Source: a virus. From it: a stretch of DNA of 64,000 nucleotides. The translations under genes were made by a program, and so were the position numbers. The notes beneath the pieces are model-generated. The model ran no database searches, was not told the origin of the DNA, and saw only the letters and a list, made by a program, of their open reading frames with translations. The stretch covers positions 3,888 to 67,887 of the IMG/VR virus record IMGVR_UViG_3300031772_000024; one strand, given 5' to 3'. Shown here in pieces: positions 1 through 64,000 of this stretch (the stretch's first letter is position 1; every line of letters starts with the position of its first letter).

Positions 1-90
1 AGCCATCTCGGGCACTGTACCTGGAGCCCTCTTCTTCGCGACAGACCCCATCGTCCCCGGAAGAAATAACGACTTCGAGCGGATAAAATA
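1..90 (+). CDS. 3' end of upstream gene (partial)
   Basis: Open frame ...AISGTVPGALFFATDPIVPGRNNDFERIK* ends at TAG 88-90, directly before the next GTG start. Confidence 0.5.
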
Positions 91-745
91 GTGGTCATCG
101 TTTACGTCGCGAGGTGCGTGACCAACAACAAGCTGTACTTTGGGGTAACGGGACGCGGCCTCGCAACTCGAATCAGGCAGCACGTCTACATGGCGAAGAA
201 CCCCCGTACGAGGTTCCATACGGCCCTTCGTAAGTATGGGGTCGATGGTTTTGAGTGGCTCGCGCTGGCGTCCATCACAGACCGCGAAGAAGCGTTTCGC
301 CTAGAATCTCTGTGCATCAGCCATTTTCAAACGATGGATCGCTTGCAGGGTTACAACGACACGAGCGGTGGTGAGGGGTCCATACCCTCGGACACCACTA
401 GGGCGAAGATGAGCGCCGTTCGTCGGGGTAAGCCCACCTGGTCCAAAGGCAAGAAGCTAACGCCCGCGCAGACCGCCGGTAGGTTCGGGAATCGTAACCG
501 CCTTGGAAAACAGCATTCCGAGGAAGCCAAGGAACGCATGCGGTTGGTGCACCTTGGGAAAAAGCATTCCGAAGAGACACTCACCAAGATGAGAGGCAAC
601 ACGAACGCTAAGGGTCGTGGGGCTTCGCGAGCGCTGATGGATCAGGCTGTTGCTCAGCTTTTAGATGTCTGTCGGTGCCGTGGCACGTCAGTTCGGGGTG
701 GCGCGAGCCACAATCCGGCGCTGGCGCACCCAAGTTTCACCATGA
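91..745 (+). mobile_element. GIY-YIG homing endonuclease with NUMOD3 repeats; C-terminal HTH lies out of frame (frameshift near 664)
   Basis: N-terminal VYVARC..NNKLYFGVT, R, E and GYN motifs; NUMOD3-like GKQHSEEAKERM and GKKHSEETLTKM; the +1 frame at 665-745 reads MSVGAVARQFGVARATIRRWR (HTH). The ORF track runs to 807. Confidence 0.8.
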
Positions 746-767
746 AGATGAAGATCGGAGCCCTGAC

Positions 768-1196
768 ATGCCGCGATACACCTTCGAGTGCGATCCCTGC
801 ACGCTGAAGTTCGAACGGACGCTCCCCATCGGAGACCACCCGCTGCACAAGTGCCCAGCATGCGGTGATGACGCCCCGAGGGTCATCGAGGGCTTCGCCT
901 TCGCGTTTTCTGCGGGCGGGGGCGCACCAGGAAACTCCGGCGTTCACGACCACGACTACCCCACGGCGGACAAGGCCGTGGGGCGTAGCACCGATGAGCG
1001 CCGAGCCGTCCTCGAAGAACGGAACAAGGCGAAGGCAGAAGCGCGGAAGAATGGCGGGACGAACGCGCTGATTCGATCCGATGGCCCAGGCTATACGGAG
1101 TACACTCCCATGACCACACAGGGCATCGCGGCGCGTCGAAAGCTCGCGGACCAGATGATCACGACGGCAAGAGCTTCGAAGGGCGGTGGTCGCTAA
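768..1196 (+). CDS. FmdB-family zinc-ribbon protein
   Basis: MPRYTFECDPC...FE...CPACG signature; GGAG SD at 757-760. Confidence 0.8.
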   Translation: MPRYTFECDPCTLKFERTLPIGDHPLHKCPACGDDAPRVIEGFAFAFSAGGGAPGNSGVHDHDYPTADKAVGRSTDERRAVLEERNKAKAEARKNGGTNALIRSDGPGYTEYTPMTTQGIAARRKLADQMITTARASKGGGR

Positions 1197-1347
1197 TCCA
1201 TTGTTTTCGCCGAAAGGGTGGGATGCCCGCCCATTTGGGGCCTCCTGGGATCGTACCCAAACTCGAATTTAGATCGAAGGCATCGGTTGTCCTTCTTTGG
1301 ACGGCCTAGATCGAATCGAACTACCGCCCTTCGATAGGAGACCTGGG

Positions 1348-4300
1348 ATGGCTCTCGGACCGTTCATCAGCTACGTCCCCCCTGGCGTATACACGCGGAC
1401 TCTCGCGGAGACAAACGTCTCGAACGTTGTGGCCGGGCTTCGCCTCCCTGCCCTCATTGGCGTTGGCCAGGAGGAGTTGGAGCAAACGGACCTTGAATTG
1501 GTCCGTGGCTCCAGCACAACGGTCGACCAGCCGATCACGGCCGAAGACATCTCCGAGTCTTGGGTCGTGGACGCTACGAACCCGCAGCACCTCATCCTAG
1601 GAGCCCAGAACGGGGTCCTGGCGGCGTTCCGGGTTCGCAACTTCCCGATCGTCACTGGCGATGGCACCGGACGAACGTCGAACGACACGCGCAGCGTGAC
1701 CGTGACGGTCAACGGGGCGCCTGTAGCCGTGGGTGGCGTTCAAGGGGCTAAGGGCCTCGTGACGCTCCAAATCCCGACGCAGATCACGGACGTGGTCCGG
1801 TGCACGTACTACTTCCACCGAGGCGACACCGGCTTCGTGGATGACGTGTCCGATCAGGTCACGAGCGACACGGCGCTGCTCATCACGCCGGCAGCCGAGA
1901 CCTATGCGGTCGTCCTCGGGAACAGCGACACCTTCAAGATCACGGTCAACGGTGCCACGGCCACGGTCACGTTCGCGCCGAACGCGGCCTCTACGGCGGC
2001 GGCCTTGAAGAGCCAGATCGATGCGGCCCTCATCTCGGGCCTCACGACGACGGTCTTCGTGGACAACAACGGCCTGAACCGCATCCAGTTCACGTCCACA
2101 GTCTCGCTCAAGGTCGAGGACGGCAACGCAAACGGGATCCTCGGCTTCTCCACGGGGACGCAGACGAACCGTAATGCGGTCTTCCGTGTCTACCAGCGCC
2201 CCATCGTGGACGGCACGAGCGGTGGTGTGACGACCACGGACGCCTCGAAGGTCGTCGTCAAGGTGAACAGCCTCCAGGTCATCCCGTCCGCCGTGGACGG
2301 CCTCAACGGCCTGGTGACTCTTCCCACGCCCCCGTCCCCGGGGTCGACAGTCACCGTCGAATACTTCGCCAACACCTGGCAAGACACGTTCGACTACCTG
2401 CCCAACACGAGCGTCACGTCGGTCATCCGTGCGGGCATCTCGCCGCAGCGGAACGACTACATCCAGGGGCAGGACTTCGTCATCTCGAACCCGAGCGCTG
2501 ACGTTTCGATCATCAACTGGGGTACGGGGTACTCGGTCAGCGCCACACGGGCAACGTCGGGCGCAACGCCCTTCGACACCCGTCAGGTGATCCCGACGCT
2601 CATCGACCAGCAGTTCTTCCTCGCGCCGTGCGTCGCGGTGGTGGACACCTCGATCATCCCCGCCTTCACCTCGACGAAGGACTTCCTCCTTCCCGAGATC
2701 CCGACGACGGGCAACGGCAGGAACTCGGTCCTCGGAGCGACGCTCTACAACAGCGTCACCAACGGCCGCACGGACCTCCAGAGCAACCGCCCTGACCTCG
2801 TGAAGGTCTACGCCGGACGCACCCTCCGCGATGCCCTCAACCGCGCGCCCCAAAAGGTCGTCGAGGTCGATGGTCCCGCGCGTAGGATCAAGCTGAAGGA
2901 CGCTCTTCCGCCCGACTGGGTGGTCTACGCGACCTTCTACTACAACAAGATCGCCGATGACAGCTACCTCCTCACCTGCGTCACCCCCGGCGCGGTGGGC
3001 CAGGGGCAGTACACGGTGATCTCGTCCCTCAAGGGCACGAACCTCTACCAGACGCGCTTCGGGGTGACAGCGGGCCTCACGACTTCGGTCCAGTGGCCTC
3101 GTGGCGTCGAGACGATTCCGGACGCGTTCCACACGGGCGGCGGGATCGCCGTTTCGGAGACGGCTACCGTCACCTTCGGGCAGCTTCCGGCGACGAATGC
3201 CGTCTACACGAACAAGGGCGCAGGCCCCTGGTCGTTCTACACGGGATCGTCCGACTGGACCACGAAGCTCAACGGGACGGACATCTCCGCGAACCTGAAC
3301 GCGGCGGCCAAGGGCTACCTCGTCAGCACGGCGGTCACGGTCAACGGGTCGAACCAAGTCACGATCCCGGCCTCGCCGAACAACCAGCTCAACCTCACGA
3401 TCGACGGTACGGACGTGGTCGTGAACCTCACGTCCGGTCTTCGTACCGCGACGCAGATCGTGGCGGACATCAACGCCGCCATCGACGGCACCGTGCCGTT
3501 CGCCCCCGGCCCCAACACCCTGGCGAGCTTCGTCCAGGTTGGTGGCTCGGGCGGCCAGGTCTACTTCATCATCCACAGCTTCTCGACGCCCGCCTCGCTC
3601 CCCGGTGGCTTCGACCACAAGTCGTACGTCCGGGTTCGTCAGGGCACGGTCGAAGTGACGCTCGGCTTCACGACCTTCCAGCGTGCTGACGGTACGCCCA
3701 AGGCTTTGAACAAGCCCGCGACGGCTCTCGGGACGCTCGCCGGCCCGTTCAACATCACGGCGGGCATCAACGACATCATCCAGCTTCGCCTGAACGGCGT
3801 GGACTTCACCGTCACCCTCCCCGCGGGATCCGCGGTGACGGCCGCCTCCGTGGTCTCGACGATCAACGGCGTCACGGGTCTCTCTGGAGTCGCGTCGGCA
3901 GGCACGCTGTCGAACCTCAACAAGATCCGCCTCACGAGCCAGACCAACGACACTCAGAGCCAGGTGCTCATCGGCAACGGGACATCCAACGCCATCCTCG
4001 GGTTTACCCAGGGCCAGCTTGGAACCCAGACGCTGGTCACGGTTCAAGAGGTCGTGGACATCCTCAACTCGACTGGTGGCTTCCTCTCCGCGGGCGTCGC
4101 TTACAAGAGCGCCGTCAACGGCCAGGAGTACATCACGATCGCCTCGCTCACGACGGGCGCGGCCACGTCGAGCGTCGCCTTCACCAGCTCCTCCACCACG
4201 GCGTTCAACATCCTCACGGGGACGAACATCAAGCCGGGGACGGACGGGGACTCCGGTGAGGACACCCGCGACAACTTCACGGTCACCTCCTCGAACGGCC

Positions 4301-5610
4301 TCGGATCGAGCGGGACGGGCATCCCCGGCCAGACGTACACGGACTCGCGCACGGGGCTCCGCTTCACGGTGCTTGCGGCCACGGTCGGGAGCTACGACAA
4401 CGGCGGGAGCTTCACCCTCATCGTCTCGCCGACGTTCAACGTCACGTCCTCGGTGCCTACGTACGCACTGCCCGGCCTCGAACTCATCGTGGCCAACACG
4501 GTCGGCGTCGGGACGAACGATGTCTCGACGGTCCAGACCTTCAACCCCGGTGGAGTGGAGCCTGCCAACGGCGACTTCTACTTCATCTCGTACCGCTTCC
4601 TGAAGCAGGATTTCACGACCCGGATCTACCAACAGCTCAAGACGATCGAAGCCAGCTTCGGTCGTACGTCGGCTGAGAACCGGGTCACGTTGGGCGCGTA
4701 CCTCTCGATCCTGAACGGCGCCATCCTCGTGGCGATCAAGCAGGTTCTGAAAATCCCCAACACGAACCAGGCTTCGGCCGCGAACTTCACGACGGCGATT
4801 GCCGAACTCGCGACGCCGCTCCCCGGCAACGTGCGCCCGGACATCATCGTCCCCCTCGCGACCGACACAGCGGTCTACTCGTTCCTCACGAACCACTGCG
4901 AAGTCCAGTCGAACATCCGTAACCAGTCGGAGCGTATGGGCATGGTTGGGTTCGCCTCGGGAACGACCCCAACCTCCGCGCAGACCATCGCGCGGGGTCT
5001 CGCCTCGAACCGCATCGTGGCCTTCTACCCGGACTCGGCGGTCATCACACTCACCGACGAACTCGGCCAGAACTTCGAGGCCCTCGTGGACGGGTCGTTC
5101 TTCGCCGCCGCCGCTTCCGGTGCCGTGGTCTCCCCCTCCGTGGACGTGGCCACCCCGTACACCCGGCGCCGCATCCAGGGCTTCACCCGGATCCCGCGCT
5201 CGCTCGACCCCGTCGAGGCAAACCAGACGGCCGTCGCGGGCGTCACGCTCCTCGAAGACCTCCAGCCGATCATCCGCATCCGTCAGGGTTTCACGACCAA
5301 GATGGATTCGATCCTCACGAGGCTCCCGACGGTCACCCAGATCGCCGACTTCGTGCAGCAGCAGTCCCGCCTGATCCTCGACTCCTTCGTGGGTACCAAG
5401 TTCCTCGCGAACCGGACCAACGAAGTCGAGGTCTCGATGACCGCGTTGCTGAAGCAGCTCATCCAGGCCGAGGTCATCGGCGCCTTCAACGGCGTCGCAG
5501 CAGAAGTCGATCCAGACGACCCCACGGTCCTCCGGTTCGAGGCATTCTATCAACCCATATTCCCTCTACTCTACCTTGTGCTCACATTCAATCTTCGAGC
5601 GCGGATTTGA
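1348..5610 (+). CDS. Contractile tail sheath protein with large beta-rich insertions
   Basis: N-terminal PPGVYTR; C-terminal LDSFVG...LLKQLIQAEVIGAF...YQPIFPLLYLVLTF typical of sheaths; AGGAG SD at 1336; Thr/Gly/Val-rich composition. Confidence 0.88.
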   Translation: MALGPFISYVPPGVYTRTLAETNVSNVVAGLRLPALIGVGQEELEQTDLELVRGSSTTVDQPITAEDISESWVVDATNPQHLILGAQNGVLAAFRVRNFPIVTGDGTGRTSNDTRSVTVTVNGAPVAVGGVQGAKGLVTLQIPTQITDVVRCTYYFHRGDTGFVDDVSDQVTSDTALLITPAAETYAVVLGNSDTFKITVNGATATVTFAPNAASTAAALKSQIDAALISGLTTTVFVDNNGLNRIQFTSTVSLKVEDGNANGILGFSTGTQTNRNAVFRVYQRPIVDGTSGGVTTTDASKVVVKVNSLQVIPSAVDGLNGLVTLPTPPSPGSTVTVEYFANTWQDTFDYLPNTSVTSVIRAGISPQRNDYIQGQDFVISNPSADVSIINWGTGYSVSATRATSGATPFDTRQVIPTLIDQQFFLAPCVAVVDTSIIPAFTSTKDFLLPEIPTTGNGRNSVLGATLYNSVTNGRTDLQSNRPDLVKVYAGRTLRDALNRAPQKVVEVDGPARRIKLKDALPPDWVVYATFYYNKIADDSYLLTCVTPGAVGQGQYTVISSLKGTNLYQTRFGVTAGLTTSVQWPRGVETIPDAFHTGGGIAVSETATVTFGQLPATNAVYTNKGAGPWSFYTGSSDWTTKLNGTDISANLNAAAKGYLVSTAVTVNGSNQVTIPASPNNQLNLTIDGTDVVVNLTSGLRTATQIVADINAAIDGTVPFAPGPNTLASFVQVGGSGGQVYFIIHSFSTPASLPGGFDHKSYVRVRQGTVEVTLGFTTFQRADGTPKALNKPATALGTLAGPFNITAGINDIIQLRLNGVDFTVTLPAGSAVTAASVVSTINGVTGLSGVASAGTLSNLNKIRLTSQTNDTQSQVLIGNGTSNAILGFTQGQLGTQTLVTVQEVVDILNSTGGFLSAGVAYKSAVNGQEYITIASLTTGAATSSVAFTSSSTTAFNILTGTNIKPGTDGDSGEDTRDNFTVTSSNGLGSSGTGIPGQTYTDSRTGLRFTVLAATVGSYDNGGSFTLIVSPTFNVTSSVPTYALPGLELIVANTVGVGTNDVSTVQTFNPGGVEPANGDFYFISYRFLKQDFTTRIYQQLKTIEASFGRTSAENRVTLGAYLSILNGAILVAIKQVLKIPNTNQASAANFTTAIAELATPLPGNVRPDIIVPLATDTAVYSFLTNHCEVQSNIRNQSERMGMVGFASGTTPTSAQTIARGLASNRIVAFYPDSAVITLTDELGQNFEALVDGSFFAAAASGAVVSPSVDVATPYTRRRIQGFTRIPRSLDPVEANQTAVAGVTLLEDLQPIIRIRQGFTTKMDSILTRLPTVTQIADFVQQQSRLILDSFVGTKFLANRTNEVEVSMTALLKQLIQAEVIGAFNGVAAEVDPDDPTVLRFEAFYQPIFPLLYLVLTFNLRARI

Positions 5611-5648
5611 CCGGCCCAAGATAACGTAGAGCAAAGGGAACATTGGCG

Positions 5649-5692
5649 CGCCTCCAGTTCCGAGCGTAAGCTCAGGGACTGGAGGCGTTTTC
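5649..5692 (+). terminator. Rho-independent terminator after the sheath gene
   Basis: CGCCTCCAGTTCC-GAGC-GTAA-GCTC-A-GGGACTGGAGGCG followed by TTTT. Confidence 0.8.
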
Positions 5693-5755
5693 ATGTCCGA
5701 CGACTTGGCCGAATGCCGCATAGGCGATGTTCGAGTCGTCGGGGAGGAAGTAGTC

Positions 5756-6100
5756 ATGCCCTTCTACGCGCACATCACGCAGGCAGGGACGGGCTGCGAC
5801 TACTCGATCGCTTGCGGGGAGAAGTTCATCGCCATCTACGGCGCCAAGACCCTGGAAGAGGCGAAGGCGAAGATCCTCGATACGGAGGATGGGTATGGGA
5901 GCCGGTACCGCTTGGAGCCGGGCTCTGAGGGGACCATCGGGTCGATCACGATCTACGAGTGCAGTGCGCCCGTCGAGGTCGACCTTGAGGCAGCACGTGC
6001 GGAGCTGAAACGGCAGGACGACGAAGAGGCTGCACGCAAGGTCGAGGAGAAAGAGCGGGTGGACTTCGCGCGCCTCCAGGCGAAGTACGGGAGGGCCTAG
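5756..6100 (+). CDS. Hypothetical protein
   Basis: GGAGG SD before ATG 5756; phage-like codon usage. Confidence 0.65.
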   Translation: MPFYAHITQAGTGCDYSIACGEKFIAIYGAKTLEEAKAKILDTEDGYGSRYRLEPGSEGTIGSITIYECSAPVEVDLEAARAELKRQDDEEAARKVEEKERVDFARLQAKYGRA

Positions 6101-6108
6101 CCGACCTG

Positions 6109-6116
6109 CGGTGTAA
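6109..6116 (+). promoter_or_regulatory. CGGTGTAA putative phage promoter element (first of ~18 copies)
   Basis: 10 nt upstream of ATG 6126; the same motif and spacing recur across the window (see findings). Confidence 0.7.
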
Positions 6117-6125
6117 CGACGCGGG

Positions 6126-6620
6126 ATGGGCCTCGATATCTCAAGCCATGTGGTTCTGGGCGTTCGCGTCGCGAGGCGCGAACTGATTCAACAGACCGTT
6201 CTCCCCTTGCAGTGCGCAAAAGGCCACCCCCGCCCGTCCGCGGAGATGGCCTTTTGCCCGCAGGACGGGACATCCTTCGCAGAACGGACCGTTGAAGGCC
6301 CGACGCCCCCGGTGGCGGCCTACTTGGCTGCCCGGGGCTTTGAGGAGCATGGGGTCGAGGCACTCTACGATGTCTGGCAAGGGAGCGAGTTTGGAGTGCG
6401 CCCGATCAACACGATCCAGCCGGTTCGTGGGCCGGATGTGGAGTACGCGTTCGGGGTCTGCCTTGCCAAGACGCAAAGCCACCGTTCAAACGCGAACCCG
6501 TACACGACGACCCTGACGGGCATTGAAGAGGCAACGGCAAGGGTGCTTGCGGAGGCGGCCTTGCTGGGCCTCGAAGGGCGCCCCGCGGAGCTATTTCTCT
6601 GCGTTTACTTCTCTGCGTGA
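6126..6620 (+). CDS. Hypothetical protein with C-x2-H...C-P-x-D-G metal-binding motif
   Basis: ORF behind a GGTGTA motif; CAKGH...FCPQDG. Confidence 0.65.
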   Translation: MGLDISSHVVLGVRVARRELIQQTVLPLQCAKGHPRPSAEMAFCPQDGTSFAERTVEGPTPPVAAYLAARGFEEHGVEALYDVWQGSEFGVRPINTIQPVRGPDVEYAFGVCLAKTQSHRSNANPYTTTLTGIEEATARVLAEAALLGLEGRPAELFLCVYFSA

Positions 6621-6627
6621 GGATCTC

Positions 6628-6963
6628 GTGTCTGGACCCACGACCCTGAAAGAGCTTGCAACGCAGCATCAAGTGCCTGAGTGCCCGCTGTGCAAGCGCC
6701 CGAACCTACGACCCTCGGATCATCATGTGATCCCTCGATGTCGCGGTGGAGAGGAGACTCTCAGCATCTGTTCGAGCTGTCATGGCGCGATCCATAAGAC
6801 ATTCACGAACAAGGAGCTTGAGAGACAGTACAACACGGTCGAGGCTCTCATGGCGCATGAAGGCTTCGTGAAGATCATCCGTTTCATTGCCAAGCAAGAC
6901 CCCGGGGGGCGGGTGAGGACCGAGCTGGCTCGAAGCCAGCGGCGCCGAGGTAGGAATGGGTGA
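6628..6963 (+). CDS. Small HNH-family protein (YisB-like)
   Basis: CPLC..DHHVIPRCRGG...ICSSCHGAIH..FTNKEL. Confidence 0.8.
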   Translation: MSGPTTLKELATQHQVPECPLCKRPNLRPSDHHVIPRCRGGEETLSICSSCHGAIHKTFTNKELERQYNTVEALMAHEGFVKIIRFIAKQDPGGRVRTELARSQRRRGRNG

Positions 6964-7190
6964 TGGAACGATACGGGCTTTACGATGTGGAATCTGGTTG
7001 CCGTTTGCGTGATGCAACGGCGGACGAGTACCGCCAGTACAAGCAGGCGACGGGTGGGTATTACACGATGAAGTACGGTCTATGCGACGTGCGGCGCGAG
7101 GTGGTACCCCCGCCGATCCCTGATCCTTCCGATGCGATTCCCAGGTTTGTGTGGTTCGATTCGATACCACCGCCAGGGAAGAAGCCATGA
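6963..7190 (+). CDS. Hypothetical protein
   Basis: TGATG coupling to the upstream gene; internal YGLYDV/YGLCDV repeat. Confidence 0.5.
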   Translation: MERYGLYDVESGCRLRDATADEYRQYKQATGGYYTMKYGLCDVRREVVPPPIPDPSDAIPRFVWFDSIPPPGKKP

Positions 7191-7420
7191 TCGACGTTCG
7201 GTTCGTCATCGACCTGGAAGTGCTCTTGACGAAGGCCATGTCCGCGCTGCCGCAGCGCGGCGACTTCATCGTCTTGCACAAAGAGACGACAGAGACGCAG
7301 TACAGAGTGCAGGCCGTCTCTTGGTACTTTGGGCCGGATAGCAAGCTCCGCGGCGGAGGTGACTTCGTTGAGGTAGGGCTGAAGCCCGCGAAGTTAGTAC
7401 GGAAAAAGCGGGTCGCCTAG
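7187..7420 (+). CDS. Hypothetical protein
   Basis: ATGA overlap with the previous stop; LPQRGDFI motif. Confidence 0.55.
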   Translation: MIDVRFVIDLEVLLTKAMSALPQRGDFIVLHKETTETQYRVQAVSWYFGPDSKLRGGGDFVEVGLKPAKLVRKKRVA

Positions 7421-7462
7421 CCGTTATCCACCTTTGCTGGCACTCTGAAAGGAGGCCAGCAA

Positions 7463-7804
7463 ATGAACCAGTCGAGCGCGCTAGCGTTGGTCTCGAAGTA
7501 CCGCAGCGCGATCTGGGATGAGTGGCGGCGCATCCGAGAGAAGACGGCGTCCACGGACCTCGTCGCCGTGCTCAGGGTCGAAGAGGATGACGCGGATGAG
7601 GCGTCGGTCCTCATCATGACGCGCGCGCAGCTCTTGAAACATCTCCACAATGAGATCCCCGACACCATCAAGACGCCGGCGGGGAGCGCCTCCCCCGCGG
7701 TTCCGAATGTATCCGCGCTCTGGGTCTTCGTCCTACGAAAGGGAGAGACGGGGCTTTGCCTTCGGATGACGGAGTCGAAGCTCGTCAAGGGTGGGGAGGC
7801 TTAG
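7463..7804 (+). CDS. Hypothetical protein
   Basis: Strong AAGGAGG SD. Confidence 0.65.
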   Translation: MNQSSALALVSKYRSAIWDEWRRIREKTASTDLVAVLRVEEDDADEASVLIMTRAQLLKHLHNEIPDTIKTPAGSASPAVPNVSALWVFVLRKGETGLCLRMTESKLVKGGEA

Positions 7805-8468
7805 TCGGCTTCGCGGCGACTACAGGCGCCGTGGAGTGTGCCCGGTGCTCGTTCCAGTTGTCCGTGTAGGACTTGGCCATATCGCGCTGGTCTCGGATGA
7901 AGAGGCAGTTCTCGGCGTTGGACTTCTCGGCGGCGTTGGTGAAGTTGAACGACCCTGTCTCGACGCTGGCCCCGTCCACGATGATGACCTTGTCGTGGGC
8001 GATGGCGTGCTTGCTATCGATGAAGGTCGAGACGTCCCCGTCTTGCAACGTCTTCAACTGAGAGGACCTCGCGGTGACGTTGCTCTTGTCGAGAAGGACC
8101 ACCACGTCCACGCCTCGCTCGCGGGCCTTCACCAAGGCACCGGCGATGGGCACGGACGTGAAGCTGTAGGCCTGGACCCGGACGCTCTTCTTCGCTGACC
8201 CGATGAAATCCTCGACACCCTCGGTGCAGTCGCCTTTGGGGGAGAACCGCACGTCCATCACGGGGGCGGGGGCGCAGAGGGTCTCGGGGCCTTTGGCCGC
8301 AACCTTGTTGCGTAGCTCGGGATCCGGCTTCATCTGCGGGCGGGGTGGGGACGGGTCTTCGGGGGGCGCCTCCATCTTAGGCTTCGCAGCCATGGGGGCT
8401 GGGTGCGAAGGGGGGCTTCCACATGCCGTGACGAGCAGGAGAGCGACCGCGAGGATTCGATGGTTCAT
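7785..8468 (-). CDS. Phospholipase D/Nuc-family protein with lipoprotein signal peptide
   Basis: Single HxKxxxxD (HDKVIIVD), GSFNFT and NAEN motifs, FSPKG; N-terminal LLVTAC lipobox followed by a Pro-rich linker. Confidence 0.88.
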   Translation of the reverse strand: MNHRILAVALLLVTACGSPPSHPAPMAAKPKMEAPPEDPSPPRPQMKPDPELRNKVAAKGPETLCAPAPVMDVRFSPKGDCTEGVEDFIGSAKKSVRVQAYSFTSVPIAGALVKARERGVDVVVLLDKSNVTARSSQLKTLQDGDVSTFIDSKHAIAHDKVIIVDGASVETGSFNFTNAAEKSNAENCLFIRDQRDMAKSYTDNWNEHRAHSTAPVVAAKPTKPPHP

Positions 8469-8586
8469 TTTCCACCTTCAGTCGTTCACAAGTAGCTTGA
8501 CGAAAGTCAGATTCCACATTCTATACTGCTAATTGACCGCGCGCGAGGTGGATGGCCTCGACCAACAGGTCTCGGAGGAGCCATCC

Positions 8587-8922
8587 ATGAAGAACATCTC
8601 GATCAAGCGTTGCGAGGGTGAAGAGGTCAAGGCCTACCAGGGGTACATCGAGCCCGAGGATGGCCGATGGCGTCTGTTCCTCGACCACGAGGGGTTCCCG
8701 CACCTGCTCGTCCAGGTCACCATCGAGGGCGAGAAGCCTGAAGACCCCCTGATCAAAGGCATGTTCAACATCGAAGGCGTGATGCAGAAGGGCACGACTA
8801 TCAAAGACGTGATGCTCTCGACGTTCGGTGGGCACGTCGATCCCGAAACGCTCGACGAGGACGATTTCAAGGATCCCGCCTTCGACTTCGGGCCTGGGCC
8901 GCACGACTTCGGCGGCGTTTAG
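8587..8922 (+). CDS. Hypothetical acidic protein
   Basis: GGAGGAG SD. Confidence 0.65.
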   Translation: MKNISIKRCEGEEVKAYQGYIEPEDGRWRLFLDHEGFPHLLVQVTIEGEKPEDPLIKGMFNIEGVMQKGTTIKDVMLSTFGGHVDPETLDEDDFKDPAFDFGPGPHDFGGV

Positions 8923-8958
8923 TCACCTATCAGGGAGCGCTGGGAGGAGGCGTTCCCT

Positions 8959-9453
8959 ATGTCGTGCGCATGCTGTCTCGATCCGTGTGCGTGCAACGCG
9001 GTATCCTCGGAGTTCCCGAAGAAGGTCATTGCGGACTACTTCATGTACGTCGGCACGACGGGCATTGTGTTCGTCACGGGGCTTCCGGCGACGCAGTTCG
9101 CCAACCTCGTCAATGTCTTCGACCCCACCCACGAGCGAATAGCCCAGTGGCATGCTGCGTCCGATCTCGCGGACATGGGGATCATCGACGGGCAGACCTT
9201 CCGCTTCATGCGGGAGGCCATTCCGTGGTCTGTCGCAGAGACTGCGGCCTTCATTGGCGTACCGGACAGCACGGTGAACCTGTGGGAGTCGAACGTCCAG
9301 ACCATCTCTAGGGATATCTGGATTGCGATGGCGCAGCAGGTTCGGGAGCGCGCGCAGGATTACGGACCCTCGGGTCCCCTTGCGTTCAACCCACCTGATC
9401 TGCGCCCGCGCACCATACGGATCTTCACGCCGGTCTCAGGCTACCCGTACTGA
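8959..9453 (+). CDS. XRE/MqsA-like helix-turn-helix protein
   Basis: GQTFRFMRE..WSVAETAAFIGV...TVNLWES pattern; GGAGGAGG SD. Confidence 0.65.
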   Translation: MSCACCLDPCACNAVSSEFPKKVIADYFMYVGTTGIVFVTGLPATQFANLVNVFDPTHERIAQWHAASDLADMGIIDGQTFRFMREAIPWSVAETAAFIGVPDSTVNLWESNVQTISRDIWIAMAQQVRERAQDYGPSGPLAFNPPDLRPRTIRIFTPVSGYPY

Positions 9454-10035
9454 AGAGCCGAGCAGGGACAGCGCCTCTTCGTAGCTCTCTTTGATACGGA
9501 TGAAGTCGTGATGGTTGCCGCCGCGATCGGGATGCGCTTCAAGGGCGACCCGACGCCAGGCGGCCTTCAGATCCTTCTCGGTGAAGGGCCACTGGAGCCC
9601 CAAGTCGTCGATGTGCAAGCAGCGGCGAAGCACCTTCCCGAAGAGGATGCGTTCTCTTCGGGTAGGTTGACAGATCATCTCCGCCATGCGGTCGAACCAA
9701 AACCCTTGGTCTTCCAGGATCTCGGCGTAGACCTCCTTGGAGGCATCGTCGAGATCGCTAGGCCCGTCCCCATGAATCTCTTCTTGGAGCGCGTCCCACT
9801 TCTGCTCGGTGGCGGTCCACCAGGCCACTCGTCCGAGAGCGCCCCCAAGGCAGCAAAGACGCATGGCGCCACCCGGCCGCCAGATGGTTTGCTGACGCGG
9901 GGTCCCACTTGCACCGGTCCTCGCCGAGACCACGAAGACGGGGGTGATGCTGACGATCTGCTGCCCTAGGTGTGTGCAGACGAGCGTGGCTTCAGACACG
10001 ACACCGTGCGTCTTTTTCTTCCAGCGCAGATACAT
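9436..10035 (-). CDS. Protein with C-terminal J-domain (DnaJ-like)
   Basis: LKAAWRRVALEAHPDRGG...FIRIKESYEEA (HPD motif). Confidence 0.8.
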   Translation of the reverse strand: MYLRWKKKTHGVVSEATLVCTHLGQQIVSITPVFVVSARTGASGTPRQQTIWRPGGAMRLCCLGGALGRVAWWTATEQKWDALQEEIHGDGPSDLDDASKEVYAEILEDQGFWFDRMAEMICQPTRRERILFGKVLRRCLHIDDLGLQWPFTEKDLKAAWRRVALEAHPDRGGNHHDFIRIKESYEEALSLLGSSVRVA

Positions 10036-10077
10036 CGAACCTCACAACGCTCAAAAACGGGGTGTATCTTGAAAAGG

Positions 10078-10638
10078 GTGGGGCGCCGTATCCCGAATCT
10101 ACTTCATGAGAAGGCACTGGTCCTAGCGCCCGAGGGGCAGCCCTTTATTCTACCCTCGGGGAAGACATCGAATCTCTACGTGGATATGAAGCGGGTGCTC
10201 CTCAACGGGGGTGGACTCTACACGGTGGTTCAACGTCTTCATCACCATCTCCGATCCGTGGAGACGAAGTTCGTAGCGGGCGTAGCGCTCGGGGGCTACC
10301 CGTTGGCGACTGGGGTGTCTCTCTTCTCCTACGCTTTGGCAAAAGAGGCGCACCGCCAAGTCCCCGTCTACGACGTTCTCTACGTTCGGAAGGAGGCGCA
10401 CGGTATGGGGCAGCTTGTAGAGGGCACGTTCGAGCCAGGGGACACGGTCGCGCTCCTCGAAGACGTGGTGACGACGGGGGCGTCAAGCTTGCGGGCGATC
10501 GACGCGCTTCGGGCCGCCGGGCTGGTGGTGGTGCACGTCTTCGCTGTCCTGGACCGGGAAGACGGTGGGGCAGAAGCGTTGGAGGCCGCGGGTGTGCCTT
10601 TCGAGGCCCTGGCGTATATCTCCGATCTTCACCCCTAA
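10078..10638 (+). CDS. pyrE: Orotate phosphoribosyltransferase
   Basis: FILPSGKTSNLYVD, YVRKEAHG, PRPP motif LLEDVVTTGAS, LDRE; start placed 11 nt after GGTGTA. Confidence 0.9.
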   Translation: MGRRIPNLLHEKALVLAPEGQPFILPSGKTSNLYVDMKRVLLNGGGLYTVVQRLHHHLRSVETKFVAGVALGGYPLATGVSLFSYALAKEAHRQVPVYDVLYVRKEAHGMGQLVEGTFEPGDTVALLEDVVTTGASSLRAIDALRAAGLVVVHVFAVLDREDGGAEALEAAGVPFEALAYISDLHP

Positions 10639-10671
10639 GCCCAGCGCTTGTTTCTATCGCCCACACTTGGT

Positions 10672-13600
10672 GTGGACCGCCTTGGGACCAAAGACACGTA
10701 CGAGAGCCAGGAGAGCGAGGCCGAGCGCCTTGTGCGCCCTGCTCCTAAACTGAAGCCCTCGCGTCGTGATAAGCGGCGTGAACTGGTGAAGGAGAAGGAC
10801 GAGGATCTCGACGGCGATGACGGGGACGACAAGGATCTCACCCTCAACAAGAAGTACATTGGGGGGAGCGACACTTCGCGCGTCGTCGCGTACCGCTTCT
10901 TTATCCGCACGGCCAAGGATCGGATCAAGGTCATTCGGAAGGAGGACGGCAAGACCGTCCTCGTGTCCGAGAAGACGCTCAAGGAGAAGCCCTCGGAGTA
11001 CGAGGTCCCCGAAGAGGGGCTCGAAGATGCTCCGCCCGGCGTCGGCCCCCTCGTCGCCGAGAGAGCGCGCAAGCTCCTCCAGAAGGCGGAGAAGGACGAC
11101 CGCATCAAGTCCTACCTCAAGGACATCGCGAACCCTGAGCGCCTAGGGCAGGTCCCAGGGAAGAAGGAACTCCCGAAGCCCGTTGCCGATGTGCTCGGAC
11201 TGAAGTCCTTCGGTGAGGCTCGCGACATCGCCAAGGCGATGGGCGCCGTCCAGGACTGGGACAAGGCGCAAGACAAGGAAAAGGGTAAGGGCAAGGGTAA
11301 GGGCAAGAAGATACCGCGGGACGAAGAGCCCGAGGAGCCTGCGAAGCCGGCAGCAAAGGCTCCCAAGGTCGAGCAGCCTGAGGGAGCGGAAGAGCAGCCC
11401 AAGGCCAAAGCACCCCCTGCAAAGGAGCCCGAGGAGGAGAGCCCGAAGGAGGCCCCCGAGGGCGAGGCGCCGAAGAAGGAGAAGTCCAAGGGTAAAAAGC
11501 CCTCGAAGCCCAAGGTCGACACCGACGAGGTCGATAAGGGCTGGGACTCCGCGGAGGAAGCTGCTCCTCGGACGCAGTTCCTCAACGAGCACGAGGAGGA
11601 TTTCCACGACTTCCTTCGGGCGTTGCCCACGGGGTCAGAGGGCGACGGCGGACAGCCGCTCGTCCTCGACGACCACACGAAGAAGCTCGTCACCTTCGAC
11701 CAGGTGTCGCCCGCGCAGGCGAAGAGGGTTTTCGAGCGCTTCAAGGCGAACATCGACGCACAGACGAACGCCAAGGCGCTGCGGGATGCGCTCCCGAACG
11801 ATCGTCTGCGGCATGATCTCTACAAGGCATTCGTCGAAGGGGACAAGAAGAACCCTTTCTCCAAGGCCATTGCAGAAGCCACCACGAAGACCAGAGACCT
11901 CGGTGAGCAGTTCAACGAAGAGGACGCGCGCATCGACCGCGTCCTCCCCCAACTGAAGGGCAAGCTCCCCAAAGGTATCGAGACGCTGGCACAGCTTCGC
12001 GCGGCGGTGAACGGGGACAAGTCCCTCTTCGAGATGGACAAGGACCGAACGGCTTTACGTGAGGACATTGCCAAGCAGCAGAGCGATGAGGGCGTCAAAG
12101 CTCTCCTTCAGGACTTGTCGAACCCCTCCTCGAACGCAGCGGCGGCGCTCAAGGACAGGAAGCTCGATGATCCGGTCGTATCGAAGGACCCCGAGGGCAA
12201 GGAGATCAATGCCTTCCCGGGCTTAAAGCTCCCCGAGGGCACGACGATCGGCGACGTGGTCGAGGCCGCCAAGAAGCTGCACCCCGAGATCAAGCCGCTA
12301 AAGCGACGCCCCTTCACCAAGAAGGATGTCGCTGCCGAGTACCATCGCATCTTCAGTGTCACACCGTCCTACAAGATGGACCCCGAGACCCTCGCGGCGC
12401 TCGCCTCGTTCGAGGAGCTGCACCCTGATGATATCGGCCCAGCCTACGAAGCCTTCCTGAATGCCAAGAGTGCCAAGGGGACGCTATCGGACGATCTCTC
12501 GGTCGGGTCGAAGTTCTACGAGACGGACCCCGCCAAGGTCCGCCCGCCTGCGAAGTGGGTAGTGAAGGGGAAGGAAGTCCCGTTCGAGAAGCTCTCCCCG
12601 GAGCAACAGTCCCACGCGATGGCGGAGCATCGCGTCCAGACCGTGGCTTTGAGCCATGCAATGCGCGCGCGTGCAAGCACGACCCTGAAGAAGATGGGCG
12701 CGCCGGAGGGGCTCGTGTCCGCCGTCACGCCCAGGTTGTTCGCCAACCCCAAGACGACGGATTGGGACGCGGTGAAGTTGGAGGCGGATACCAGGTTCCG
12801 CACGGCCTTGGAAGAACCCCAAGAGCGGATGCCGGACGTCAAGATGCGGAAGCTCTTGGACACCCTCAAGGATGCACCCGCCGCGAGGCGTCTTGCGGTA
12901 TCGCAGCTTCAAGCGGCCGACTACCAGAAGGCCCTTGCCGATATCGACAAGGAGAGCTTGGACGAGCACACCAGCTCCCCGGACGATATTGCCAAAACAA
13001 TAGCTCGGGTGTGTGAGGACGTACGTGGCAGGTCCAAGGATTACGGACCGGATGCCCTCCAGGATACCCCCATGCTCGTCCGAGGGCGGGTCTTAGAGAA
13101 GCTTGACGCGGTGAACCCGGAGAAGGCAGCGCAGGTCCGGGAAGCCCTCAAAAGCCACCTGGAAGACGACCATTCGCAGGCGATGAAGCAGTACGAGGCG
13201 ATGAAGGCCCAGCACGAGAAGTCGAGCAACCCGTACCGCTCGGCCCCCCTGCCGGACGAGCCGCGCCCGCCTATTGGGTCAGGCAGCACGGCTTCGGGGA
13301 CCACGATGATGAACGAGTTCCGCAAGCGACTTGCAGGCAAATCCTTTTATCCGAAGGGTCGTTCGATGGAGTCCATCAACAAAGCTGCGATCTACCATGG
13401 CGTCGAGCCCTACCCGGCTGGGCATGAGGGCTTCGCCCCCTCTCAGGGGTGGACACAGGCGCAACAGCGCGACCTCGGCGAGAAGGACTTCGAAGGTATC
13501 GTGGCCTCGGCCAAGAAATGGCTGAAGACCCCATTCCTATCGGCCTCCGTCGAAGGGCTGCCTACAAGGGACATTGCTCGGGCAGCCCTCGACCTGGCCC

Positions 13601-14151
13601 TCAAGACGTTCGGGGGAGGGCGCTACGACGCATCACTATCGCCCCCAGCCTACGAGGTTGTCCTGAGCCGTATTGCTGGACGCGCAGGAACCGCAAGTTC
13701 CTCAACTTCTCCTTATGGGAGTACGACGTTCGAGGAGATCGCACACATGAAGGCCGCCACGCAGATCCGTTCCTACGCCGCGAAGATCGCTTCCACGCAT
13801 CCGGAAATCGCCTACGACCTGATCGATCTCTCCACCAAGCTCGCAGCGGAGGAGAAGGACGAGAAGGAGCAGGCGGACAAGAAGGACGACAAGAAGGACG
13901 ACAAGAAGGATGACAAGGGAGGCAAGCCGGCCTTCCCGGGCGCTGCTCCGCCCTTCGGTAAGAAGGATGCTCAGGATCAGGGTCAGCAGGATCAGGGTCA
14001 GCAGGATCAGGGTCAGAAGGGTCAGGAGCAGCAAAAGCAGGCTTCCGCGTACAACACCCTTCGCGCAGCCGTCATCCGCACGGCGGCCACGAACCCGGCT
14101 CTTCGTCAGTATTTCTACCCCGTGCTTCAGGTCATCAAGCAACTCGGGTGA
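10672..14151 (+). CDS. Large charged putative inner-head/virion protein, with probable in-frame internal starts at 13366 and 13747
   Basis: K/E/P-rich; lies directly upstream of the head module; TTTCTAT motif 14 nt upstream; many [KR]xA(A/S) motifs. Confidence 0.7.
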   Translation: MDRLGTKDTYESQESEAERLVRPAPKLKPSRRDKRRELVKEKDEDLDGDDGDDKDLTLNKKYIGGSDTSRVVAYRFFIRTAKDRIKVIRKEDGKTVLVSEKTLKEKPSEYEVPEEGLEDAPPGVGPLVAERARKLLQKAEKDDRIKSYLKDIANPERLGQVPGKKELPKPVADVLGLKSFGEARDIAKAMGAVQDWDKAQDKEKGKGKGKGKKIPRDEEPEEPAKPAAKAPKVEQPEGAEEQPKAKAPPAKEPEEESPKEAPEGEAPKKEKSKGKKPSKPKVDTDEVDKGWDSAEEAAPRTQFLNEHEEDFHDFLRALPTGSEGDGGQPLVLDDHTKKLVTFDQVSPAQAKRVFERFKANIDAQTNAKALRDALPNDRLRHDLYKAFVEGDKKNPFSKAIAEATTKTRDLGEQFNEEDARIDRVLPQLKGKLPKGIETLAQLRAAVNGDKSLFEMDKDRTALREDIAKQQSDEGVKALLQDLSNPSSNAAAALKDRKLDDPVVSKDPEGKEINAFPGLKLPEGTTIGDVVEAAKKLHPEIKPLKRRPFTKKDVAAEYHRIFSVTPSYKMDPETLAALASFEELHPDDIGPAYEAFLNAKSAKGTLSDDLSVGSKFYETDPAKVRPPAKWVVKGKEVPFEKLSPEQQSHAMAEHRVQTVALSHAMRARASTTLKKMGAPEGLVSAVTPRLFANPKTTDWDAVKLEADTRFRTALEEPQERMPDVKMRKLLDTLKDAPAARRLAVSQLQAADYQKALADIDKESLDEHTSSPDDIAKTIARVCEDVRGRSKDYGPDALQDTPMLVRGRVLEKLDAVNPEKAAQVREALKSHLEDDHSQAMKQYEAMKAQHEKSSNPYRSAPLPDEPRPPIGSGSTASGTTMMNEFRKRLAGKSFYPKGRSMESINKAAIYHGVEPYPAGHEGFAPSQGWTQAQQRDLGEKDFEGIVASAKKWLKTPFLSASVEGLPTRDIARAALDLALKTFGGGRYDASLSPPAYEVVLSRIAGRAGTASSSTSPYGSTTFEEIAHMKAATQIRSYAAKIASTHPEIAYDLIDLSTKLAAEEKDEKEQADKKDDKKDDKKDDKGGKPAFPGAAPPFGKKDAQDQGQQDQGQQDQGQKGQEQQKQASAYNTLRAAVIRTAATNPALRQYFYPVLQVIKQLG
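13876..14020 (+). repeat. Coding tandem repeats (12-nt DKKD x3; 15-nt QDQGQ x3)
   Basis: GACAAGAAGGAC and CAGGATCAGGGTCAG units are visible. Confidence 0.75.
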
Positions 14152-14203
14152 GACATACCTGTCTCTGATCCCACAGGCACAACACTAAGCCCAGGAGACG
14201 ACG

Positions 14204-14593
14204 ATGAAGTTCAAGTTTGCGGCCGAAGAGGCCAACCGGACGCTTTCCCGTCTGGACAAGTTGGCGGCGGACATCCAGGCGAACTACAAGGCGTGGGGTA
14301 TGCCTTTCGAGGACGCCCGCAACTTCGTGAACGCCCTCGACAAGACAGCAGACGAGGTCGAAGTCGCGTCCTTCGGCGAGAAGTCGTTCGAAGAGCGCCA
14401 GGCCGAGACCATCACGAAGATGGCGAAGGTCATCGGACGTGACGCCGACGAGTCGTACATGGATACGTTCAACTCGCCCACCAGGCCGTTGCAGACGGAC
14501 GGAGACGAGCCGTACATGAAGGCTTACGCCGACGATCAGTCCATGGCCGTTCAGTCGGGCAAGTCCACGACGGGCCGTCCTCTCGCTCCCTGA
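14204..14593 (+). CDS. Putative head/prohead core protein
   Basis: AGGAG SD; internal repeat DADESYMDTF / DGDEPYMKAY; head-module position. Confidence 0.65.
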   Translation: MKFKFAAEEANRTLSRLDKLAADIQANYKAWGMPFEDARNFVNALDKTADEVEVASFGEKSFEERQAETITKMAKVIGRDADESYMDTFNSPTRPLQTDGDEPYMKAYADDQSMAVQSGKSTTGRPLAP

Positions 14594-14598
14594 ACTGT

Positions 14599-14623
14599 CC
14601 TCTCAACTGTTCTTGTTGAGAGG
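14599..14623. terminator. Perfect 9-bp hairpin between head genes
   Basis: CCTCTCAAC-TGTTCTT-GTTGAGAGG; no strong U-tract. Confidence 0.45.
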
Positions 14624-14649
14624 TACCCCCGCTCGACAGTGGAGGTAAC

Positions 14650-15366
14650 GTGGGGACCGACTATCAGGCGTTGGCGAGGGACTTCAAGATCGGAGACGTT
14701 GTCCACAGGGCGTTCCCCACGTGGGTCGCAATGTCTCCGTTCGTAGGCCGTATCACGTCAGTGTTCCCAGGCATTGGGTGCTGTGACGTGCAGTGGCCCT
14801 ACGGAAACGAGCGCGTCCCGGTGGATGAGATCGTTCGATCAAATCCGGGCTTCCTGCCCTACCTCCCTCCGACACTCGATCAGTCGTTTCAGACGCTCGA
14901 AGTGTTGAAGGCTAGGCAGGCAGCGACTTCGGTTTGGCGCACGACGAGCCTCCCGCAAGGCTTTCATCTCGACATGGCGAGGCTCTGGGCACGGCAGGCG
15001 TCGGAGGTTGCGGCCTACGACGAGCTTTGGCGCCGCTATGCCAACGTCGCAGCGGACGACGCGATTCGTGACGAGGTCGACAAGTTCTACACGGTCGGGC
15101 GCAACCTCCCGATCGTGCTCATCCAGGCTGCCGCCCGGACGAAGTCCGCGGCTTACTGGGTTGCACAGAACCGTCAGTACCGCGCGACGAAGGAAGAGTT
15201 CTCGGCGCGTAAGCCTGGCTGCCCTCGGTGTTCGACCACCATGCGGCGGACGACCTACAAGATGAAGGAAGGCGCGAAGCATCGGCTATTCGGCTGCCCT
15301 CGATGCCTCTTCCTCATCAAAACCAACGACCTGTTGGCCCCTGACGGCGCTGCCGTCGAGTGGTGA
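14650..15366 (+). CDS. Head-module protein with SH3-like N-terminus and C-terminal zinc ribbon
   Basis: FKIGDVV...GRITSV..CDVQWPYG; CPRC...CPRC; GGAGG SD. Confidence 0.7.
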   Translation: MGTDYQALARDFKIGDVVHRAFPTWVAMSPFVGRITSVFPGIGCCDVQWPYGNERVPVDEIVRSNPGFLPYLPPTLDQSFQTLEVLKARQAATSVWRTTSLPQGFHLDMARLWARQASEVAAYDELWRRYANVAADDAIRDEVDKFYTVGRNLPIVLIQAAARTKSAAYWVAQNRQYRATKEEFSARKPGCPRCSTTMRRTTYKMKEGAKHRLFGCPRCLFLIKTNDLLAPDGAAVEW

Positions 15367-15376
15367 GGAGAACGGG

Positions 15377-15583
15377 ATGGCATTCGTAAAGCACGGGGCT
15401 GCTGTGCCCGCGAAGATGGTCGATATGGCATCCCTGATCAACTCGATCGGTCCTGGGTCCCGGGTGAAGCTCGGGGCCAGGGCGGGGACGGTCAGTAGCG
15501 TGTCGGGCACGAAGGCGTCGCTTGTCTTCGATGAGGACCAGGCCGAAGTCGAGGCGTCTCTGTCCTCGCTGACAAGGATCTGA
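15377..15583 (+). CDS. Small SH3/KOW-like protein
   Basis: IGPGSRVKL...GTV; GAGGAG SD; MAFVK start resembles the next gene's MAFLK. Confidence 0.55.
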   Translation: MAFVKHGAAVPAKMVDMASLINSIGPGSRVKLGARAGTVSSVSGTKASLVFDEDQAEVEASLSSLTRI

Positions 15584-15584
15584 G

Positions 15585-18500
15585 ATGGCGTTCCTCAAGT
15601 TCGCAAACGCAAAGGTATCACACTCGGACGTGACGTTCTCCGGGTGGGAGGACTTGCACGCGAAGAGTGGACACAAGTCGAAGCAGGCGTCCTCGAAGGT
15701 TGTATTCAAGGACTACGATCCGAAGGACTACCTCCTCACGCACTGCTCGATCGTCGCCTCTGTCGATACGGAGGACGGCCCCGGCCCTCTAGGCAAGCAC
15801 CTGGTGGATGGCTTCCAGGTCGATCGCCAGTTCTCGGACTACTACGTCACGAGCAACACGATCCCCTGGGTCAACAACAACAACGATGCGTTCGAGCGAA
15901 GGATTCTCCTCGCGACGTACCGCACGTTCGTGGGTTCGTACAACTACGTCGAGCACCTTCAGATCCCGGCCCTCTCGAAGGGCAAGATCATCGACGCAGC
16001 GGCCAGGGACATCGGCGACTCGATCTACGTAGACATCCTGGTCGCTACAGAGCGCAAGCACCGTCCCCTCATCGCGGCCATAACGAGCGGTCAGCTTCAG
16101 ACGCTCAGCATGGGCTGCTCAGTGTCCTATACGACCTGCACCAAGTGCGGCAACGTCGCGCTCGACGAGTCCCAGCTATGCGCGCACATTCGGTACTTCA
16201 AGGGCAGCGAGTTCTACGACGACTTCGGCAAGAAGCGGAAGATCGCCGAGCTTTGCTTCCCGGCGGGTACACGGATAACAAGTGGGGATGGGCGCCCTGT
16301 CGCAATTGACGACCTCCAGATTGGTGACTCTGTATTCACGCACTTAGGTCGCCGCCGGGAGGTTACTGAAAAGTTTGAACGTCACTACGAAGGAGACGTT
16401 GTTACACTCTCGGTCGTTGGCCACCCGTATACGACCTTCAAGTCTACCCCTGGGCATCCTTATTATGTATTGAGCCCTCGTGATACCTGTGCTTGCGGGT
16501 GTGGTGCCTCTCTCACTACAAGGAAGACTTTCTCACACCAAGAGTATCTCCGATCCTATGCCCCTGGGCATAACCCCACGGTTCAGGGCATTCATACGCT
16601 AAAGCCACAGGCTTTCAATTTTAGGGATGCCAAGGATATTAGGGTCGGTGATCAACTTCTCCTGCCCATCCCTACCGAGGTTCGACAACCAGTCGATGTG
16701 GATACGGATCGAGCCTACCTTCTAGGTTGGTTCCTCGCAGAGGGTAGTTTTGAGAAAGTGCAGGGGAAACATACGAAAGTGTGTTTTACCCTCAATGCGG
16801 AAGATGAGAAAGAGGTCGCAACAACAATATCGAACCTTCTTGCCAAGTGCTTCCCCCCTGAGACTCCGCATCGTCGTCTGTCTAGTACCCCTGGTAAGTC
16901 GCTGATCCGTCAAGGCATCGAGTCCCTGACAAATATCACGGATAAGATCCTAAAGGCTTTAGCGGCTGGAGAGGTTCTGTCTTCTGATGTGAGGGGTGCC
17001 ACCAAGGAAACTATCAGCGTTATTCTCAATAGGTACAAGGCTAAGGGTCTGGTCAGTTCTAGGCCCTTGCGTGCAGGAGAGCGTGCTGAGATCCGCGGAC
17101 GTGCCCGTTCGAGGGCTTGTGTCTGGACGTGGGTAGGAAACGAAGCACCTGTATCACTTCTCAGTGATCGACAAGGTAAAGACCATTGGCGGACACACCC
17201 CCTTGCAAACGAAACAGAGATGATGCCTCGCATTTATCTCTACCCTCGTTTGGAAGGTGGTGAGAAACTGACGGTCGTTTACCGGAACGACCGCGCCGCA
17301 GCATGGTTCCTAAACCACGCGGGGGAATACGCTGGGAGCAAGCATCTATCCAGTGACGCAGTCCTATGGCCTAAACCGTTGCAAACCGAGTTACTAAGAG
17401 GCTACTTCCACGGGGACGGTAGTGCTGATAAGTTCGGTCGGCATAGTGTGTCGTCCGTGTCTGACGCGCTCATCACCCAGATGCAGTTGGTTGCGACACG
17501 CTGTGGTTTCTGGACTAGACGCCAGATCATCTTCGAGGGGAAGGCCACCTCCATCGAAGCCATGGTTGCGAATGGTGAACCTCTCGTCGTTGGGTATGAT
17601 GGATGTCGGCCCCGGCATGAACTGCATTTGCAACCTTCGAATGAAGCCACCGAGACATTTGCATTCGAGAAGGCCACTTCTCATGTAAGGGGGCTCGAAC
17701 CTAAGTGGCGTCAACATGACGGTTACCTTCTATACAGGGTAAGTCGTGTTGGCCTCGAACACTTCTCAGGCCCTGTCTACAATATATCTGTCGATGAGGA
17801 CGAGTCCTATCTAGTCAACGGGCTCGCAGTTCATAACTGCGGGCACCACTCGGATCCCGAGAGCGTCAAGTTCATCGAGGCATCGTGGGTTGCCAACCCT
17901 GCCTTCCGTGGCGCCGTCCTGCGAAGCATCCTCTCGCAGGAGGAGACCGAGAAGGTTGCGGGGCTGATCCATTCCGGACTCAATGCCTCCGGCCCTCAGA
18001 TCGATCACACGCTCGTGCAGAAGGCGGCCAGTGCAGCGGCCTTCAGCGTCGCTTCCGCGGAGTGGTCCCGTAAGGGCGAAGGCCAGTTCGACTTCGGCGA
18101 CCTCGGCGGGCAGGGCGGCGGCGGGCAGGGCGGCGGTGACTCCAAGAAGGACGACACCAAGAAGGACGACCCGCTCGAAAAGCTCGTCGGTGATCTCGCG
18201 GACAACATCCGTGAGCGTGCCCTGAAGAAGATCCGCGAGGAGATGGGCAAGGACGAGGCGAAGAAGGTCGACAACCTCGACCTCAACTCTCAGAACGAGA
18301 GCCTCATCAAGTCTGCCATGGCCTACCCGGCTTGGCGTGGGATTGCCCGGTCTGTCCTCAAGATCGCAGGTTCCCCGAAGGCAGCACGTCAGATTCTTCT
18401 TGGCCTCATGCTTCACCGCACCGGTGGTTGGCAGGCCGTGGAGAAGGCAAAACTCTCTGGCCATGAGATCCTGGCCGTATCGAGGATCTTGGATCTTGCC

Positions 18501-18689
18501 ATGCGCAAGACCGCAATGGCCGGTGAGGGTCGTCTCTACAGGACTGTAGTTGCGAGCAGAGGGGTTCGGTCTCATCCCTCGGAAACCAAGTACCTGGATA
18601 CCTGTCGTCAGGCCATGGGAAGGGACATCACGGACCATGAGAAAAGGTTCCTGATCGCAAAGGGACGACTATTCTCGATGGGTTTGTGA
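15585..18689 (+). CDS. Prohead (capsid maturation) serine protease, intein-containing
   Basis: NNNNDAF, YVEH (His), KGKIIDA, LSMGC (Ser), CTKCGN..CAH, EASWVANPAF; position upstream of scaffold and MCP. Confidence 0.8.
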   Translation: MAFLKFANAKVSHSDVTFSGWEDLHAKSGHKSKQASSKVVFKDYDPKDYLLTHCSIVASVDTEDGPGPLGKHLVDGFQVDRQFSDYYVTSNTIPWVNNNNDAFERRILLATYRTFVGSYNYVEHLQIPALSKGKIIDAAARDIGDSIYVDILVATERKHRPLIAAITSGQLQTLSMGCSVSYTTCTKCGNVALDESQLCAHIRYFKGSEFYDDFGKKRKIAELCFPAGTRITSGDGRPVAIDDLQIGDSVFTHLGRRREVTEKFERHYEGDVVTLSVVGHPYTTFKSTPGHPYYVLSPRDTCACGCGASLTTRKTFSHQEYLRSYAPGHNPTVQGIHTLKPQAFNFRDAKDIRVGDQLLLPIPTEVRQPVDVDTDRAYLLGWFLAEGSFEKVQGKHTKVCFTLNAEDEKEVATTISNLLAKCFPPETPHRRLSSTPGKSLIRQGIESLTNITDKILKALAAGEVLSSDVRGATKETISVILNRYKAKGLVSSRPLRAGERAEIRGRARSRACVWTWVGNEAPVSLLSDRQGKDHWRTHPLANETEMMPRIYLYPRLEGGEKLTVVYRNDRAAAWFLNHAGEYAGSKHLSSDAVLWPKPLQTELLRGYFHGDGSADKFGRHSVSSVSDALITQMQLVATRCGFWTRRQIIFEGKATSIEAMVANGEPLVVGYDGCRPRHELHLQPSNEATETFAFEKATSHVRGLEPKWRQHDGYLLYRVSRVGLEHFSGPVYNISVDEDESYLVNGLAVHNCGHHSDPESVKFIEASWVANPAFRGAVLRSILSQEETEKVAGLIHSGLNASGPQIDHTLVQKAASAAAFSVASAEWSRKGEGQFDFGDLGGQGGGGQGGGDSKKDDTKKDDPLEKLVGDLADNIRERALKKIREEMGKDEAKKVDNLDLNSQNESLIKSAMAYPAWRGIARSVLKIAGSPKAARQILLGLMLHRTGGWQAVEKAKLSGHEILAVSRILDLAMRKTAMAGEGRLYRTVVASRGVRSHPSETKYLDTCRQAMGRDITDHEKRFLIAKGRLFSMGL
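16254..17837 (+). mobile_element. Full-size intein with LAGLIDADG endonuclease (528 aa)
   Basis: CFPAGT start, block B STPGHPY, LGWFLAEGS and LRGYFHGDG motifs, VYNISV...AVHN|C end; visibly lower GC than the extein. Confidence 0.92.
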
Positions 18690-18735
18690 CGATTGTTTCT
18701 ATAACGATTCAGATGCGAGGAAAGGACCCCGGAAA

Positions 18736-20034
18736 ATGCGCGTGCGCACCACTTGGAACGAGGAGGCCATCGCAAAGCGAGCCTCAATGGGCAAGCAAGC
18801 CGATCCGTACCTCATGAACCAGGACCATGTGAAGGTTCAACCGAAGGTTGATGCCTACGCGAATGGGGACCCCTCTTCCTGGGCTGAGGACGTGAACGAA
18901 GAGAACCGCTGGGAGGCTGAGTATTCTGGCGGGCAAACATCCCGGAACGAAATCGGGATGCCGGAGCTTCGCAAGGAGACCTTCAACCACCCCGAGAAGA
19001 CTGCGGCCATGGATGAGGCATTCCTGATGAAGAAGGCCGATCTCGCGACGCGCGTCGCTCGGATCATGCTCGGCAAGACGGCGGCGGATGGCGCGGTCGA
19101 GGATCAAGCCCTCGCGCTCATGTACGTCCCGGACACCTCGCTCATCGAGACGTTCACGCGTCTCGCGTCCGAGCAGGGCGAGCAGCAGGAGCAGCAGCAG
19201 TCCCAGAGCCAGGAAGAGGAGCAGCAGCAGAAGCAGGCTGCCGCCAAGAAGGCTCAGGACGAGCAGCAGGCTCAGGGGCAGGAGCAGGCTCAGGGGCAGG
19301 CTCAGGAGCAGCAGAAGAAGCAAGCGGCCCAGGAATGCATCGCTCGGCTTCAGCGTGCCGTGCAGGCGGGTGACCTCACGCAGGTCAACGCGGCTGTTCA
19401 GCAGTTGATCGCTCAGCAGCAGATGCCGCAGCAGGCCGGACAGCAGATGACCCAGCAGAGCCAGGACCAGATCCAGGCGGCGGTCATGGGCATGGTCCAG
19501 CAGGCGCTTCAGCAGGGTCAGCAGGGTCAGCAGCAGATGCCCCAGCAGGGTCAGCAGCAGATGCCTCAGCAGGGTCAGCAGCAGATGCCCCAGCAGGGTC
19601 AGCAGCAGATGCCCCAGCAGGGCCAGCAGATGATGCAACAGGGTCAGATGACGGACGATCTCCTTCTCGACGAGATGCTCGGTGGCCAAGGCCAGATGGG
19701 CGTCAACGAGATGGACATCGAGCTGGAATCCCCCTCGATGGATGTTGGTGAAGTCGACCTCGGCCCCGAGGACGAAGTTCTCCGCAGCCTCTTCGCCAAC
19801 GGCGAAGCGCAGGATGCCCAGCAGGCGCAGCAGGCCGAGCAGGGGAAGCAGGCGGCCTTCGTCAGCCGTACCGCCGCAACGCGTACGGTCGGCACCCGTC
19901 CCACGGTCGGCATCTCTCGTATCGGCGGGTCCGTCGGTATGCAGGGTTCCGCACCCCCCGTTCAAGAGGTCGAGAAGCTCGCGGCCCTCTGGACTTCAGC
20001 CCCGGATGTCAAAGACGTCTTCGGGATGAGGTGA
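18736..20034 (+). CDS. Putative scaffolding/core protein, glutamine-rich
   Basis: Lies between protease and decoration/MCP genes; poly-Q low complexity; repeated KTAA/KQAA. Confidence 0.65.
   Translation: MRVRTTWNEEAIAKRASMGKQADPYLMNQDHVKVQPKVDAYANGDPSSWAEDVNEENRWEAEYSGGQTSRNEIGMPELRKETFNHPEKTAAMDEAFLMKKADLATRVARIMLGKTAADGAVEDQALALMYVPDTSLIETFTRLASEQGEQQEQQQSQSQEEEQQQKQAAAKKAQDEQQAQGQEQAQGQAQEQQKKQAAQECIARLQRAVQAGDLTQVNAAVQQLIAQQQMPQQAGQQMTQQSQDQIQAAVMGMVQQALQQGQQGQQQMPQQGQQQMPQQGQQQMPQQGQQQMPQQGQQMMQQGQMTDDLLLDEMLGGQGQMGVNEMDIELESPSMDVGEVDLGPEDEVLRSLFANGEAQDAQQAQQAEQGKQAAFVSRTAATRTVGTRPTVGISRIGGSVGMQGSAPPVQEVEKLAALWTSAPDVKDVFGMR
19519..19632 (+). repeat. 24-nt tandem repeat (QQGQQQMP) x4 plus a partial copy
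   Basis: CAGCAGGGTCAGCAGCAGATGCCC units at 19519, 19543, 19567 and 19591. Confidence 0.9.
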
Positions 20035-20143
20035 AGTTCCGGAGAGGGCGTCCTAGTGGCCCCCTCTCCAAAAACCAACGCCTGGATTGGCGCCGAGATC
20101 GAATGTGTATTGGTAAGCACCCCAGCATTTAAGGAGACTGAAC

Positions 20144-20776
20144 ATGGCTCTTTCGCCCCTCGGCGGCCAAAGCTCGGGTGACTTCAGGGAGACATCCGCT
20201 CGCGTACAAATCTTCCACGTCGTCACCCGCAACAGCGTGGGTGTCCTGACGCCGGACGCGTTCACGCAGGCGAACCCCCCGATTGTCACCGCAGGCGCCA
20301 ACAAATCCACGACGCTCGCAGGCATCACCAAGGCCGGCGTCCTCGGAGGCAGCGTTGCCTTCACACGCTACGATTACGGCAACGGCTGGATCGGTGGCCC
20401 GATCCAGATCGCATCAGCGTATGACGCGAAGATCCGACCGCTCGGCATCTTCATCAACGACGCCCTCGGCAACGCGTTTGAGAACACGCCTGGCGTGGCT
20501 TCCGGACGCGGACCCTACGTGTGTGGCTCGGGCTCCGTCCTCGGGGTCGCGGTCTACGAGACGAAGATCCAGATCGGCGCCTCCACGGCGCTGACGTACT
20601 CGTCGGGCGATCTCGTGTACGCGTCGGTCAACGGTCTCCTCACGAACCGTGTCCAGGACGCATACGAGTACAACGTCTCGGGTCAGAACCAGGTCTACTT
20701 CCCGGCTGTCATGGGAGTGGTCAAGGTCGCCCCGGATGCAAACAACGCTCTTCTGGTCATCGACCTGAGGGTGTGA
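20144..20776 (+). CDS. Capsid decoration/cement protein
   Basis: Gene immediately before MCP; RPLGIFIND and LTYSSGDLVYASVNGLLTN pattern; AAGGAG SD. Confidence 0.65.
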   Translation: MALSPLGGQSSGDFRETSARVQIFHVVTRNSVGVLTPDAFTQANPPIVTAGANKSTTLAGITKAGVLGGSVAFTRYDYGNGWIGGPIQIASAYDAKIRPLGIFINDALGNAFENTPGVASGRGPYVCGSGSVLGVAVYETKIQIGASTALTYSSGDLVYASVNGLLTNRVQDAYEYNVSGQNQVYFPAVMGVVKVAPDANNALLVIDLRV

Positions 20777-20821
20777 CCTAGCCCGTAACCAGGTAACCCA
20801 AGAAAGCAAAGGGCAAAAGTC

Positions 20822-21724
20822 ATGTTCCCTACGATGGCAATGCAGACCCAGCAGGTCTCCAACGAGGTGAAGCAAAAGATCATCTCGGAGTACATCAAGA
20901 CGGCCGCCGGCCGCGCGAAGCTCGCTGCTTCGATGATCCAGCCGCTCCGCCTCCGCCGTGACTACACGGCAGTCGGCCGCAAGACGTTCCTCGTCGAGCA
21001 GCTTCCGGACGGCGCTCTTCCCATCTACGACAAGGATCCGGATGTTACGGCCTTTGTCGTCGGCGAAGAAGGCGAGAACATCCTCGCGATCCAGAAGCCG
21101 CGCCGCGTGATCTTCCCGCTGTTCGAGGTCGCCTCGAACCCGGAGATCCCGCTCACGCAGATCAAGGAGCGTCGCTTCGACCTCATCGAGCGCAGCCAGG
21201 ACCTCGCGAAGGCGCAGATCCAGGCGGCGGAAGATGAGCGCGTGTTCGCGGTCCTCGACAGCATCGCTGTCTCGGGCTTCGACACCCTCCCTGGCCAGAC
21301 GAACCCGGACGTGGCCGTCGTCGCCCCGATCTCGCCCAGCGTCCTCGCGGATGCCTTCGCCGAGATCGAGCGTCACGACCTCAGGGTTGCTCGCATCTAC
21401 ATGAACGCTGTCGACTACGCGGACATCCGCAAGTTCGGCCGCGACATCCTCGACATCGAGTCGCAGGCGACCCTCCTCAAGACGGGCCTCCAGGCCGTCC
21501 TCTGGGGCGCGCAGATCATCACGAGCCGCCTCGTGCCGGTCGGCTTCGTGTACGTGTGTTGCGAGCCCGAGAACTTCGGTCGCTTCCCCGTGCGCACTGA
21601 GCTGACGGTGCTCTCGGCGGACGACGCGAAGGCGCGCACGATCGGCTTCTCGTGCTTTGAAAATGTCGGCGTCGGGGCCTTCAACCCCCGTGGCCTCACC
21701 CGCATGGTCGTCCAGCGCTTCTGA
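20822..21724 (+). CDS. Major capsid protein (HK97-like fold)
   Basis: ~300 aa; strong codon bias; FEVASNPEI...RRFDLIER...AAEDERVF, GAQIITSRLVPVG, IGFSCFENVG; follows protease-scaffold-decoration order and has a strong terminator. Confidence 0.85.
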   Translation: MFPTMAMQTQQVSNEVKQKIISEYIKTAAGRAKLAASMIQPLRLRRDYTAVGRKTFLVEQLPDGALPIYDKDPDVTAFVVGEEGENILAIQKPRRVIFPLFEVASNPEIPLTQIKERRFDLIERSQDLAKAQIQAAEDERVFAVLDSIAVSGFDTLPGQTNPDVAVVAPISPSVLADAFAEIERHDLRVARIYMNAVDYADIRKFGRDILDIESQATLLKTGLQAVLWGAQIITSRLVPVGFVYVCCEPENFGRFPVRTELTVLSADDAKARTIGFSCFENVGVGAFNPRGLTRMVVQRF

Positions 21725-21763
21725 TAGAAGCCTGGAATTTGCGCTGAATTAGCGCGAATCACG

Positions 21764-21795
21764 AAGGGCTGGCTCCGAAAGGAGTCGGCCCTTTG
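21764..21795 (+). terminator. Terminator after MCP
   Basis: AAGGGCTGGCTCC-GAAA-GGAGTCGGCCCTT-T. Confidence 0.75.
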
Positions 21796-21897
21796 GCGTT
21801 CCATAGTGGAGCATTAACGCATTTACTGAGCACGAGAGCCCGATGTTGAGCGAGGCCGTGGGGTGCCCTCGGGAAGGATCTGCGCTACGACGGATGA

Positions 21898-22848
21898 GTG
21901 CGCGCCATCCCTTGCCCCATCTCTCCGAAGGAACTTCGTCGCCTCTACGTGACTCGGAAGCTGACGGACGAAGAGATCGTTGCCCGCCTCGGGGAGGGCG
22001 CGACGTTGAAGAGGGTCCGGTCCTGGCGAAAGCGGTTAGGCATCGAGACCATCTCCCCGCTCGACCGTCACAAGGTGACGCCAGTTGAAGGGAAGCTGCG
22101 GTCGCTTCTCGTTGGCTCGATGCTCGGTGATGGCCGACTTCATCGGACGCCGAACGGGGCACGCTTCATGGAGAACCACGCCGACGACCAGCGCGAGTAC
22201 ATCGCGTGGAAGGTCAAGCAGTGGGGTCCGTGGGTGAAGGGCGGCTTGAACCCCGTGACGTGGACGAACGACGGAGGCACGTTCCAGGGCTGGCGGTTCC
22301 ACACGGTCTGCCATCCGTCACTCATCGAGTGGCACGCACGCTTCTACGACGAGACGGGACCCAAGCGCCTTTCACGCGAGGTCATCGACTACGTGGACGA
22401 CTTCGCCCTTGCCGTTTGGTTCATGGACGATGGCTCCGTTGGTTGGTGGCCGCGCATCACGTTCGGCATGGACGACGTGAGCCAAGCCATGGCTCTCGCG
22501 ATTTTTGAGCGCTTCGGTTTCGCGCCTCGGTGGCAGATCCACAAGGAGCGGACGGGCGACTTCATCTTCGAGGGCGAAGATCAGGCGGAGCGCTTCCTCG
22601 CGCTCGTGAAGCCGCACATGCCGAAGACGATGGAGCGGAAGCTCACACACGGCTTTCAAGGCCCGCACTACCAAATGCGCAAGGCATTGACGCCCGAGGC
22701 GCTCCGAGAGTTAGCCTCGAAGGGGGTGCCCATTCGGCGCATGGCTGTCATGCTCGGGCAGACCCCGAGTAGCGTCAACCGCTTCCTTAAGCACTTCGGC
22801 ATCGAGCACCCGCGTAAGGTTGGGCGTCCGCTGCGCAATGCGGTGTAG
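21898..22848 (+). mobile_element. Free-standing LAGLIDADG homing endonuclease with terminal HTH segments
   Basis: LVGSMLGDG and ALAVWFMDDG motifs; HTH-like N- and C-termini. Confidence 0.88.
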
Positions 22849-22858
22849 TTGCCGGATC

Positions 22859-23233
22859 ATGACCATGAACGAACAGAGCACTGGGGGCACATCGAGGAGC
22901 AAAACGCGGGCGATGCACTGGTTTCCGCTCGCCTACGCAACGGATGGTGGCCTCTCAGAGATTCGTTGCCAGGTGTGTGGAGGCCAATGCGGGCATTTGG
23001 CGCAGGCATGGGCCGACAACATGAACGAGCGCGTCGTCTACACGGGCAAGAAAAAGGCGGTGTCGGCTACGGAGGCGTCCTACGGATCCGAAGTTGGGTG
23101 GATCGCGACATACGAAACCTGCCCTCACGTCATCCGCTTCAGGGTCAAGTTCCACAAGGGTTCGACGTACATCGAGTGGCTGGACGCCACTTCGGAAGCG
23201 TTGGACTACGAAGAGGAAATGCCGCGCGGGTGA
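22859..23233 (+). CDS. Hypothetical zinc-binding protein
   Basis: CQVCGG..GH...CPH...FHKG; 11 nt after GGTGTA. Confidence 0.65.
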   Translation: MTMNEQSTGGTSRSKTRAMHWFPLAYATDGGLSEIRCQVCGGQCGHLAQAWADNMNERVVYTGKKKAVSATEASYGSEVGWIATYETCPHVIRFRVKFHKGSTYIEWLDATSEALDYEEEMPRG

Positions 23234-23245
23234 CTTCCCGGTCAG

Positions 23246-23277
23246 CGAGGGCTGGCTCCGTGAGGAGTCGGCCCTCG
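23246..23277 (+). terminator. Near-copy of the MCP terminator hairpin
   Basis: CGAGGGCTGGCTCC-GTGA-GGAGTCGGCCCTCG. Confidence 0.65.
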
Positions 23278-23417
23278 TAGCTTTTGTGGTTGCGAACCGC
23301 GGTGGCCTCCTCTTTCAAACCCACGCTTCCGTGTGTGAGCATGGAGTCACTAGGGGCATATACAAACCGCGTGCCCACGGAGGGTTGAGACGCTGCATCT
23401 ACTTCTGACTTTTTGAA

Positions 23418-23481
23418 GTATGGGTCAGCAGTTACTTGGTATGGGTCAGCAGTTACTTGGTATGGGCCAGCATTTATTGGG
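23418..23481 (+). repeat. 21-nt tandem repeat x3 (MGQQLLG)
   Basis: GTATGGGTCAGCAGTTACTTG twice exactly, third copy diverged. Confidence 0.85.
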
Positions 23482-23971
23482 CTGGGTGAAGGCTCACCAC
23501 CATCTGTTTCCCTGGGTGGTCAGCGCGATCTCCGGGCTGATGCAGTTGGTTACGTTCATCTACTATCGGAAGCTCGTCCGAGAGGCTCGGAAGCTCCGAA
23601 GCGAGATGGCCACACGAACTGCGACGCAAGCCATGTTGCGACGCTTCGCGAACGAGCTGAATCGTCTGTCAAAGATGCTGATCTTGCAGGACCAGCGCAT
23701 CGTGGACGTTGAGATTCAGCATGAGGAAATCTCACGCTGGACCGAGACCACAATGCAGACCCCGGCGATCCGAGGGACGATCCCGTTTCCAGCGTTTCGA
23801 CAGCCGTCGATCCACACGGAAAGCCGAAAGGCGATCTACCCTAGGGAGTTCACGACGCTCATCCCGGATGGCAGCCCTACGCCCTCCGAGGTCGATCTAT
23901 CGTGGCCCGACGATACGGACCCAGACATCGACGCGACCCGCATCGAGGGCCGGAAGAAACTGCGGCGGTAG
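23420..23971 (+). CDS. Single-pass membrane protein with coiled-coil tail
   Basis: Hydrophobic LFPWVVSAISGLMQLVTFIYY followed by RK; three alternative in-frame ATGs arise from the repeat. Confidence 0.55.
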   Translation: MGQQLLGMGQQLLGMGQHLLGWVKAHHHLFPWVVSAISGLMQLVTFIYYRKLVREARKLRSEMATRTATQAMLRRFANELNRLSKMLILQDQRIVDVEIQHEEISRWTETTMQTPAIRGTIPFPAFRQPSIHTESRKAIYPREFTTLIPDGSPTPSEVDLSWPDDTDPDIDATRIEGRKKLRR

Positions 23972-23998
23972 TCCACCTTTCGGAAGCGCACTCTCAGG

Positions 23999-24376
23999 AT
24001 GACCATCCCCGCGAACGACAGGCGTTGGAAAGCTGCGAGCGTGCCCCACGCTCCCTTCGAGAGCTTCGACATCACCTACGCAGAGCTATCGAACCTCGGG
24101 GGCTTCTACCCAACCGAAGGGGATCGGGGCGGCGGCCTCGTTGCGGAGCTGGTTCGGCGCCTTGGGCAGGAGTGGATGGTGGGTGACCCGGAGCGCGCGC
24201 GGGACGTGCGCATCGGCACGGTCTACGTGAAGGTCGACCCCGATGGGACGCTCCACCTCGACTTCATCCCGCGGAACCCGGGCGTCCTATGGGACCGCGA
24301 CCATGGACGGTGGAAGGTGCAGCTCGTGGGCGGGCAGCTTCGTTTCGACGCGGACGGCTACGGGCCTACGCCATAG
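23999..24376 (+). CDS. Hypothetical protein with MTIPANDRRWK leader
   Basis: Leader and upstream DNA are shared with 24403. Confidence 0.7.
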   Translation: MTIPANDRRWKAASVPHAPFESFDITYAELSNLGGFYPTEGDRGGGLVAELVRRLGQEWMVGDPERARDVRIGTVYVKVDPDGTLHLDFIPRNPGVLWDRDHGRWKVQLVGGQLRFDADGYGPTP

Positions 24377-24402
24377 TTCACCTTTCGGGAGCCGGACTCA
24401 AG

Positions 24403-25098
24403 ATGATCATCCCGCCGAGCGACCGCCGTTGGAAGTATGGTGGCTACGACTACAGCGACGCGTGCGCGAACCTCACCGTCCAGATCCGGGAGAAGATGGA
24501 GCCCCTCTGGAAGAGGCTTCAGAAGGCGTCCTCTGGTCTGACGGGGTTCAGTCTCCAGTACGGGTACCACTTCAGTAAGGTTTCCGACGCCTTGTCGAAG
24601 GCCGCGCCAGCCACCAGCAAGAGTACGTACTACAAGCGCAAGGCGCTTCGTGAAGCCCTTGAGTCGACGGGCGCGTGGCGCACCACTTACGATGCCGTGG
24701 CGAGCGCCGACAAAGCCATCTGGAGCTTGAAGGACGGTGTGAAGGAGAGGCAGGCCTCTCTCAGCTACTCTGACCTCGAAGAAATCTACGTCACTCGTGC
24801 CATTGAGCGTCTTGGGGCTGCCCATATCGGGCTGGCGGAGGCGAAGGCGCTCCTTGATACAGGCGCCGTGTCTAAGGTGCTGCTCGATGGCTTCGAGAAA
24901 CTCCAGGCCATGGTGGATGGATCGGAGATGCCCGCCTCCGACAAGAAGGTGCTGAAGAAGCTCGCCACGGTCGCTACGCTGAACGCTACGAAGGAACTTC
25001 AGAAGGCCGATCCGGAGATCCATGTCGTACGGGACGAGCTGTCCGCGCTCGTGAGCGGCGCGCAGAAGAAGCTCCAAGGCCCTTTCAGGGACCGATGA
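24403..25098 (+). CDS. Hypothetical helical protein with MIIPPSDRRWK leader
   Basis: Leader and upstream DNA are shared with 23999. Confidence 0.7.
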   Translation: MIIPPSDRRWKYGGYDYSDACANLTVQIREKMEPLWKRLQKASSGLTGFSLQYGYHFSKVSDALSKAAPATSKSTYYKRKALREALESTGAWRTTYDAVASADKAIWSLKDGVKERQASLSYSDLEEIYVTRAIERLGAAHIGLAEAKALLDTGAVSKVLLDGFEKLQAMVDGSEMPASDKKVLKKLATVATLNATKELQKADPEIHVVRDELSALVSGAQKKLQGPFRDR

Positions 25099-25502
25099 TG
25101 TTGGCTGCGAAGCGTGTCCTTGCCAGGTACCTCGTGGCGAGCTTCGCGGAGGAGCGGGCGCGCATCCTTGCCTGGCTGGACGGCTTCGGTGACCCGCTGA
25201 CGCTCTTTCGAGCCGTGAGGGTCGAGGACATCCAGAACATCGACTACGACAAGCTTGGGCAGTTTTGGACGCCGGAGAAGGCAGCGGCCCACTCGCCCTA
25301 CGGTGTCTCGGGCAAAGGGACCGAGGTCATCATCGAGGCGGTGGCCCGGCGTAAGAACGTGGACGAGGTGGCGACGGTAGCCACGTTCCGGCGCTACCCC
25401 GACGAGAAAGAGGTACGCATGGAGGCGAGCGCCCCGGTCGTCGTGAAGGGCGTGTACACGCGCGCGGGCTTCGTGCCCGTCCACAGGCAGGGGCGCGTCT
25501 AG
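25095..25502 (+). CDS. Putative ADP-ribosyltransferase-fold protein
   Basis: LFRAV (R), LGQFWT (S/T strand) and DEKEV (ExE) in R-S-E order; N-terminal RVLARYLVAS leader. Confidence 0.55.
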   Translation: MMLAAKRVLARYLVASFAEERARILAWLDGFGDPLTLFRAVRVEDIQNIDYDKLGQFWTPEKAAAHSPYGVSGKGTEVIIEAVARRKNVDEVATVATFRRYPDEKEVRMEASAPVVVKGVYTRAGFVPVHRQGRV

Positions 25503-25523
25503 GCCCTGGTGTAAGACGGGGCG

Positions 25524-26351
25524 ATGCCCATCGCCGCGACCGTGGTCTCTGCCGTCCTCCAGGAACTGACGCGTACCGGCTGCCTCGTGTCCCCTGGCCC
25601 TGCGCGTTATGCCGTTCGTCTGGCCCTCACGAACCCGAAGGGGTCGACCACGCTTGTCCTCGACAACGAAGACGTGTTGCACGTGGCGCGGGGTAGGCTC
25701 GACCTGGAGACCCCGGTCATGGACATCGTGAGCCCTATGGCCGGACCGGAAGCCGAAGCATGGCGAGCGGCCTCGCTCGAAACCGCTCCGAAGAAGGAAG
25801 GCCCTGCCCCCAAGAAGCAAAAGGACATGACCCAACTGGACCTCGTGCTCCTTGCTCGCGAGCACTGCGGAAAGCCAGAGGTCTTCAACCCTACGAAGAG
25901 GCCTTCCCCCTGGGACCGACTCTTTGAGGAACAAGCACATCGAATGGCGGACGTCCCTGCTCCCTTGGGCGTCGTCATTGAGGCGGTCGCGCTCAGTGCC
26001 CTTGAGCAGTGGGACTCGATCTTCGATAGGGCGCACAAGGATCTCTTCGGGATCGACAAGGGCCTTGCGAACTTCGATGACGCCCTGGACAGCCTCGAAG
26101 ATGCACGCATGGGATCCGGGACACTTACGAATGCCGCGCTTCGTATTGGTACCCTGCGCGCTAAGATCAAAGGGGGGTCGGGCAGTCGATCCCGATACGC
26201 TGTTGGCCGCTTGGAGGTACTGGTACTCGCATTGGAGGCCATCTGGACCGGCGATGACGTCGGAGCGCTCCAACTACTTTCAAGGGTCACCCTAGCGCTA
26301 CTTCCGACAGACCCCCTATCGCTACTTCCGCAGTGGGTGAAGGCCCCCTGA
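25524..26351 (+). CDS. Hypothetical protein
   Basis: 10 nt after GGTGTA; long ORF that fills the gap. Confidence 0.65.
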   Translation: MPIAATVVSAVLQELTRTGCLVSPGPARYAVRLALTNPKGSTTLVLDNEDVLHVARGRLDLETPVMDIVSPMAGPEAEAWRAASLETAPKKEGPAPKKQKDMTQLDLVLLAREHCGKPEVFNPTKRPSPWDRLFEEQAHRMADVPAPLGVVIEAVALSALEQWDSIFDRAHKDLFGIDKGLANFDDALDSLEDARMGSGTLTNAALRIGTLRAKIKGGSGSRSRYAVGRLEVLVLALEAIWTGDDVGALQLLSRVTLALLPTDPLSLLPQWVKAP

Positions 26352-26372
26352 TTACGGTGTAGAAGCGGCCCC

Positions 26373-27038
26373 ATGCATGAAAGCTGGAAGGCCGCCCTCT
26401 CCGATGAACTGGCAAAGCCCTACGTCAATGACCTGCTTGACTTCGTTCAGCGCGAACGGGAGAGCCAGACGGTCTTCCCGCCCAAGGGGGAGGTTTTTAC
26501 GGCCTTGGAGACCCCCTTCGATAGCGTTCGAGTCGTCATCCTAGGCCAGGACCCCTACCATGGCCCCGGGCAGGCGCACGGGCTTAGTTTCTCGGTTAAA
26601 CCCGGCGTGGTGCTGCCTCCATCCCTGCTCAACATCTACAAGGAACTGAAGTCAGACGTAGGGTTCACTCCTCCCGGACACGGCTGTCTACTAGACTGGG
26701 CTCGACAGGGCGTGCTACTGCTGAATGCAACGCTCACGGTTCGAGCGCGTGAGGCCGGATCCCACCAAGGCAAGGGCTGGGAGACCCTCACCGATGAGAT
26801 CATCCGCAAGCTGAGTTCACAGAATAGACCCCTCGTGTTCGTTCTCTGGGGTCGGTATGCGCGCGATAAGAAGGCGCTCATCGACACCAGCAAGCATGTG
26901 ATTGTCGAGTCGGCACACCCCTCCCCGATGTCTGCAAGCAGCGGGTTCTTTGGGAGCAAGCCTTTCTCAAAGGTCAATACGGCCCTCGTTTCCTTCAACG
27001 AGAGGCCCATCGACTGGCAGATCGCCCCACTGGAGTAG
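26373..27038 (+). CDS. ung: Uracil-DNA glycosylase (family 1)
   Basis: ILGQDPYH, AHGLSFSV, PPSLLNI, VLLLN, LWG, HPSP motifs. Confidence 0.97.
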   Translation: MHESWKAALSDELAKPYVNDLLDFVQRERESQTVFPPKGEVFTALETPFDSVRVVILGQDPYHGPGQAHGLSFSVKPGVVLPPSLLNIYKELKSDVGFTPPGHGCLLDWARQGVLLLNATLTVRAREAGSHQGKGWETLTDEIIRKLSSQNRPLVFVLWGRYARDKKALIDTSKHVIVESAHPSPMSASSGFFGSKPFSKVNTALVSFNERPIDWQIAPLE

Positions 27039-27039
27039 A

Positions 27040-27351
27040 ATGGCAAGACAGCATCAGGCCGCCCGGGTCATGCAACTTGAGACCGGCCGATCGTATGCGT
27101 GGTGCAACCAGATATGCGAGGAGTTCAAGTCCTTCGCATTCATCATCGCCAAGCACTTCGACACCGCCCCCCTCGGGGTGGTGCTCGGCTTGGCCAAACA
27201 AGTCATCGTTCAAGAAGTGAGGGATGCTGGCCCGGACATCGATGAAGAGGTTCCGCGCTTTCGGAGTCGGAAGGGCGCTCGTATCGTGACCCTCCCCCTC
27301 CCCCCGCAGGACTACGCCGCGGAGGACGTAGAGCACCTCGCCGCGGTGTGA
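27040..27351 (+). CDS. Hypothetical protein
   Basis: ATG 2 nt after the ung stop; GGAG SD. Confidence 0.55.
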   Translation: MARQHQAARVMQLETGRSYAWCNQICEEFKSFAFIIAKHFDTAPLGVVLGLAKQVIVQEVRDAGPDIDEEVPRFRSRKGARIVTLPLPPQDYAAEDVEHLAAV

Positions 27352-27424
27352 ACCCGTCAGGGATGCGACTTTCTCCCGTACGAACCCCGCGCCTGCCGGC
27401 ATCGTTGCGGTGTAGAGAGACCCC

Positions 27425-28003
27425 ATGAGCATCCACGGGAAGAACGCACGCAAAGAAGGCCGGGCGCCCGCGGTCGCTCTTTGGAACCCACGCTTCCCGT
27501 TCAACGTGGGGAGCGCGGTCCGGGCCGCAAGTTGCTTCGGGATCGAGCAGGTGTGGTTCACGGGAGAACGTGTCCAGCTCGCTCTCGACGAGAAAAAGCG
27601 CCTTCCCCGTGAGGAGCGGATGAAGGGCTACAAAGAGGTCGAGCTTCGGAACTACGACCACGTATTCGACCAGTACGACCTGACGCAGGTCACGCCCGTC
27701 GCGGTCGAGCTGCGGCCCAACGCGGAGTCCCTCCCCGCTTTCGAGCACCCGGAGAACCCCGTCTACTTCTTCGGCCCCGAGGACGGGACGATCCCGCAGT
27801 CTGTCCTTCGGCAGTGCCACCGCTTCGTCGTGATTCCGACGCGTCACTGTGTGAATCTGGCGGCGGCGATCTACCTCGTCCTTTACGATCGGATGGTGAA
27901 GACGGCTACGGGGCCGCTCACGATTCGGGACACCCTTGCCGAGTCTCGGTTCGACTTCGCCCACGGCGACCTCTCCGACAAGCTCGGCCTCACCATGGCT
28001 TAG
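27425..28003 (+). CDS. SpoU/TrmH-family RNA methyltransferase
   Basis: PFNVGSAVRAASCFG, YFFGPEDG, IP..CVNLAAA..VLYDR SPOUT motifs. Confidence 0.9.
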   Translation: MSIHGKNARKEGRAPAVALWNPRFPFNVGSAVRAASCFGIEQVWFTGERVQLALDEKKRLPREERMKGYKEVELRNYDHVFDQYDLTQVTPVAVELRPNAESLPAFEHPENPVYFFGPEDGTIPQSVLRQCHRFVVIPTRHCVNLAAAIYLVLYDRMVKTATGPLTIRDTLAESRFDFAHGDLSDKLGLTMA

Positions 28004-28005
28004 GA

Positions 28006-29289
28006 ATGCGCAGAAGCCTTCGAGAAGCAGCGAGACAGACCGCCGAAGCCCGTCGACAGTCCAAGGCCAGCCGTGTGGCGTCCGACGCCGAAGCGGCGCG
28101 GAAGCGGCTGGAAGGCGTTCAGAAGGCGCTCGCGGGCTCCAAGACGCAGAGCATCGTCGATGCGATGTTCGACGGGTCGGGGAAGTGTCTTGGCTTTCGC
28201 TTCCCCGCCGAGGACCCCTCGCCGGAAAACCTTCGGGGCGTTCTCCGGGTCGTCGAGCAACGGGCCGCCCGCCTTCTGACGACGGACTACGTCAAGGCGA
28301 TCAGCAACGCCTACCCGCTGACGCCTCTCCGGTCCATCGAGGCGTGGGAGCCCCGCGGGAAGGGCCGGGACACGCTGTTCATCTCGCTCATGGAGCACCT
28401 CTACGCGAAGTTCCCCATGCCGCCGTTCATTTGGTCGGCGTTCTTCGATGCCGAGATCACCAAGCTGCGCCCGGTCGTCGGTCACGTTGCGGCGGGCGGA
28501 AGCCTCCACGAGGCCGTGAAGACGAAGCTCTTGCCGCTGCCTTTCACCCGTCGCATGTGCCACGAGTTCATGCAGACGGAGAGCGACGTGCGGTTTCTCA
28601 CCGCCCTCCGTCGAGTCCAGGTGCGGACCTCGGGAGGCCACGAAAGGCTCTTGTCCGCGTGGCTCGCGGCGCCCCCCGGGCGTTCGATCCTCCAGCCCGA
28701 GGACGAGGACTTCTGGAGCACCGTTCTCGACTGGATGGCGCGGAACCCGATGCTGGACCCCACCCAGGTGGGGCCGCTCGTAGACTACATCATGACGCGC
28801 CGCCGCGAGGACCGGGCCTTCTCGATGAAGGGGCGCACGGTCCTCGCCCTTATGCGGGACATGGCCGCGTGGCATGGCGATCTGGCCAAGACGAAGAACA
28901 TCAAGGGCGCCCACTTCAAGCCCTCGGGGTACCGGGCGGGGCACTTCGATCGCTCCAAGAAGGAGGAGTGGGGCACGCCCCAACTCAACATCTGGCACGT
29001 CCGGGAGATCCTCTCCGGGAACGATCTGGCCGAAGAGGGACGCAAGATGAAGCACTGCGTCTACTCGTACGCGAGCCGGGTGCAGAGCGGCGACACCTCG
29101 ATCTGGTCGATGACCCGTGAGACCTACGGCGGGACGGAACGCGCCCTCACGATCGAAGTCCAGAACGCTACTCGTCGAATCGTACAGGCCCGCGGCCCTT
29201 ACAACAAGCAACCGAGCGCGCTTGAACACACGGTTCTCGTCCAGTGGGCGGGCCTGAACAACTTCACTCTTTCATTATCACGCTGGTGA
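28006..29289 (+). CDS. PcfJ-domain protein
   Basis: C-terminal LAEEGRKMKHCVYSY...SIWSM...LTIEV...IVQARGPYN. Confidence 0.85.
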   Translation: MRRSLREAARQTAEARRQSKASRVASDAEAARKRLEGVQKALAGSKTQSIVDAMFDGSGKCLGFRFPAEDPSPENLRGVLRVVEQRAARLLTTDYVKAISNAYPLTPLRSIEAWEPRGKGRDTLFISLMEHLYAKFPMPPFIWSAFFDAEITKLRPVVGHVAAGGSLHEAVKTKLLPLPFTRRMCHEFMQTESDVRFLTALRRVQVRTSGGHERLLSAWLAAPPGRSILQPEDEDFWSTVLDWMARNPMLDPTQVGPLVDYIMTRRREDRAFSMKGRTVLALMRDMAAWHGDLAKTKNIKGAHFKPSGYRAGHFDRSKKEEWGTPQLNIWHVREILSGNDLAEEGRKMKHCVYSYASRVQSGDTSIWSMTRETYGGTERALTIEVQNATRRIVQARGPYNKQPSALEHTVLVQWAGLNNFTLSLSRW

Positions 29290-29692
29290 CATCGGGATCC
29301 CGGTCATAGGTCGGCAGTGCCCCAGGCGGCAGGGGCTCTATCAGGAACATGTTGCGGCCGATCGCCTGGTAGAACCCCATGTAACGTTTGCACGTTCCGC
29401 AGACGTACCCGCTTCGTGGCCCTGAGCGAAGGAACGCGTTCAGCATGAGGATGGGGGCGGCTTTCACCCGCCACTTCTTCAACTGCTTCTTTCGGATGCG
29501 GCGGTTGCGACTACGCGGCGGCTGCCCAAGGAGTTCTTTCGGCGGGGGCTCCATGGGCCGTTCGTGCAGCAACCCTCCGCATGTGCAGTGAAGCTTGGTA
29601 GGTCGACCAAGCACGACTTCCTTCTTGCGGCTCTCCTCCTGACGGATAGCGGCGGCGATGAGCGCTGACTTGATATCGTTGGATATGTCCAT
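29264..29692 (-). CDS. Zinc-binding basic protein with C-terminal major-capsid-like segment
   Basis: CTCGG...CGTC; RSRNRRIRKKQLKKW; C-terminus is 20/29 identical to MCP residues 48-76; GGTGTA motif and GAGG SD upstream. Confidence 0.75.
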   Translation of the reverse strand: MDISNDIKSALIAAAIRQEESRKKEVVLGRPTKLHCTCGGLLHERPMEPPPKELLGQPPRSRNRRIRKKQLKKWRVKAAPILMLNAFLRSGPRSGYVCGTCKRYMGFYQAIGRNMFLIEPLPPGALPTYDRDPDVTSVIMKE

Positions 29693-29789
29693 GGTCCGCC
29701 TCTCGGACTACACCATGCAGGTTTGGTGTGACTCGCGTCCTCGAAGAAGTGCTCCGGCCGAAAGCTGCCTAGTGGGGTAGGGGTAGCCC

Positions 29790-30302
29790 ATGACTTCGAT
29801 TCCGTGCTTCATGCTGGAGCTGACCGATCGTGAACGTTGGTCACTTCGGCGCTACGTCTCGGCTGGCGACTGCCCTGGACGCTATGGCTACTGCAACGCG
29901 ATGTTCACGCTGGCCGAGGTGACGCCCGACCCTCCGCCGAAGGACGACCCTCGCTGGCCCACCACGTGTGTTTGCGGCTACGCCTTCCAAGACGGTGATG
30001 AGTGGCAGGTCTTGCGCGAGCGGATCTTCGCCCGAGACACGGGGGAGGAGTACACGCTTCCCGATGCTCCTCCTGGAGCGATCTGGGATGCAACATGGTT
30101 TCCAGAGAAGGGGCCGGACGGTCTCTCCCTCGTGATGCGTCTTCCCAACGGAGCTGGCGACTGGCACATCGACGGCCTTTGCCGCGACGGGACGGGCTCG
30201 TGGTCACGTACGGGAACGCCACCTGTCATCACGGCCAGGCCCTCGGTTCTCACGCCGCACTACCACGGGTTTTTAACAGACGGGCAGCTCGTTTCTTGTT
30301 GA
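29790..30302 (+). CDS. Hypothetical Cys/His protein with DUF6527-like C-terminus
   Basis: WSRTG..P.ITARPSV...YHGFLTDG pattern; CVCG. Confidence 0.65.
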   Translation: MTSIPCFMLELTDRERWSLRRYVSAGDCPGRYGYCNAMFTLAEVTPDPPPKDDPRWPTTCVCGYAFQDGDEWQVLRERIFARDTGEEYTLPDAPPGAIWDATWFPEKGPDGLSLVMRLPNGAGDWHIDGLCRDGTGSWSRTGTPPVITARPSVLTPHYHGFLTDGQLVSC

Positions 30303-30319
30303 CGGTGTATTGAACCCTC

Positions 30320-30931
30320 GTGGAAACCTTCGGGATCACGGGTGGCATTGCGACCGGGAAAAGCACGGTCACGAAACTCGTGCGCGAGGCCGGGGTTCCT
30401 GTCGTGGACCTTGACATCGTCGCTCGGGAGGTGGTCGAGCCTGGGCTGCCCTGCCTTGCGGCCTTGGTTCAACGCTTCGGCGCTTCGATGCTCACGCCCG
30501 AGGGCACACTCGATCGAAAGGCGCTGAGAGCGCATGTCTTCGCAGACCGAGCGGAGCTAGCGGCGCTCGACGCGTGCATAGGGCCTTTCATCGCGAAGCG
30601 CATGTGGGAGTGCCTCGTGGAGCACGAGGCAGCGGGTCACGTGCTCGCGGCTGTCGATGGTGCCCTCATGGTCGAGCAAAACATGATCTTTCGACCGCTA
30701 CTCGTAGTGACGACTTCGTCGGAGATCCAACTTCAGCGCCTCATGGCGCGTGATGGGTTCTCGGTGGAGGAAGCCACCTGGCGGATTGCGCATCAGATGC
30801 CCGTCGCCGAGAAGGCGCGCTACGCTGACATCCAGATCGACACATCATGCTCGCTAGAAGAGTTGAAGCTCCGTGTGGGGGACACCCTGAACACGGTTCG
30901 TGAGATGATCCGGTCGAAGAACACAACTTGA
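30320..30931 (+). CDS. coaE: Dephospho-CoA kinase
   Basis: GITGGIATGKSTV, D.DIVAREVVEPG, LDRKALR..VF, QLQRLMARDG. Confidence 0.92.
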   Translation: METFGITGGIATGKSTVTKLVREAGVPVVDLDIVAREVVEPGLPCLAALVQRFGASMLTPEGTLDRKALRAHVFADRAELAALDACIGPFIAKRMWECLVEHEAAGHVLAAVDGALMVEQNMIFRPLLVVTTSSEIQLQRLMARDGFSVEEATWRIAHQMPVAEKARYADIQIDTSCSLEELKLRVGDTLNTVREMIRSKNTT

Positions 30932-30959
30932 CACGGGCCCCTCGGTGTAACGACCCCCT

Positions 30960-31532
30960 ATGGGGAACTCCGACTACGAACTGCTGCTACCTGTCTACAA
31001 AAAGGGCGATGACTTCGCAGAGTACGTTGAGGAGGGGAACTCGCCACAGGAAGCCCTCCTTCGTATGGCCGAACAGTACGAAGAGGCGGCCGAGATATGC
31101 CGTCAGGCGGCTGCGGCGATGGCGAACGTGAAGGGGGTCGTGGAGGTGTTCGCGGGGTCGAACACGATCTGCATCTCCGCGCCCACGGGGTCTCTGGACG
31201 CGCTGGTGGTGGAAGACATCGTCCGTCCGTACCAAGGCGAAGAGGATGACTTCTACCGGGACGAAACGCTTCCGGACGGGGTATCCCCGGAGTACCTCAA
31301 CGCCACGGCGGGCGCATGGTACATCGACCAGGAAGGCAAGCCACACTTCTCCAAGGAGGGGCTCATCATCCTCCCGGCGCGCCCTTACGCGTCTCCCGCG
31401 GAGCTGCGTGACGCGGAAGACCTCCTCTGGGAGACCATCTCTGGGCCGGGGAAGATCAACTTCGGCGTCCGCCTCACGGACTCAAAGGGACACGTGGGTC
31501 TACTCATATTCCTGGAGGAAGAGGAGGTGTAA
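30960..31532 (+). CDS. Hypothetical acidic protein
   Basis: 10 nt after GGTGTA; PVYKKGDDF. Confidence 0.65.
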   Translation: MGNSDYELLLPVYKKGDDFAEYVEEGNSPQEALLRMAEQYEEAAEICRQAAAAMANVKGVVEVFAGSNTICISAPTGSLDALVVEDIVRPYQGEEDDFYRDETLPDGVSPEYLNATAGAWYIDQEGKPHFSKEGLIILPARPYASPAELRDAEDLLWETISGPGKINFGVRLTDSKGHVGLLIFLEEEEV

Positions 31533-31692
31533 CATGCCCCGTGAAGCCCTTCGGCGTCGCCCTCTGACCACATGTCTGCGCAACGGCATTGAGGCACTGA
31601 GGACTTGCTGGTTCTTGGTCAAGAAGTCCTGGGTGGAGCGTGAAACTGCCCGCTGGCGCTACTAGCTAGTGTCCTTGTCGGAACCCTCCACT

Positions 31693-32166
31693 ATGGGACC
31701 GCACACGCGACATGAGATCGAGCGTAAGTTCCTGGTTCGAAAGAGCCGCCTACCCGACCTAGGCACCGGTGCCCGCATCACTCAGGGGTACCTCTCCAGA
31801 AAGCCCGCCGTCAGGATCCGCATCGCTACCAAGGCGGGCGTCGAGGCCGCGTGGATAACGATCAAGGGCAAGGGATCGGTGATGCGTCCCGAGTACGAGT
31901 ACGAGATACCCGTCGAGGATGCTCGTGGTCTCATGTCGATGTGCCAGTACACGCCCATCGAGAAGATACGTTACGAGGTCGACCACGGCGGCAAGACCTG
32001 GGAGATCGATGAGTTCCTAGGCCCTCACAAGGGGCTTTGGGTGACGGAGATCGAGCTGTCCGGCATGCTTGAGAAGTTCCCTCTCCCTCCTTGGGCAGGC
32101 GAAGAGGTAAGCAGCGATCCGAGGTACACGAACGCCGCCCTCTGCGAAGCCGGGAAGATCCCGTGA
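31693..32166 (+). CDS. CYTH-domain protein (triphosphate tunnel metalloenzyme)
   Basis: EIERKFLV, QGYL, RIR, EYEYEIP, IEKIRY, WEIDEF, EIEL, DPRYTN. Confidence 0.92.
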   Translation: MGPHTRHEIERKFLVRKSRLPDLGTGARITQGYLSRKPAVRIRIATKAGVEAAWITIKGKGSVMRPEYEYEIPVEDARGLMSMCQYTPIEKIRYEVDHGGKTWEIDEFLGPHKGLWVTEIELSGMLEKFPLPPWAGEEVSSDPRYTNAALCEAGKIP

Positions 32167-32263
32167 GTGACCGGTCGCAGGGCTGAAAAAGGTCGTTGCG
32201 GCAGCGGTCAGCTTTTTAACCCTGAAAATCCGTCGCTAGACTTCCTATCCGGCGGGGAAGGTG

Positions 32264-32899
32264 ATGAGCGTCATCCCCCGCCGTGTAGTCGACAGGTTCC
32301 TGACCGCTGCCATGGAAGCGCAGGCGCGCTGGAGCGGCACTCTGCCGAGGGAGAGCTACCTGCCGCCGCAGGCTCGGGGAACGACGCCGTTGACACCCGA
32401 GGGGACCGATCTCGCGATCTACACGTGGGAAGAGAACGGCAAGCTCTACGGCATCGCCTTCGGGGGGAAGGCGAACAAGCCCCTTTGGAACTACCGGTTC
32501 ACGACCGAGGCTCAGCGCCAGCACCGCATCGATGAGACCATCGAGACGCAGAAGCGCGTGCTACAGCGTCGCCAGGATAGCCTCGACGCGCGTCGCACTT
32601 ACCAGCACGGGTTCGTGGTGGGCGACATCCTCAACACGTCGTGGGGGTACGACCAGACGAACGTCGAGTTCTACGAGGTTGTCGAGGTGAAGGGGAAGGT
32701 ACTCGTCGTCCGCCAGGTCGCGCAGGAAGCCAAGGAGTCCGACCGGCATGCGGACCAGGTCGTGGCCGTATCCGGCAAGTTTGTGGGGCCGGCGATGCGC
32801 GTTCTGCCCACGCCCAACGGCGTGAAGATCGAAGGCCATCACGCCAGTAAGTGGAGCGGAAAGCCCGTCTACCAAACATCGTCGTACGCGGGCCACTGA
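32264..32899 (+). CDS. Conserved phage protein with RVVDRFLTAA leader (putative virion cargo)
   Basis: GDIL..SWGYDQTNVEFYEVV motif; CCTAT motif 15 nt upstream. Confidence 0.7.
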   Translation: MSVIPRRVVDRFLTAAMEAQARWSGTLPRESYLPPQARGTTPLTPEGTDLAIYTWEENGKLYGIAFGGKANKPLWNYRFTTEAQRQHRIDETIETQKRVLQRRQDSLDARRTYQHGFVVGDILNTSWGYDQTNVEFYEVVEVKGKVLVVRQVAQEAKESDRHADQVVAVSGKFVGPAMRVLPTPNGVKIEGHHASKWSGKPVYQTSSYAGH

Positions 32900-33170
32900 T
32901 CGGGAAGGGGCGCGCCCGGGACGTCGAGCAGCAGGTTCAGGGTATCTCCGATCGGGCCCTCCAAGCCAGGATGATGGCCACGCAGCTCAAGGCACGTCCA
33001 TAAGCCTTCGAGTTGAAAAACAAGCCCACTGCGCTTACGTGCGCGATCAGCCCGCCGAACACCCAGATGGCGAGGGCGGTCGTGTCTCAGACGCTGTGCG
33101 TCGAGAGGGTTGTCTACATCAGACCCGTGTGACCTTTCCATTCCACTTAGGCTCGTGGTAGACCGGGGCC

Positions 33171-33431
33171 ATGCCGAGACCCGCTCCCCGAGACGAAGGC
33201 CGAACAGAGAGAGAAACCAAAGACGATCGGATGGCCTTCAACGGGACCGTCGTCGAGGCTCTCCGGGGCGCGATGTTTCGAGTGAAGTGTGAGAACGGCC
33301 TAGAGGTCATTGCGACCATTAGCGGCAAGATGCGCAAGTTCTACATCCGCATCCTGCCTGGTGACCGAGTGACAGTGGAGGTCAGCGCCTATGACACTTC
33401 TCGCGGACGAATCACTTACCGCAGCAAGTAG
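33171..33431 (+). CDS. infA: Translation initiation factor IF-1
   Basis: [17 protein letters not shown]...[34 protein letters not shown]. Confidence 0.95.
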
Positions 33432-33438
33432 CCAATTC

Positions 33439-34215
33439 ATGAAGATCCCGATGCCCAACACCGCAAAGCCGAAGTCTAAGGCCATTGCAAAGGTGTCGGT
33501 AGGCTCGGAGTACGAAGTTGTCAGCAAGCCCGCGCCGTACGTGCCTCCGCAAAAGGAGTACCGGATGTGCTGGCTTGTCTGCGGTGGGGACCCAGCTCTT
33601 CTCCCCGAGATACAGGCTCGTTGGGCCAAAGAGGATGCAGAAGAGGCTGCGGCTCGTGCGCGCGCCCCCAAGGGGCAGAAGTCCAAGGGCATCATCCCGA
33701 AGCAGGCCCGCGTCGAGCTTACGGAAGAGGATGACGCGGACTCCGTGCCCGAGATCCCCACCCCCATCGAAACGACCCCCGAGGTCAGCGAGTCTGAGCC
33801 CGAGATCAGCGAGTCTGAGCCCGAGATCAGCGAGCTTGTCGCGGCAGATCCCATCGAACCCCCGCGTCCGGTGAAGAAGCTCAAGAAGGTGAAGGCCGCC
33901 ACCGAGGAGGATCCGAAGCCTGTAAAGAAGGCCAAGCCCCCTGCGGAGCCGAAACCCGTGAAGAAGGAGCGCCCCGTGGCAGAGCCCAAGACGCAGGCAC
34001 TCGTTCTCGCTTCGAGCCCGAAGACCCGCTACGCGGCGTACCTTCGCGGCTTCGGGCAGGGGGCTTCCGGGCGGCGCCGTGCAGAAACGGACCGGGACTA
34101 CCCGGACTACGTGAAGGGCTACGAAGAGGGCGCTGCGGCGCGCGAGGTGGCCAGTGACGCCTACGCCGATGTGGTGGGGCACCGGCCGCTTATTTTGAAG
34201 GTGCAAGACCTCTGA
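33439..34215 (+). CDS. Low-complexity K/E/P protein with C-terminal RMF-like motif
   Basis: EISESEP 21-nt repeats at 33781-33833; AYLRGFGQGASGR...YVKGYEEG. Confidence 0.6.
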   Translation: MKIPMPNTAKPKSKAIAKVSVGSEYEVVSKPAPYVPPQKEYRMCWLVCGGDPALLPEIQARWAKEDAEEAAARARAPKGQKSKGIIPKQARVELTEEDDADSVPEIPTPIETTPEVSESEPEISESEPEISELVAADPIEPPRPVKKLKKVKAATEEDPKPVKKAKPPAEPKPVKKERPVAEPKTQALVLASSPKTRYAAYLRGFGQGASGRRRAETDRDYPDYVKGYEEGAAAREVASDAYADVVGHRPLILKVQDL

Positions 34216-34252
34216 CGGCCAAGTTGGTGCCTCGGTGTAGGGGCACCAGCAC

Positions 34253-36004
34253 ATGCCCACGCCCGAAGAAATATACGAAAAGCTCAAGGCGGCGAGAGCG
34301 TCCACGACGATCGCGCTGAAGTCCACGACCATGCTTCGCGAGCAGGTCGTGGCGCCCGATGGGTCTCTCCAGCCGCTTCGACTTCGCTACTACCAAGTCC
34401 AGGGCATCTACCACCTGCTCTGGATGGATCGCATGGTGCTTGGTGATGCTACGGGCATCGGCAAGTCACTCCAGGCCATCGCGATGCTTTGCTATCTATG
34501 GGACGGCAAGTCCCCAGGTATGAAGGCCGTCATTGTGGCGCCTAAATCGGCGCTCCACCAGTGGGCTGCCGAGTTCGAGCGTTTTACACACAACATCCAG
34601 ACCTTCGTCGTCTCGGGCAAGTACGAGGACCGTAAAGCCACCTACGAAGCGTGGGCGTCGGCTCCAACCGAGAAGGGGAAGGGGAACGCCCTCATCCTCA
34701 ACTACGCAATCCTCGTCCGGGATTGGGATGCAGAGGGCTTTCAGCCTCTTCTGCCGAACGGGAATCCGGATCCGAAGAAGCCGGTGCTACGGGGAACTCT
34801 CGACGCCGCGACGACGCGTGTCTCCGAGGGCGGGGGTATCGCGACGTTCTTCGATGAGGCCAGTGCATTCAAGAACCCGTTGACCAAAACATGGCAGACG
34901 AGTCGTTTCTTGTCTGATCGCTCCGCCCGTACGTATGGCCTGACGGCAACCCTCCTGAAGAATAACCTCATGGAGGGCTTCGCCATCTACAATGTCATCA
35001 AGCCCGGGGTTTTCACCACGAAAACACGCTTCATGAACGACTTCTGTGTCACCCAACTCCAGACGATCCCTGGCGGACGCAAGGTCCCGATCGTTGTAGG
35101 GTACAAGAACCTCGACAGCTTCCGCCAGCGCATCGACCCTTACTTCATCGGAAGGGCCAAGCACATGGTATCGGACGAACTACCGAAGCTCGTGACGCGC
35201 GTCGTGACGTGCGAGATGAGCCCCGCCGAAGATGCCAAGTACAAGGAGGCCTTGGAAGGCGTCTTGGAACTGGGCGATGGCGAGATGAAGGAGTACACGG
35301 ACACGGCGGCCCTCACGGCGCTCATCTACTGCCAGCAGATCGTCGACTCCCTCACGCTCCTTCGGTTCGAGGAGGGGTCCGAGATCGACATCGGCCCCTT
35401 CGGCGACTCGACTGTGGTCAAGGTGAAGGACCGAGGTTCGAAAGAGCTGGCCCTCGTCGATCTCATCAACGACGAGTTGGACGGCGAGAAGGTGATTCTC
35501 TACACACGCTTCGAGAAGCTCGTAGGTCGGCTACAGACGATCCTCAAGGCCGAGGGCATCAAGAGCGTCCGCATCACCGGCAAGGAGAAGGACAAGCAGC
35601 GCAGGGCGGCACAGGAGGCGTTCCAAGACCCGAAGTCCGACGTGAAGGTCATCGTCATCACGGACGCGGCCAAGGAAGCCCTGAACCTGCAAGCGGCCTC
35701 CGCCGAGATATTCTTCGACTCCCCTTGGTCATGGGGTGACTACGTGCAGCTTCTAGGGCGACCGATCCGTATCGGATCGGCCCACGACACGGTCATAGCC
35801 TTCCACCTCGTCGCGGAGCGCCCCGCGGCGAAGTACGCAGATCGACGAACGATCGACCACCACGTGATCTCGCTCCTCGATCAGAAGAAGCACCTCGTAG
35901 ACAAGGTGCTCGGTGAGTCGACCGTGGGCGCTCTCGACTTTGGCGGCAGCGGTAGTGCCACCAAGGATCTGCTCAAGATGATGAAGGAGAGGAAGAAGAA
36001 ATGA
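34253..36004 (+). CDS. SNF2-family (SF2) helicase/ATPase
   Basis: LRYYQ, LGDATGIGKS, DEAS, LTATLLKN, EALNLQ, QLLGRPIRIG motifs. Confidence 0.9.
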   Translation: MPTPEEIYEKLKAARASTTIALKSTTMLREQVVAPDGSLQPLRLRYYQVQGIYHLLWMDRMVLGDATGIGKSLQAIAMLCYLWDGKSPGMKAVIVAPKSALHQWAAEFERFTHNIQTFVVSGKYEDRKATYEAWASAPTEKGKGNALILNYAILVRDWDAEGFQPLLPNGNPDPKKPVLRGTLDAATTRVSEGGGIATFFDEASAFKNPLTKTWQTSRFLSDRSARTYGLTATLLKNNLMEGFAIYNVIKPGVFTTKTRFMNDFCVTQLQTIPGGRKVPIVVGYKNLDSFRQRIDPYFIGRAKHMVSDELPKLVTRVVTCEMSPAEDAKYKEALEGVLELGDGEMKEYTDTAALTALIYCQQIVDSLTLLRFEEGSEIDIGPFGDSTVVKVKDRGSKELALVDLINDELDGEKVILYTRFEKLVGRLQTILKAEGIKSVRITGKEKDKQRRAAQEAFQDPKSDVKVIVITDAAKEALNLQAASAEIFFDSPWSWGDYVQLLGRPIRIGSAHDTVIAFHLVAERPAAKYADRRTIDHHVISLLDQKKHLVDKVLGESTVGALDFGGSGSATKDLLKMMKERKKK

Positions 36005-36100
36005 TCTCTTGGACGCCAGTCACGTTCCGCCACCGTGGAAGGCATCGAAGGGCGACGCGCATGATGTTTCAGGTGTACGACCCCAGGCAGGGAGCGTGAC

Positions 36101-37012
36101 ATGAACGAGAACGGGGAGGTCTGCAAGTTCTGCGGCGGGAGAGGCACGGTCTCCGTCGATGACATGGGCGGCAACGAATGCGTCTGTGCGTACGCGCGGA
36201 GGCTCAAGATGCACTTGGGACCTGAGATCCTGAGCGCAGAGAACATTCGAAGCCCGTTCTTCGTGCCGGATGGCGACGACTTCACGATGAACAACGTGTT
36301 CTTCAAGTCGTACTGGCGCGATTTCCTCCCCCATCTCAAGTGGGTTCTCGGGTGCAAGGGGCCGATGTTTCGCTTCCGGATCCTGACGGACGAGAAGCTA
36401 CGTACCGTCTACGTTGGCTCCGAGAGCTACACGTCGCGCCCGCGTTCAAAGCGCGACGACATGGACACGAACAACTCCCTCAACGACATCGTCGGGGGGG
36501 ACATTTCGCTGCTCATCATACGGCTCGGGTTTCTTGGCTACAAGAACATCGCGATGCCTGGGATCCTGAAGGAGGCCCTCATGCTCCGCGAGGTGGCCCT
36601 CAAGCCCACGTGGATCGTCGAGTCGCCCAACGCGCCCCTCGTCCCCGGGCACTTCGCCTACAGCGACGAGGTCTTCGAGTACATCTTGGAGCGCTTCAAG
36701 AGCGTGAAGGTGTCCGACTTCGATGCCGCCCGCGAGGACGGTGTAGCTCCTCAGCGGTACTCAAAGAAGGCCAAGCCCGAAGTCGTCGAGGACGTGGACT
36801 TCTCGACGCCGCAGGTGGAGCCCGAAGAGATCCCCGCAGAGGCTCTACCCGAGCCCGAGCAGCAGGAGACGCCGCTAGAGCGCCACATACGAGAGAAGAA
36901 GCGGTCAACACCGCCGCCTTCTCGGATGCACACGGACGTGGACGTAGAGAGCATGGGTTTGCCTTCGTTCAGCAGCAGCGGCAACGGCAAACGGAAGGGG
37001 AGGAAGTTTTGA
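36101..37012 (+). CDS. Putative helicase loader-like protein (DnaC/DnaI-like, degenerate ATPase)
   Basis: N-terminal CKFCGG.G...CVC; LLIIRLG and KPTWI resemble Walker B and sensor regions; no Walker A; coupled to the helicase gene. Confidence 0.5.
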   Translation: MNENGEVCKFCGGRGTVSVDDMGGNECVCAYARRLKMHLGPEILSAENIRSPFFVPDGDDFTMNNVFFKSYWRDFLPHLKWVLGCKGPMFRFRILTDEKLRTVYVGSESYTSRPRSKRDDMDTNNSLNDIVGGDISLLIIRLGFLGYKNIAMPGILKEALMLREVALKPTWIVESPNAPLVPGHFAYSDEVFEYILERFKSVKVSDFDAAREDGVAPQRYSKKAKPEVVEDVDFSTPQVEPEEIPAEALPEPEQQETPLERHIREKKRSTPPPSRMHTDVDVESMGLPSFSSSGNGKRKGRKF

Positions 37013-39000
37013 AGCAGGTCCTACGGTCAGTCATCGACTTTGGCGACGGCGACAACAAGATTTCCCAGGACAACCTCATCCTGAACCTTCAGAAGCTCGT
37101 AGCGTCCCACTACGAGTGGACGAGGCCGGATGACCAGCGCCTCTACACGTTCGTCGTCACCTTCTTCCAGCAGCGCATGGAAGTCCCCTCCGCGCAGACG
37201 ATGGAGGACTACTTCGAGCGACTGAAGGACATCGAAGCCGTCGAGCGGCTCAAGGACGTAAAGAGCGTCCCGTCGTACATCCGAACGAACTTCGATGAGC
37301 TGCTGAAGACTTCGCTCGAAGACCAGCACCGCATCAAGGCCGTCGCGCTCCTCAAAGAGGCGCAGGAGATCATCACCAAGGGCCTGGAGATCGAGGGCGA
37401 GCGGAAGCAGGGCGTCCGGGACGGTATCCAGCACTTCGCTTCGAAGGCCAACGACCTCATCATCTCGGACTACAACGCCAGGACACGCGGCGACATTCGC
37501 GACGACGGTGAGGATATCTGGAACGAATACCAGCAGGCCAAGGTCAACAAGGACAAGGTCTGGGGTAAGTTCACGGGCCTCAACAACATCGACACGAACT
37601 GCCACGGCGCCAAGAAGGGCGAACTCTGGATTCACGCGGCATACCCAGGTGAGCTGAAGTGCCTTGCGGGTGATGTGACGATTTTCGACCACAGAACGAA
37701 TCGCCGTCGAACACTGCACGAGCTTTTCCAAAGCGGGGATCTGCCGATCGTGACCGCCCTCGATCGCGAAGGTGAGACACACAAACTCGTTCTCGCGGAG
37801 ACTTCACATCTTGTCGAGAACGGCGTTCGTGCCGTACATGACCTTCGCCTGTCCTCGGGCCGACAGATCGGCGCGACCGGGAACCACAAGTTCTTCACGC
37901 CATCTGGCTGGAAGAGGCTCGACGAGCTGACGCTGGGTGATTGGGTTGCCGTACCTTCAGCCCGGTGGCGTCACGCGAACACAACAAAGTACCGCCCTTC
38001 GGCGCAAGCGGACACTCTCGCGCTCTTCGCCTCGGCGCCCGCGGTGCGCAAGGCACTGGAGGGGGATTTGTCCTGGGAGCAAGTCGTGGCCATCGACTTC
38101 CGTGGGGAAGAGCTGACCTACGATCTCTCCGTGCCGGGCCACCACACGTTCGTTGCGAACGACATCGTGACTCACAACACCAGCCTCGCGATGAACTGGT
38201 GCTACAACCTGGTCACTCGCTACAAGGCCAACGTCCTCTACGTCAGCCTTGAAATGCCCTATCACCAGCTACGGCGCATCGGCTACGTGATCCACTCCGC
38301 GAGCGCCAAGTGGCAGATGGAGGGCTTCGAGAAGCCCCTCGATTACCGCATGGTCCGCGACGGCATGCTCTCGCCGAAGGACGAGGCCTTCTACCAAGAA
38401 GTGATCCGGGATTTCCACAAAAACCCGGAATACTCGTCCTTCGAAGTCTGGAGCCCGGACCGCGAGGTCGACATGGACGACATCCGATTGGAAGCCGAGC
38501 TGCTTCACAAGCGGATGGAGGTCGGCATGATCGTTCTCGACCACGGCATGCTCGTGAACCCGCGGCGGAAGAAGCGCTCGAAGGACTACGTCGTCGAGTT
38601 GAACTCGGTCATTCGTGACGCGAAGAAGCTCGCCCTCCACTTCAACCAAGGTGAAGGCATCCCTGTCCTCATGCTGTTCCAGATCAACCGGCAGGGGAAG
38701 GTGGAGGCCGACAAGAACGAGGGTAGGTACAAGATGAGCGCGCTCACGTACGCCAATGAAACGGACAAGAGCGCGGACATCATCACGACGACGTACCTCA
38801 ACGACGAGCATCGCCGGCAAGGTACGACCCTGCTCTGCAACCTAAAGAACCGGGATAACCCCCTCTTCGAGCCCTTTCCTGCCGAAGTGAACTTCTCCTC
38901 ACGCCGCATCCGTAACCGCAATTCGATGAACACGAACTACGGCCACGGCATGAGCGCAGACATTCACTCGGATGCCATTCAAATGGCGTCGATCATATGA
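37009..39000 (+). CDS. dnaB: Replicative DnaB-like helicase, intein-containing
   Basis: TTG start overlapping the previous TGA; AYPGELK|T Walker A, VSLEM, VLDH, FQINR, KNRD. Confidence 0.88.
   Translation: MKQVLRSVIDFGDGDNKISQDNLILNLQKLVASHYEWTRPDDQRLYTFVVTFFQQRMEVPSAQTMEDYFERLKDIEAVERLKDVKSVPSYIRTNFDELLKTSLEDQHRIKAVALLKEAQEIITKGLEIEGERKQGVRDGIQHFASKANDLIISDYNARTRGDIRDDGEDIWNEYQQAKVNKDKVWGKFTGLNNIDTNCHGAKKGELWIHAAYPGELKCLAGDVTIFDHRTNRRRTLHELFQSGDLPIVTALDREGETHKLVLAETSHLVENGVRAVHDLRLSSGRQIGATGNHKFFTPSGWKRLDELTLGDWVAVPSARWRHANTTKYRPSAQADTLALFASAPAVRKALEGDLSWEQVVAIDFRGEELTYDLSVPGHHTFVANDIVTHNTSLAMNWCYNLVTRYKANVLYVSLEMPYHQLRRIGYVIHSASAKWQMEGFEKPLDYRMVRDGMLSPKDEAFYQEVIRDFHKNPEYSSFEVWSPDREVDMDDIRLEAELLHKRMEVGMIVLDHGMLVNPRRKKRSKDYVVELNSVIRDAKKLALHFNQGEGIPVLMLFQINRQGKVEADKNEGRYKMSALTYANETDKSADIITTTYLNDEHRRQGTTLLCNLKNRDNPLFEPFPAEVNFSSRRIRNRNSMNTNYGHGMSADIHSDAIQMASII
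37660..38178 (+). mobile_element. Mini-intein (173 aa) in the DnaB P-loop
   Basis: CLAGD start, ATGNHKF block B, TYDLSV...IVTHN|T end; no endonuclease motifs. Confidence 0.92.
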
Positions 39001-39635
39001 GCGCCATGGCCCGCGATTTCCAAGACGAAGCCCGCAAAGAGTCCGTCCACAGCGAGGCGATCAAGCAGTGGGTCCAGATGCGCATCAAGACCCTCCACGA
39101 GAGGGTCACGGCGCACGACGTTCTGCGCCGCTACGATGTGAAGCTCCAGTACAACTCGGACCGCTCGGAGCAGATTGCCTGCCCGTTCCATGGCGAGGAC
39201 AAGAACCCCTCTGCCCGCGTCTACCCGGAGACGAACGAAGGCCCTTCGCACGTCTGGTGTTACGTCTGCCGAGAGAGCTGGGACTGCATCAAGCTCTGGA
39301 AGAAGTTCACGGCCTTCGAGGGTCGCTTCACGGCGCTCCTTCGGGACCTTGAGCGTAACTTCGGAATCACCCCTCCAGAGACCCCCGAGGGGACGTTCTT
39401 CGAGCGCGATGAGAACGCCGAAGAGATCAAGAACCTGTTCGAGGTGTGTGAGCGGAGGCTCGCGGGCGCAAGGCGAGCCTTCGACATGAAGGGGTACCTC
39501 ACGATCGGATCGATCCTCGACCGCGCCTGGTTCAACTACAACAAGAGGATCTTGGTGCCAGACGAGGCCAAGATCCTCTTGCGTAGGGTTCTCGACAAGG
39601 TGGGGGAGAAAGAGCGCTCGTGCCCCGACGGGTGA
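38997..39635 (+). CDS. Stand-alone CHC2 primase zinc-finger protein
   Basis: CPFHGEDKNPSA...WCYVC...D.I; no TOPRIM domain. Confidence 0.82.
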   Translation: MSAMARDFQDEARKESVHSEAIKQWVQMRIKTLHERVTAHDVLRRYDVKLQYNSDRSEQIACPFHGEDKNPSARVYPETNEGPSHVWCYVCRESWDCIKLWKKFTAFEGRFTALLRDLERNFGITPPETPEGTFFERDENAEEIKNLFEVCERRLAGARRAFDMKGYLTIGSILDRAWFNYNKRILVPDEAKILLRRVLDKVGEKERSCPDG

Positions 39636-40051
39636 CCGCCCATACGAAGGAGATGGGCCAGCTTCCGCTGTACCTCATCTACGAAGCCCAGGGGTTGTGG
39701 GAAGAGAAGTGGCGGCCTCTCCAAGGGCACCCCATCGCTGAAGCATTCACACGTGTCCCAAAGGCCCTTGTCGAGCACGCGCTCCATGGGTGGTCGTCCC
39801 CGTTGGTGAAGGCCCTCGGGCTTTTACCCGCAGGCTGCCTTCGTAAGCTGCCTGTCCCTGCACGGGAATGTGAGGTACGCCGCAAGTGCCCCTTCTACGA
39901 CAAGGCCCAGTGCTTCCCCACGGCTAAAGCAATGCCGTGGTGTTACGAGCCCGGAGGTGTAGAGGAGTCGATCAGAGCGCTCGTCTCGGAAGCGATAAGC
40001 CTCTGGCGCGAGGGTGTGTACATCACGGTTGTCTGCGAGGAGGAGCGATGA
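39620..40051 (+). CDS. Hypothetical Cys-rich protein
   Basis: C...CPFYD..QC...PWCYEP; overlaps both neighbours in an operon-like way. Confidence 0.6.
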   Translation: MPRRVTAHTKEMGQLPLYLIYEAQGLWEEKWRPLQGHPIAEAFTRVPKALVEHALHGWSSPLVKALGLLPAGCLRKLPVPARECEVRRKCPFYDKAQCFPTAKAMPWCYEPGGVEESIRALVSEAISLWREGVYITVVCEEER

Positions 40052-42987
40052 ACGACGGGGACGAGCTGCTTGATTTCTTGGAAGACCTGGGGAAGAAGTC
40101 AAAGCCCTCCGCGAACGTTGATGTTCCGGACACGGGAGACGCGCCGGAAGCACCGGTCGCCGCACGACCAACACGAGACAACGCGCTCCCCTTCGAAGAT
40201 GGGGATTCGCCCGAGGACTTCTTCGCCAACTCGGGCATCAAGCAAGAGCGCGATGTCAATGTGACGTTGAAGCCGTGGATGAAGTACCACGAGTTCATCG
40301 TCATCGAGACGGTGGCGCAGCTCGAAGCGCTCGTCGATGAGGCCATTGCCTCGGGTCGATGCGCTATCGACTTGGAAACGCAGGGGCTCGACGGTCGCAT
40401 CGACTACGACGAGAACAACGTCCCGCGGACGAAGCACCAGATCGTCGGGTACTGTCTCGCGCCCGGTGACGCCAAGAAGGGCTACTACGTCCCGATTCGC
40501 CACCGCCCGCGTGACGGCGGACCGGTGAATAACGTCCCTCTCGAAGAAGCCAACGCGGCCATCAAGCGACTCTGCTTGGCGTCGCAGCCCGTGCCTGACC
40601 CGAGCGATCCCGACCCGCTCGGGTTCCGCAAGATGAAGACCCCGCCGCGGGTCGTTCTCTACTTCTGGTACGCGAAGTTCGACCAGGAGTTCCTGTACCC
40701 GGTGACGGGCATCGACTTCTGGCACCCCGACTCGTTCGAGGATGGCCTGCTCGCGTCGTTCGTCCTCTACACGGACGACGGTGACCTGAGCCTCAAGTAC
40801 AAGGCACCCGCGGTCCTCCGAGACCAGGACGGCAACCCCTACGAGATGATCAAGTTCAAGGACTTGTTCGTGAAGGGGCGTGCTCTGGAGTTCGACCAGC
40901 TTTCAGCCGAGGAGGCACGCCACTACGCGTGCTCCGACGCCATCTGCACAAGCCTCCTTTGCCAGCACCCGACGATCGTGCCGCAGGTGAAGGCCAAGAC
41001 GAACCTGGCAACGACCTACCGTATCGAGAAGCAGTGCATTCAGGCCACGCGCGTGATGGAGCGCCACCGGGTCAAGGTCGACCGGGAGAAACTCCGCGAG
41101 ATCCTCACGGACCACATCGGGAAGCGCGAGACCGTCCGCGCTCAGATCGTGGACCTCGCCACCAGCCGAGGCTTCCACGGCTTCGAACCCGGATCGTCCA
41201 AGCAATTGTCGGACTTTCTCTTCGGCGAGAAGGGGCTCGACATCAAGCTCACGATCGAGCACCCGGACTTCCCTGGCGGCAAGCCCGCCAAGCACGCAGC
41301 TTCGGGCCAGTACAAAACCGACGCCGCGACGATCGAGCAGCTCGTCAACGAGATGGGCAAAGACCACGCACCGGTCGTGCTCAACCAGATGATCGAGTGG
41401 CGGGAGCACGACAAGGTCATCGGGACGTACCTCGAAAAGCTAGTCAACAACCCCGACAAGAACGACGAGCTTAGGTTCAACTTCAAAGAGACCGGGACGG
41501 CGACGGGCCGTTTCAGCGCACCCCAAGGGGACGCGACGCAGGGCTTTTCCGGTGTCCCCGTCCACGGGATCCCTGGCGACTCGCAGATGCGGCAAGCCTT
41601 CATCGCTCGCCCTGGCTACACGATGGCCAAGTGCGACTACGCAGGCCAGGAGCTTCGCATTGCGGCGAACGTGTCGGGCGAGCCCATCTGGATCGAGGAG
41701 TTCCTTCGGATCGGGGGTGGAGACCTCCACACCATCACGGCGAGGGCGTTCTTCAACGTGGACAAGCCCACGCCCGAGCAACGCAAGATGGCGAAGATCG
41801 CCAACTTCGCCTTGGTCTACGGCGGCGGCCCCGCGGCCATCATGCGCGCCACCGGCTGTGACCGCATGGAGGCCACGCGCCGCAAGCAGGCGTTCGATAA
41901 GACCGTGCCGGTATTCGCCGGGTGGGTGAAGCAACAGCACAAGGCCGTCAAGGAGAACCTCGGGATCACCAACCCCTTCGGGCGGTGGATCGCGATTCCG
42001 GACGCCGCGGTCAAGGCGAACGAAACGCTCCACAACAAGGTGCTGACAGAGGAGGACGCGAAGAAGATCCGCGCCGCCTGCGAGCGTCACTCGACGAACT
42101 ACCCGATCCAGTCGTCCGGCGCGGACATCATGAAGATCGCGCTCATCACGCTCCACAAGGAGTTCTACAAGCGCGGATGGCTGCGGAATGGCGGCGATGA
42201 CTCCGTCCGAATGCTCCTCACGGTGCACGACGAAATCGTCTTCGAGATCAAGCACGAGCGTGTGGAGGAGGCGATCCCGATCATCGTCGAGGGTATGGCC
42301 CTCCCGGGCCGTATGGCCCGTCCGCCCTTCTCACCCATCTGGCGCATCCCTCTGATCGTCGAGCCCTTGCTCGGGGACTCGTGGGGCGGCAAGTACAACT
42401 GGGAGATGATGACCGTCGGCCACACGGGCACGATGGCCAGCATGAAGCTCAAGGAGTACGAGATGCCGATGCACATCGAGATGGGGGAGAAGGTTTACCA
42501 CCGCATCCCGCCGTGGCTCGAAGGCATCGTGAAGCCGGGCTGGGAGCGCACGGGCGAGGTTCCGAAGGGTGTCCTGCTTCTCCTGAAGCCGACAGGTTCG
42601 ACCCCGCCTCCACCTCAACCCCCGGGTGGTGGAGGTGGCGAAGTACGGACCGACTCGGCGCCCCCGCCCGCGGCATCACGCCCGGCGACCACGATACACC
42701 CTCCGCCCCCCGCGGCTGCCGCGCCTGCAAAGCCACTCGCAGAGAAGGCCGTGCGCTTCATCATCGAGAAGTTGAGCAACGATACGGTGCGGATCGTCAA
42801 CGTCATTGTCGCCAAGAGCATGGAGCCCGTAACGGGGGCTTTACTCGTTCTGACGGATCCCCGTGGGAGCACCCTGATTGACCCCAGTCTGAACGTTCGT
42901 GTGGATCCCGAGAAGTTCTCTACGGGGCTCCGTGAGCACACCTTGTCGGATGGCAAATACGAGAGCGGGCCTTATCAAAAGCCTTAG
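40048..42987 (+). CDS. polA: Family A DNA polymerase with 3'-5' exonuclease
   Basis: ExoI DLET, ExoII AKFD, ExoIII YACSDA; TATGRFS, motif A DYAGQELR, motif B RKMAKIANFALVYG, motif C VHDEI; no 5'-3' exonuclease; Pro-rich C-terminal extension. Confidence 0.93.
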   Translation: MNDGDELLDFLEDLGKKSKPSANVDVPDTGDAPEAPVAARPTRDNALPFEDGDSPEDFFANSGIKQERDVNVTLKPWMKYHEFIVIETVAQLEALVDEAIASGRCAIDLETQGLDGRIDYDENNVPRTKHQIVGYCLAPGDAKKGYYVPIRHRPRDGGPVNNVPLEEANAAIKRLCLASQPVPDPSDPDPLGFRKMKTPPRVVLYFWYAKFDQEFLYPVTGIDFWHPDSFEDGLLASFVLYTDDGDLSLKYKAPAVLRDQDGNPYEMIKFKDLFVKGRALEFDQLSAEEARHYACSDAICTSLLCQHPTIVPQVKAKTNLATTYRIEKQCIQATRVMERHRVKVDREKLREILTDHIGKRETVRAQIVDLATSRGFHGFEPGSSKQLSDFLFGEKGLDIKLTIEHPDFPGGKPAKHAASGQYKTDAATIEQLVNEMGKDHAPVVLNQMIEWREHDKVIGTYLEKLVNNPDKNDELRFNFKETGTATGRFSAPQGDATQGFSGVPVHGIPGDSQMRQAFIARPGYTMAKCDYAGQELRIAANVSGEPIWIEEFLRIGGGDLHTITARAFFNVDKPTPEQRKMAKIANFALVYGGGPAAIMRATGCDRMEATRRKQAFDKTVPVFAGWVKQQHKAVKENLGITNPFGRWIAIPDAAVKANETLHNKVLTEEDAKKIRAACERHSTNYPIQSSGADIMKIALITLHKEFYKRGWLRNGGDDSVRMLLTVHDEIVFEIKHERVEEAIPIIVEGMALPGRMARPPFSPIWRIPLIVEPLLGDSWGGKYNWEMMTVGHTGTMASMKLKEYEMPMHIEMGEKVYHRIPPWLEGIVKPGWERTGEVPKGVLLLLKPTGSTPPPPQPPGGGGGEVRTDSAPPPAASRPATTIHPPPPAAAAPAKPLAEKAVRFIIEKLSNDTVRIVNVIVAKSMEPVTGALLVLTDPRGSTLIDPSLNVRVDPEKFSTGLREHTLSDGKYESGPYQKP

Positions 42988-42996
42988 GGGGTAAGT

Positions 42997-43719
42997 ATGG
43001 CTACTCGTCGCGACCTGTACGGAGAGTGCAACCTTGAAGGGGCACCTGAACCCGACTTCAAGGAGCAGTGCTGCGACAAATGCCTGAACCCCGATTGCGC
43101 TAGGAGCACTTGGGGGACGACCCGGTTCGAGAACCGGGTCGCGGCCTGGGAGGACAAGCTCTTTCTGAACGTCGCGCGAATGCCGCGCGAAGACCCACGC
43201 TACCCGCTACTGACCGCTCAAGGGTTCGTGACGATCGACGTAGGGCCAGCCCCTTCGGTCAGGGGCTGGGATGACCCGAGAGACATTCAAGGTGGCGCCT
43301 CGGTCTCACACGTCCGAATGCCGCAGGAAGAGGAGCCGGCTAAGCAAGCACCCGCGTTGGCTCCACCCGCGCCCGTGCTGCTTCTGCCACCAGGCTTTCC
43401 TACGCTGCGGGAACAGCCGTTGGTCTCTCCGCCCCCTCCCGTGGTAGAAGCGGCCCCTGCGCCCCCACCGGAGCCGCCAAAAGCGGCCCCCGCACCTCAG
43501 GCGCAGCCGCGAACGCCAGACTGGTCGTCCGCCGCTGCGGCGTCCACGATGAACACCCCCTTCCAGACTGGGCGCATGTTGCAGGGCGCACCATCGGGCG
43601 CTTCCGCGCAGCAAGGGGTCGACAAATGGGGCGCCCCGGTGCCGCCCCCTGCGAACGAGGCTGCCCCCGCTATCAAGGTCGTTCCTCGCGGAGCCAAGAT
43701 CAGGTTGGGCGGTGGGTAG
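42997..43719 (+). CDS. Hypothetical protein, Cys cluster followed by a Pro-rich tail
   Basis: ECN...CCDKCLNPDCARS; ends PRGAKIRLGGG. Confidence 0.65.
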   Translation: MATRRDLYGECNLEGAPEPDFKEQCCDKCLNPDCARSTWGTTRFENRVAAWEDKLFLNVARMPREDPRYPLLTAQGFVTIDVGPAPSVRGWDDPRDIQGGASVSHVRMPQEEEPAKQAPALAPPAPVLLLPPGFPTLREQPLVSPPPPVVEAAPAPPPEPPKAAPAPQAQPRTPDWSSAAAASTMNTPFQTGRMLQGAPSGASAQQGVDKWGAPVPPPANEAAPAIKVVPRGAKIRLGGG

Positions 43720-43755
43720 GACGTCGGTGTAAGTATCCGGCCAAGGAGCGACGAG

Positions 43756-43929
43756 ATGCTAGTCAAAGCCACCATCAAGACGAATGGCGAGGTCATCAAC
43801 GAGGTGATCGACCGTCAACAGGACCTTTGCAGCAAGGTCTACCAGATCACGAACGCCCTCGGCCGTCAGTTGTCCGATGAGGACACGGGCCCCGAGTGCG
43901 ACACCGTGCAAGAAATCTCGAACGAGTAA
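43756..43929 (+). CDS. DUF2997-like small protein (57 aa, missing from the ORF track)
   Basis: MLVKATIKTNGEVINEVIDRQQDLCSKVYQITNALGRQLSDEDTGPECDTVQEISNE; AAGGAG SD; GGTGTA upstream. Confidence 0.7.
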   Translation: MLVKATIKTNGEVINEVIDRQQDLCSKVYQITNALGRQLSDEDTGPECDTVQEISNE

Positions 43930-43940
43930 GGAGTCGCACA

Positions 43941-44264
43941 ATGAGCAAGAGGGTTACAACACTCACAGAGGTCAAGGACAGGGCCATCGCGGAGAAGGCA
44001 CTCCGGGATTCGGCCATGGGGTTCCGCTCCGACGGTGCCACCATCTACATCACATCGGGAGCGCTCGCGGGCGCGACGATCGACCTCACGACCGGTGTCG
44101 TGAGCGGCGACGACATGACCCACTCGGCTGCGTCGATGGGCAAGCTCCGCCAGCTTTACTCCGAGGCAAAGATGCGCCTCATGATCGCCAACCAGGGCGG
44201 CAGCATCCAGTCGACGAAGACGCTCTCGAACGGCGACATCGAGCTGCTGTACCAAGTCGGCTGA
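43941..44264 (+). CDS. DUF1257/Ycf35-like protein
   Basis: MSK...TEVKD....KAL...G...KLRQLYSE......QG.......NGDIEL pattern; AAGGAG SD. Confidence 0.7.
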   Translation: MSKRVTTLTEVKDRAIAEKALRDSAMGFRSDGATIYITSGALAGATIDLTTGVVSGDDMTHSAASMGKLRQLYSEAKMRLMIANQGGSIQSTKTLSNGDIELLYQVG

Positions 44265-44329
44265 GTCTCTCCAGAGAGGGCCGCGGGGTAGATGGTCCCC
44301 ACGGCCCCTTCTGCATAAATGAGGATCGA

Positions 44330-46396
44330 ATGATTACTGACCTGATTTTCCACATCAAGAGCCTGTCACGCGCCATCTACTACGTGACCGATGAGGAGGA
44401 TCGCTTCATCCTCGATCTCTCGCGGGAGTTGAACGAGGGCCGCGAACGCGCCTGGGTCTTCAACGCCGCCATGGGTCTCCGCAAGATGACGGAGTACCTC
44501 GAAGACTGGTCCACTCGGGCGCACGTGATCAACGACAAGCAGCGCGACATCCACGAAGCGCTCATCCAGGTCTATCGCGACGACCCGAAGAAACACGTCA
44601 ACTTCTACGTCTTCACGGACGCGGAGCACTACCTCAAGGACCCCATGGTCCAGCGGCGCGTGCTCAACATCATCCACCAGTCGAACGAGCTGAAGTACGT
44701 CAAGATCCTGATCTTCATCGGGACGCGCAAGTTCCTTCCCACGAACCTCGCGCGCTACTTCCAGGTCGTCGTGGACAAGGGCCTCGCGGCCGAAGAGATC
44801 AACTCGCTCGTTGAGGACATCTCGACCCACCTCCAGTTGCCCGCGCCTCCGGAGCCCGACAAGGTTTTCCGCGGCTTCACGTCCTTCGAGATCAAGTCCG
44901 CCATCTCGCAGTCCGTCGTGAAGACGAAGGTGAAGGGGCGCGAGGGCGCCCGCATCGACGCCAACCTCATCACCGACTTCAAGCGTCAGCAGCTACAGAA
45001 GACGGAGCTGGTCCAGTACATCGACACGTCCCGCTTCTCCTTCAAGGACGTGGGCGGCGTGCAGCGCTTCAAGGAGTGGGCCGTGCGCACGAAGGCGTGC
45101 TGGACCCCTGAAGGCCGCGCGTTCGGGCTCAAGCCACCGAAGGGCGTGCTCTGCGTCGGTATCTGGGGCTGCGGTAAGAGCCTCACGACGAAAGCCATGG
45201 GGCATGCCTGGCAGCTACCCGTCGTCCAGCTTGAGATGGGGCGCCTCCGCTCCAACCAGGTCGGCGAGTCCGAAGGCAACGCGTACCGGGCCATCAAGAT
45301 CATCGAGTCCGTCGCTCCGTGCGTTACGGGTGAAACTCAGGTGACCCTTGCGGACGGGTCTTCAAGGTCAATCGAGGAGCTGTGGCAGGACGGATCTGAA
45401 GACTTGAACGTGATGTGCTGGAATGAGCGCACTCTTCGCGTTCAAACCACCAAGGTCCGTGGGATCACTCGACGGATCGCAGAAGCGTTCAAGGTCACCG
45501 CGGCGAACGGCTTCCATCTCAATGCAACCGCGAATCACCAGCACTATGTCCTTCGGGGCGGACGGCCGGAGTGGGTCCGAACCGATGAGTTGCAGAAGGG
45601 GGGCATGCTCGCTGTCCCGCTCATGCCACAGTTCATCGAGAAGCTTGGGGATTCAGCATTGGACTTGAAAGAAGTCTTCGAAGCCGAATGCCGGTGGGTT
45701 GCGATCAAGGACATCATCAGCATTGGCACACAGACGGTCTTTGATCTTGTCTGCGAAGGCGAGGACACGCATTCGTTCATCGCAAACGGCTTGATCACCC
45801 ATAACTGCGTTGTCTGGATGGACGAGGCCGAGAAGAGCCTCGCCGGATCGCATTCAAGCTCGCAGAGCGACGCCGGGACCACGTCCCGCGTCATCGGCAT
45901 CCTCTCGACCTGGCTCCAGGAAACGGACGCCCCGGTTTGCTTCGCCATGACCGCCAACTCGCTCGCGACCCTCCCCGTCGAGTTCGTGAACCGCCTCGAC
46001 GAGCGCTTCTTCTTCGACCTCCCCTCGGAGGAGGACAGGATCGACATCTTCAAGATCCACCTAAAGAAGGCCAACCAGGACCCTGCGAACTACGACCTTG
46101 TCGATCTCTCAGAGAAGGCCAAACACATGGTGGGCCGCGAAATCGAGCAAGCGATCGGCGCGGCCATGATCGAGTCCTTCCACATGAAGAAGCCCGGCCT
46201 CGACCAAGATATCCTCTGCGATGTCCTGGTCCGCAAGCCTCGGATCGTGAAGACGATGTCCGAGGACATCAAGCTGGTTCGTGATTGGGTCGGCTACGAT
46301 CCCGAGACCAACGATGGCATCCGCGCTCGCTTCGCTGCGCCTCCGGACAAGGGGGAGAGCGGGTTTAACTTCGTGAAGGACGACGGTGCGAAATGA
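44330..46396 (+). CDS. Ycf46-like AAA+ ATPase, intein-containing
   Basis: VTDEEDR N-domain, DVGG..RFKEW, PKGVL..GIWGCGKSL, VGESE, VWMDEAEK, TAN...LPVEF..RLDERFFFDLP. Confidence 0.88.
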   Translation: MITDLIFHIKSLSRAIYYVTDEEDRFILDLSRELNEGRERAWVFNAAMGLRKMTEYLEDWSTRAHVINDKQRDIHEALIQVYRDDPKKHVNFYVFTDAEHYLKDPMVQRRVLNIIHQSNELKYVKILIFIGTRKFLPTNLARYFQVVVDKGLAAEEINSLVEDISTHLQLPAPPEPDKVFRGFTSFEIKSAISQSVVKTKVKGREGARIDANLITDFKRQQLQKTELVQYIDTSRFSFKDVGGVQRFKEWAVRTKACWTPEGRAFGLKPPKGVLCVGIWGCGKSLTTKAMGHAWQLPVVQLEMGRLRSNQVGESEGNAYRAIKIIESVAPCVTGETQVTLADGSSRSIEELWQDGSEDLNVMCWNERTLRVQTTKVRGITRRIAEAFKVTAANGFHLNATANHQHYVLRGGRPEWVRTDELQKGGMLAVPLMPQFIEKLGDSALDLKEVFEAECRWVAIKDIISIGTQTVFDLVCEGEDTHSFIANGLITHNCVVWMDEAEKSLAGSHSSSQSDAGTTSRVIGILSTWLQETDAPVCFAMTANSLATLPVEFVNRLDERFFFDLPSEEDRIDIFKIHLKKANQDPANYDLVDLSEKAKHMVGREIEQAIGAAMIESFHMKKPGLDQDILCDVLVRKPRIVKTMSEDIKLVRDWVGYDPETNDGIRARFAAPPDKGESGFNFVKDDGAK
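45320..45805 (+). mobile_element. Mini-intein (162 aa) just before the AAA Walker B
   Basis: AP|CVTGET start, ATANHQH block B, VFDL...LITHN|C end. Confidence 0.92.
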
Positions 46397-47523
46397 CGAC
46401 CACGGATCTTACTCGCGTCGATGTCGATGTCAGCTCCCTAGCCCGGCCCTCCTCGGAAGGACTGCTGCAAGCGCGAGAAGCCATCAAGGGTAATGAAGGC
46501 CTCGGCGAGGTCTTCATTACAGCGCGCGATGAGGGCTGGACGGCAGCTTCTCTCGCGGAGGCTCTCGTCCCTGGCATCTCCCAGGCTCTTGGGCACGACG
46601 CAACGGAGGAAGCCCGGTACTTGGCGGACGAGTACCTCCAGGTGGGCAACGCCATGCTCATCATCTCGACGGAAACGGGTAAGGCCATCGCCAGGGTCAC
46701 TGACGAGGACATCTGGGTGCCTAAGCGCGCCCCTCGGCACGAGATGCCCGGAGTGATGACGCAGGCGCGGGGGGAGCCTCTTGCACCTCGACTGCGACCG
46801 GAGCTTGAAGGCTACCTCATCTGGAAGTTGTCCGAGGAGGAACGGGACCAGAACCTATTCCACGAGATGATGGCGCGGGTCCAGTCCACCGACCTCATTG
46901 GGCCGGAAAACGATCGCCGCCTCAACCCCGTGACGAGGAAGGGGCGGAAAGCCATCGTCGAAGAGATCCGCGACGCTCTTCCGTACCTTCTCCCCGGACG
47001 GGCATCAGGTGCAGCACGGACCTTCCTGGACTGCCTCACCTTTGTCGAAGTGGACCCCCTTCCCGAAGGCCTCGTACGGATGGAAGGCACCTTGGAGGCA
47101 CGGGTCACCGTCCCGGTTCAAGACCCGAAGGCCTTCAACCTACGCCACGACGTGCCGACGCGTATCATCGCAGTCCTCGCAGCGCGCTGGTCAAGGTCTC
47201 TTGCCTCGGCCCTCGCAGGGGAGGCGACCCCGCAAGGGACCGAGGCTCCTGTCGCCTGGCTGGCACCCGCAACGTACGCCGCAGGCCTCTCGGGGCAGGC
47301 GCCCGTGCTCGTGATCGAGGGCGAGGATGCGGTCGGCCTGTCGCAGGGGGCGGGCTTCGTCCGCGTCGATCGCTCCGCCATCAAGTGCGCTGCTCGTGAG
47401 GTCCACGACCGCCTAGAGGTCGCAGCCAGCATCCCCTACACGATCTGGGTGGACACCTCGCGTATGGTCGCCGCCCCCGCGGTGAAGGGTCAAGAGAGCT
47501 TCGTAGCCGAGCTGGTGAGGTGA
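46393..47523 (+). CDS. Hypothetical protein
   Basis: ATGA coupling to the ATPase gene; 376 aa. Confidence 0.7.
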   Translation: MTTTDLTRVDVDVSSLARPSSEGLLQAREAIKGNEGLGEVFITARDEGWTAASLAEALVPGISQALGHDATEEARYLADEYLQVGNAMLIISTETGKAIARVTDEDIWVPKRAPRHEMPGVMTQARGEPLAPRLRPELEGYLIWKLSEEERDQNLFHEMMARVQSTDLIGPENDRRLNPVTRKGRKAIVEEIRDALPYLLPGRASGAARTFLDCLTFVEVDPLPEGLVRMEGTLEARVTVPVQDPKAFNLRHDVPTRIIAVLAARWSRSLASALAGEATPQGTEAPVAWLAPATYAAGLSGQAPVLVIEGEDAVGLSQGAGFVRVDRSAIKCAAREVHDRLEVAASIPYTIWVDTSRMVAAPAVKGQESFVAELVR

Positions 47524-47526
47524 CTC

Positions 47527-47799
47527 GTGGGTGGTTTCTACTCGTTTGTTGTTTGGTCCGATCGTGAAGTCCCTGTCCGTGAAGCGCTCGTGATCCTGGA
47601 GCCAGGGTCGAACGCTTTCAACGCAGTCGTGAAGGACATCGACGCCTTCAAGGCAGCCCTCGAAGGCGAGGGCGTACGCATCGACAAGTGCCTCGCTCTG
47701 GACGAGCACGACTCGCTTTCCATCCCTCTCACCGCAGAACTTCTCCCGGGCGAAGACCTGAACGCCCTACCTTCCAATGGACCCAAAGCCCTCTCCTGA
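47527..47799 (+). CDS. Hypothetical protein
   Basis: Operon-like packing; GAGG upstream. Confidence 0.55.
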   Translation: MGGFYSFVVWSDREVPVREALVILEPGSNAFNAVVKDIDAFKAALEGEGVRIDKCLALDEHDSLSIPLTAELLPGEDLNALPSNGPKALS

Positions 47800-48034
47800 A
47801 GTCATCCGCAAGCGGGTCGTCGAGATCGTGGGCAGGCTTGGCAAGCCTGCCCTGATCGGCCTAGTCGCAACGGAGCTGGGGTGGTGGGCAGCGTTGCCCA
47901 CCACTGAAGCCATCCTCGACGAGCTAGTGGAAAGCAAAGCCCTTCGGCGTTTGACCCCAGTCGAAGAGAGACACTGGCGTATGAAGCACGCCTACGTCCA
48001 GGCCGGTGTAGAGGATGCCACAAAGATGGGCTGA
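47777..48034 (+). CDS. Hypothetical protein, winged-helix-like
   Basis: GLVATELG...TEAILDELVESKALRR. Confidence 0.5.
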   Translation: MDPKPSPEVIRKRVVEIVGRLGKPALIGLVATELGWWAALPTTEAILDELVESKALRRLTPVEERHWRMKHAYVQAGVEDATKMG

Positions 48035-48051
48035 CCATCGGAGGTGGCTAT

Positions 48052-48789
48052 ATGGGCAAGCGACTCAGGTTCCTCACGGACGTAGATGAGGTACTAGGGG
48101 ACTTTCAGATACCTGCGTTACGGATCATGGAGCGCATCACGGGGCGTAGATACACCCCCGAGTCGTTCACGGAATGGGACATGTTCTCGCTCGTGTCGGA
48201 CGAGGAGAAGCGCGCTGTCTTCGCCGAGATCGAGAAGCCTGGCTGGTGCCAGAACGTCCAGCCGTTGCCCGGTGCAATTGACTTCATCAAGGAGGTTCGG
48301 AAGCACTGCGATGTCTTCGTGGTGACCTCGCCCTTCCACAGCAACACGTGGGTGGCCGAACGCTATGCCTGGCTGGCGAAGCACTTCGACTTCAAGTCGT
48401 CGGAGGTCGTGCACACGAGCGCGAAGCACCTCGTCGTGGGCGACGTGTTCCTCGACGACAACCCGAGCAACATCGATAAGTGGTGCGCCGCACACCCTGG
48501 CAAACTCGGGATGCTTTGGCACATCCCAAACACCCGGCTCATGCCGTACGACCACGTCCGTGTCCGGTCGTGGGAGGAAGCCTTGAAGCGGACACTGGAC
48601 TTCCAGGAGAGGCCCTCGGTTTACGACCTGCTTCGGAAGGCCGAGTGGCACGTTCAAGAAGACAGGGATGGTGTCAGCTACAACTGCTTCGAGTGCGGGG
48701 GGTCTGCATTTGCAGCCATGCACAAGCCTGGGTGCCAGGTCGATGCGATCTTGAACGCGGTGTATGGGCCCGCGCGGAGGCTCCCATGA
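48052..48789 (+). CDS. 5'(3')-deoxyribonucleotidase (HAD, NT5C family) with C-terminal Zn module
   Basis: DVDEVLGDF, PLPGA, VTSP, K...GDVFLDDNP; tail CFECGG...HKPGC. Confidence 0.88.
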   Translation: MGKRLRFLTDVDEVLGDFQIPALRIMERITGRRYTPESFTEWDMFSLVSDEEKRAVFAEIEKPGWCQNVQPLPGAIDFIKEVRKHCDVFVVTSPFHSNTWVAERYAWLAKHFDFKSSEVVHTSAKHLVVGDVFLDDNPSNIDKWCAAHPGKLGMLWHIPNTRLMPYDHVRVRSWEEALKRTLDFQERPSVYDLLRKAEWHVQEDRDGVSYNCFECGGSAFAAMHKPGCQVDAILNAVYGPARRLP

Positions 48790-49952
48790 ACCCGTATCTA
48801 GCACTCGTCCGTCATGTGCTGGCGGAAGGGACTCGGAAAGAGAACCGGACCGGCGTCGATACAAAAAGCACGTTCAACTACAACTATGAGATCGACCTCC
48901 GTCGAGGCTTCCCACTCCTGACCACGAAGGCGGTGAGTTGGAAGAACATTGTGGTGGAACTTTTGTGGTTCCTTTCCGGTCAGACAGACATCGCAATTCT
49001 GAAGCGCCACGGGTGCAAGTTCTGGGATGCGTGGGCGGACCCCGAGACCGGGCGCGTGCCCAGTGCATACGGGTCGTTCTGGCGGCAGTTTCCGGTTCAT
49101 GCCCGAGCCGAGACCCCCAAGTTCTGTCCCGATTGCGGCGGGCGCATGGACATGGCTGGTCGCCCTCCAGCCCATATTCCCAAGTGTGACTATCTCAAAC
49201 GCTCGACGCATGATGTGGGTGGCTTCAACGACCAGATCCGGTGGGTCCTCGACGAGATGAAGAGGAACCCGATGTCCCGCCGCATGGTCGTGAGCGCGTG
49301 GGCGCCGGGCAACGCGCAGTTGAGCAAGCTCCCGCCTTGCCACTGCCTCTTTGCGTTCAACGTACAGAACGACCCGCCGCCCGAGTATGTGCACTACGGG
49401 CACAACTACGGGCATGACCCTGCGTGCAACACCGCTCCTGGCACGGAAGGATATGGGCTTCTTCCACACGGGGAGGGGATGCGGCAGGGGCTTCGGTGGT
49501 GCCCTGAGTGCGCGAAGCTGATCTCGTACCTCAAGGACCCGCCCCCGAAGGACGACCCCAAGAGCCTTTGCCTCCATCTCACGCAGCGATCGGCGGATGT
49601 ATTTTTGGGCGTACCTTACAACATCGCTAGCTATGCCCTGCTCCTGCACCTGTTCTCGCGCTTCACGGGCATCGCCCCGGGTATCTTCGCGCACACGCTG
49701 ATCGACGCGCACATCTACACGAGCAAGCCCGATGGGAGCCAGGCCGAGTACGACCACGTGCCTGCTTTGCGCGAGCAACTCTCTAGGTCGCCACGTTCGT
49801 TGCCACGCCTGATCATCGATGACCGCATCAAAGGGCTTGACGACATTGAGCGCTTGCTAGAACCAGCCGTGACCACCGAGGAGGTCATGAGCTACTTCAT
49901 ACTGGACGGCTACGATCCGCACCCCGCGCTGCACGGTAGAGTGGCTGTATGA
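48786..49952 (+). CDS. thyA: Thymidylate synthase with two Cys-rich insertions
   Basis: NRTGVDT, FPLLTTK, ELLWFL, SRRMVVSAW, LPPCH, QRSADVFLGVPYNIASY, DAHIY. Confidence 0.95.
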   Translation: MNPYLALVRHVLAEGTRKENRTGVDTKSTFNYNYEIDLRRGFPLLTTKAVSWKNIVVELLWFLSGQTDIAILKRHGCKFWDAWADPETGRVPSAYGSFWRQFPVHARAETPKFCPDCGGRMDMAGRPPAHIPKCDYLKRSTHDVGGFNDQIRWVLDEMKRNPMSRRMVVSAWAPGNAQLSKLPPCHCLFAFNVQNDPPPEYVHYGHNYGHDPACNTAPGTEGYGLLPHGEGMRQGLRWCPECAKLISYLKDPPPKDDPKSLCLHLTQRSADVFLGVPYNIASYALLLHLFSRFTGIAPGIFAHTLIDAHIYTSKPDGSQAEYDHVPALREQLSRSPRSLPRLIIDDRIKGLDDIERLLEPAVTTEEVMSYFILDGYDPHPALHGRVAV

Positions 49953-49962
49953 AGGTCGCGGC

Positions 49963-50502
49963 ATGAGCGAGTGGCTCAGAGACGTAGAGGGCGAGATATG
50001 GCCCAAGGATAAGGTCGAGGCACCTCCCGTGGCGGGGACACTCCTGGATGCTGATCGTGAGTGGCTCCAGGAGCTGGAGAAGGATCTCTGGCCGAAGGAT
50101 CACAAGAACGGTGTGGTGTCTCTTGAGGCCAGCCGGCCGCTCACCGTTCCTGAGTTCAAGCGGCTGAATCAGATCCTGAAATCCGGATCGGTCGTGGTGG
50201 AGATGATCTCCACCAATATGTTTGGCGGCTACGGGATCCAAATCTACGAGCACGAACCCTACCCCCATACGGGCCCGCTCTACCTGGCGTGCGTCACCGA
50301 GGATCACATGCCTCTTCGGAAGGGTGAAGTGATCCGGCCAGGCCACCACCGGAAGCTCGATGAGAAGGGCCACCCCTCTGGTTCTGGCTCAACGCGGGCG
50401 TGGAACTACTTCTCGAAGTACACGCACACGAAGGTCATGGAGGGCTGGTGCGCGAAGTACAAACTCCACAAGCCTGAGAAACGCTACCACTACGACTACT
50501 AA
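49963..50502 (+). CDS. Hypothetical protein
   Basis: Internal repeat EWLRDVEGEIWPKD / EWLQELEKDLWPKD. Confidence 0.6.
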   Translation: MSEWLRDVEGEIWPKDKVEAPPVAGTLLDADREWLQELEKDLWPKDHKNGVVSLEASRPLTVPEFKRLNQILKSGSVVVEMISTNMFGGYGIQIYEHEPYPHTGPLYLACVTEDHMPLRKGEVIRPGHHRKLDEKGHPSGSGSTRAWNYFSKYTHTKVMEGWCAKYKLHKPEKRYHYDY

Positions 50503-50534
50503 TCCTCCGGTGTAGAGGGAGGGTGGAGGTAAAA

Positions 50535-51044
50535 ATGCCGCAAATCGGACTGATCGTAGGTATGGACCCGAATGGGATCATCGGGGCTGACGGTGGATTG
50601 CCCTGGAAGATTTCCGCCGACCTCAAGCGGTTCAAGGCCACGACGATGGACGGCACGATCATCGTCGGGTCGAAAACCTATCTCAGCATGCCGGCCAAGC
50701 TGCCGGGGCGGAACATCATCGTGGTCACGCGAGAGCCTAGTACGCGAAAGGATCTCCAGGATCGCGAGCCCGCAGCGATCTGTAAGACCGTGCGAGAGGC
50801 CATCGAGAAGGCAAAGACGCTCCCCGGTGACATCTGGGTCGGAGGCGGATCCTTCATCTACGCCGAGGCGCTCAAGGAGCGTCTCGTGGATGTCCTGGAC
50901 GTAACGATGGTCCCCGTGGTCGATGAGTCGAATTTCACGGTGATCACTCGGTTCCCGATTTGGTTCATCTCGGATTTCCGCATGGTCAAGGAAGAAGCGA
51001 ACCCGGACGACCCCCAACTCACGCAACGCCGCTACGAGCGGTAA
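50535..51044 (+). CDS. folA: Dihydrofolate reductase
   Basis: IIG..GGLPWKISADLKRFKATT, VGSKTYLS, LPGRNIIVVTR, WVGGGSFIY. Confidence 0.92.
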   Translation: MPQIGLIVGMDPNGIIGADGGLPWKISADLKRFKATTMDGTIIVGSKTYLSMPAKLPGRNIIVVTREPSTRKDLQDREPAAICKTVREAIEKAKTLPGDIWVGGGSFIYAEALKERLVDVLDVTMVPVVDESNFTVITRFPIWFISDFRMVKEEANPDDPQLTQRRYER

Positions 51045-51053
51045 AGGTACTCG

Positions 51054-51422
51054 ATGAGCAAGTTCCACTTCGCGATTCAGGCGAAGGCGGGCGACGACCG
51101 TTCAAGCGTAGCAAAGGTCTTTTTTGAGAAGGCCCAGGCATCGAAGGTCGCCTTCATGTCTCTGGAGTCGCTCGATGACTTCACGGTGGGGACCCACCGT
51201 TTCATGCGCTTCCGGGTAGACGCCAACCCCCTCCCCATCCTCGAAGAGCTTTTTGTGGAGGGGCGCGGCGTCATTTCTCTGACCGACGCCTACCGGGTCC
51301 GTCTCCCAGGTGGCCGTACGGCGGTCGTCCCACACGCGACGATGCAGGCCGTGGCACGCGCCCCCTACGCCTTCCGGGGGACCAAACAGAAGCACTGGGA
51401 GAGGCAATTCGGGTCCGCTTAG
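51054..51422 (+). CDS. Hypothetical protein
   Basis: AAGG SD; operon packing. Confidence 0.6.
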   Translation: MSKFHFAIQAKAGDDRSSVAKVFFEKAQASKVAFMSLESLDDFTVGTHRFMRFRVDANPLPILEELFVEGRGVISLTDAYRVRLPGGRTAVVPHATMQAVARAPYAFRGTKQKHWERQFGSA

Positions 51423-51463
51423 GGCTCTTATCGGCAGGCAGGGGAGGGAGACTCCCTGCCTGC

Positions 51464-53185
51464 ATGTTTTTCCTAACTGCCAGCGACAGGCCCTTGGCGG
51501 GCACCACTGACCAGCTCCCGAAGTACGAGGAGTGGCTGACGGAACTTGATCTTCGGCCCCCGGACACGCGCGACGTGTACTGGGAGAAGATCCGTGACCG
51601 CCTCCTCGACAACTCGGTCAGCAAAGACCTGCCCAAAGCGATCCGCGAGTGGGCTCGAAAGGGAAAGCCCTACGCGAGCCCCGACTCGCAGTGCGAACTT
51701 TGCGACAAAGAGCCCATCACGTGGAACTTCCCGATCTACAACAAGGCTCGGAAGAAGGCGCTCCACATCGGGTCCGAGTGCATCGTCAACTTCCTACACG
51801 TCAGCTTCAAGTCCGACATCGAGACGATCCGCGCGCAGACCATCCGCGAGATCAAGTCCCTGCGGCGGAAGCAGGAGGGGCGTAACACCCGCCCGCAAGC
51901 GCAAGCCGAGTCCGACGAGCTGCTCGAACTCGAACGGGCCATCCGGGACTACGCTCACGTCGCGGGCACGGGCGAGGATTTCCCGATCCTGCGGCACCTC
52001 TACGCGTTGAATGACATCCTTCGGCCGCTATCCCTCCTCGGGGTCAAGTCGTCCGCGATGGATGGCGGGCAGAAGGCATTGCTCGCGTGCCTCGAAGTAA
52101 AGCGCCTCGCGGGGCAGCTCGCGATCGACACGGATCCGAACCTAGGGATCGTTGAGATCGCCCGCGTCATTCTCACGCGACGCAACCTTCGGGACCGCAA
52201 GCCGCTTCTCCTCTCGCTCCGCAAGTCCCTCGACAAGGTCTTCCAAGGGCGCCCACCGAACGATGTCGTGGTTCGCCTGTACGACGACTTCGACGAGAAG
52301 CGCCAGTCGTTCGTGCGCGAGGCACGAACGACTCAGACGCTATTCGAGAGCAAGCTGGATGGGCGCAGCAAGGACTTCCTTCGCTTCGTCGAGAAGTACC
52401 CCCACCTTCACTTCGTCCTGGAGGCTGGCATCACGTCGGCCAAAGGCGAGTGCGGGCGTCGTCGTGCGCTCTATGAAGCGGCTGTACTCGACAAGGATCT
52501 GCTGGATCGGTTCGGGCGCATGGATGGCCCCGCGCTCGCCAAGCTCTTCGACATGTCGAAGCTCTTCCCGGATCCCGACCTGCACGCCTTCACGTCGAAC
52601 ATGGCTCGGGCCGCGAGCCACCTCCTCGACTTCCTGTACGACATTCGCCATGGCGAGGACAAGAAGGTCGTCGCCGCGGTGGCCGACCAGTTCAAGCGGG
52701 TCATCCATGACGAGATCGGCGTTCAGGCGGCGCTGCTACAGGCCGCCGATGACAGCCTCGTTCTGCCGGAGTCGCGCGGGCGCCACACCATCGAGGACTT
52801 CATCGACCTCATTGGGCTTCAATCCCCGGGCATCGTCCGGCTGCTCATCAAAGAGGTCGACGACCTGGAGAACGTCCGCTTCGGCGAGGCGCAGCTCTTC
52901 GACCGCATGTCGAAGGACTTGGGCTTCGACGTAGAAGACACGCTGCGCTTCTTCGACGCCTACAACGACGTGGATGCGAAGGCCTGCCGCAAGCTCGTCT
53001 CGGGCTGGCAAGCGGGCAGGAAGCCCGCCCCGGACGACCTCCGCCTCTTTCTCACGCGGCGCTCCTCGAAGCCGGAGAAGCCGAAGCGAAGCATGCTCGA
53101 TCAGCTCCGGTCGGAGCTTGGCTCGGACGTGGGCTGGATCATCAAACAAGCGCGCATGATGGCGCAGGCCCGGAGGCAGGGATGA
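51464..53185 (+). CDS. Large helical protein with N-terminal zinc motif (possible virion protein)
   Basis: CELC..PI...F.I.N......IGSECI; CTTAT motif and RBS hairpin upstream; LTAS leader. Confidence 0.7.
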   Translation: MFFLTASDRPLAGTTDQLPKYEEWLTELDLRPPDTRDVYWEKIRDRLLDNSVSKDLPKAIREWARKGKPYASPDSQCELCDKEPITWNFPIYNKARKKALHIGSECIVNFLHVSFKSDIETIRAQTIREIKSLRRKQEGRNTRPQAQAESDELLELERAIRDYAHVAGTGEDFPILRHLYALNDILRPLSLLGVKSSAMDGGQKALLACLEVKRLAGQLAIDTDPNLGIVEIARVILTRRNLRDRKPLLLSLRKSLDKVFQGRPPNDVVVRLYDDFDEKRQSFVREARTTQTLFESKLDGRSKDFLRFVEKYPHLHFVLEAGITSAKGECGRRRALYEAAVLDKDLLDRFGRMDGPALAKLFDMSKLFPDPDLHAFTSNMARAASHLLDFLYDIRHGEDKKVVAAVADQFKRVIHDEIGVQAALLQAADDSLVLPESRGRHTIEDFIDLIGLQSPGIVRLLIKEVDDLENVRFGEAQLFDRMSKDLGFDVEDTLRFFDAYNDVDAKACRKLVSGWQAGRKPAPDDLRLFLTRRSSKPEKPKRSMLDQLRSELGSDVGWIIKQARMMAQARRQG

Positions 53186-53219
53186 GTCGAACCCGCGTAT
53201 GGTTCAAAGGGGGCGTGTG

Positions 53220-53999
53220 ATGCCCCGCGTAGCAGCAGTCCAGTTCGCACCCGCCTTCAAAGACAAGAAGGCGAACCTGCGTCGCCTCGCGACCCTGGTG
53301 ATGGAGGCCGCAAAGAACGGCGCAGAGCTTGTCGTTCTGCCCGAGCTTGCAACGACCGGCTATTCTTTCATGTCCAAGGCAGAGGCAGAGCCCTTTGCCG
53401 AGAATGTAGCTCATTTCAAGTCCGGCATGCCTACGAGTCCAGAGTCAAGTCTTGATGTGATGTATGCTCTGTCGAAGAAGTATAACGTCCATATCGCGTG
53501 GGGCCTTATAGAGAGAGATGTCGGCACAGGCGACCTCTACAACACTCAGGCACTCATAGCCCCTGATGGGTCATTTGCCTCGTATCGCAAGATTTGTAGG
53601 TGGGGTAACGACTTTTTGACCTTTGAGGAGGGGCGTGGAAACCCCCCCATCATGCGATGTCATTTCAAGCATGGCATGAAGCGCGTGGGGCTGCTCATCT
53701 GCCGTGACGTGCGGGACCGGAAGGACGACAACTGGAAGTCGTTCTACGAGCGCGGTGACGCGGACATCGTGTGCTTCTCAGCCAACTGGGGCGAGGGGGG
53801 CTTCCCGGCCGTCGCCTGGATGGAATTTGCGAAGGACAACAACGTCCGGCTCATCGTCTCGAACCGCTACGGTGAAGAGGGGGGCAAGCCCAACCGCTTC
53901 GGCGGGGGCGGCGTATGCGTCATCGAGCCTTCAGGCAAGGTCCACTGCGAAGGCCTTCGTTGGAGCCAGGACTGCATCGTTATGGCCGATATCCCGTAG
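53220..53999 (+). CDS. Carbon-nitrogen hydrolase (nitrilase superfamily)
   Basis: VAAVQF; Glu-Lys-Cys triad as LPELATTGY, YRK, GLLICRD; SNRYGEE. Confidence 0.9.
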   Translation: MPRVAAVQFAPAFKDKKANLRRLATLVMEAAKNGAELVVLPELATTGYSFMSKAEAEPFAENVAHFKSGMPTSPESSLDVMYALSKKYNVHIAWGLIERDVGTGDLYNTQALIAPDGSFASYRKICRWGNDFLTFEEGRGNPPIMRCHFKHGMKRVGLLICRDVRDRKDDNWKSFYERGDADIVCFSANWGEGGFPAVAWMEFAKDNNVRLIVSNRYGEEGGKPNRFGGGGVCVIEPSGKVHCEGLRWSQDCIVMADIP

Positions 54000-54288
54000 A
54001 CGTAACGGTGAGCACGAAGCGCTCACCTATGTCCTTCCGTAGAGACCGCACCACCGAGGCTGGGGCAAGGATCTCTACGCTTGCGGGTCGGCTTCGGTCC
54101 GAGAACGGCCGTAGTACGATCTCCTTGAAGTGGATCATGAGCTTTCGAGGCCAATCGCAAGGCATCTTGTCGAGGTGCTCCTTTCGGACCTCGACCATGA
54201 CGACCTGAATGGGATCCTTCACCTTGGTTGGGACTTTCCGTGCTGCTGCGGTCATAGAGTCCTCCGAGGCCTTCTGCCTGTCCGCCAA
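53980..54288 (-). CDS. Hypothetical protein
   Basis: ORF fills the gap downstream of the 54589 gene. Confidence 0.45.
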   Translation of the reverse strand: MADRQKASEDSMTAAARKVPTKVKDPIQVVMVEVRKEHLDKMPCDWPRKLMIHFKEIVLRPFSDRSRPASVEILAPASVVRSLRKDIGERFVLTVTSTGYRP

Positions 54289-54307
54289 AGACAGCGGATA
54301 GGAGGAA

Positions 54308-54589
54308 TTAACCGCGTCCGGGCGGCTTCAAAGGTAGTTTGCTCGCCCACGGCAGGGGTCCAGCAGGCGCGCTTGTGCGCTTCGGCGCGGGCGGAGGGGG
54401 CACGACTTTGCCGTGCATATCGAGGTCTGTGTACTTTTTCTCGACCCAGATGCGCTGGTTTTTCGAGAGGCTGATCATCCGCCCATCGCGGAGATCATCG
54501 TACATATTTTGAAATGCCTTCTGCTCCCCAGGCGTGAGCTTCTTCGAGGAGATCACGGCCCATAGCAACGTCAGATCCGTTGGTTTCAT
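54308..54589 (-). CDS. Hypothetical protein
   Basis: ATG 11 nt after GGTGTA on the minus strand; LSKNQRIWV; ends LPLKPPGRG. Confidence 0.65.
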   Translation of the reverse strand: MKPTDLTLLWAVISSKKLTPGEQKAFQNMYDDLRDGRMISLSKNQRIWVEKKYTDLDMHGKVVPPPPAPKRTSAPAGPLPWASKLPLKPPGRG

Positions 54590-54624
54590 ATTGGAGACGC
54601 TACACCGCCATGGTGTATCCTTAC

Positions 54625-55146
54625 ATGGCGCCAATGCTCATCGACTTCACGCGTCGATCCGTTCGAATCGATCCCACGGAACGCCCGGGTCTGCTGGTGC
54701 TCCGCGCGGCGTCCACGCACAACTTCCACGCGCAGCTTGCGCCTGGTGAGCACGACGGCGACCCCTGCACGGACGGCGGTCTCTTCCCCGACGCGGAGTG
54801 GGAAGACGATCGGATGACGACCTTCAAGCGCTTCCGTGAGTGGGCCATCTGGCAAGGCCTCTTCGAGGATGTCACGGCCGACGGGAAGTACGCGTTCACC
54901 ATCGAGAGCGCGTTCTTGGCGGACGGGGAGCATGACGACATCCGGATCGTCCAGGTGGCGCTCAACCCGGTCTGCTTGAATGCCGGATGGGAGATCGAGC
55001 TGAAGACCATCCAGGATGAACCGGTCTCGTTCTCCCTCATCGCCGAGGACTACGACCAGTCCCTGCGCCCCGAGAGCCACGAAGACGACGAGGATGACGA
55101 GCCCGCCGAGGGTGCGAACTGCTTCAGCCGTCTCCTCGACGACTGA
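54625..55146 (+). CDS. Hypothetical acidic protein
   Basis: Follows the divergent GGTGTA; start uncertain (54625 or 54634); ends CFSRLLDD. Confidence 0.6.
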   Translation: MAPMLIDFTRRSVRIDPTERPGLLVLRAASTHNFHAQLAPGEHDGDPCTDGGLFPDAEWEDDRMTTFKRFREWAIWQGLFEDVTADGKYAFTIESAFLADGEHDDIRIVQVALNPVCLNAGWEIELKTIQDEPVSFSLIAEDYDQSLRPESHEDDEDDEPAEGANCFSRLLDD

Positions 55147-55155
55147 CAAAGTAGA

Positions 55156-55186
55156 AGAGGCCCGGAGACCTATGCCTCCGAGCCTC
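55156..55186. terminator. Hairpin between convergent genes
   Basis: GAGGCCCGGAG-N8-CTCCGAGCCTC. Confidence 0.45.
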
Positions 55187-55208
55187 CATCTGAGCCAGCG
55201 GGATTCGC

Positions 55209-55367
55209 TCAGCTCTTCTTGGCGGCTGTCTTCGTAGCCGTCTTCTTCGGCGCGGGGGTAGCCTTCGCGACCTTGCCCGCCTTCTTCGTGGTCTTCGTCT
55301 TCACCGGGGCGCTCTTCGCCGCCGGCTTCTTCGCTGCCGGCTTCTTCGCCGACTTCGTTGCAGCCAT
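55209..55367 (-). CDS. Histone H1/Hc-like Lys-Ala-rich peptide (52 aa, missing from the ORF track)
   Basis: MAATKSAKKPAAKKPAAKSAPVKTKTTKKAGKVAKATPAPKKTATKTAAKKS; GAGGT SD. Confidence 0.75.
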   Translation of the reverse strand: MAATKSAKKPAAKKPAAKSAPVKTKTTKKAGKVAKATPAPKKTATKTAAKKS

Positions 55368-55453
55368 GACAACCTCACATTTGGGATTCGATCCGATCCA
55401 TTTCGGACTGGGTGAAGTTCATAACTGAACAGATAACCCGTCAAGGGAAATCG

Positions 55454-56242
55454 TCAGGTTACCGAGCACAATTCGAAGTGCATCCCATCGGGTCTGCCTG
55501 CGAAGTGACCTCCCCAGAACCAACCCAGATCGTTGGCTATCGGTACGAGCTTCCGAACGGAGCCCTTGCCCCCGACGAGTGTGGGCTGGGCGCCGAGGGC
55601 ATTCCACGCCACGTTGACGTCGAAGGCCGTTGCGAAGGCGTGGTTCGAAAGGACCGTGCGGGATCCGCGAATGAACCGCGGCGCGTAGGATCCGGCCCAC
55701 GAGAGGACGAGACTCTCAAGTCCGGCTTGTTGCCAAGCATCAAAGAGGGCACGAACCCTCTCCACGCCCTTCCGGTGAAAGAGGATGGACCCGTCCGAAG
55801 GTGCGCCCGTCACGCCCGCAAGCTGCGGGATGATGACCCGCTGGACGTTCTGCGCGTACCAGTTGTCGGTCACCCGGATGGCTTCGGGGTTTCCCGGCGT
55901 GGGGCTCGCGACGAACTGGAAGGAGCCGAAGAGGCGCGCCCGCTCGGCTGTTGACACGAGCGGTTGGAGGCCTTCGGGGGCCGGAGGCCAATGGGGGCTC
56001 TCCTCCGAAACGTCGCTGTCCTCAGTAGCGGGCAGGCCTAGCGCCATCGCCATGCCTAGGGTCTTGTTTCCAGCAACGCCGTCTGGTACCAACCCCTGCC
56101 CGCCCTGAAAAGCCTGCGTGGCGGTCTTGGTGCTCGGGCCAAAGGCCCCGTCAGCAACGCCTGTGTAGAGGCCTCGACCCATCAAAAAGGTCTGCCAAGC
56201 CACAACGTCGTCGCCGGTCGACCCTTCTCTGAGGACGCGCAT
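55454..56242 (-). CDS. Endolysin: peptidoglycan-binding domain plus M15 peptidase
   Basis: LREGSTGDDV..WQ..L...DGAFGPST..A...FQ...GL.PDGVAG..T; SNHAFATAFD; WGG.F...DGMHFE. Confidence 0.9.
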   Translation of the reverse strand: MRVLREGSTGDDVVAWQTFLMGRGLYTGVADGAFGPSTKTATQAFQGGQGLVPDGVAGNKTLGMAMALGLPATEDSDVSEESPHWPPAPEGLQPLVSTAERARLFGSFQFVASPTPGNPEAIRVTDNWYAQNVQRVIIPQLAGVTGAPSDGSILFHRKGVERVRALFDAWQQAGLESLVLSWAGSYAPRFIRGSRTVLSNHAFATAFDVNVAWNALGAQPTLVGGKGSVRKLVPIANDLGWFWGGHFAGRPDGMHFELCSVT

Positions 56243-56346
56243 GTGAACCTCCAACGAGAGGCCCTGCACTCGTGGTTTAGCGATCGTTGAAGAAGGTTTC
56301 TATTTTCCGGGGTTCCGTCAGATCGCCGCGGTGTAACGGAGGGGAC

Positions 56347-56697
56347 ATGAAGAACTGCTCGATGTGTGGCAAGGAACACGGGAGCCCTTTCACAGATAAG
56401 GGTCTGCTGGACATCTTCAAGGCGCTGGTGTCTTCGTCGGATGAAGACGATCGTGAGGAGCTTCTCCTCAATCTCGCGCAGACGTTTGCCTGCTCCGCCC
56501 CGCGGACGGACGACACGCACACGGATCAGATCCACGCCCTCCTCGACGAGTTCGAGGTACGTCGGCTGGCGTTCGATCAGGCCGCCCTTCGTCTTGGTCG
56601 CGCCCTTCTTCCGTTGCTTGCCAAGGAGGCGGAGGAAGATGGGCCGACCAAAAGGAGCGTCGCGTTATCGACGCCCCGGCCGACGAACGTAAATTAG
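56347..56697 (+). CDS. Hypothetical protein
   Basis: 11 nt after GGTGTA; CSMCGKEH. Confidence 0.6.
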   Translation: MKNCSMCGKEHGSPFTDKGLLDIFKALVSSSDEDDREELLLNLAQTFACSAPRTDDTHTDQIHALLDEFEVRRLAFDQAALRLGRALLPLLAKEAEEDGPTKRSVALSTPRPTNVN

Positions 56698-57545
56698 TCG
56701 TCGAGGGGGCCGCTGCCTCCGATGAGCCTATCTCGCAAGGTAGGCATTCGGACAGGGGCATCGCGGAATGCGGGCGTTGGATCCGGCGTGGCGTACGATC
56801 GAGTCGGGGTCGGGTCTGGTGCAACAGTGACGGCGGCTTGTCTCGCTGCGGCACGGACTTCCGAGATCGTCATGCCCCGTTGCGACCGGCCCCGGCCCCC
56901 CACAGCCTCACCGTCCTGAACGATGGCGGCCACGCCTCTTGGGACAAAGGGGTATTGCGGTGGGGGCGGGGGTCGATCGACGCGGTAACGCGCGCCGCTC
57001 CCACCGCTCCCACGCGCAGGCCGCTCAGGACCCAAGTCGATGTCCTCGGAGTCTCCGAACTGGATGTCGAAGCCATCCGAGGGAGCCGCGCCCGAGGCCC
57101 CCTCCGTGCCCCACAAGGCCTCAAGCCCGCCATCACGGCCGCTGGCCTCTACCGGTATGCCTTCGGTCCCCCAAAGGCTCTCTAGCGAGATGTTGGTGGG
57201 TACCCCCTGGCTTGCAGACACTCGCCGCGGGGCTGTGGCCGGTTCAGGCTCGGGGGCTTCACCCCAAAGGCTCTCCAGTGTCGCCATCTCCTGACTGACA
57301 CGATGTCCTTGCGGCGCCCATGCAGCCTGGCGCTTCTGCGCATGCACCTGCTGGAGCGTCTCGCTGGACATGAACCACTCAGCGGGAAGATCCGGGAGCG
57401 AAGCGGCAAGCCGAGCAGGAGTGGGCGCCCGTGTCGCGAGAAGGGCTCGCAAAGAGCCTTCAACGCATGAACATGCGTCGGGTAGCCCATCAACATCGTA
57501 GACGGGCAGATTGCAGCGGGGGCACCAATCTACTTGAGTGGGCAA
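56694..57545 (-). CDS. Hypothetical disordered protein with N-terminal Zn motif and LE(S/A)LWG repeats
   Basis: WCPRC...CSC; LESLWGE, LESLWGTEG, LEALWGTEG; GAGG SD and TTG start. Confidence 0.6.
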   Translation of the reverse strand: MPTQVDWCPRCNLPVYDVDGLPDACSCVEGSLRALLATRAPTPARLAASLPDLPAEWFMSSETLQQVHAQKRQAAWAPQGHRVSQEMATLESLWGEAPEPEPATAPRRVSASQGVPTNISLESLWGTEGIPVEASGRDGGLEALWGTEGASGAAPSDGFDIQFGDSEDIDLGPERPARGSGGSGARYRVDRPPPPPQYPFVPRGVAAIVQDGEAVGGRGRSQRGMTISEVRAAARQAAVTVAPDPTPTRSYATPDPTPAFRDAPVRMPTLRDRLIGGSGPLDD

Positions 57546-57588
57546 GGGTCAACCTCATACTCCACTTTTTTCAATACTTTAATCGCTC

Positions 57589-58470
57589 CTAGAGCTTCTT
57601 CCACTCCCCGCCCTCGCGGTTGTACCACTGCGCAGCCCAACCATCGGCGTAGGCACCGGACTTCTTGAAGCGCTTCTTCGCCTCCTCCTGCGCCTGCTTC
57701 CAGAGCTGCGTGTTGAGCGGTTCGTGGCCTGCCTCAACCTGTTGCGTCGCGTAACGGAGGAGCACTTTCTCCACGATCGAGAGCCGCTTCGGTCGCAGCG
57801 GGTCGAGGGACGGGTCCTTCGTGGCGGCGTACCTATTCGGCCGCGGGTCGAGTATCGGGGGTTGGGGTGCGTTCTCGCCCCGGAGCATCGCGAGGCGCAC
57901 GAAAGCCTCGAAGGTAGTCTTCTTGACGTTCGCGGCTATCTGCCCGCGCGTACCGAGCGACAAGGGCACCGTGATCACGACGCGGTCATCCGAACGGTCA
58001 CCGCCCCACAACACGACCTCGTGGACGCCCCACTCAACGGGGTCGAAAGGCTTGGGCTTGAACGCGGGGTCCTCTTTGGGGAGGTAGGACAGGGTGACAT
58101 GCGGGTTGAAGGTCGGGAACCTCTTTGAGAAGCTCACACCCGCCTTCTCGAAAGCGTCCTTCAGCCGCTTGTGCATGTCGTGGAGATCCGCGGACTCGAC
58201 GGGGCAGATGATGGGGACGGTGCCCTTGACGGGATGTGGCGGGAAAGTGGTCACCTCGCGGACCGTCGCCGTGTAGGGCTTGGTCTGCGAAACGACTTCC
58301 ACGAGGGGCTCGACGGCTGCTGCGATCCGGTCCATGGAGACCTCGTCGCCCAGGTTGAGAAGCGTCACGTGGTAGGCGTTTGTCGGCTCGGGCTTTCCTA
58401 GCCCACCGTAATCAAGAGTCGCTATGAGGCGTGCTGCTTCCGCTGGAACACGCAGACCGACAAAAGCCAT
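57589..58470 (-). CDS. 2H phosphoesterase (LigT/ThpR-like) with C-terminal extension
   Basis: AFVGL, YHVTLLNLG and FNPHVTLSY (two HxT motifs); tail KVLLRY...LWKQAQEEAKKRF...AYADGWAAQWYNREGGEW. Confidence 0.85.
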   Translation of the reverse strand: MAFVGLRVPAEAARLIATLDYGGLGKPEPTNAYHVTLLNLGDEVSMDRIAAAVEPLVEVVSQTKPYTATVREVTTFPPHPVKGTVPIICPVESADLHDMHKRLKDAFEKAGVSFSKRFPTFNPHVTLSYLPKEDPAFKPKPFDPVEWGVHEVVLWGGDRSDDRVVITVPLSLGTRGQIAANVKKTTFEAFVRLAMLRGENAPQPPILDPRPNRYAATKDPSLDPLRPKRLSIVEKVLLRYATQQVEAGHEPLNTQLWKQAQEEAKKRFKKSGAYADGWAAQWYNREGGEWKKL

Positions 58471-58533
58471 GAGTTGTGACCTGCCTTGCTGACAGCGGAT
58501 TCACTAAAGAATCATCATGGCGAGGAGCACTCT

Positions 58534-59319
58534 ATGCCGAGAGACATCGTGTTGTCCGCGTTCGCATGTTCTTCCTCGGCCCCATGCTCGAAGTGGGCGA
58601 AGGACTTGTTCCGCGAGGAACCTCTCGTCCTCACGGTCCCGGGCTCGGGGGGCGACTTCATCAAGAAGGGGCGCCAGTGGGCGGCCACGGGTGACGCTTT
58701 CCGGGCTGCACTACGGGAGCTAGCGCCCCAGCACAAGGACATCGAGATAGGCCGACGCGCTCTCGTGACCTTCAGTGCGGGGTGGCAACTTGGAGATGAA
58801 ATTCTGAAGTCACAGGTAGAGTGCGACCGCCTCGATTCGTACCTCGTGGAGGATGGGATCCATACGAAGTCGCTAGAGCACTGGATCCGATTCGGGGTCC
58901 GGGCAGGACGCTCCGAGGCCATGCTTCTCTTGGCGCATACGCAAATCGTCCCGCCCTTCATCTCCACAAAGGAGACGAACACGGGGATCTTCAGAGAGGT
59001 CGGGGCACGTCTCGGCCCCGACCTGAGCACGTACCGCGTCGAGCCTGAAGCCGTGACGAAACCGGACTTCCCTGCGGAGGGGGTCACCATCAAGAGTGGT
59101 GCCCCCGCGACGACGAGGCGCTGGGCTTCAGACCCCCTGGTCGCAGTCGAGTCCCGAGGGGAGCTTCACCGTTTCGAGTACGAAGGGAAGGACGGACCCT
59201 CGCACATGTACATCGCGTGGCACGTTGCCCCGCGACTGTGGCAATTGCTGGCAGGCCGCTGGAACACAATCACGCTGCCCACGGTTGAGATCCGCGCGGG
59301 TGACGATTCTGTTGCCTAG
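58534..59319 (+). CDS. Putative alpha/beta-hydrolase-fold protein
   Basis: LVTFSAG nucleophile-elbow-like motif, EDGIH, late His (PSHM); GAGGAG SD. Confidence 0.55.
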   Translation: MPRDIVLSAFACSSSAPCSKWAKDLFREEPLVLTVPGSGGDFIKKGRQWAATGDAFRAALRELAPQHKDIEIGRRALVTFSAGWQLGDEILKSQVECDRLDSYLVEDGIHTKSLEHWIRFGVRAGRSEAMLLLAHTQIVPPFISTKETNTGIFREVGARLGPDLSTYRVEPEAVTKPDFPAEGVTIKSGAPATTRRWASDPLVAVESRGELHRFEYEGKDGPSHMYIAWHVAPRLWQLLAGRWNTITLPTVEIRAGDDSVA

Positions 59320-59370
59320 CACCCCTATGACACCGCAGAGGAGCTTATAGGTGGCTATTGTAGGTTGGCC

Positions 59371-59634
59371 ATGGCCGTACAACTCAAAAACTTGCTCCGC
59401 GCAGCGAAGGTGTTGTCGCCAGCGGTGGAGGTGAAGCTCAGGGCCATCCCGGATCGGGATGACGCATGGGTGTGCTTCATCTGCGTGGGATCCGTCACGC
59501 TGATTGAGTCCAGTGTCGGAACCCTCGATGAGGTACTCATCGATGCAGGCAGACGCGTGAAGAACATGGGCACTTCAATGCGATCCCACATCGACGAGGG
59601 CGAACTTGGGGGCAACGGGGACGGGTCTACGTGA
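59371..59634 (+). CDS. Hypothetical protein
   Basis: AGGT SD; fills the gap. Confidence 0.45.
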   Translation: MAVQLKNLLRAAKVLSPAVEVKLRAIPDRDDAWVCFICVGSVTLIESSVGTLDEVLIDAGRRVKNMGTSMRSHIDEGELGGNGDGST

Positions 59635-60727
59635 AGCTCGACTCGACGATCTCGTAGCAGTGCCTGTCGAGTTGAACGCGGTTGGGCTCCTTCGGTAGTA
59701 GACACTCTTTCGAGGCCGCCAACTCGCTAAGCTCCGTGTCCTGCGCGGCGGCCCACGCTACGAGGTCCTCGTACGACCAAGATCCGGCACGGATGGCCCG
59801 TAGCTCTTCGGCGTCGGGCCTTTTCACGATGACTTTCCCGGAAGTGAGGATCTCACGGCACATGGATAACAACCTTACGAGGTGTGATGCGTGCTTGCAA
59901 TCGTAACCGAACCGCTCTTCGATCGCAGCCCTAGCTGGATTCCGGTTCGTCTTCCAGTCCTGGTACTGCTGCCACTCGCGCTTCTTGGCGCCATAGCGGC
60001 GTTCCATGTCGAGCAGCTCGATGAAGTTGTCGTCGAACCCGAGGCACCGGGCCGCACCGACCCAAGCCTCGGTGTTCATCGCGGTCGACACCTCGGCGAG
60101 ATGGTCGGCCATCTTGTTCGTGATGGCGATGCGCACGTCCGGCGAGAGTGTGTCGATGAAGTCGATGGCCCACGAGTCGAGCTTCTTCTGGATCGCGGAC
60201 TGCGCCGCCGCGAGCTGGTCGGCAGGGATCAGCGTGCGCTCGGGGAGCTTGTAGTCCGCTCGTAGGGGCGGGGCGAGCGGAGGGTTCTTCAGCCACTTGT
60301 AGTGGGTGTTGATCCGCTTCATCTGCTGGGCCGCGTAGCCCGAGAACGTGTGCTTTGCCTTCTTCGAGAGGAACTGGTCCCGGATCTCGAAGAGCTTGTT
60401 CATCACGGGCGTCACGACCCTGTGGTCCGAGGGATCCGTGTAGAGCAGCTCCAGGACGTTGGGGTTGGCATCCGCCGCGAGGTGGAAGAACCGGCGCACC
60501 TCGAAGATCGCCAGGTCCACGGGTTCGTTCTGGACGCACTGCTCGAACGTCTTGAGGTATCCGTAGTAGTAATCCTTGGGCGCGACCGCGATGCCACGGA
60601 AGTCCGTGTCGCTCTCAGGGCGGCTTGTCCCGTAGGCGTGGGACCCGTGCAGCGTCACGTAGATCGTGCGCTCCGGAAGCCACTCAAGGTTGCCCGTGTA
60701 CATCGTCCAGTTGAAATCGAGGGACAT
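59627..60727 (-). CDS. Pol-beta superfamily nucleotidyltransferase (YcgL/RlaP-like)
   Basis: GSHAYGT..PESDTDFRG, NPNVLELL, FSGYA..Q, GYDCKHASHLVRLL, L.AIRAG; 11 nt after GGTGTA. Confidence 0.88.
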   Translation of the reverse strand: MSLDFNWTMYTGNLEWLPERTIYVTLHGSHAYGTSRPESDTDFRGIAVAPKDYYYGYLKTFEQCVQNEPVDLAIFEVRRFFHLAADANPNVLELLYTDPSDHRVVTPVMNKLFEIRDQFLSKKAKHTFSGYAAQQMKRINTHYKWLKNPPLAPPLRADYKLPERTLIPADQLAAAQSAIQKKLDSWAIDFIDTLSPDVRIAITNKMADHLAEVSTAMNTEAWVGAARCLGFDDNFIELLDMERRYGAKKREWQQYQDWKTNRNPARAAIEERFGYDCKHASHLVRLLSMCREILTSGKVIVKRPDAEELRAIRAGSWSYEDLVAWAAAQDTELSELAASKECLLPKEPNRVQLDRHCYEIVESSFT

Positions 60728-60765
60728 TGACTTCCCCTTACACCGCTCCGGAGTAGTATGGCGGT

Positions 60766-61146
60766 GTGCTTCCCCATGGGTGGACAGTGATCGATGCTTG
60801 GGCGCAGGCGCATATGTCTACGCTCGTGCTCACCGTTCCAGCACTGGCACTGCTCTTCGGAGCCCTAGGGGTCGTCGGTTGGTGCCGGCTGAGCGTTCGC
60901 CTCGATCGGACCGACAGACGGATCAACGAAGTCGAGGGCCTCTCAACGAGGACCCAGAACTCGGCCAGGAACGTCCTCGGTAGAACGAGGGCGCTAGAGG
61001 AACGTCTTGCGTCTGCCGCGCCGCCCGCGAGCCCAGATGAAGGACCCGCCCCAGAGAAGCGCAAGAAACGGATACGCCGAAAGCAAGGCCCTGTCAACTC
61101 GAACGCCTACACGAAGCTGTTCGACGAGGAGAAGGACAGTGAGTGA
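60766..61146 (+). CDS. Single-pass membrane protein
   Basis: Hydrophobic LVLTVPALALLFGALGVVGW; coiled coil; ends NAYTKLFDEE; start uncertain. Confidence 0.55.
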   Translation: MLPHGWTVIDAWAQAHMSTLVLTVPALALLFGALGVVGWCRLSVRLDRTDRRINEVEGLSTRTQNSARNVLGRTRALEERLASAAPPASPDEGPAPEKRKKRIRRKQGPVNSNAYTKLFDEEKDSE

Positions 61147-61405
61147 GGAGAACATCGACGCGGCTGTCCTTGAGGATCAGGCTGCCTACCAGCGCGTTCT
61201 ACAGACTCTCATGATCCGACTCGGGGAGGCCGACCTCCACTGCGAGCAAGCACGGATCGCCGCCGCCATGGATGGCGCTTCAGATCGAGATCACTTCGCA
61301 GCGGATCTCGCAACGCGAAACCTTGAGGTCCAGTGCCACAAGGTGATCGAGTTTGCCCGCACCATGGCGCTCAATGAGCGGGCTAAAGGCCCGTCTGAAG
61401 AGTGA
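61139..61405 (+). CDS. Hypothetical protein
   Basis: GTG start overlapping the previous stop; AAGGA SD. Confidence 0.5.
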   Translation: MSEENIDAAVLEDQAAYQRVLQTLMIRLGEADLHCEQARIAAAMDGASDRDHFAADLATRNLEVQCHKVIEFARTMALNERAKGPSEE

Positions 61406-61901
61406 TGAAGAAGTTGTTCTGAGCGGTCGGGGGCTGCATCACATTCGCGTTGAAGTAGCCGTTGCTTCCGCGCGGGTCCCCCGAGAGGGCCCACTCGTCC
61501 TCCTTCGTCCAGAGGCCGCGTAGCGAGAAGACAAGGCGCTCACCAGATGCGTACGTCAGCGGGACGAGAGGCCCCGCCTGCCTCGATGCGTAGGTGTAGC
61601 GCTCGAATATTCGGGTCGAGATGATCCAGTTCCCCGTGCCCATCACGGCGTGTCCCACGGCGGGCTGCTGCCCGATGATGCTCGTGTACTTGTCAGCGTC
61701 CTCGTCCGAGCCCCAGAGGAGAAAGCCTCCATATAGACCGGTGGACCGGCCCACCTGGAACTCATCCAGCGGGGAATCGACCCACGATACACCCTGCCCC
61801 CCGCTCCAGCCCGAGGCACGAAGAGCGGCATCGAGAGTGACGGCATAGGCGTCGCCCTTGTAGAAGATGATCACGTCCCGCGTGCGGAGTATCTCGGCCA
61901 T
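61383..61901 (-). CDS. Paralog of the capsid decoration protein
   Basis: PLTYASGERLVFSLRGLWT vs ALTYSSGDLVYASVNGLLT in 20144; similar C-terminus; TTCTAT motif upstream. Confidence 0.65.
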   Translation of the reverse strand: MAEILRTRDVIIFYKGDAYAVTLDAALRASGWSGGQGVSWVDSPLDEFQVGRSTGLYGGFLLWGSDEDADKYTSIIGQQPAVGHAVMGTGNWIISTRIFERYTYASRQAGPLVPLTYASGERLVFSLRGLWTKEDEWALSGDPRGSNGYFNANVMQPPTAQNNFFITLQTGL

Positions 61902-61927
61902 CTACGAGTGGCCCAGGCATAGAAGCA

Positions 61928-62338
61928 CTAGACGCTGGGCTTCACGTTCCCGATGGTGACGTGAAAGGGAGTGCCCGCGTCAGGAGACTCCGTCACCCAA
62001 CTCGTTCGCGGGAGGCCAAGCTCCTGACGGATCTCTTCGAGCCCCGGTGCGTAGGCACCAAGCCAGTAGTACGTGTGATCGAAGTACACGTATCCATGAT
62101 ACTGAAAGTCCACGAGCTTACCTTCGTGGCAGCCCCACGCTGACAGGTTCGGGGGCACCTCTCGACGAACGACTGTCATGTGTGGCGCGTACTTCTGCCG
62201 GTTGAGCCTCACAGCACGAGGCACGAGGGCTCGATAGACATCGACGATCCCCATGTCGACCTCGGCCACGAGCCGGTACTCGGTGTTCGTGGTGCTGTAG
62301 CGAAGGATAGCTACAGCCGAGAACAGTGGCGCGGTCAT
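61928..62338 (-). CDS. Small 2H phosphoesterase
   Basis: APHMTVVR and PFHVTIG (two HxT motifs); LEEIRQELGL; ATGA coupling. Confidence 0.75.
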   Translation of the reverse strand: MTAPLFSAVAILRYSTTNTEYRLVAEVDMGIVDVYRALVPRAVRLNRQKYAPHMTVVRREVPPNLSAWGCHEGKLVDFQYHGYVYFDHTYYWLGAYAPGLEEIRQELGLPRTSWVTESPDAGTPFHVTIGNVKPSV

Positions 62339-62784
62339 CGCAGGAGTCGGTCTTTGATCCAGGCTGGGATGGGATCCGTATGGCTGAAGCCTGCGGACAT
62401 CCACCGGTCAGGTTCAGATAGCTGCAAGACCTGATGCCCTGTCAGCATCTTCTGAAAGCACGTGACCATGATCTTGATCGCCCCTGCCTTGCTTTCTTCC
62501 GGGCGAGCGCGCAGGCGGCTGAACATCTCAGTGGCTTCTGTCCTTATCGCTTCCAGCACTTGCGAACGTCCGGACTTCGGATGCAGCAAGTACGTTCCGC
62601 GGAAGGAGGATTCCTTGAACGGTCGCTCCTCCCAGGGAACGGTGGACAAAAGGCTGATCAGTAGCACGGCACGGAAATGATCGCGATCCCCAAGGCTAGC
62701 CGAAAACCCGCGGTATTCCGGGAACTTAGCATAGAGCCTCGCAGCTTGCTTTGGAGGTTCCCCCCCGAAGTAAAAGGTGTGCAT
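62335..62784 (-). CDS. Hypothetical protein (start uncertain)
   Basis: 3' part of the 62335-63057 ORF; stop overlaps the 2H gene start. Confidence 0.45.
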   Translation of the reverse strand: MHTFYFGGEPPKQAARLYAKFPEYRGFSASLGDRDHFRAVLLISLLSTVPWEERPFKESSFRGTYLLHPKSGRSQVLEAIRTEATEMFSRLRARPEESKAGAIKIMVTCFQKMLTGHQVLQLSEPDRWMSAGFSHTDPIPAWIKDRLLR

Positions 62785-63104
62785 CTGGTTCAACCTGTGC
62801 TCATCGAGTTCAAGGCCCACGGGAATGAGCACTACACCACCGCGCGAAAGAAGACACCCGAGGCATGTTGGGTCTGATCCTCGCTCGGTGTATGAGGGGT
62901 GTCCGCCTGGCCGATTTTCTTGCCAGCGTACCGCGGACTCCGATATGAAAGCACCCTTCCCCAATCTTGGCTTGGGGAGGGCGACCCCCGAAGAGAACTT
63001 GTTCTCCTCAGGGTTGTTTTCTGAGCCCCGGCGGGCAGTTGACGCTTGGGACCCCACCGGCCTCTAGGTACCAAGAGGCTGGTGAAAACCAGGAGGTACA
63101 TCTC

Positions 63105-63878
63105 ATGCAGGTTGTCATCGCGTGGTTCCTGTCCTTCATCGTCGGCCTCGCGCCCCCGGATCGTCACCAGTATCTTCCGGCTGCGCGTGAATCGACGGAC
63201 GAAGCGTCAGATCGCTACGAATCGATCGCTCAGGATGTGTTCGACGTGGTTTACGACAAATCGAACCCCCCGCTATTCAAGGGGAACGATGGTCGTGCAA
63301 AGACGGCGGCGGTCGTTTTGAGCGTGATGTGGTTCGAGTCTCAGTTCCGAAAGGATGTCGATTTCGGGGTTGGAGATCGGTCACGAGGAGACAGTGGGAG
63401 GAGCTGGTGTCTCATGCAGATCCAGACGGGATCTGGAAGGACATGGGCCTGGAATGCAGCCAAGAACCGTTTCGCAGAGCCGAGGGACCCTGCGGAAGAT
63501 GTCGAACGGGGCTGGACAGGAGCGGAACTGACGGCAGACCGGAAGAAATGCATTCTCGCGGGGCTGCGCATCGCCCGCATGTCTTTCAACGCTTGTGCGG
63601 GCTTGCCGGTCGCGGATCGGCTTCGTGTATACGCCTCGGGCTCTTGCAACAAGGGTGCCCGTGAGTCAGAACACCGCGTAGGGCTCGCAATGCGTTGGGT
63701 GAAAAGGAATCCAGTCCCGGCCTCCGATGACACGATCTTCGCCGAATTGAACGGCGATCAGCAGCGTGAGCAGCAGGACGACGGCATCCTGGGAGCACCC
63801 TACAGCGGCCTTTATGCCTCGACCGCTCCCTATTTCATCCGCCCCATGGTGGATTTCCTTTTGCCCTACAACCTGTAG
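63105..63878 (+). CDS. Lysozyme-like/SLT transglycosylase-family protein with signal peptide
   Basis: VMWFESQFR (catalytic E-S), GDSGRSWCLMQI, YASGSC; hydrophobic N-terminus; AGGAGG SD. Confidence 0.7.
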   Translation: MQVVIAWFLSFIVGLAPPDRHQYLPAARESTDEASDRYESIAQDVFDVVYDKSNPPLFKGNDGRAKTAAVVLSVMWFESQFRKDVDFGVGDRSRGDSGRSWCLMQIQTGSGRTWAWNAAKNRFAEPRDPAEDVERGWTGAELTADRKKCILAGLRIARMSFNACAGLPVADRLRVYASGSCNKGARESEHRVGLAMRWVKRNPVPASDDTIFAELNGDQQREQQDDGILGAPYSGLYASTAPYFIRPMVDFLLPYNL

Positions 63879-63919
63879 ACCGTCACGGGGTGTCCCGTGA
63901 CCTACAGGAGTTGGAAGGC

Positions 63920-64000
63920 ATGCTCGACCCCCAGGTACTCGATGATCTGAAAGCTCGCTGCCTACAGGCCCAGTCCTTGGGTTTCGAGATTGCCCGCGCC
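63920..64000 (+). CDS. Start of next gene (partial)
   Basis: MLDPQVLDDLKARC..., open to the window end. Confidence 0.45.
   Translation, partial: MLDPQVLDDLKARCLQAQSLGFEIARA

Follow-up and report, generated by a model that had tools for sequence, protein, structure and literature searches.

A seven-base word, (C/T)GGTGTA, stands about 10 bases before many start codons in the DNA analysed here (64,000 nt, hereafter the window), which belongs to an uncultured giant phage, a relative of Bacillus phage G, and comes from a record covering ~14% of a genome. Its sequence context suggests that this box is probably a single-box, phage-specific promoter producing mRNAs with little or no leader, used across a large clade related to phage G.

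Positional enrichment over shuffled sequences, proposed as a check in an earlier note on this DNA, was found. The window has 30 copies of GGTGTA versus 10.57 ± 3.44 in shuffles, none of 100 reaching 30, and 16 of CGGTGTA versus 3.68 ± 1.81. Twelve of the 30 GGTGTA copies are followed by ATG or GTG at a distance of 10 or 11 nt, for which ~0.9 would be expected per distance (binomial P = 5e-8), and 11 do not adjoin a start; seven control hexamers each had 0–3 starts at 8–13 nt. Among hexamers in the 40-nt regions preceding the 81 window gene calls, which were made blind to the motif, GGTGTA ranked first (17/81 regions versus 0.66 expected, P = 1.4e-18), and the box is always oriented toward its gene. 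All the coordinates and spacings previously listed for GGTGTA before starts were re-read and are correct, and two sites absent from that list were added (48758–48764, before thyA 48786, and 54612–54617, before ATG 54625). The start-proximal sites are:

6109..6115, plus strand: CGGTGTA, 10 nt before ATG 6126 (164-aa protein, no family); the TAA in the box reads as an in-frame stop 12 nt before the ATG
10061..10066, plus strand: GGTGTA preceded by G, 11 nt before GTG 10078 (phosphoribosyltransferase-like)
22841..22847, plus strand: CGGTGTA, 11 nt before ATG 22859, overlapping the TAG stop of the LAGLIDADG endonuclease gene 21898–22848; the gene caller starts this ORF at 22997, in the same frame
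25507..25513, plus strand: TGGTGTA, 10 nt before ATG 25524 (275 aa)
26355..26361, plus strand: CGGTGTA, 11 nt before ATG 26373 (uracil-DNA glycosylase superfamily)
27408..27414, plus strand: CGGTGTA, 10 nt before ATG 27425 (SpoU methylase)
30303..30309, plus strand: CGGTGTA, 10 nt before GTG 30320 (dephospho-CoA kinase)
30943..30949, plus strand: CGGTGTA, 10 nt before ATG 30960 (11 nt in the G001 ortholog)
34233..34239, plus strand: CGGTGTA, 13 nt before ATG 34253 (SNF2 helicase; 12 nt in the G001 ortholog); this copy lies in the loop of a local hairpin
54601..54607, minus strand: CGGTGTA, 11 nt before ATG 54589; half of the back-to-back pair TACACC-gccat-GGTGTA
54612..54617, plus strand: GGTGTA, 7 nt before ATG 54625 (in frame with ATG 54610); other half of this divergent pair
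56329..56335, plus strand: CGGTGTA, 11 nt before ATG 56347 (11 nt in the G001 ortholog)
60739..60745, minus strand: CGGTGTA, 11 nt before ATG 60727 (RlaP-like nucleotidyltransferase); 5 nt away, the opposite strand has GGAGTA, 10 nt before GTG 60766

At six other genes the box lies further from the start, with a Shine-Dalgarno (SD) sequence in between:

29709..29714, minus strand: GGTGTA, 16 nt before ATG 29692; GAGAGG between, a leadered use
36072..36077, plus strand: GGTGTA, 23 nt before ATG 36101; GGGAG between
43725..43731, plus strand: CGGTGTA, 24 nt before ATG 43756; AAGGAG between; in G001 the distance is 23 nt by alignment, 21 by a GTGTA-based count
48004..48010, plus strand: CGGTGTA, 41 nt before ATG 48052 (5'-nucleotidase); GGAGG between; not kept in G001
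48758..48764, plus strand: CGGTGTA, 21 nt before ATG 48786 (thymidylate synthase, thyA); GGAGG between; within the end of gene 48052–48789
50508..50514, plus strand: CGGTGTA, 20 nt before ATG 50535 (dihydrofolate reductase), GGAGG between; or 8 nt before GTG 50523

The claim that an SD is lacking where the box is close, and intervenes where it is far, was borne out by the pooled counts for G000 and G001: 3/18 box-proximal genes (box 8–13 nt upstream of the start) had an SD, versus 9/11 box-distal genes, in which the box lies further upstream (Fisher P = 0.0013); at random positions the corresponding background is 14%.

The same signal was found in relatives of the window phage, namely G001 (46 kb) and the complete genomes G002 (529 kb), G010 (448 kb), and G012 (407 kb). 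GGTGTA was the top upstream hexamer in each: 7/44 regions versus 0.34 expected in G001, 112/703 versus 7.7 in G002 (P = 5e-87), 92/592 versus 6.2 in G010, and 55/455 versus 4.9 in G012. Among the 332 copies in G002, 128 have an in-frame start of a called gene 9–13 nt downstream (ATG in 108, GTG in 20), and for 86 of these 128 it is the independently called start. The box was kept while its flanks diverged before the G001 orthologs of genes 30960, 34253, 43756, and 56347, and likewise before the SNF2 gene of G002. Copies that are intergenic or at gene ends number 215/332 in G002; the median for 59 hexamers of identical composition is 40. The ~117 copies inside genes (48 sense, 69 antisense) show no clear depletion; six or seven bases may thus not suffice, or spurious starts may be tolerated.

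The arrangement of the boxes is also promoter-like. G002 has 19 back-to-back, divergent pairs of the form TACACC-N1-13-GGTGTA, versus one tandem pair and no convergent pair, and in 14 of the 19 divergent pairs starts lie 7–13 nt out on both sides. The whole spacers between these divergent genes measure ~35–45 bp, with nothing conserved but the two boxes. The window shows the same layout at 54601–54617. The excess of boxes among the first genes after a strand switch, in contrast, was modest (40/156 versus 90/546, P = 0.014), and was obtained with noisy gene calls.

Across 128 aligned G002 sites, the only informative positions are Y-GGTGTA-S. No −35 partner was found in this alignment, nor in that of the window and G001, in agreement with the earlier statement that a common −35 box is lacking. 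The box is also strict: at 9–12 nt before starts in G002, the consensus was seen 86 times versus 0.88 expected, and all 18 single-mismatch variants together 23 times versus ~10.6. Since these variants show hardly any enrichment where the counts are large enough to test it, the one-mismatch sites proposed in the window are unsupported. One of them, GTGGTA at 10 nt before infA, differs from the box at two positions; at 57545, GGAGTA is indeed present, 12 nt upstream, and the start is a TTG. In the aligned G002 sites the frequency of T at the final position of TANNNT is only 0.16. The box is thus not a standard −10 element, and the transcription start cannot be read from sigma-70 rules.

A second class in G002, comprising 48 sites, has two boxes and reads GATGGATCG-N-tGTAGt; in 45/48 sites, exactly 8 nt separate GTA from the start codon. 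This geometry is that of a −35/−10 promoter predicted to fire on the A of ATG. For the single box, the modal distance to the start is 10–11 nt in the window, 10 in G002, 9 in G010, and 9–10 in G012, and 7–8 nt after GTGTAA in LR745208.1. As the modal spacing differs between relatives, not all box mRNAs can start exactly on the A.

We favor a promoter, and its mode of action may be as follows. The host core RNA polymerase, with a putative specificity factor that is phage-encoded or phage-modified, would bind the one box without −35 contact, open the DNA just downstream, and start RNA ~8–10 nt after the final A. With the start codon 9–13 nt after the box, the mRNA would be leaderless or carry a leader of 1–4 nt, and translation of the start-proximal genes would take the leaderless route, without an SD; a message starting at or just before its AUG needs no ribosome-binding site. 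Genes 16–41 nt from their box would instead have a short leader carrying a normal SD. The earlier proposal that transcription starts at or next to the AUG has indirect support in the spacing, which would leave no leader or a few nt. None of the RNA runs contains the searched stretch.

The genes downstream of the box are non-structural in the window and in G002, as had been claimed: among 122 box-proximal G002 genes scanned, 36 had Pfam hits, none to head or tail families, and the structural block is without the box. This class serves replication, nucleotide metabolism, and accessory genes, and such a content suggests that it is probably expressed before the late genes. Densities of CGGTGTA-N10-11-ATG per Mb are 118 in G000, 102 in G002, and 1.8–3.3 in three Myxococcota genomes taken as candidate hosts by an IF-1 match, a choice of host that rests on one gene.

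Other readings of the box were considered. It could be a translation signal, in which GGUGUA ~10 nt before the AUG of a long-operon mRNA stands in for an SD and recruits the ribosome or a phage factor. The fixed spacing to the start and the lack of an SD are in line with this idea, as are the many sites in very short gaps between co-directional genes, the phage-encoded IF-1, and the capacity of GGUG to pair with CACC of the 16S 3' tail (~−5.5 kcal/mol in a duplex calculation). However, GGUG lies 12–13 nt before the AUG, which is too distant for SD-type pairing, and the six window genes with a box 16–41 nt upstream and a normal SD between cannot be accounted for by ribosome binding at a fixed distance. 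The 35–45 bp divergent spacers must moreover hold two promoters, with only the boxes conserved, and in the sister class of G002 the same GTA core is joined by a −35-like box at promoter spacing. We consider this reading unlikely. Recognition of the box by a phage regulator, as an operator over unrecognised promoters, or by an RNA-processing enzyme trimming polycistronic RNA to leaderless messages, would fit a short, strict, strand-specific element with fixed spacing, no known reading factor, and intragenic copies that are not depleted. It is nevertheless very unlikely: the box stands without any further conserved promoter element, the divergent spacers leave no room for separate promoters, a single asymmetric 7-mer would be unusual as an operator, and the sister class with two boxes suggests contacts with polymerase.

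The earlier note envisaged a phage RNA polymerase or sigma factor as the reader, and no reading factor was found in the window. A phage-encoded polymerase whose gene lies in the missing part of the genome would agree with the strictness of the box, typical of phage polymerases, with its rarity in candidate host genomes, with the small fraction of the genome in the record, and with the presence in the window of two large proteins without a family (1420 and 1159 aa). However, the beta-prime domain PF00623 was matched in 0/5 genomes, namely the complete or near-complete relatives G002, G010, G012, and G013 together with LR745208.1, whereas the control rang in 14/14 genomes; G002, G010, G012, and LR745208.1 all carry GGTGTA or the GTGTAA variant. 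D-x-DGD was present in none of the 703 called G002 proteins, and a T7-type polymerase search, which lacked a working control, was empty. A comparative survey, in the part used here, also describes jumbo phages of the phage G group as encoding neither RNA polymerase nor sigma factor (PMC7824862). Because complete relatives show no RNA polymerase gene, this reader is not supported, and we regard it as the least likely of the explanations considered. What stands of the earlier proposal is a promoter-like DNA signal, as indicated indirectly by orientation, footprint, divergent layout, and the lack of a −35 element. The sole sigma-like protein conserved in the clade carries a sigma region-4 domain/fold, and region 4 of sigma factors reads −35, not −10, elements. 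No sequence relative of gp36 of phage phiEco32 was detected in G000, G001, G002, G010, or G012 by a search run without a positive control, and profile comparison of gp36 with the region-4 protein gave a probability of 0.35%.

Several known systems resemble the proposed single-box promoter. The late promoters of T4 (TATAAATA; gp55, gp33, and the gp45 clamp) also consist of a single strict box with no −35 element, conserved across very divergent phages and often in many copies per genome, but their sequence is different and they drive structural genes with leadered mRNAs, whereas here the structural block has no box. The large Thermus phage phiYS40 reportedly lacks its own polymerase and has a single extended −10-like element in its middle and late promoters, giving mostly leaderless transcripts; these promoters are said to resemble the host sigma-A extended −10 and to be transcribed in vitro by the host holoenzyme, whereas the box of this clade is unlike a standard −10 element. 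The jumbo phages phiKZ and AR9 are likewise giant phages with short phage-specific promoter motifs, but they use their own multisubunit polymerases, of which relatives of the window phage show no gene, and have long 5' UTRs (in the excerpts used, no leaderless transcript was found for phiKZ, and AR9 leaders were 26–491 nt; PMC8244752, PMC5312081).

Leaderless genes of Deinococcus-Thermus and Actinobacteria are marked by a lone −10-like TANNNT element near the start, its T lying ~12 nt upstream, as here (PMC3160421), a rule validated in Deinococcus (PMC12340547). As far as these two sources were drawn on, such genes also lack an SD while other genes of the same genome are SD-led. The clade differs in its GGTGTA consensus, with all six bases nearly invariant and no sixth-position T, in being a phage clade, and in the rarity of the box in the three candidate hosts (1.8–3.3 versus ~100–118 per Mb in the phages).

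By analogy, the closest parallel is AATGTA of phiEco32. In the middle and late promoters of this phage, as described in the part of the report consulted, AATGTA is centred at −11.5, its −12T and −11G are read by the phage sigma factor gp36 acting with gp79, and the host core polymerase is used (PMC12276001), as may be the case in this clade. Both systems would derive specificity from one strict −10-region box with a common TGTA core, although the first three bases of the two boxes differ. Being centred at −11.5, the phiEco32 box has its A at −9, a register that fits the two-box class of G002 (GTA, 8 nt, ATG). Leaderless mRNAs are not mentioned in that part of the phiEco32 report (PMC12276001), whose text nowhere contains the word 'leaderless', whereas in this clade more than 100 genes per genome have the box right next to their start codon.

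Gene calling by codon usage, in which the motif was ignored, gave 81 crude calls in the window, and GGTGTA led by a wide margin among the hexamers enriched within 40 nt 5' of these calls, being present in 17 regions where 0.66 were expected (P = 1.4e-18). The window holds 30 copies of GGTGTA (10.6 ± 3.4 in shuffles) and 16 copies of CGGTGTA (3.7 ± 1.8 in shuffles). An ATG or GTG was found exactly 10 or 11 nt after the box in 12 of the 30 copies (about 0.9 expected per distance; P = 5e-8), and seven control hexamers showed nothing comparable at start-codon distances; 11 of the 30 lie inside genes or far from any start. In a first de novo scan of the 64-kb window, for any RTG at a single distance, GGTGTA ranked just 24th-25th amid coding noise, because its signal was split over spacings (d, the nucleotides between box and start codon) of 10 and 11. 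The enrichment at a fixed distance before starts that the earlier note had described is thus present over background, and its site coordinates were all correct on re-reading, small corrections aside. Two outward-facing boxes 48 nt apart, at 62833-62838 (minus strand) and 62886-62892 (plus strand), are both without a convincing start at 9-13 nt.

The window corresponds to bases 3888-67887 of a 67,887-bp record with a CheckV completeness of 14%, and its GC content is 61.6%. The gene content, from Pfam and PHROG searches, was as follows.

Main genes of the window
15585-18686, head block: prohead-protease-like protein with an intein (Hint and LAGLIDADG)
20822-21721, head block: major head protein
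3' of the head block, long non-structural run: UDG, SpoU, CoaE, CYTH, IF-1, SNF2 helicase, DnaB with an intein and primase
Same run, further genes: PolA, AAA ATPase with an intein, NT5C, ThyA, DHFR, nitrilase-type hydrolase, M15 endolysin, LigT and RlaP

Inteins interrupt three genes, namely those for the prohead-protease-like protein (15585-18686), the DnaB helicase (37009-39000) and the AAA ATPase (44330-46396), and free-standing homing endonucleases of the GIY-YIG (91-807) and LAGLIDADG (21898-22848) types are also present. The head protein shares 83% identity with its counterpart in the uncultured 485-kb phage LR745208.1, 47% with that of Tunturi 5 (a cultured 309-kb Tunturiibacter phage) and 37.5% with that of Bacillus phage G; because of these identities, the window is taken as part of the genome of a giant relative of phage G. 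Megablast of 20 kb of the window against GenBank phages gave no match, and the 12 runs listed as matching window:25000-34999 were all sediment-metagenome DNA, with no RNA run among them. Relatives of the head gene were found on 581 IMG/VR stretches, and the 80 of these that were listed (L063-L142) were 91-98% identical, many on contigs of 230-530 kb. The capsid gene thus appears unusually frozen in a very divergent clade (GC 56-64%), since window PolA shares just 48-59% identity with the copies from 12 of 19 large contigs.

The same box was recovered in relatives. In G001, a 46-kb relative whose genes are 66-79% identical to the window at the nucleotide level, GGTGTA was again the top upstream hexamer (7 of 44 regions, 0.34 expected). 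The box was retained, with diverged flanks, before the G001 orthologs of 30960, 34253, 43756 and 56347, and its GTGTA core before two further orthologs; it was lost before the ortholog of 48052. Three large relatives, whose genomes are complete or near-complete and whose genes were called with the script used for the window, also had GGTGTA as top hexamer.

Upstream regions with the box in large relatives
G002, 529 kb: 112 of 703 regions, 7.7 expected (P = 5e-87)
G010, 448 kb: 92 of 592 regions, 6.2 expected
G012, 407 kb: 55 of 455 regions, 4.9 expected

Among the 332 copies in G002, an RTG followed at d = 9, 10, 11 and 12 in 29, 66, 45 and 26 cases (mode d = 10; background 3-17). Copies located 9-13 nt before the in-frame start of a called gene numbered 128 (108 ATG, 20 GTG), 86 of which match the independent start call. 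Positions between genes or at gene ends accounted for 215 of the 332 copies; the median for hexamers of equal composition was 40. The box is also strict: at d = 9-12 the consensus was found 86 times (0.88 expected), while all 18 single-mismatch variants together reached 23 (about 10.6 expected). Box pairs in G002 comprised 19 divergent back-to-back, no convergent and one tandem, and in 14 of the 19 divergent pairs each of the two boxes has a start 7-13 nt beyond it.

Genes behind the box that had a recognisable family were, as anticipated from the window, not head or tail genes. The head-gene block at 10672-21724 is free of GGTGTA, and among 122 scanned box-proximal genes of G002 the 36 with Pfam matches were all non-structural, including methyltransferases, RNase HII, ArgRS, ATCase, the SNF2 ortholog and adenosine deaminase. 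This proteome scan covered these 122 genes and 56 of 86 core genes, for proteins of up to 450 aa that lay within single 20-kb segments. Along G002, the single-box class thins out around the capsid gene, with no site at 220-280 kb and few at 340-420 kb. One G002 gene with a GGTGTA box in front (L168:1849-4236) codes for a 796-aa protein that includes a Cas12f1/TnpB-like domain, and a Volactin-family, actin-like protein (G002 L161:2464-3474) belongs to the clade core.

Alignment of 29 sites from the window phage and G001, and of 128 sites from G002, confined the information to Y-GGTGTA and a weak R or S after it. Neither alignment contained a -35 box, which bears out the earlier note on this point, and the box was always oriented toward the gene. 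Shine-Dalgarno (SD) sequences were scored by a 4-mer test in place of duplex energy, a measure that is confounded because the GGTG of the box pairs with CACC. In the window phage and G001 together, an SD 4-mer precedes 3 of the 18 genes that start 8-13 nt after the GTGTA core, as against 14% of random positions, whereas it precedes 9 of the 11 that start 14-44 nt after it (Fisher P = 0.0013 between these two classes) and 36 of the 96 remaining genes. The claim that starts close to the box lack a clear SD, and that a good one sits in between where the box is more distant, therefore held. At d = 10, where the box ends in TAA or TAG, this triplet reads as an in-frame stop four codons before the ATG, so an ORF start further upstream is impossible. 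A hairpin as a general feature of the box was rejected, since a stem of at least 5 bp was found at 2.3% of 173 G002 sites and at 2.3% of swapped-flank controls. Upstream of the SNF2 helicase gene, the box sits in the loop of a hairpin (window 34215-34252; G001 counterpart at about 8240-8290 of locus L036), whose stem is GGTGCC/GGCACC in the window phage and CCTTC/GAAGG in G001, and is thus retained despite its changed sequence.

These data bear on what kind of signal GGTGTA may be. That it acts on the mRNA as a translation signal is quite unlikely, because this reading accounts neither for the SD that box-distal genes have nor for the spacers that separate divergent genes, such as that between the window genes at 54589 and 54610/54625, where the boxes form the back-to-back arrangement TACACC-gccat-GGTGTA. 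A role as operator or RNA-processing site is very unlikely, as promoters would still be required and none is visible. The remaining rival keeps the box as a promoter and assigns it to a phage-encoded RNA polymerase; we consider this most improbable, since none was seen in complete relatives. The beta-prime domain PF00623 was absent from five of five relatives (the control matched in 14 of 14 genomes), and the D-x-DGD motif was found in none of the 703 called G002 proteins, so that the phage polymerase put forward in the earlier note as a possible reader finds no counterpart there. A search for T7-type polymerases (PF00940) gave no matches, with a control that itself matched nowhere. This differs from phages of the phiKZ/AR9 type, which encode beta/beta-prime-like subunits; a comparative survey describes the phage-G group as having neither RNA polymerase nor sigma (PMC7824862).

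With the box read as a promoter, a sigma factor could be its reader. No sigma or polymerase gene was found within the window. Sigma70_r2 scored above cut-off solely in Tunturi 5 (gp211), and tblastn with gp211 gave no match in the window record, G001 or LR745208.1. Eighty-six proteins are common to G002, G010, G012 and LR745208.1, and the sole transcription-related one among the 56 scanned, about 215 aa long, carries a sigma region-4 domain. The G002 protein (71524-72171) is 64% identical to those of G010 and G012, 58% to that of G013, another large relative, and 38% to that of LR745208.1. In its AF2 model (pLDDT 71.5), residues 48-113 alone match sigma region-4 domains (Z about 10). This clade-conserved protein is a candidate reader of the box. 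In LR745208.1 (419.7-420.9 kb, L059), its gene comes directly after an ORF encoding a KOW (NusG-like) motif; a paralog is found at 153.9 kb.

The box was also compared with known promoter classes. Leaderless genes are reported to be marked by a -10-like signal some 12 nt upstream of the start (PMC3160421), a rule validated in Deinococcus (PMC12340547). The published rule fits the TA position of the box (in 12 of the 30 window copies the TA lies 11-13 nt upstream of the start), and SD absence is likewise shared (3 of 18 box-proximal genes with one), but it does not fit the box sequence, because the last T of TANNNT, read by group-1 sigma, is missing: a sixth-position T occurs in 1 of 12 window sites, and the G002 logo (128 sites) has T at 0.16 and G at 0.49. 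In phiEco32, the box is AATGTA, its centre at -11.5, and the sigma factor gp36 contacts -12T and -11G (PMC12276001). The TGTA core is common to both boxes, and the register would match that of a second, two-box class in G002 if the latter is read as a -35/-10 promoter, the position of GGTGTA relative to the start site being deduced from the two-box spacing. Relatives of gp36 gave no match in five of five clade records, in a search run without a positive control, and hhalign of gp36 against the region-4 protein gave a probability of 0.35%. T4-type late promoters share the single box without a -35, but theirs is TATAAATA before late structural genes, whereas GGTGTA is missing from the head block. 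The sigma-70 extended -10 (TGnTATAAT) is alike just in doing without a -35, as no TATAAT-like hexamer follows in Y-GGTGTA-S.

The two-box class of G002 (48 sites, rigid spacing) reads GATGGATCG-N-tGTAGtgGGGaCATG, with the consensus cgGATGGATCg-N-CtCgCg(c/t)tGTAGt(a/g)GGgaCATG. ATGGAT lies 28-29 nt before the start, and GTA is followed by exactly 8 nt to the start codon in 45 of 48 sites; the class is concentrated at 420-529 kb (L143-L169), a region of small genes. If it is a -35/-10 promoter, tGTAGt would occupy -12 to -7 and the A of the ATG would be +1. On the same register, the single-box class would place CGG at the extended -10 position, followed by TGTA, and messages would carry 1-3 nt before the AUG in the window and, from the spacing modes, 0-1 nt in G010 and LR745208.1. 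More distant members arrange other boxes in the same way. In LR745208.1, GTGTAA lies 7-8 nt upstream of starts, and there is a two-box class, CTAAAAA-N-cgtgCCGATAGGG, also written CTAAAAA...CCGATAGGG; an apparent "TAAAAA 11 nt before RTG" was an artefact, the RTG belonging to the second box of this class. The boxes of Tunturi 5, AATCACC...GGGTATTA and TCATCTTT...GTAGGTTGA, each occur at either of two distances upstream of the ATG: 6-7 nt, or 16-31 nt with an intervening SD.

The phage IF-1 (window 33171-33431) carries an N-terminal extension, and GTGGTA stands 10 nt ahead of the ATG. It matches IF-1 proteins of Myxococcota (Polyangia) best (71-73% identity over residues 9-86), which gives a lead to the host and perhaps also to leaderless translation. 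Three Myxococcota genomes contain CGGTGTA-N10-11-ATG at 1.8-3.3 per Mb, versus 118 per Mb in the window record and 102 in G002; this rarity speaks for a specificity brought by the phage, with the host suggested by one gene.

In a more far-reaching scheme, this very large and widespread clade would run a gene-expression channel of its own: a clade-conserved factor other than a standard sigma would steer the host polymerase to a 7-bp single-box promoter, giving more than 100 leaderless mRNAs per genome, and translation genes such as the window IF-1 would make the ribosome favour these messages over SD-led host mRNAs; we offer this whole scheme tentatively, as rather doubtful. If the box is a promoter for leaderless messages, with or without this wider scheme, 14-20% of the genes of 400-530-kb phages (65/455, 100/592 and 141/703 called genes with box use in G012, G010 and G002) would owe their expression to seven base pairs and need no ribosome-binding site for translation. 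The question raised is what reads a -10-region box devoid of the bases that a standard sigma flips out. We found no published description of the GGTGTA motif or layout in giant phages, full-text matches to GGTGTA being primer sequences, and this is the first such leaderless single-box layout proposed for them. The studied jumbo models have long leaders: no leaderless transcripts are reported for phiKZ, and 5' UTRs of 26-491 nt for AR9 (PMC8244752, PMC5312081). The box would provide a rule for mending start-codon calls in these genomes, and the putative promoter is testable in a cultured relative system, Tunturi 5 on Tunturiibacter psychrotolerans, with its own boxes. Paired with the factor that reads it, a promoter this small, strict and orthogonal would make a useful synthetic-biology part.

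Other upstream words were observed. TTCT(T)AT, as gtTTCTAT in the window (10650-10671, 18690-18735 and 8515-8532) and tTCTTATc in G001 and G002, shows upstream enrichment in three genomes (4 versus 0.19 in the case of the window), precedes the structural genes at 10672 and 18736, has minus-strand sites at 130-404 kb in G002, and is a candidate late-promoter box. A sigma-70-like pair at 8490-8532, TTGACG...TATACT (19-nt gap; or TTCTAT at 16), immediately precedes the gene that starts with TTG at 8533 and is a possible host-type (early) promoter. Finally, the repeated word TAGT(C/T)CACCTTTCGG is found at 23965-23998, 24370-24402 and 7425-7462 (third copy CCACCTTTG), where it follows the preceding gene's stop codon and has the next ATG about 20 nt further on.

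Follow-up and report, generated by a model that had tools for sequence, protein, structure and literature searches.

Features of the locus

The window, a stretch of 64,000 nucleotides (positions 3,888 to 67,887 of IMG/VR record IMGVR_UViG_3300031772_000024), belongs to a huge phage (about 0.5 Mb) of the phage G capsid lineage that is known only from sediment metagenomes. It encodes the major capsid protein (MCP) and a small basic protein, ORF142, the C-terminus of which is a copy of part of the MCP. The features of the two genes are as follows.

20822..21724, plus strand: MCP gene (300 amino acids; phrog_2522, E 3.8e-52), donor of the copied segments
20849..20923, plus strand: MCP residues 10-34, first helix of the N-arm, matching the ORF142 N-terminus
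20963..21067, plus strand: MCP residues 48-82, comprising the end of the N-arm helix, a short helix, a strand (57-60) and the loop into the E-loop
29264..29692, minus strand: ORF142 coding sequence including the stop codon (142 amino acids, ATG start, pI 10.1)
29267..29371, minus strand: C-terminal tail (residues 108-142), copied from residues 48-82 of the MCP, with the conserved core at residues 107-129
29375..29410, minus strand: putative Zn knuckle 2, residues 95-106 (C98, C101), with strands 95-98 and 104-106 in the AF2 model
29423..29512, minus strand: basic helix, residues 61-90, net charge +11 (AF2 helix 64-89)
29558..29602, minus strand: putative Zn knuckle 1, residues 31-45 (C36, C38), with strands 31-35 and 41-44 in the AF2 model
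29618..29692, minus strand: helix at the N-terminus (residues 1-25), with weak similarity to residues 10-34 of the MCP N-arm
29699-29704, minus strand: purine-rich GAGAGG upstream of the ORF142 ATG
29709-29714, minus strand: GGTGTA, 22 nt upstream of the ORF142 ATG

The identity of the donor, which a first-pass annotation of the window had taken to be the MCP, is established by the PHROG match and by similarity to gp27 of phage G (PDB 6wkk, E 2.1e-59). A homing endonuclease gene adjoins the MCP gene. The window also has a candidate scaffold (18736-20034), a protease (15585-18689) and a decoration protein (20144-20776). ORF142 lies on the other strand, away from the block of head genes and amid genes of nucleotide metabolism and replication. 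The GGTGTA sequence that had been reported before the gene is present, and is common to ORF142 and non-structural genes (at a spacing of 22 nt from the ATG of ORF142, versus 16-17 nt) and absent from positions 10,067-22,841, which contain the head genes; its proposed use as a marker of genes that are not late is supported only indirectly.

The GC contents of the three codon positions of ORF142 (0.59/0.46/0.74) are coding-like, and the coding sequence is without frameshifts in contigs from four other sediment samples, with three synonymous and three non-synonymous differences, a total too small for a selection test, half of which (one synonymous, two non-synonymous) come from a contig end with a depth of 2.5. 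The AF2 model of the tail has a helix at residues 107-115 and no regular structure beyond residue 115, and its confidence is low (pLDDT block means of 56, 42 and 47 from residue 121; below 50 from residue 128). The tail alone is predicted to be disordered, as would fit a peptide that takes up its fold on binding a partner.

Structure searches of PDB and BFVD with ORF142 returned nothing at E<=0.001; the best-ranked BFVD entry was a head-vertex initiator, regarded as noise at E 0.45 and TM 0.16. There was no match at >=0.9 in the protein atlas, and none to phrog_2522 or Phage_capsid in Pfam and PHROG scans. Assignment to PF23546 (Zn_ribbon_TOP3B) was rejected, the match covering 10 residues and scoring 16.2 bits (E 0.0085) where the gathering cut-off is 27, as was assignment as a full HK97-fold MCP (phrog_2522 / PF05065), only residues 1-25 and 108-142 of ORF142 being MCP-like.

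Relationship of ORF142 to the major capsid protein

Residues 108-142 of ORF142 align by BLASTP with MCP residues 48-82 without gaps (21/35 identical, 27/35 positive, E 1e-13). Within this alignment is the gapless match noticed originally, of 29 residues (ORF142 108-136, positions 29285-29371, versus MCP 48-76, positions 20963-21049), for which the count of 20/29 identities was reproduced by hand. Profile-profile comparison of the ORF142 and MCP families gives E 9.1e-16, and the tail also matches the region of residues ~40-75 of phage G gp27 (tblastn, 42.9% over 35 residues). The DNA sequences of tail and MCP agree at 67 of 105 bases (68/108 alignment columns); the 35 aligned codons comprise 9 that are identical, 12 that differ synonymously and 14 that differ non-synonymously, so that 12 of the 21 codons for identical residues have changed synonymously. 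The low match at the DNA level means that the copy is old rather than recent, and has been kept by selection.

The copied stretch overlaps the 23-residue windows of the MCP family that start at residues 52-62, for which conservation is 0.81-0.82 compared with a mean of 0.66, and it includes 10 invariant MCP columns, as expected for an element that makes contacts. The idea that the tail contains a prohead-protease cleavage site was set aside: the acidic residue before the proline is Asp in one large MCP clade, and the chain sequence of 6wkk spans the segment (a deposited sequence need not reflect processing).

The N-terminus of ORF142 is weakly similar to the MCP N-arm (hhalign P 9.6e-4, probability 22%), and that of its homologue in the related genome G001 matches the MCP by BLASTP (10/30 identical, E 2e-4), collinearly with the tail match. 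Overall, ORF142 resembles a duplicate of the MCP's first ~80 residues that has gained, by insertion, two Zn knuckles and a basic helix.

The ORF142-like family and its distribution

A profile search with the ORF142 family found at least 282 representatives at E<=1e-3. Of 155 proteins examined, 116 have the layout of ORF142, with CxxC directly preceding the MCP-like peptide; 62 of these 116 were detected by an HMM built from MCP residues 47-76 only, and in these the peptide is nearly always terminal, with a median of 9 residues after the match so defined. Among 60 aligned sequences, C98 and C101 are invariant, C36 and C38 are present in at least 90%, and the tail, with the consensus GFYxAIGRNxFxVEPLPxGAxPxY, directly follows the second knuckle. 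The pI exceeds 9 in 58 of the 60. The Zn-binding, Arg/Lys-rich domain predicted from the single sequence is borne out by these four cysteines together with the net charge and pI of ORF142.

Conservation within the family peaks in the tail, where the commonest residue has a mean frequency of 0.64 versus 0.24-0.57 in the other segments (60 sequences); Y108, P122 and Y129 are common to the family and the MCP. This is contrary to what the first-pass annotation had said would mark a neutral recombination relic, namely a segment not conserved in homologues. The conservation of the tail, combined with synonymous sites that are largely scrambled relative to the MCP, indicates that the tail is under selection. 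Tails nevertheless vary widely, keeping invariant residues of their own (N114; E119-P120 in most), and they diverge among four genomes (G000, G001, G003 and G005) in which the MCP segment has two differing residues at most. Outside the tail the protein evolves fast: identity between G000 and G001 is 44%, whereas their MCPs are 94% identical.

A Pfam scan of the 60 members found no family common to them, PHROG searches with the family gave nothing usable, and PADLOC matched none of seven proteins, which shows only that they are absent among known defence proteins. A search of the open literature found no description of the family and no paper on capsid-derived peptides carried by non-structural phage proteins. 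The accessible portions of PMC7824862 and 10.1101/2024.12.16.628780 contain nothing on capsid-derived peptides, and the term decoy in 10.64898/2026.01.04.697583 has its mass-spectrometry sense only.

Among five whole relatives, a profile search found ORF142 in G001 only; it was not found in G002 (100% complete, with an MCP 91% identical), LR745208.1, Tunturi_5 or phage G. ORF142 is an accessory gene, dispensable for this capsid type. Synteny around it has been lost, the adjoining CoaE-like gene being matched weakly and in one of four relatives. A search for conserved neighbours over 10 loci found no gene common to the family, with the exception of an AAA ATPase gene, which in G001 and G002 is close to the genes with the module and which is absent from the window's record. 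The capsid-arm-like N-terminus, the large family and the accessory character of the gene had not been part of the first-pass annotation.

The same capsid segment on other proteins

A search of related phages for fusions of the peptide, as had been proposed, found the MCP segment on proteins of several kinds. A thymidylate kinase of related huge phages carries it (PF02223, E 6.6e-32), as do a second type of Zn-ribbon protein (L076, L077, L082, L083), a family with a conserved N-terminal domain of unassigned fold (L078, L101, L102, L105-L107), forms that have only a basic helix (L079-81, P0117, P0126, P0151, P0152), and proteins with larger uncharacterised domains (P0138, P0143, P0147, P0148, L056), in which matches to phrog_2522 are confined to profile positions 24-225. 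A candidate fusion to a YfbR-like domain is a weak match, below the cut-off (E 0.014). The sharing of one terminal peptide by many unrelated cargoes is what a targeting or docking signal would show. We know of no precedent for the packaging of a thymidylate kinase into a capsid.

Other fragments of the MCP are also found in relatives, one a copy of the E-loop (L059, E 6.5e-5) and one of the C-terminus (L060, E 9e-4).

Possible functions of the capsid-derived tail

The reading that we prefer, with a probability of roughly 0.4, is that the tail of ORF142 is a tag for docking on, or targeting to, the capsid or its assembly partners. ORF142 would be a free-standing and much altered version of the MCP's first ~80 residues. 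It retains the first helix of the N-arm as well as the strand and loop leading into the E-loop, and between these parts the pair of Zn knuckles and the very basic helix are inserted. The tail would bind whatever the MCP segment binds, either a neighbouring capsid subunit or the partner of the N-arm in the procapsid (scaffold), and its docking would deliver the Zn domain, which is basic and probably binds nucleic acid, to capsids under assembly; ORF142 would then be an internal protein, a cargo or a factor linked to assembly. Against this stand the dispensability of the gene in close relatives and its location away from the head block. GGTGTA at ORF142 also argues against co-expression with the capsid genes, although the signal is not linked to timing here. 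In the HK97 fold the copied strand is a partly internal element of the P-domain, so that docking of a free copy on folded MCP is not obvious. A prediction of the complex of the MCP with ORF142 residues 100-142, run without controls, scored 0.00 against a mark of 0.32 and counts neither for nor against binding. More tentatively, huge phages of the phage G lineage may have made a piece of 25-35 residues of their own MCP (N-arm / pre-E-loop) into a portable address tag, which brings proteins to or into the capsid and has been put on more than 100 divergent small Zn-ribbon proteins as well as on enzymes and other domains.

The first-pass annotation had proposed either a factor that docks into procapsids or an early-expressed mimic that occupies a capsid sensor, and of these the former has gained from the finding of the capsid segment on unrelated domains, including an enzyme. 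The latter, in which a protein made before the capsid presents the conserved capsid stretch to a host protein that senses MCPs and occupies this sensor without triggering it, perhaps with the Zn/basic domain neutralising the sensor once the tail has bound, now seems rather unlikely. Host sensing of this kind exists: Lit senses a short peptide from the N-terminal region of gp23 of T4, and CapRel SJ46 senses an MCP. A decoy would also suit the patchy, accessory distribution of the gene, its fast evolution outside the tail, its position amid non-structural genes that have the same gene-start motif, and the copying of the most constrained stretch of the MCP, which would be the best target for a sensor. 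However, the tails vary widely where the segment of their own MCPs is nearly constant, a decoy would not need fusion to a kinase or to large domains, and the PADLOC result gives no link to known defence proteins. Docking fits the new data better, and the decoy is mildly disfavoured on these sequence comparisons.

Somewhat less probable again is a regulator titrated by the capsid, in which the Zn/basic domain would bind DNA or RNA and control expression or replication until accumulating MCP or scaffold sequestered it through the tail, coupling the programme to assembly, with the enzyme fusions switched likewise. The basic four-cysteine domain, the setting of the locus among replication and nucleotide-metabolism genes, and the fact that the thymidylate kinase and the weak YfbR-like candidate are both enzymes of nucleotide metabolism would all agree with such a role, but neither a target site nor a fold for binding nucleic acid was recognised (no match at E<=0.001 in PDB and BFVD), and dispensability in close relatives would be odd for a core switch. 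That ORF142 is a weapon, a dominant-negative copy of a capsid contact that poisons capsid assembly in related phages of the same capsid type during co-infection, appears improbable: its own MCP has the same motif and would be equally exposed, with no self-resistance feature seen, and the enzyme fusions are left unexplained, even though the gene is accessory and fast-evolving and the tail is about equally like the wider consensus of phage G-like MCPs and its own MCP (by hand count, 19/35 for the L020-L030 MCP clade versus 21/35). The notion of a stray capsid-gene fragment in an open frame, to which the dispersed MCP fragments of relatives and the homing endonuclease gene beside the MCP gene might lend some colour, is effectively refuted by the size of the family, the conservation of the tail within it, the synonymous changes and coding-like base composition, and the intact frame in other samples.

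A docking function of the tail, if true, would provide a simple rule, readable from sequence, for proteins that travel with or act at the capsids of uncultured phages of 0.3-0.5 Mb, and a short, naturally occurring peptide with which to load cargo into HK97-fold shells of very large size; a general address tag would be a virus-made counterpart of encapsulin loading, with the tag taken from the shell protein itself. A decoy, if that is what ORF142 is, would be the first known case of a phage copying part of its own MCP to blind a capsid sensor. On either reading, a family of at least 282 clusters with no Pfam or PHROG match gains a testable hypothesis.

Comparison with known systems

The donor of the tail belongs to the protein family of phage G gp27 (PDB 6wkk), from which ORF142 differs in having no A-domain, rest of the P-domain or E-loop, so that it cannot form a shell. 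Internal proteins of T4 have an N-terminal capsid targeting sequence that is cleaved, the prohead protease of HK97 has a C-terminal targeting tail, and the T4 internal proteins act against host restriction. The internal Dar proteins of P1 likewise act against host restriction (PMC12810830). These head-targeted proteins resemble ORF142 in being small, often basic, accessory and dispensable for assembly, with a terminal signal; they have no sequence relation to ORF142, which is encoded outside the head block.

Encapsulins are HK97-fold shells that load unrelated cargo proteins through a common short peptide, mostly C-terminal, and thus share with the ORF142 module the placing of one short terminal peptide on unrelated proteins. 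The encapsulin peptides are not derived from the shell, whereas the putative ORF142 tag is a copy of the N-arm / pre-E-loop of the shell protein. In the Gol peptide of T4 gp23 recognised by Lit, and in the MCP sensed by CapRel SJ46, a stretch from the N-terminal part of the capsid protein is a self-sufficient recognition element, as the tail of ORF142 may be, but those elements are triggers inside an MCP and ORF142 is a separate protein; no phage-encoded stand-alone capsid copy acting as a decoy was found in the literature searched. In SaPI1, CpmB copies the C-terminus of the phage 80alpha scaffold, a peptide that contacts the MCP N-arm, and so, like ORF142, is a second protein with a copy of a capsid-assembly contact peptide; there, a satellite copies the scaffold side and redirects capsid size, whereas in ORF142 the phage itself copies the capsid side.

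Genomic setting of ORF142

The virus record that includes the window, 67,887 bp long and rated 14% complete, would derive from a phage genome of roughly 0.5 Mb. Its major capsid protein (MCP), a 300-residue product, was recognized by matches to phrog_2522 (E 3.8e-52) and to gp27 of phage G (PDB 6wkk; E 2.1e-59); it matches 228 phage records, of which the nearest are those of the uncultured 485-kb phage LR745208.1 (83% identical), Tunturiibacter phage Tunturi_5 (47%) and Bacillus phage G (37.5%). ORF142, one of the few minus-strand genes, is flanked by a PcfJ-like gene on one side and an ORF without assigned function on the other, and the genes around it are non-structural (UDG-like, SpoU-like, dephospho-CoA kinase, CYTH, helicases).

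Features of the window
15585-18689 (+), ORF of 1034 residues with head maturation protease homology (phrog_18299, E 1.9e-10)
20822-21724 (+), MCP
21898-22848 (+), LAGLIDADG homing endonuclease (PF03161, E 4.3e-22), directly downstream of the MCP gene
27814-29289, PcfJ-like gene (PF14284, E 2e-15), convergent with ORF142
29264-29692 (-), ORF142, 142 residues, 7.5 kb downstream of the MCP gene
6110, 25508, 26356, 27409, 30304, 30944, 56330 and 60739-60744 (-), example sites of the GGTGTA motif

The protease homology is restricted to residues 105-208 of its ORF. The 3' ends of ORF142 and the PcfJ-like gene share 26 nt (29264-29289), and a population variant there (29278 T>C) alters both proteins (ORF142 I139V, PcfJ-like S489P).

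The window contains 30 copies of the hexanucleotide GGTGTA where 10.6 would be expected, an approximately threefold excess that none of 100 shuffles reached. At 21 of the sites an ORF of 50 or more residues has its start codon 8-30 nt further on, and in 10 cases the distance is exactly 16-17 nt; in ORF142 the motif lies 22 nt upstream of the ATG. No copy was found between 10,067 and 22,841, the block containing the protease, decoration protein and MCP genes, which would fit the label of a non-late motif given in the first-pass annotation. GGTGTA may mark one expression class, as a promoter or leader signal specific to the phage.

A capsid segment at the C-terminus of ORF142

An ungapped match to the MCP, with 20 of 29 residues identical over ORF142 residues 108-136, had been noticed from the sequence; the count is correct, and the present analysis bears the observation out and takes it considerably further. 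The full match joins residues 108-142 (the tail) to MCP residues 48-82 (21/35 identical, E 1e-13), and the segment has no further match within the virus record. At the DNA level 67 of 105 positions are identical, with 9 codons identical, 12 differing synonymously and 14 non-synonymously; thus the duplication is old, and the common residues are kept by selection on the protein. GC content by codon position (0.59/0.46/0.74) is coding-like, and no frameshift inside the coding sequence was found in contigs of four other sediment samples.

The ORF142-like family

Searching by words retrieved only 7 relatives (45-57% identity). With a profile run against 1.84 billion representatives, 282 passed E<=1e-3, of which 96 also passed E<=1e-10 and 12 passed E<=1e-30. 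We classified the layouts of 155 proteins (P0002-P0156) with our own script. In 116 a CxxC knuckle immediately precedes the peptide, as in ORF142; an HMM built from MCP residues 47-76 alone matches 62 of these at E<=0.01, with a median of 9 residues after the match. Of the others, 8 are parts of an MCP with its body included, 8 combine the N-module and E-loop without the body (several resemble MCP genes called with a frameshift, not fusions), 12 have the N-arm and peptide alone, 10 carry the peptide in other surroundings, and one belongs to none of these classes. In an alignment of 60 sequences the layout is constant: an N-terminal helix, a CxC(GG) knuckle, a linker, a very basic helix, the CxxC knuckle and the tail, with tail consensus GFYxAIGRNxFxVEPLPxGAxPxY. 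The tail core (residues 107-129) is the most conserved segment (0.64 versus 0.24-0.57 elsewhere), and 58 of the 60 members have a pI above 9. No Pfam family covers the ORF142-like family.

Small proteins bearing the tail were found in seven IMG/VR records, all large or small fractions of large genomes: the window's own record (14% complete), G001 (85%) and G004-G008 (10-65%; 44-211 kb), from which genomes of about 0.3-0.5 Mb are estimated. The window's record, G001 and G005 also carry a phage-G-type MCP; the other four are fragments without one. When whole records were searched with the family profile, a member was present in G001 (406 kb) but none in G002 (100% complete), LR745208.1, Tunturi_5 or phage G, where only the MCP itself is matched; G002 also encodes an MCP-derived 303-residue protein. 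ORF142 shares 44% identity with its G001 homologue whereas the two MCPs are 94% identical, and gene neighbourhoods are not conserved; by these comparisons the gene is accessory and fast-evolving.

The same capsid piece on other proteins

Viral and metagenome contigs were scanned and inspected frame by frame. The MCP N-terminal piece was found in many other protein settings. Of 50 loci in the first viral scan, 47 turned out to be normal MCP genes or frames truncated by contig ends. A thymidylate kinase (L058, on G003:C1, frame 772-1875 of the locus; PF02223, E 6.6e-32; same protein in L098) is fused at its C-terminus to the N-arm helix of the MCP together with the conserved peptide and the E-loop's returning strand, the E-loop tip being absent. 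The 303-residue protein of G002 copies MCP residues 17-149 (48% identity; phrog_2522, E 5.8e-26 over profile positions 42-225). The piece follows a second kind of Zn ribbon in L076, L077, L082 and L083, stands behind a common N-terminal domain of unrecognised fold in L078, L101, L102 and L105-L107, and is joined to a common N-terminal domain without assignment in P0138, P0143, P0147 and P0148. A 294-residue frame (L096, 4163-5044) has an MCP-like peptide near its N-terminus and a C-terminal part with a weak match, below the cut-off, to YfbR-like HD 5'-deoxynucleotidases (E 0.014). The LAGLIDADG endonuclease beside the MCP gene could be an aid to spreading MCP fragments.

Two proteins (P0112, P0142) join the MCP N-arm and peptide to a hydrophobic, twin-arginine-like N-terminus (a PF10518 match below the cut-off, E 0.013, in P0142; by eye alone in P0112), and could be membrane-anchored or exported versions. 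The G002 and G003 genomes carry dispersed MCP fragments of several kinds, including, in unrelated frames, copies of the E-loop (L059 of G003; MCP 66-130, 32% identity, E 6.5e-5) and of a C-terminal strand (L060 of G002; MCP 249-285, E 9e-4). Genes for homologous AAA ATPases (32.6% identical over 301 residues, E 2e-44; PF00004, E 4.2e-12) adjoin module-bearing genes in G001 (L003, 12494-13855) and G002 (L056, 2169-3371), and no homologue is present in the window's record.

Origin and predicted structure

The G001 homologue has two collinear matches to its own MCP, one in the tail (25/31 identical, E 2e-15) and one at the N-terminus (residues 2-31 against MCP 3-32; 10/30, E 2e-4). In a profile comparison, residues 1-25 of the window's family align to MCP residues 10-34 (P 9.6e-4) with a probability of only 22%, so that the N-terminal likeness to the N-arm is suggestive, short of proof. 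By our unscored reading, remnants of the second N-arm helix can still be recognised ahead of the peptide in P0152, P0117 and L079, which lack the second knuckle. From these matches and remnants, ORF142 is read as a probable copy of the first ~80 MCP residues in which Zn knuckles and a basic helix have taken the place of the middle part. AlphaFold2 models agree in outline with this capsid-arm origin: the MCP segment is predicted to run from the end of the N-arm helix (28-48) through a short helix at 52-55 and a strand at 57-60 into a low-confidence E-loop, and ORF142 is predicted to have a helix (107-115) followed by no regular structure (block pLDDT 70 for residues 111-120, then 56, 42 and 47; below 50 from residue 128). 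In terms of the HK97 fold, the copied strand is the one leading into the E-loop.

Possible functions

Since the tail is predicted to be disordered, is strongly conserved and occurs on many unrelated domains, a docking or targeting element is its best explanation. The N-arm and E-loop base of HK97-fold capsids make inter-subunit and scaffold contacts; the tail copies this contact-making part, so MCP subunits or scaffold would be its likeliest binding partners, and ORF142, a basic Zn protein, would be brought to assembling heads. We give this recruitment a probability of about 0.4; the dispensability of ORF142, its genomic position and its GGTGTA motif class count against it.

A decoy for host defence, which the first-pass annotation had proposed beside an assembly factor, would suit an accessory, fast-evolving gene, but fits neither the enzyme fusions nor the divergent tails and is unlikely. 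The MCP segment is almost identical across the window's record, G001, G003 and G005 whereas the tails are highly divergent, and keep characteristic residues (N114, for instance, in 90% or more of 60 aligned sequences, where MCPs have K or R), which argues that selection does not act for strict mimicry of the MCP of the same phage. Below both docking and decoy we rank a regulator titrated by capsid protein, which is rather improbable, a poison against competitors, for which the chances are slim, and a relic, which is hardly credible. The finding is of real interest and lends itself to direct testing with a 35-residue peptide.

Known systems include the internal anti-restriction proteins of T4 and P1 (PMC12810830). 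Searches of the open literature found no account of non-structural phage proteins that carry peptides derived from a capsid protein. The nearest mechanisms are the cargo-loading peptides of encapsulins, the capsid targeting sequence of T4, the targeting tail of the HK97 protease, and the copy of an 80alpha scaffold peptide in CpmB of SaPI1. None of these tags is known to be derived from the shell protein itself, whereas the tail of ORF142 copies the shell protein.
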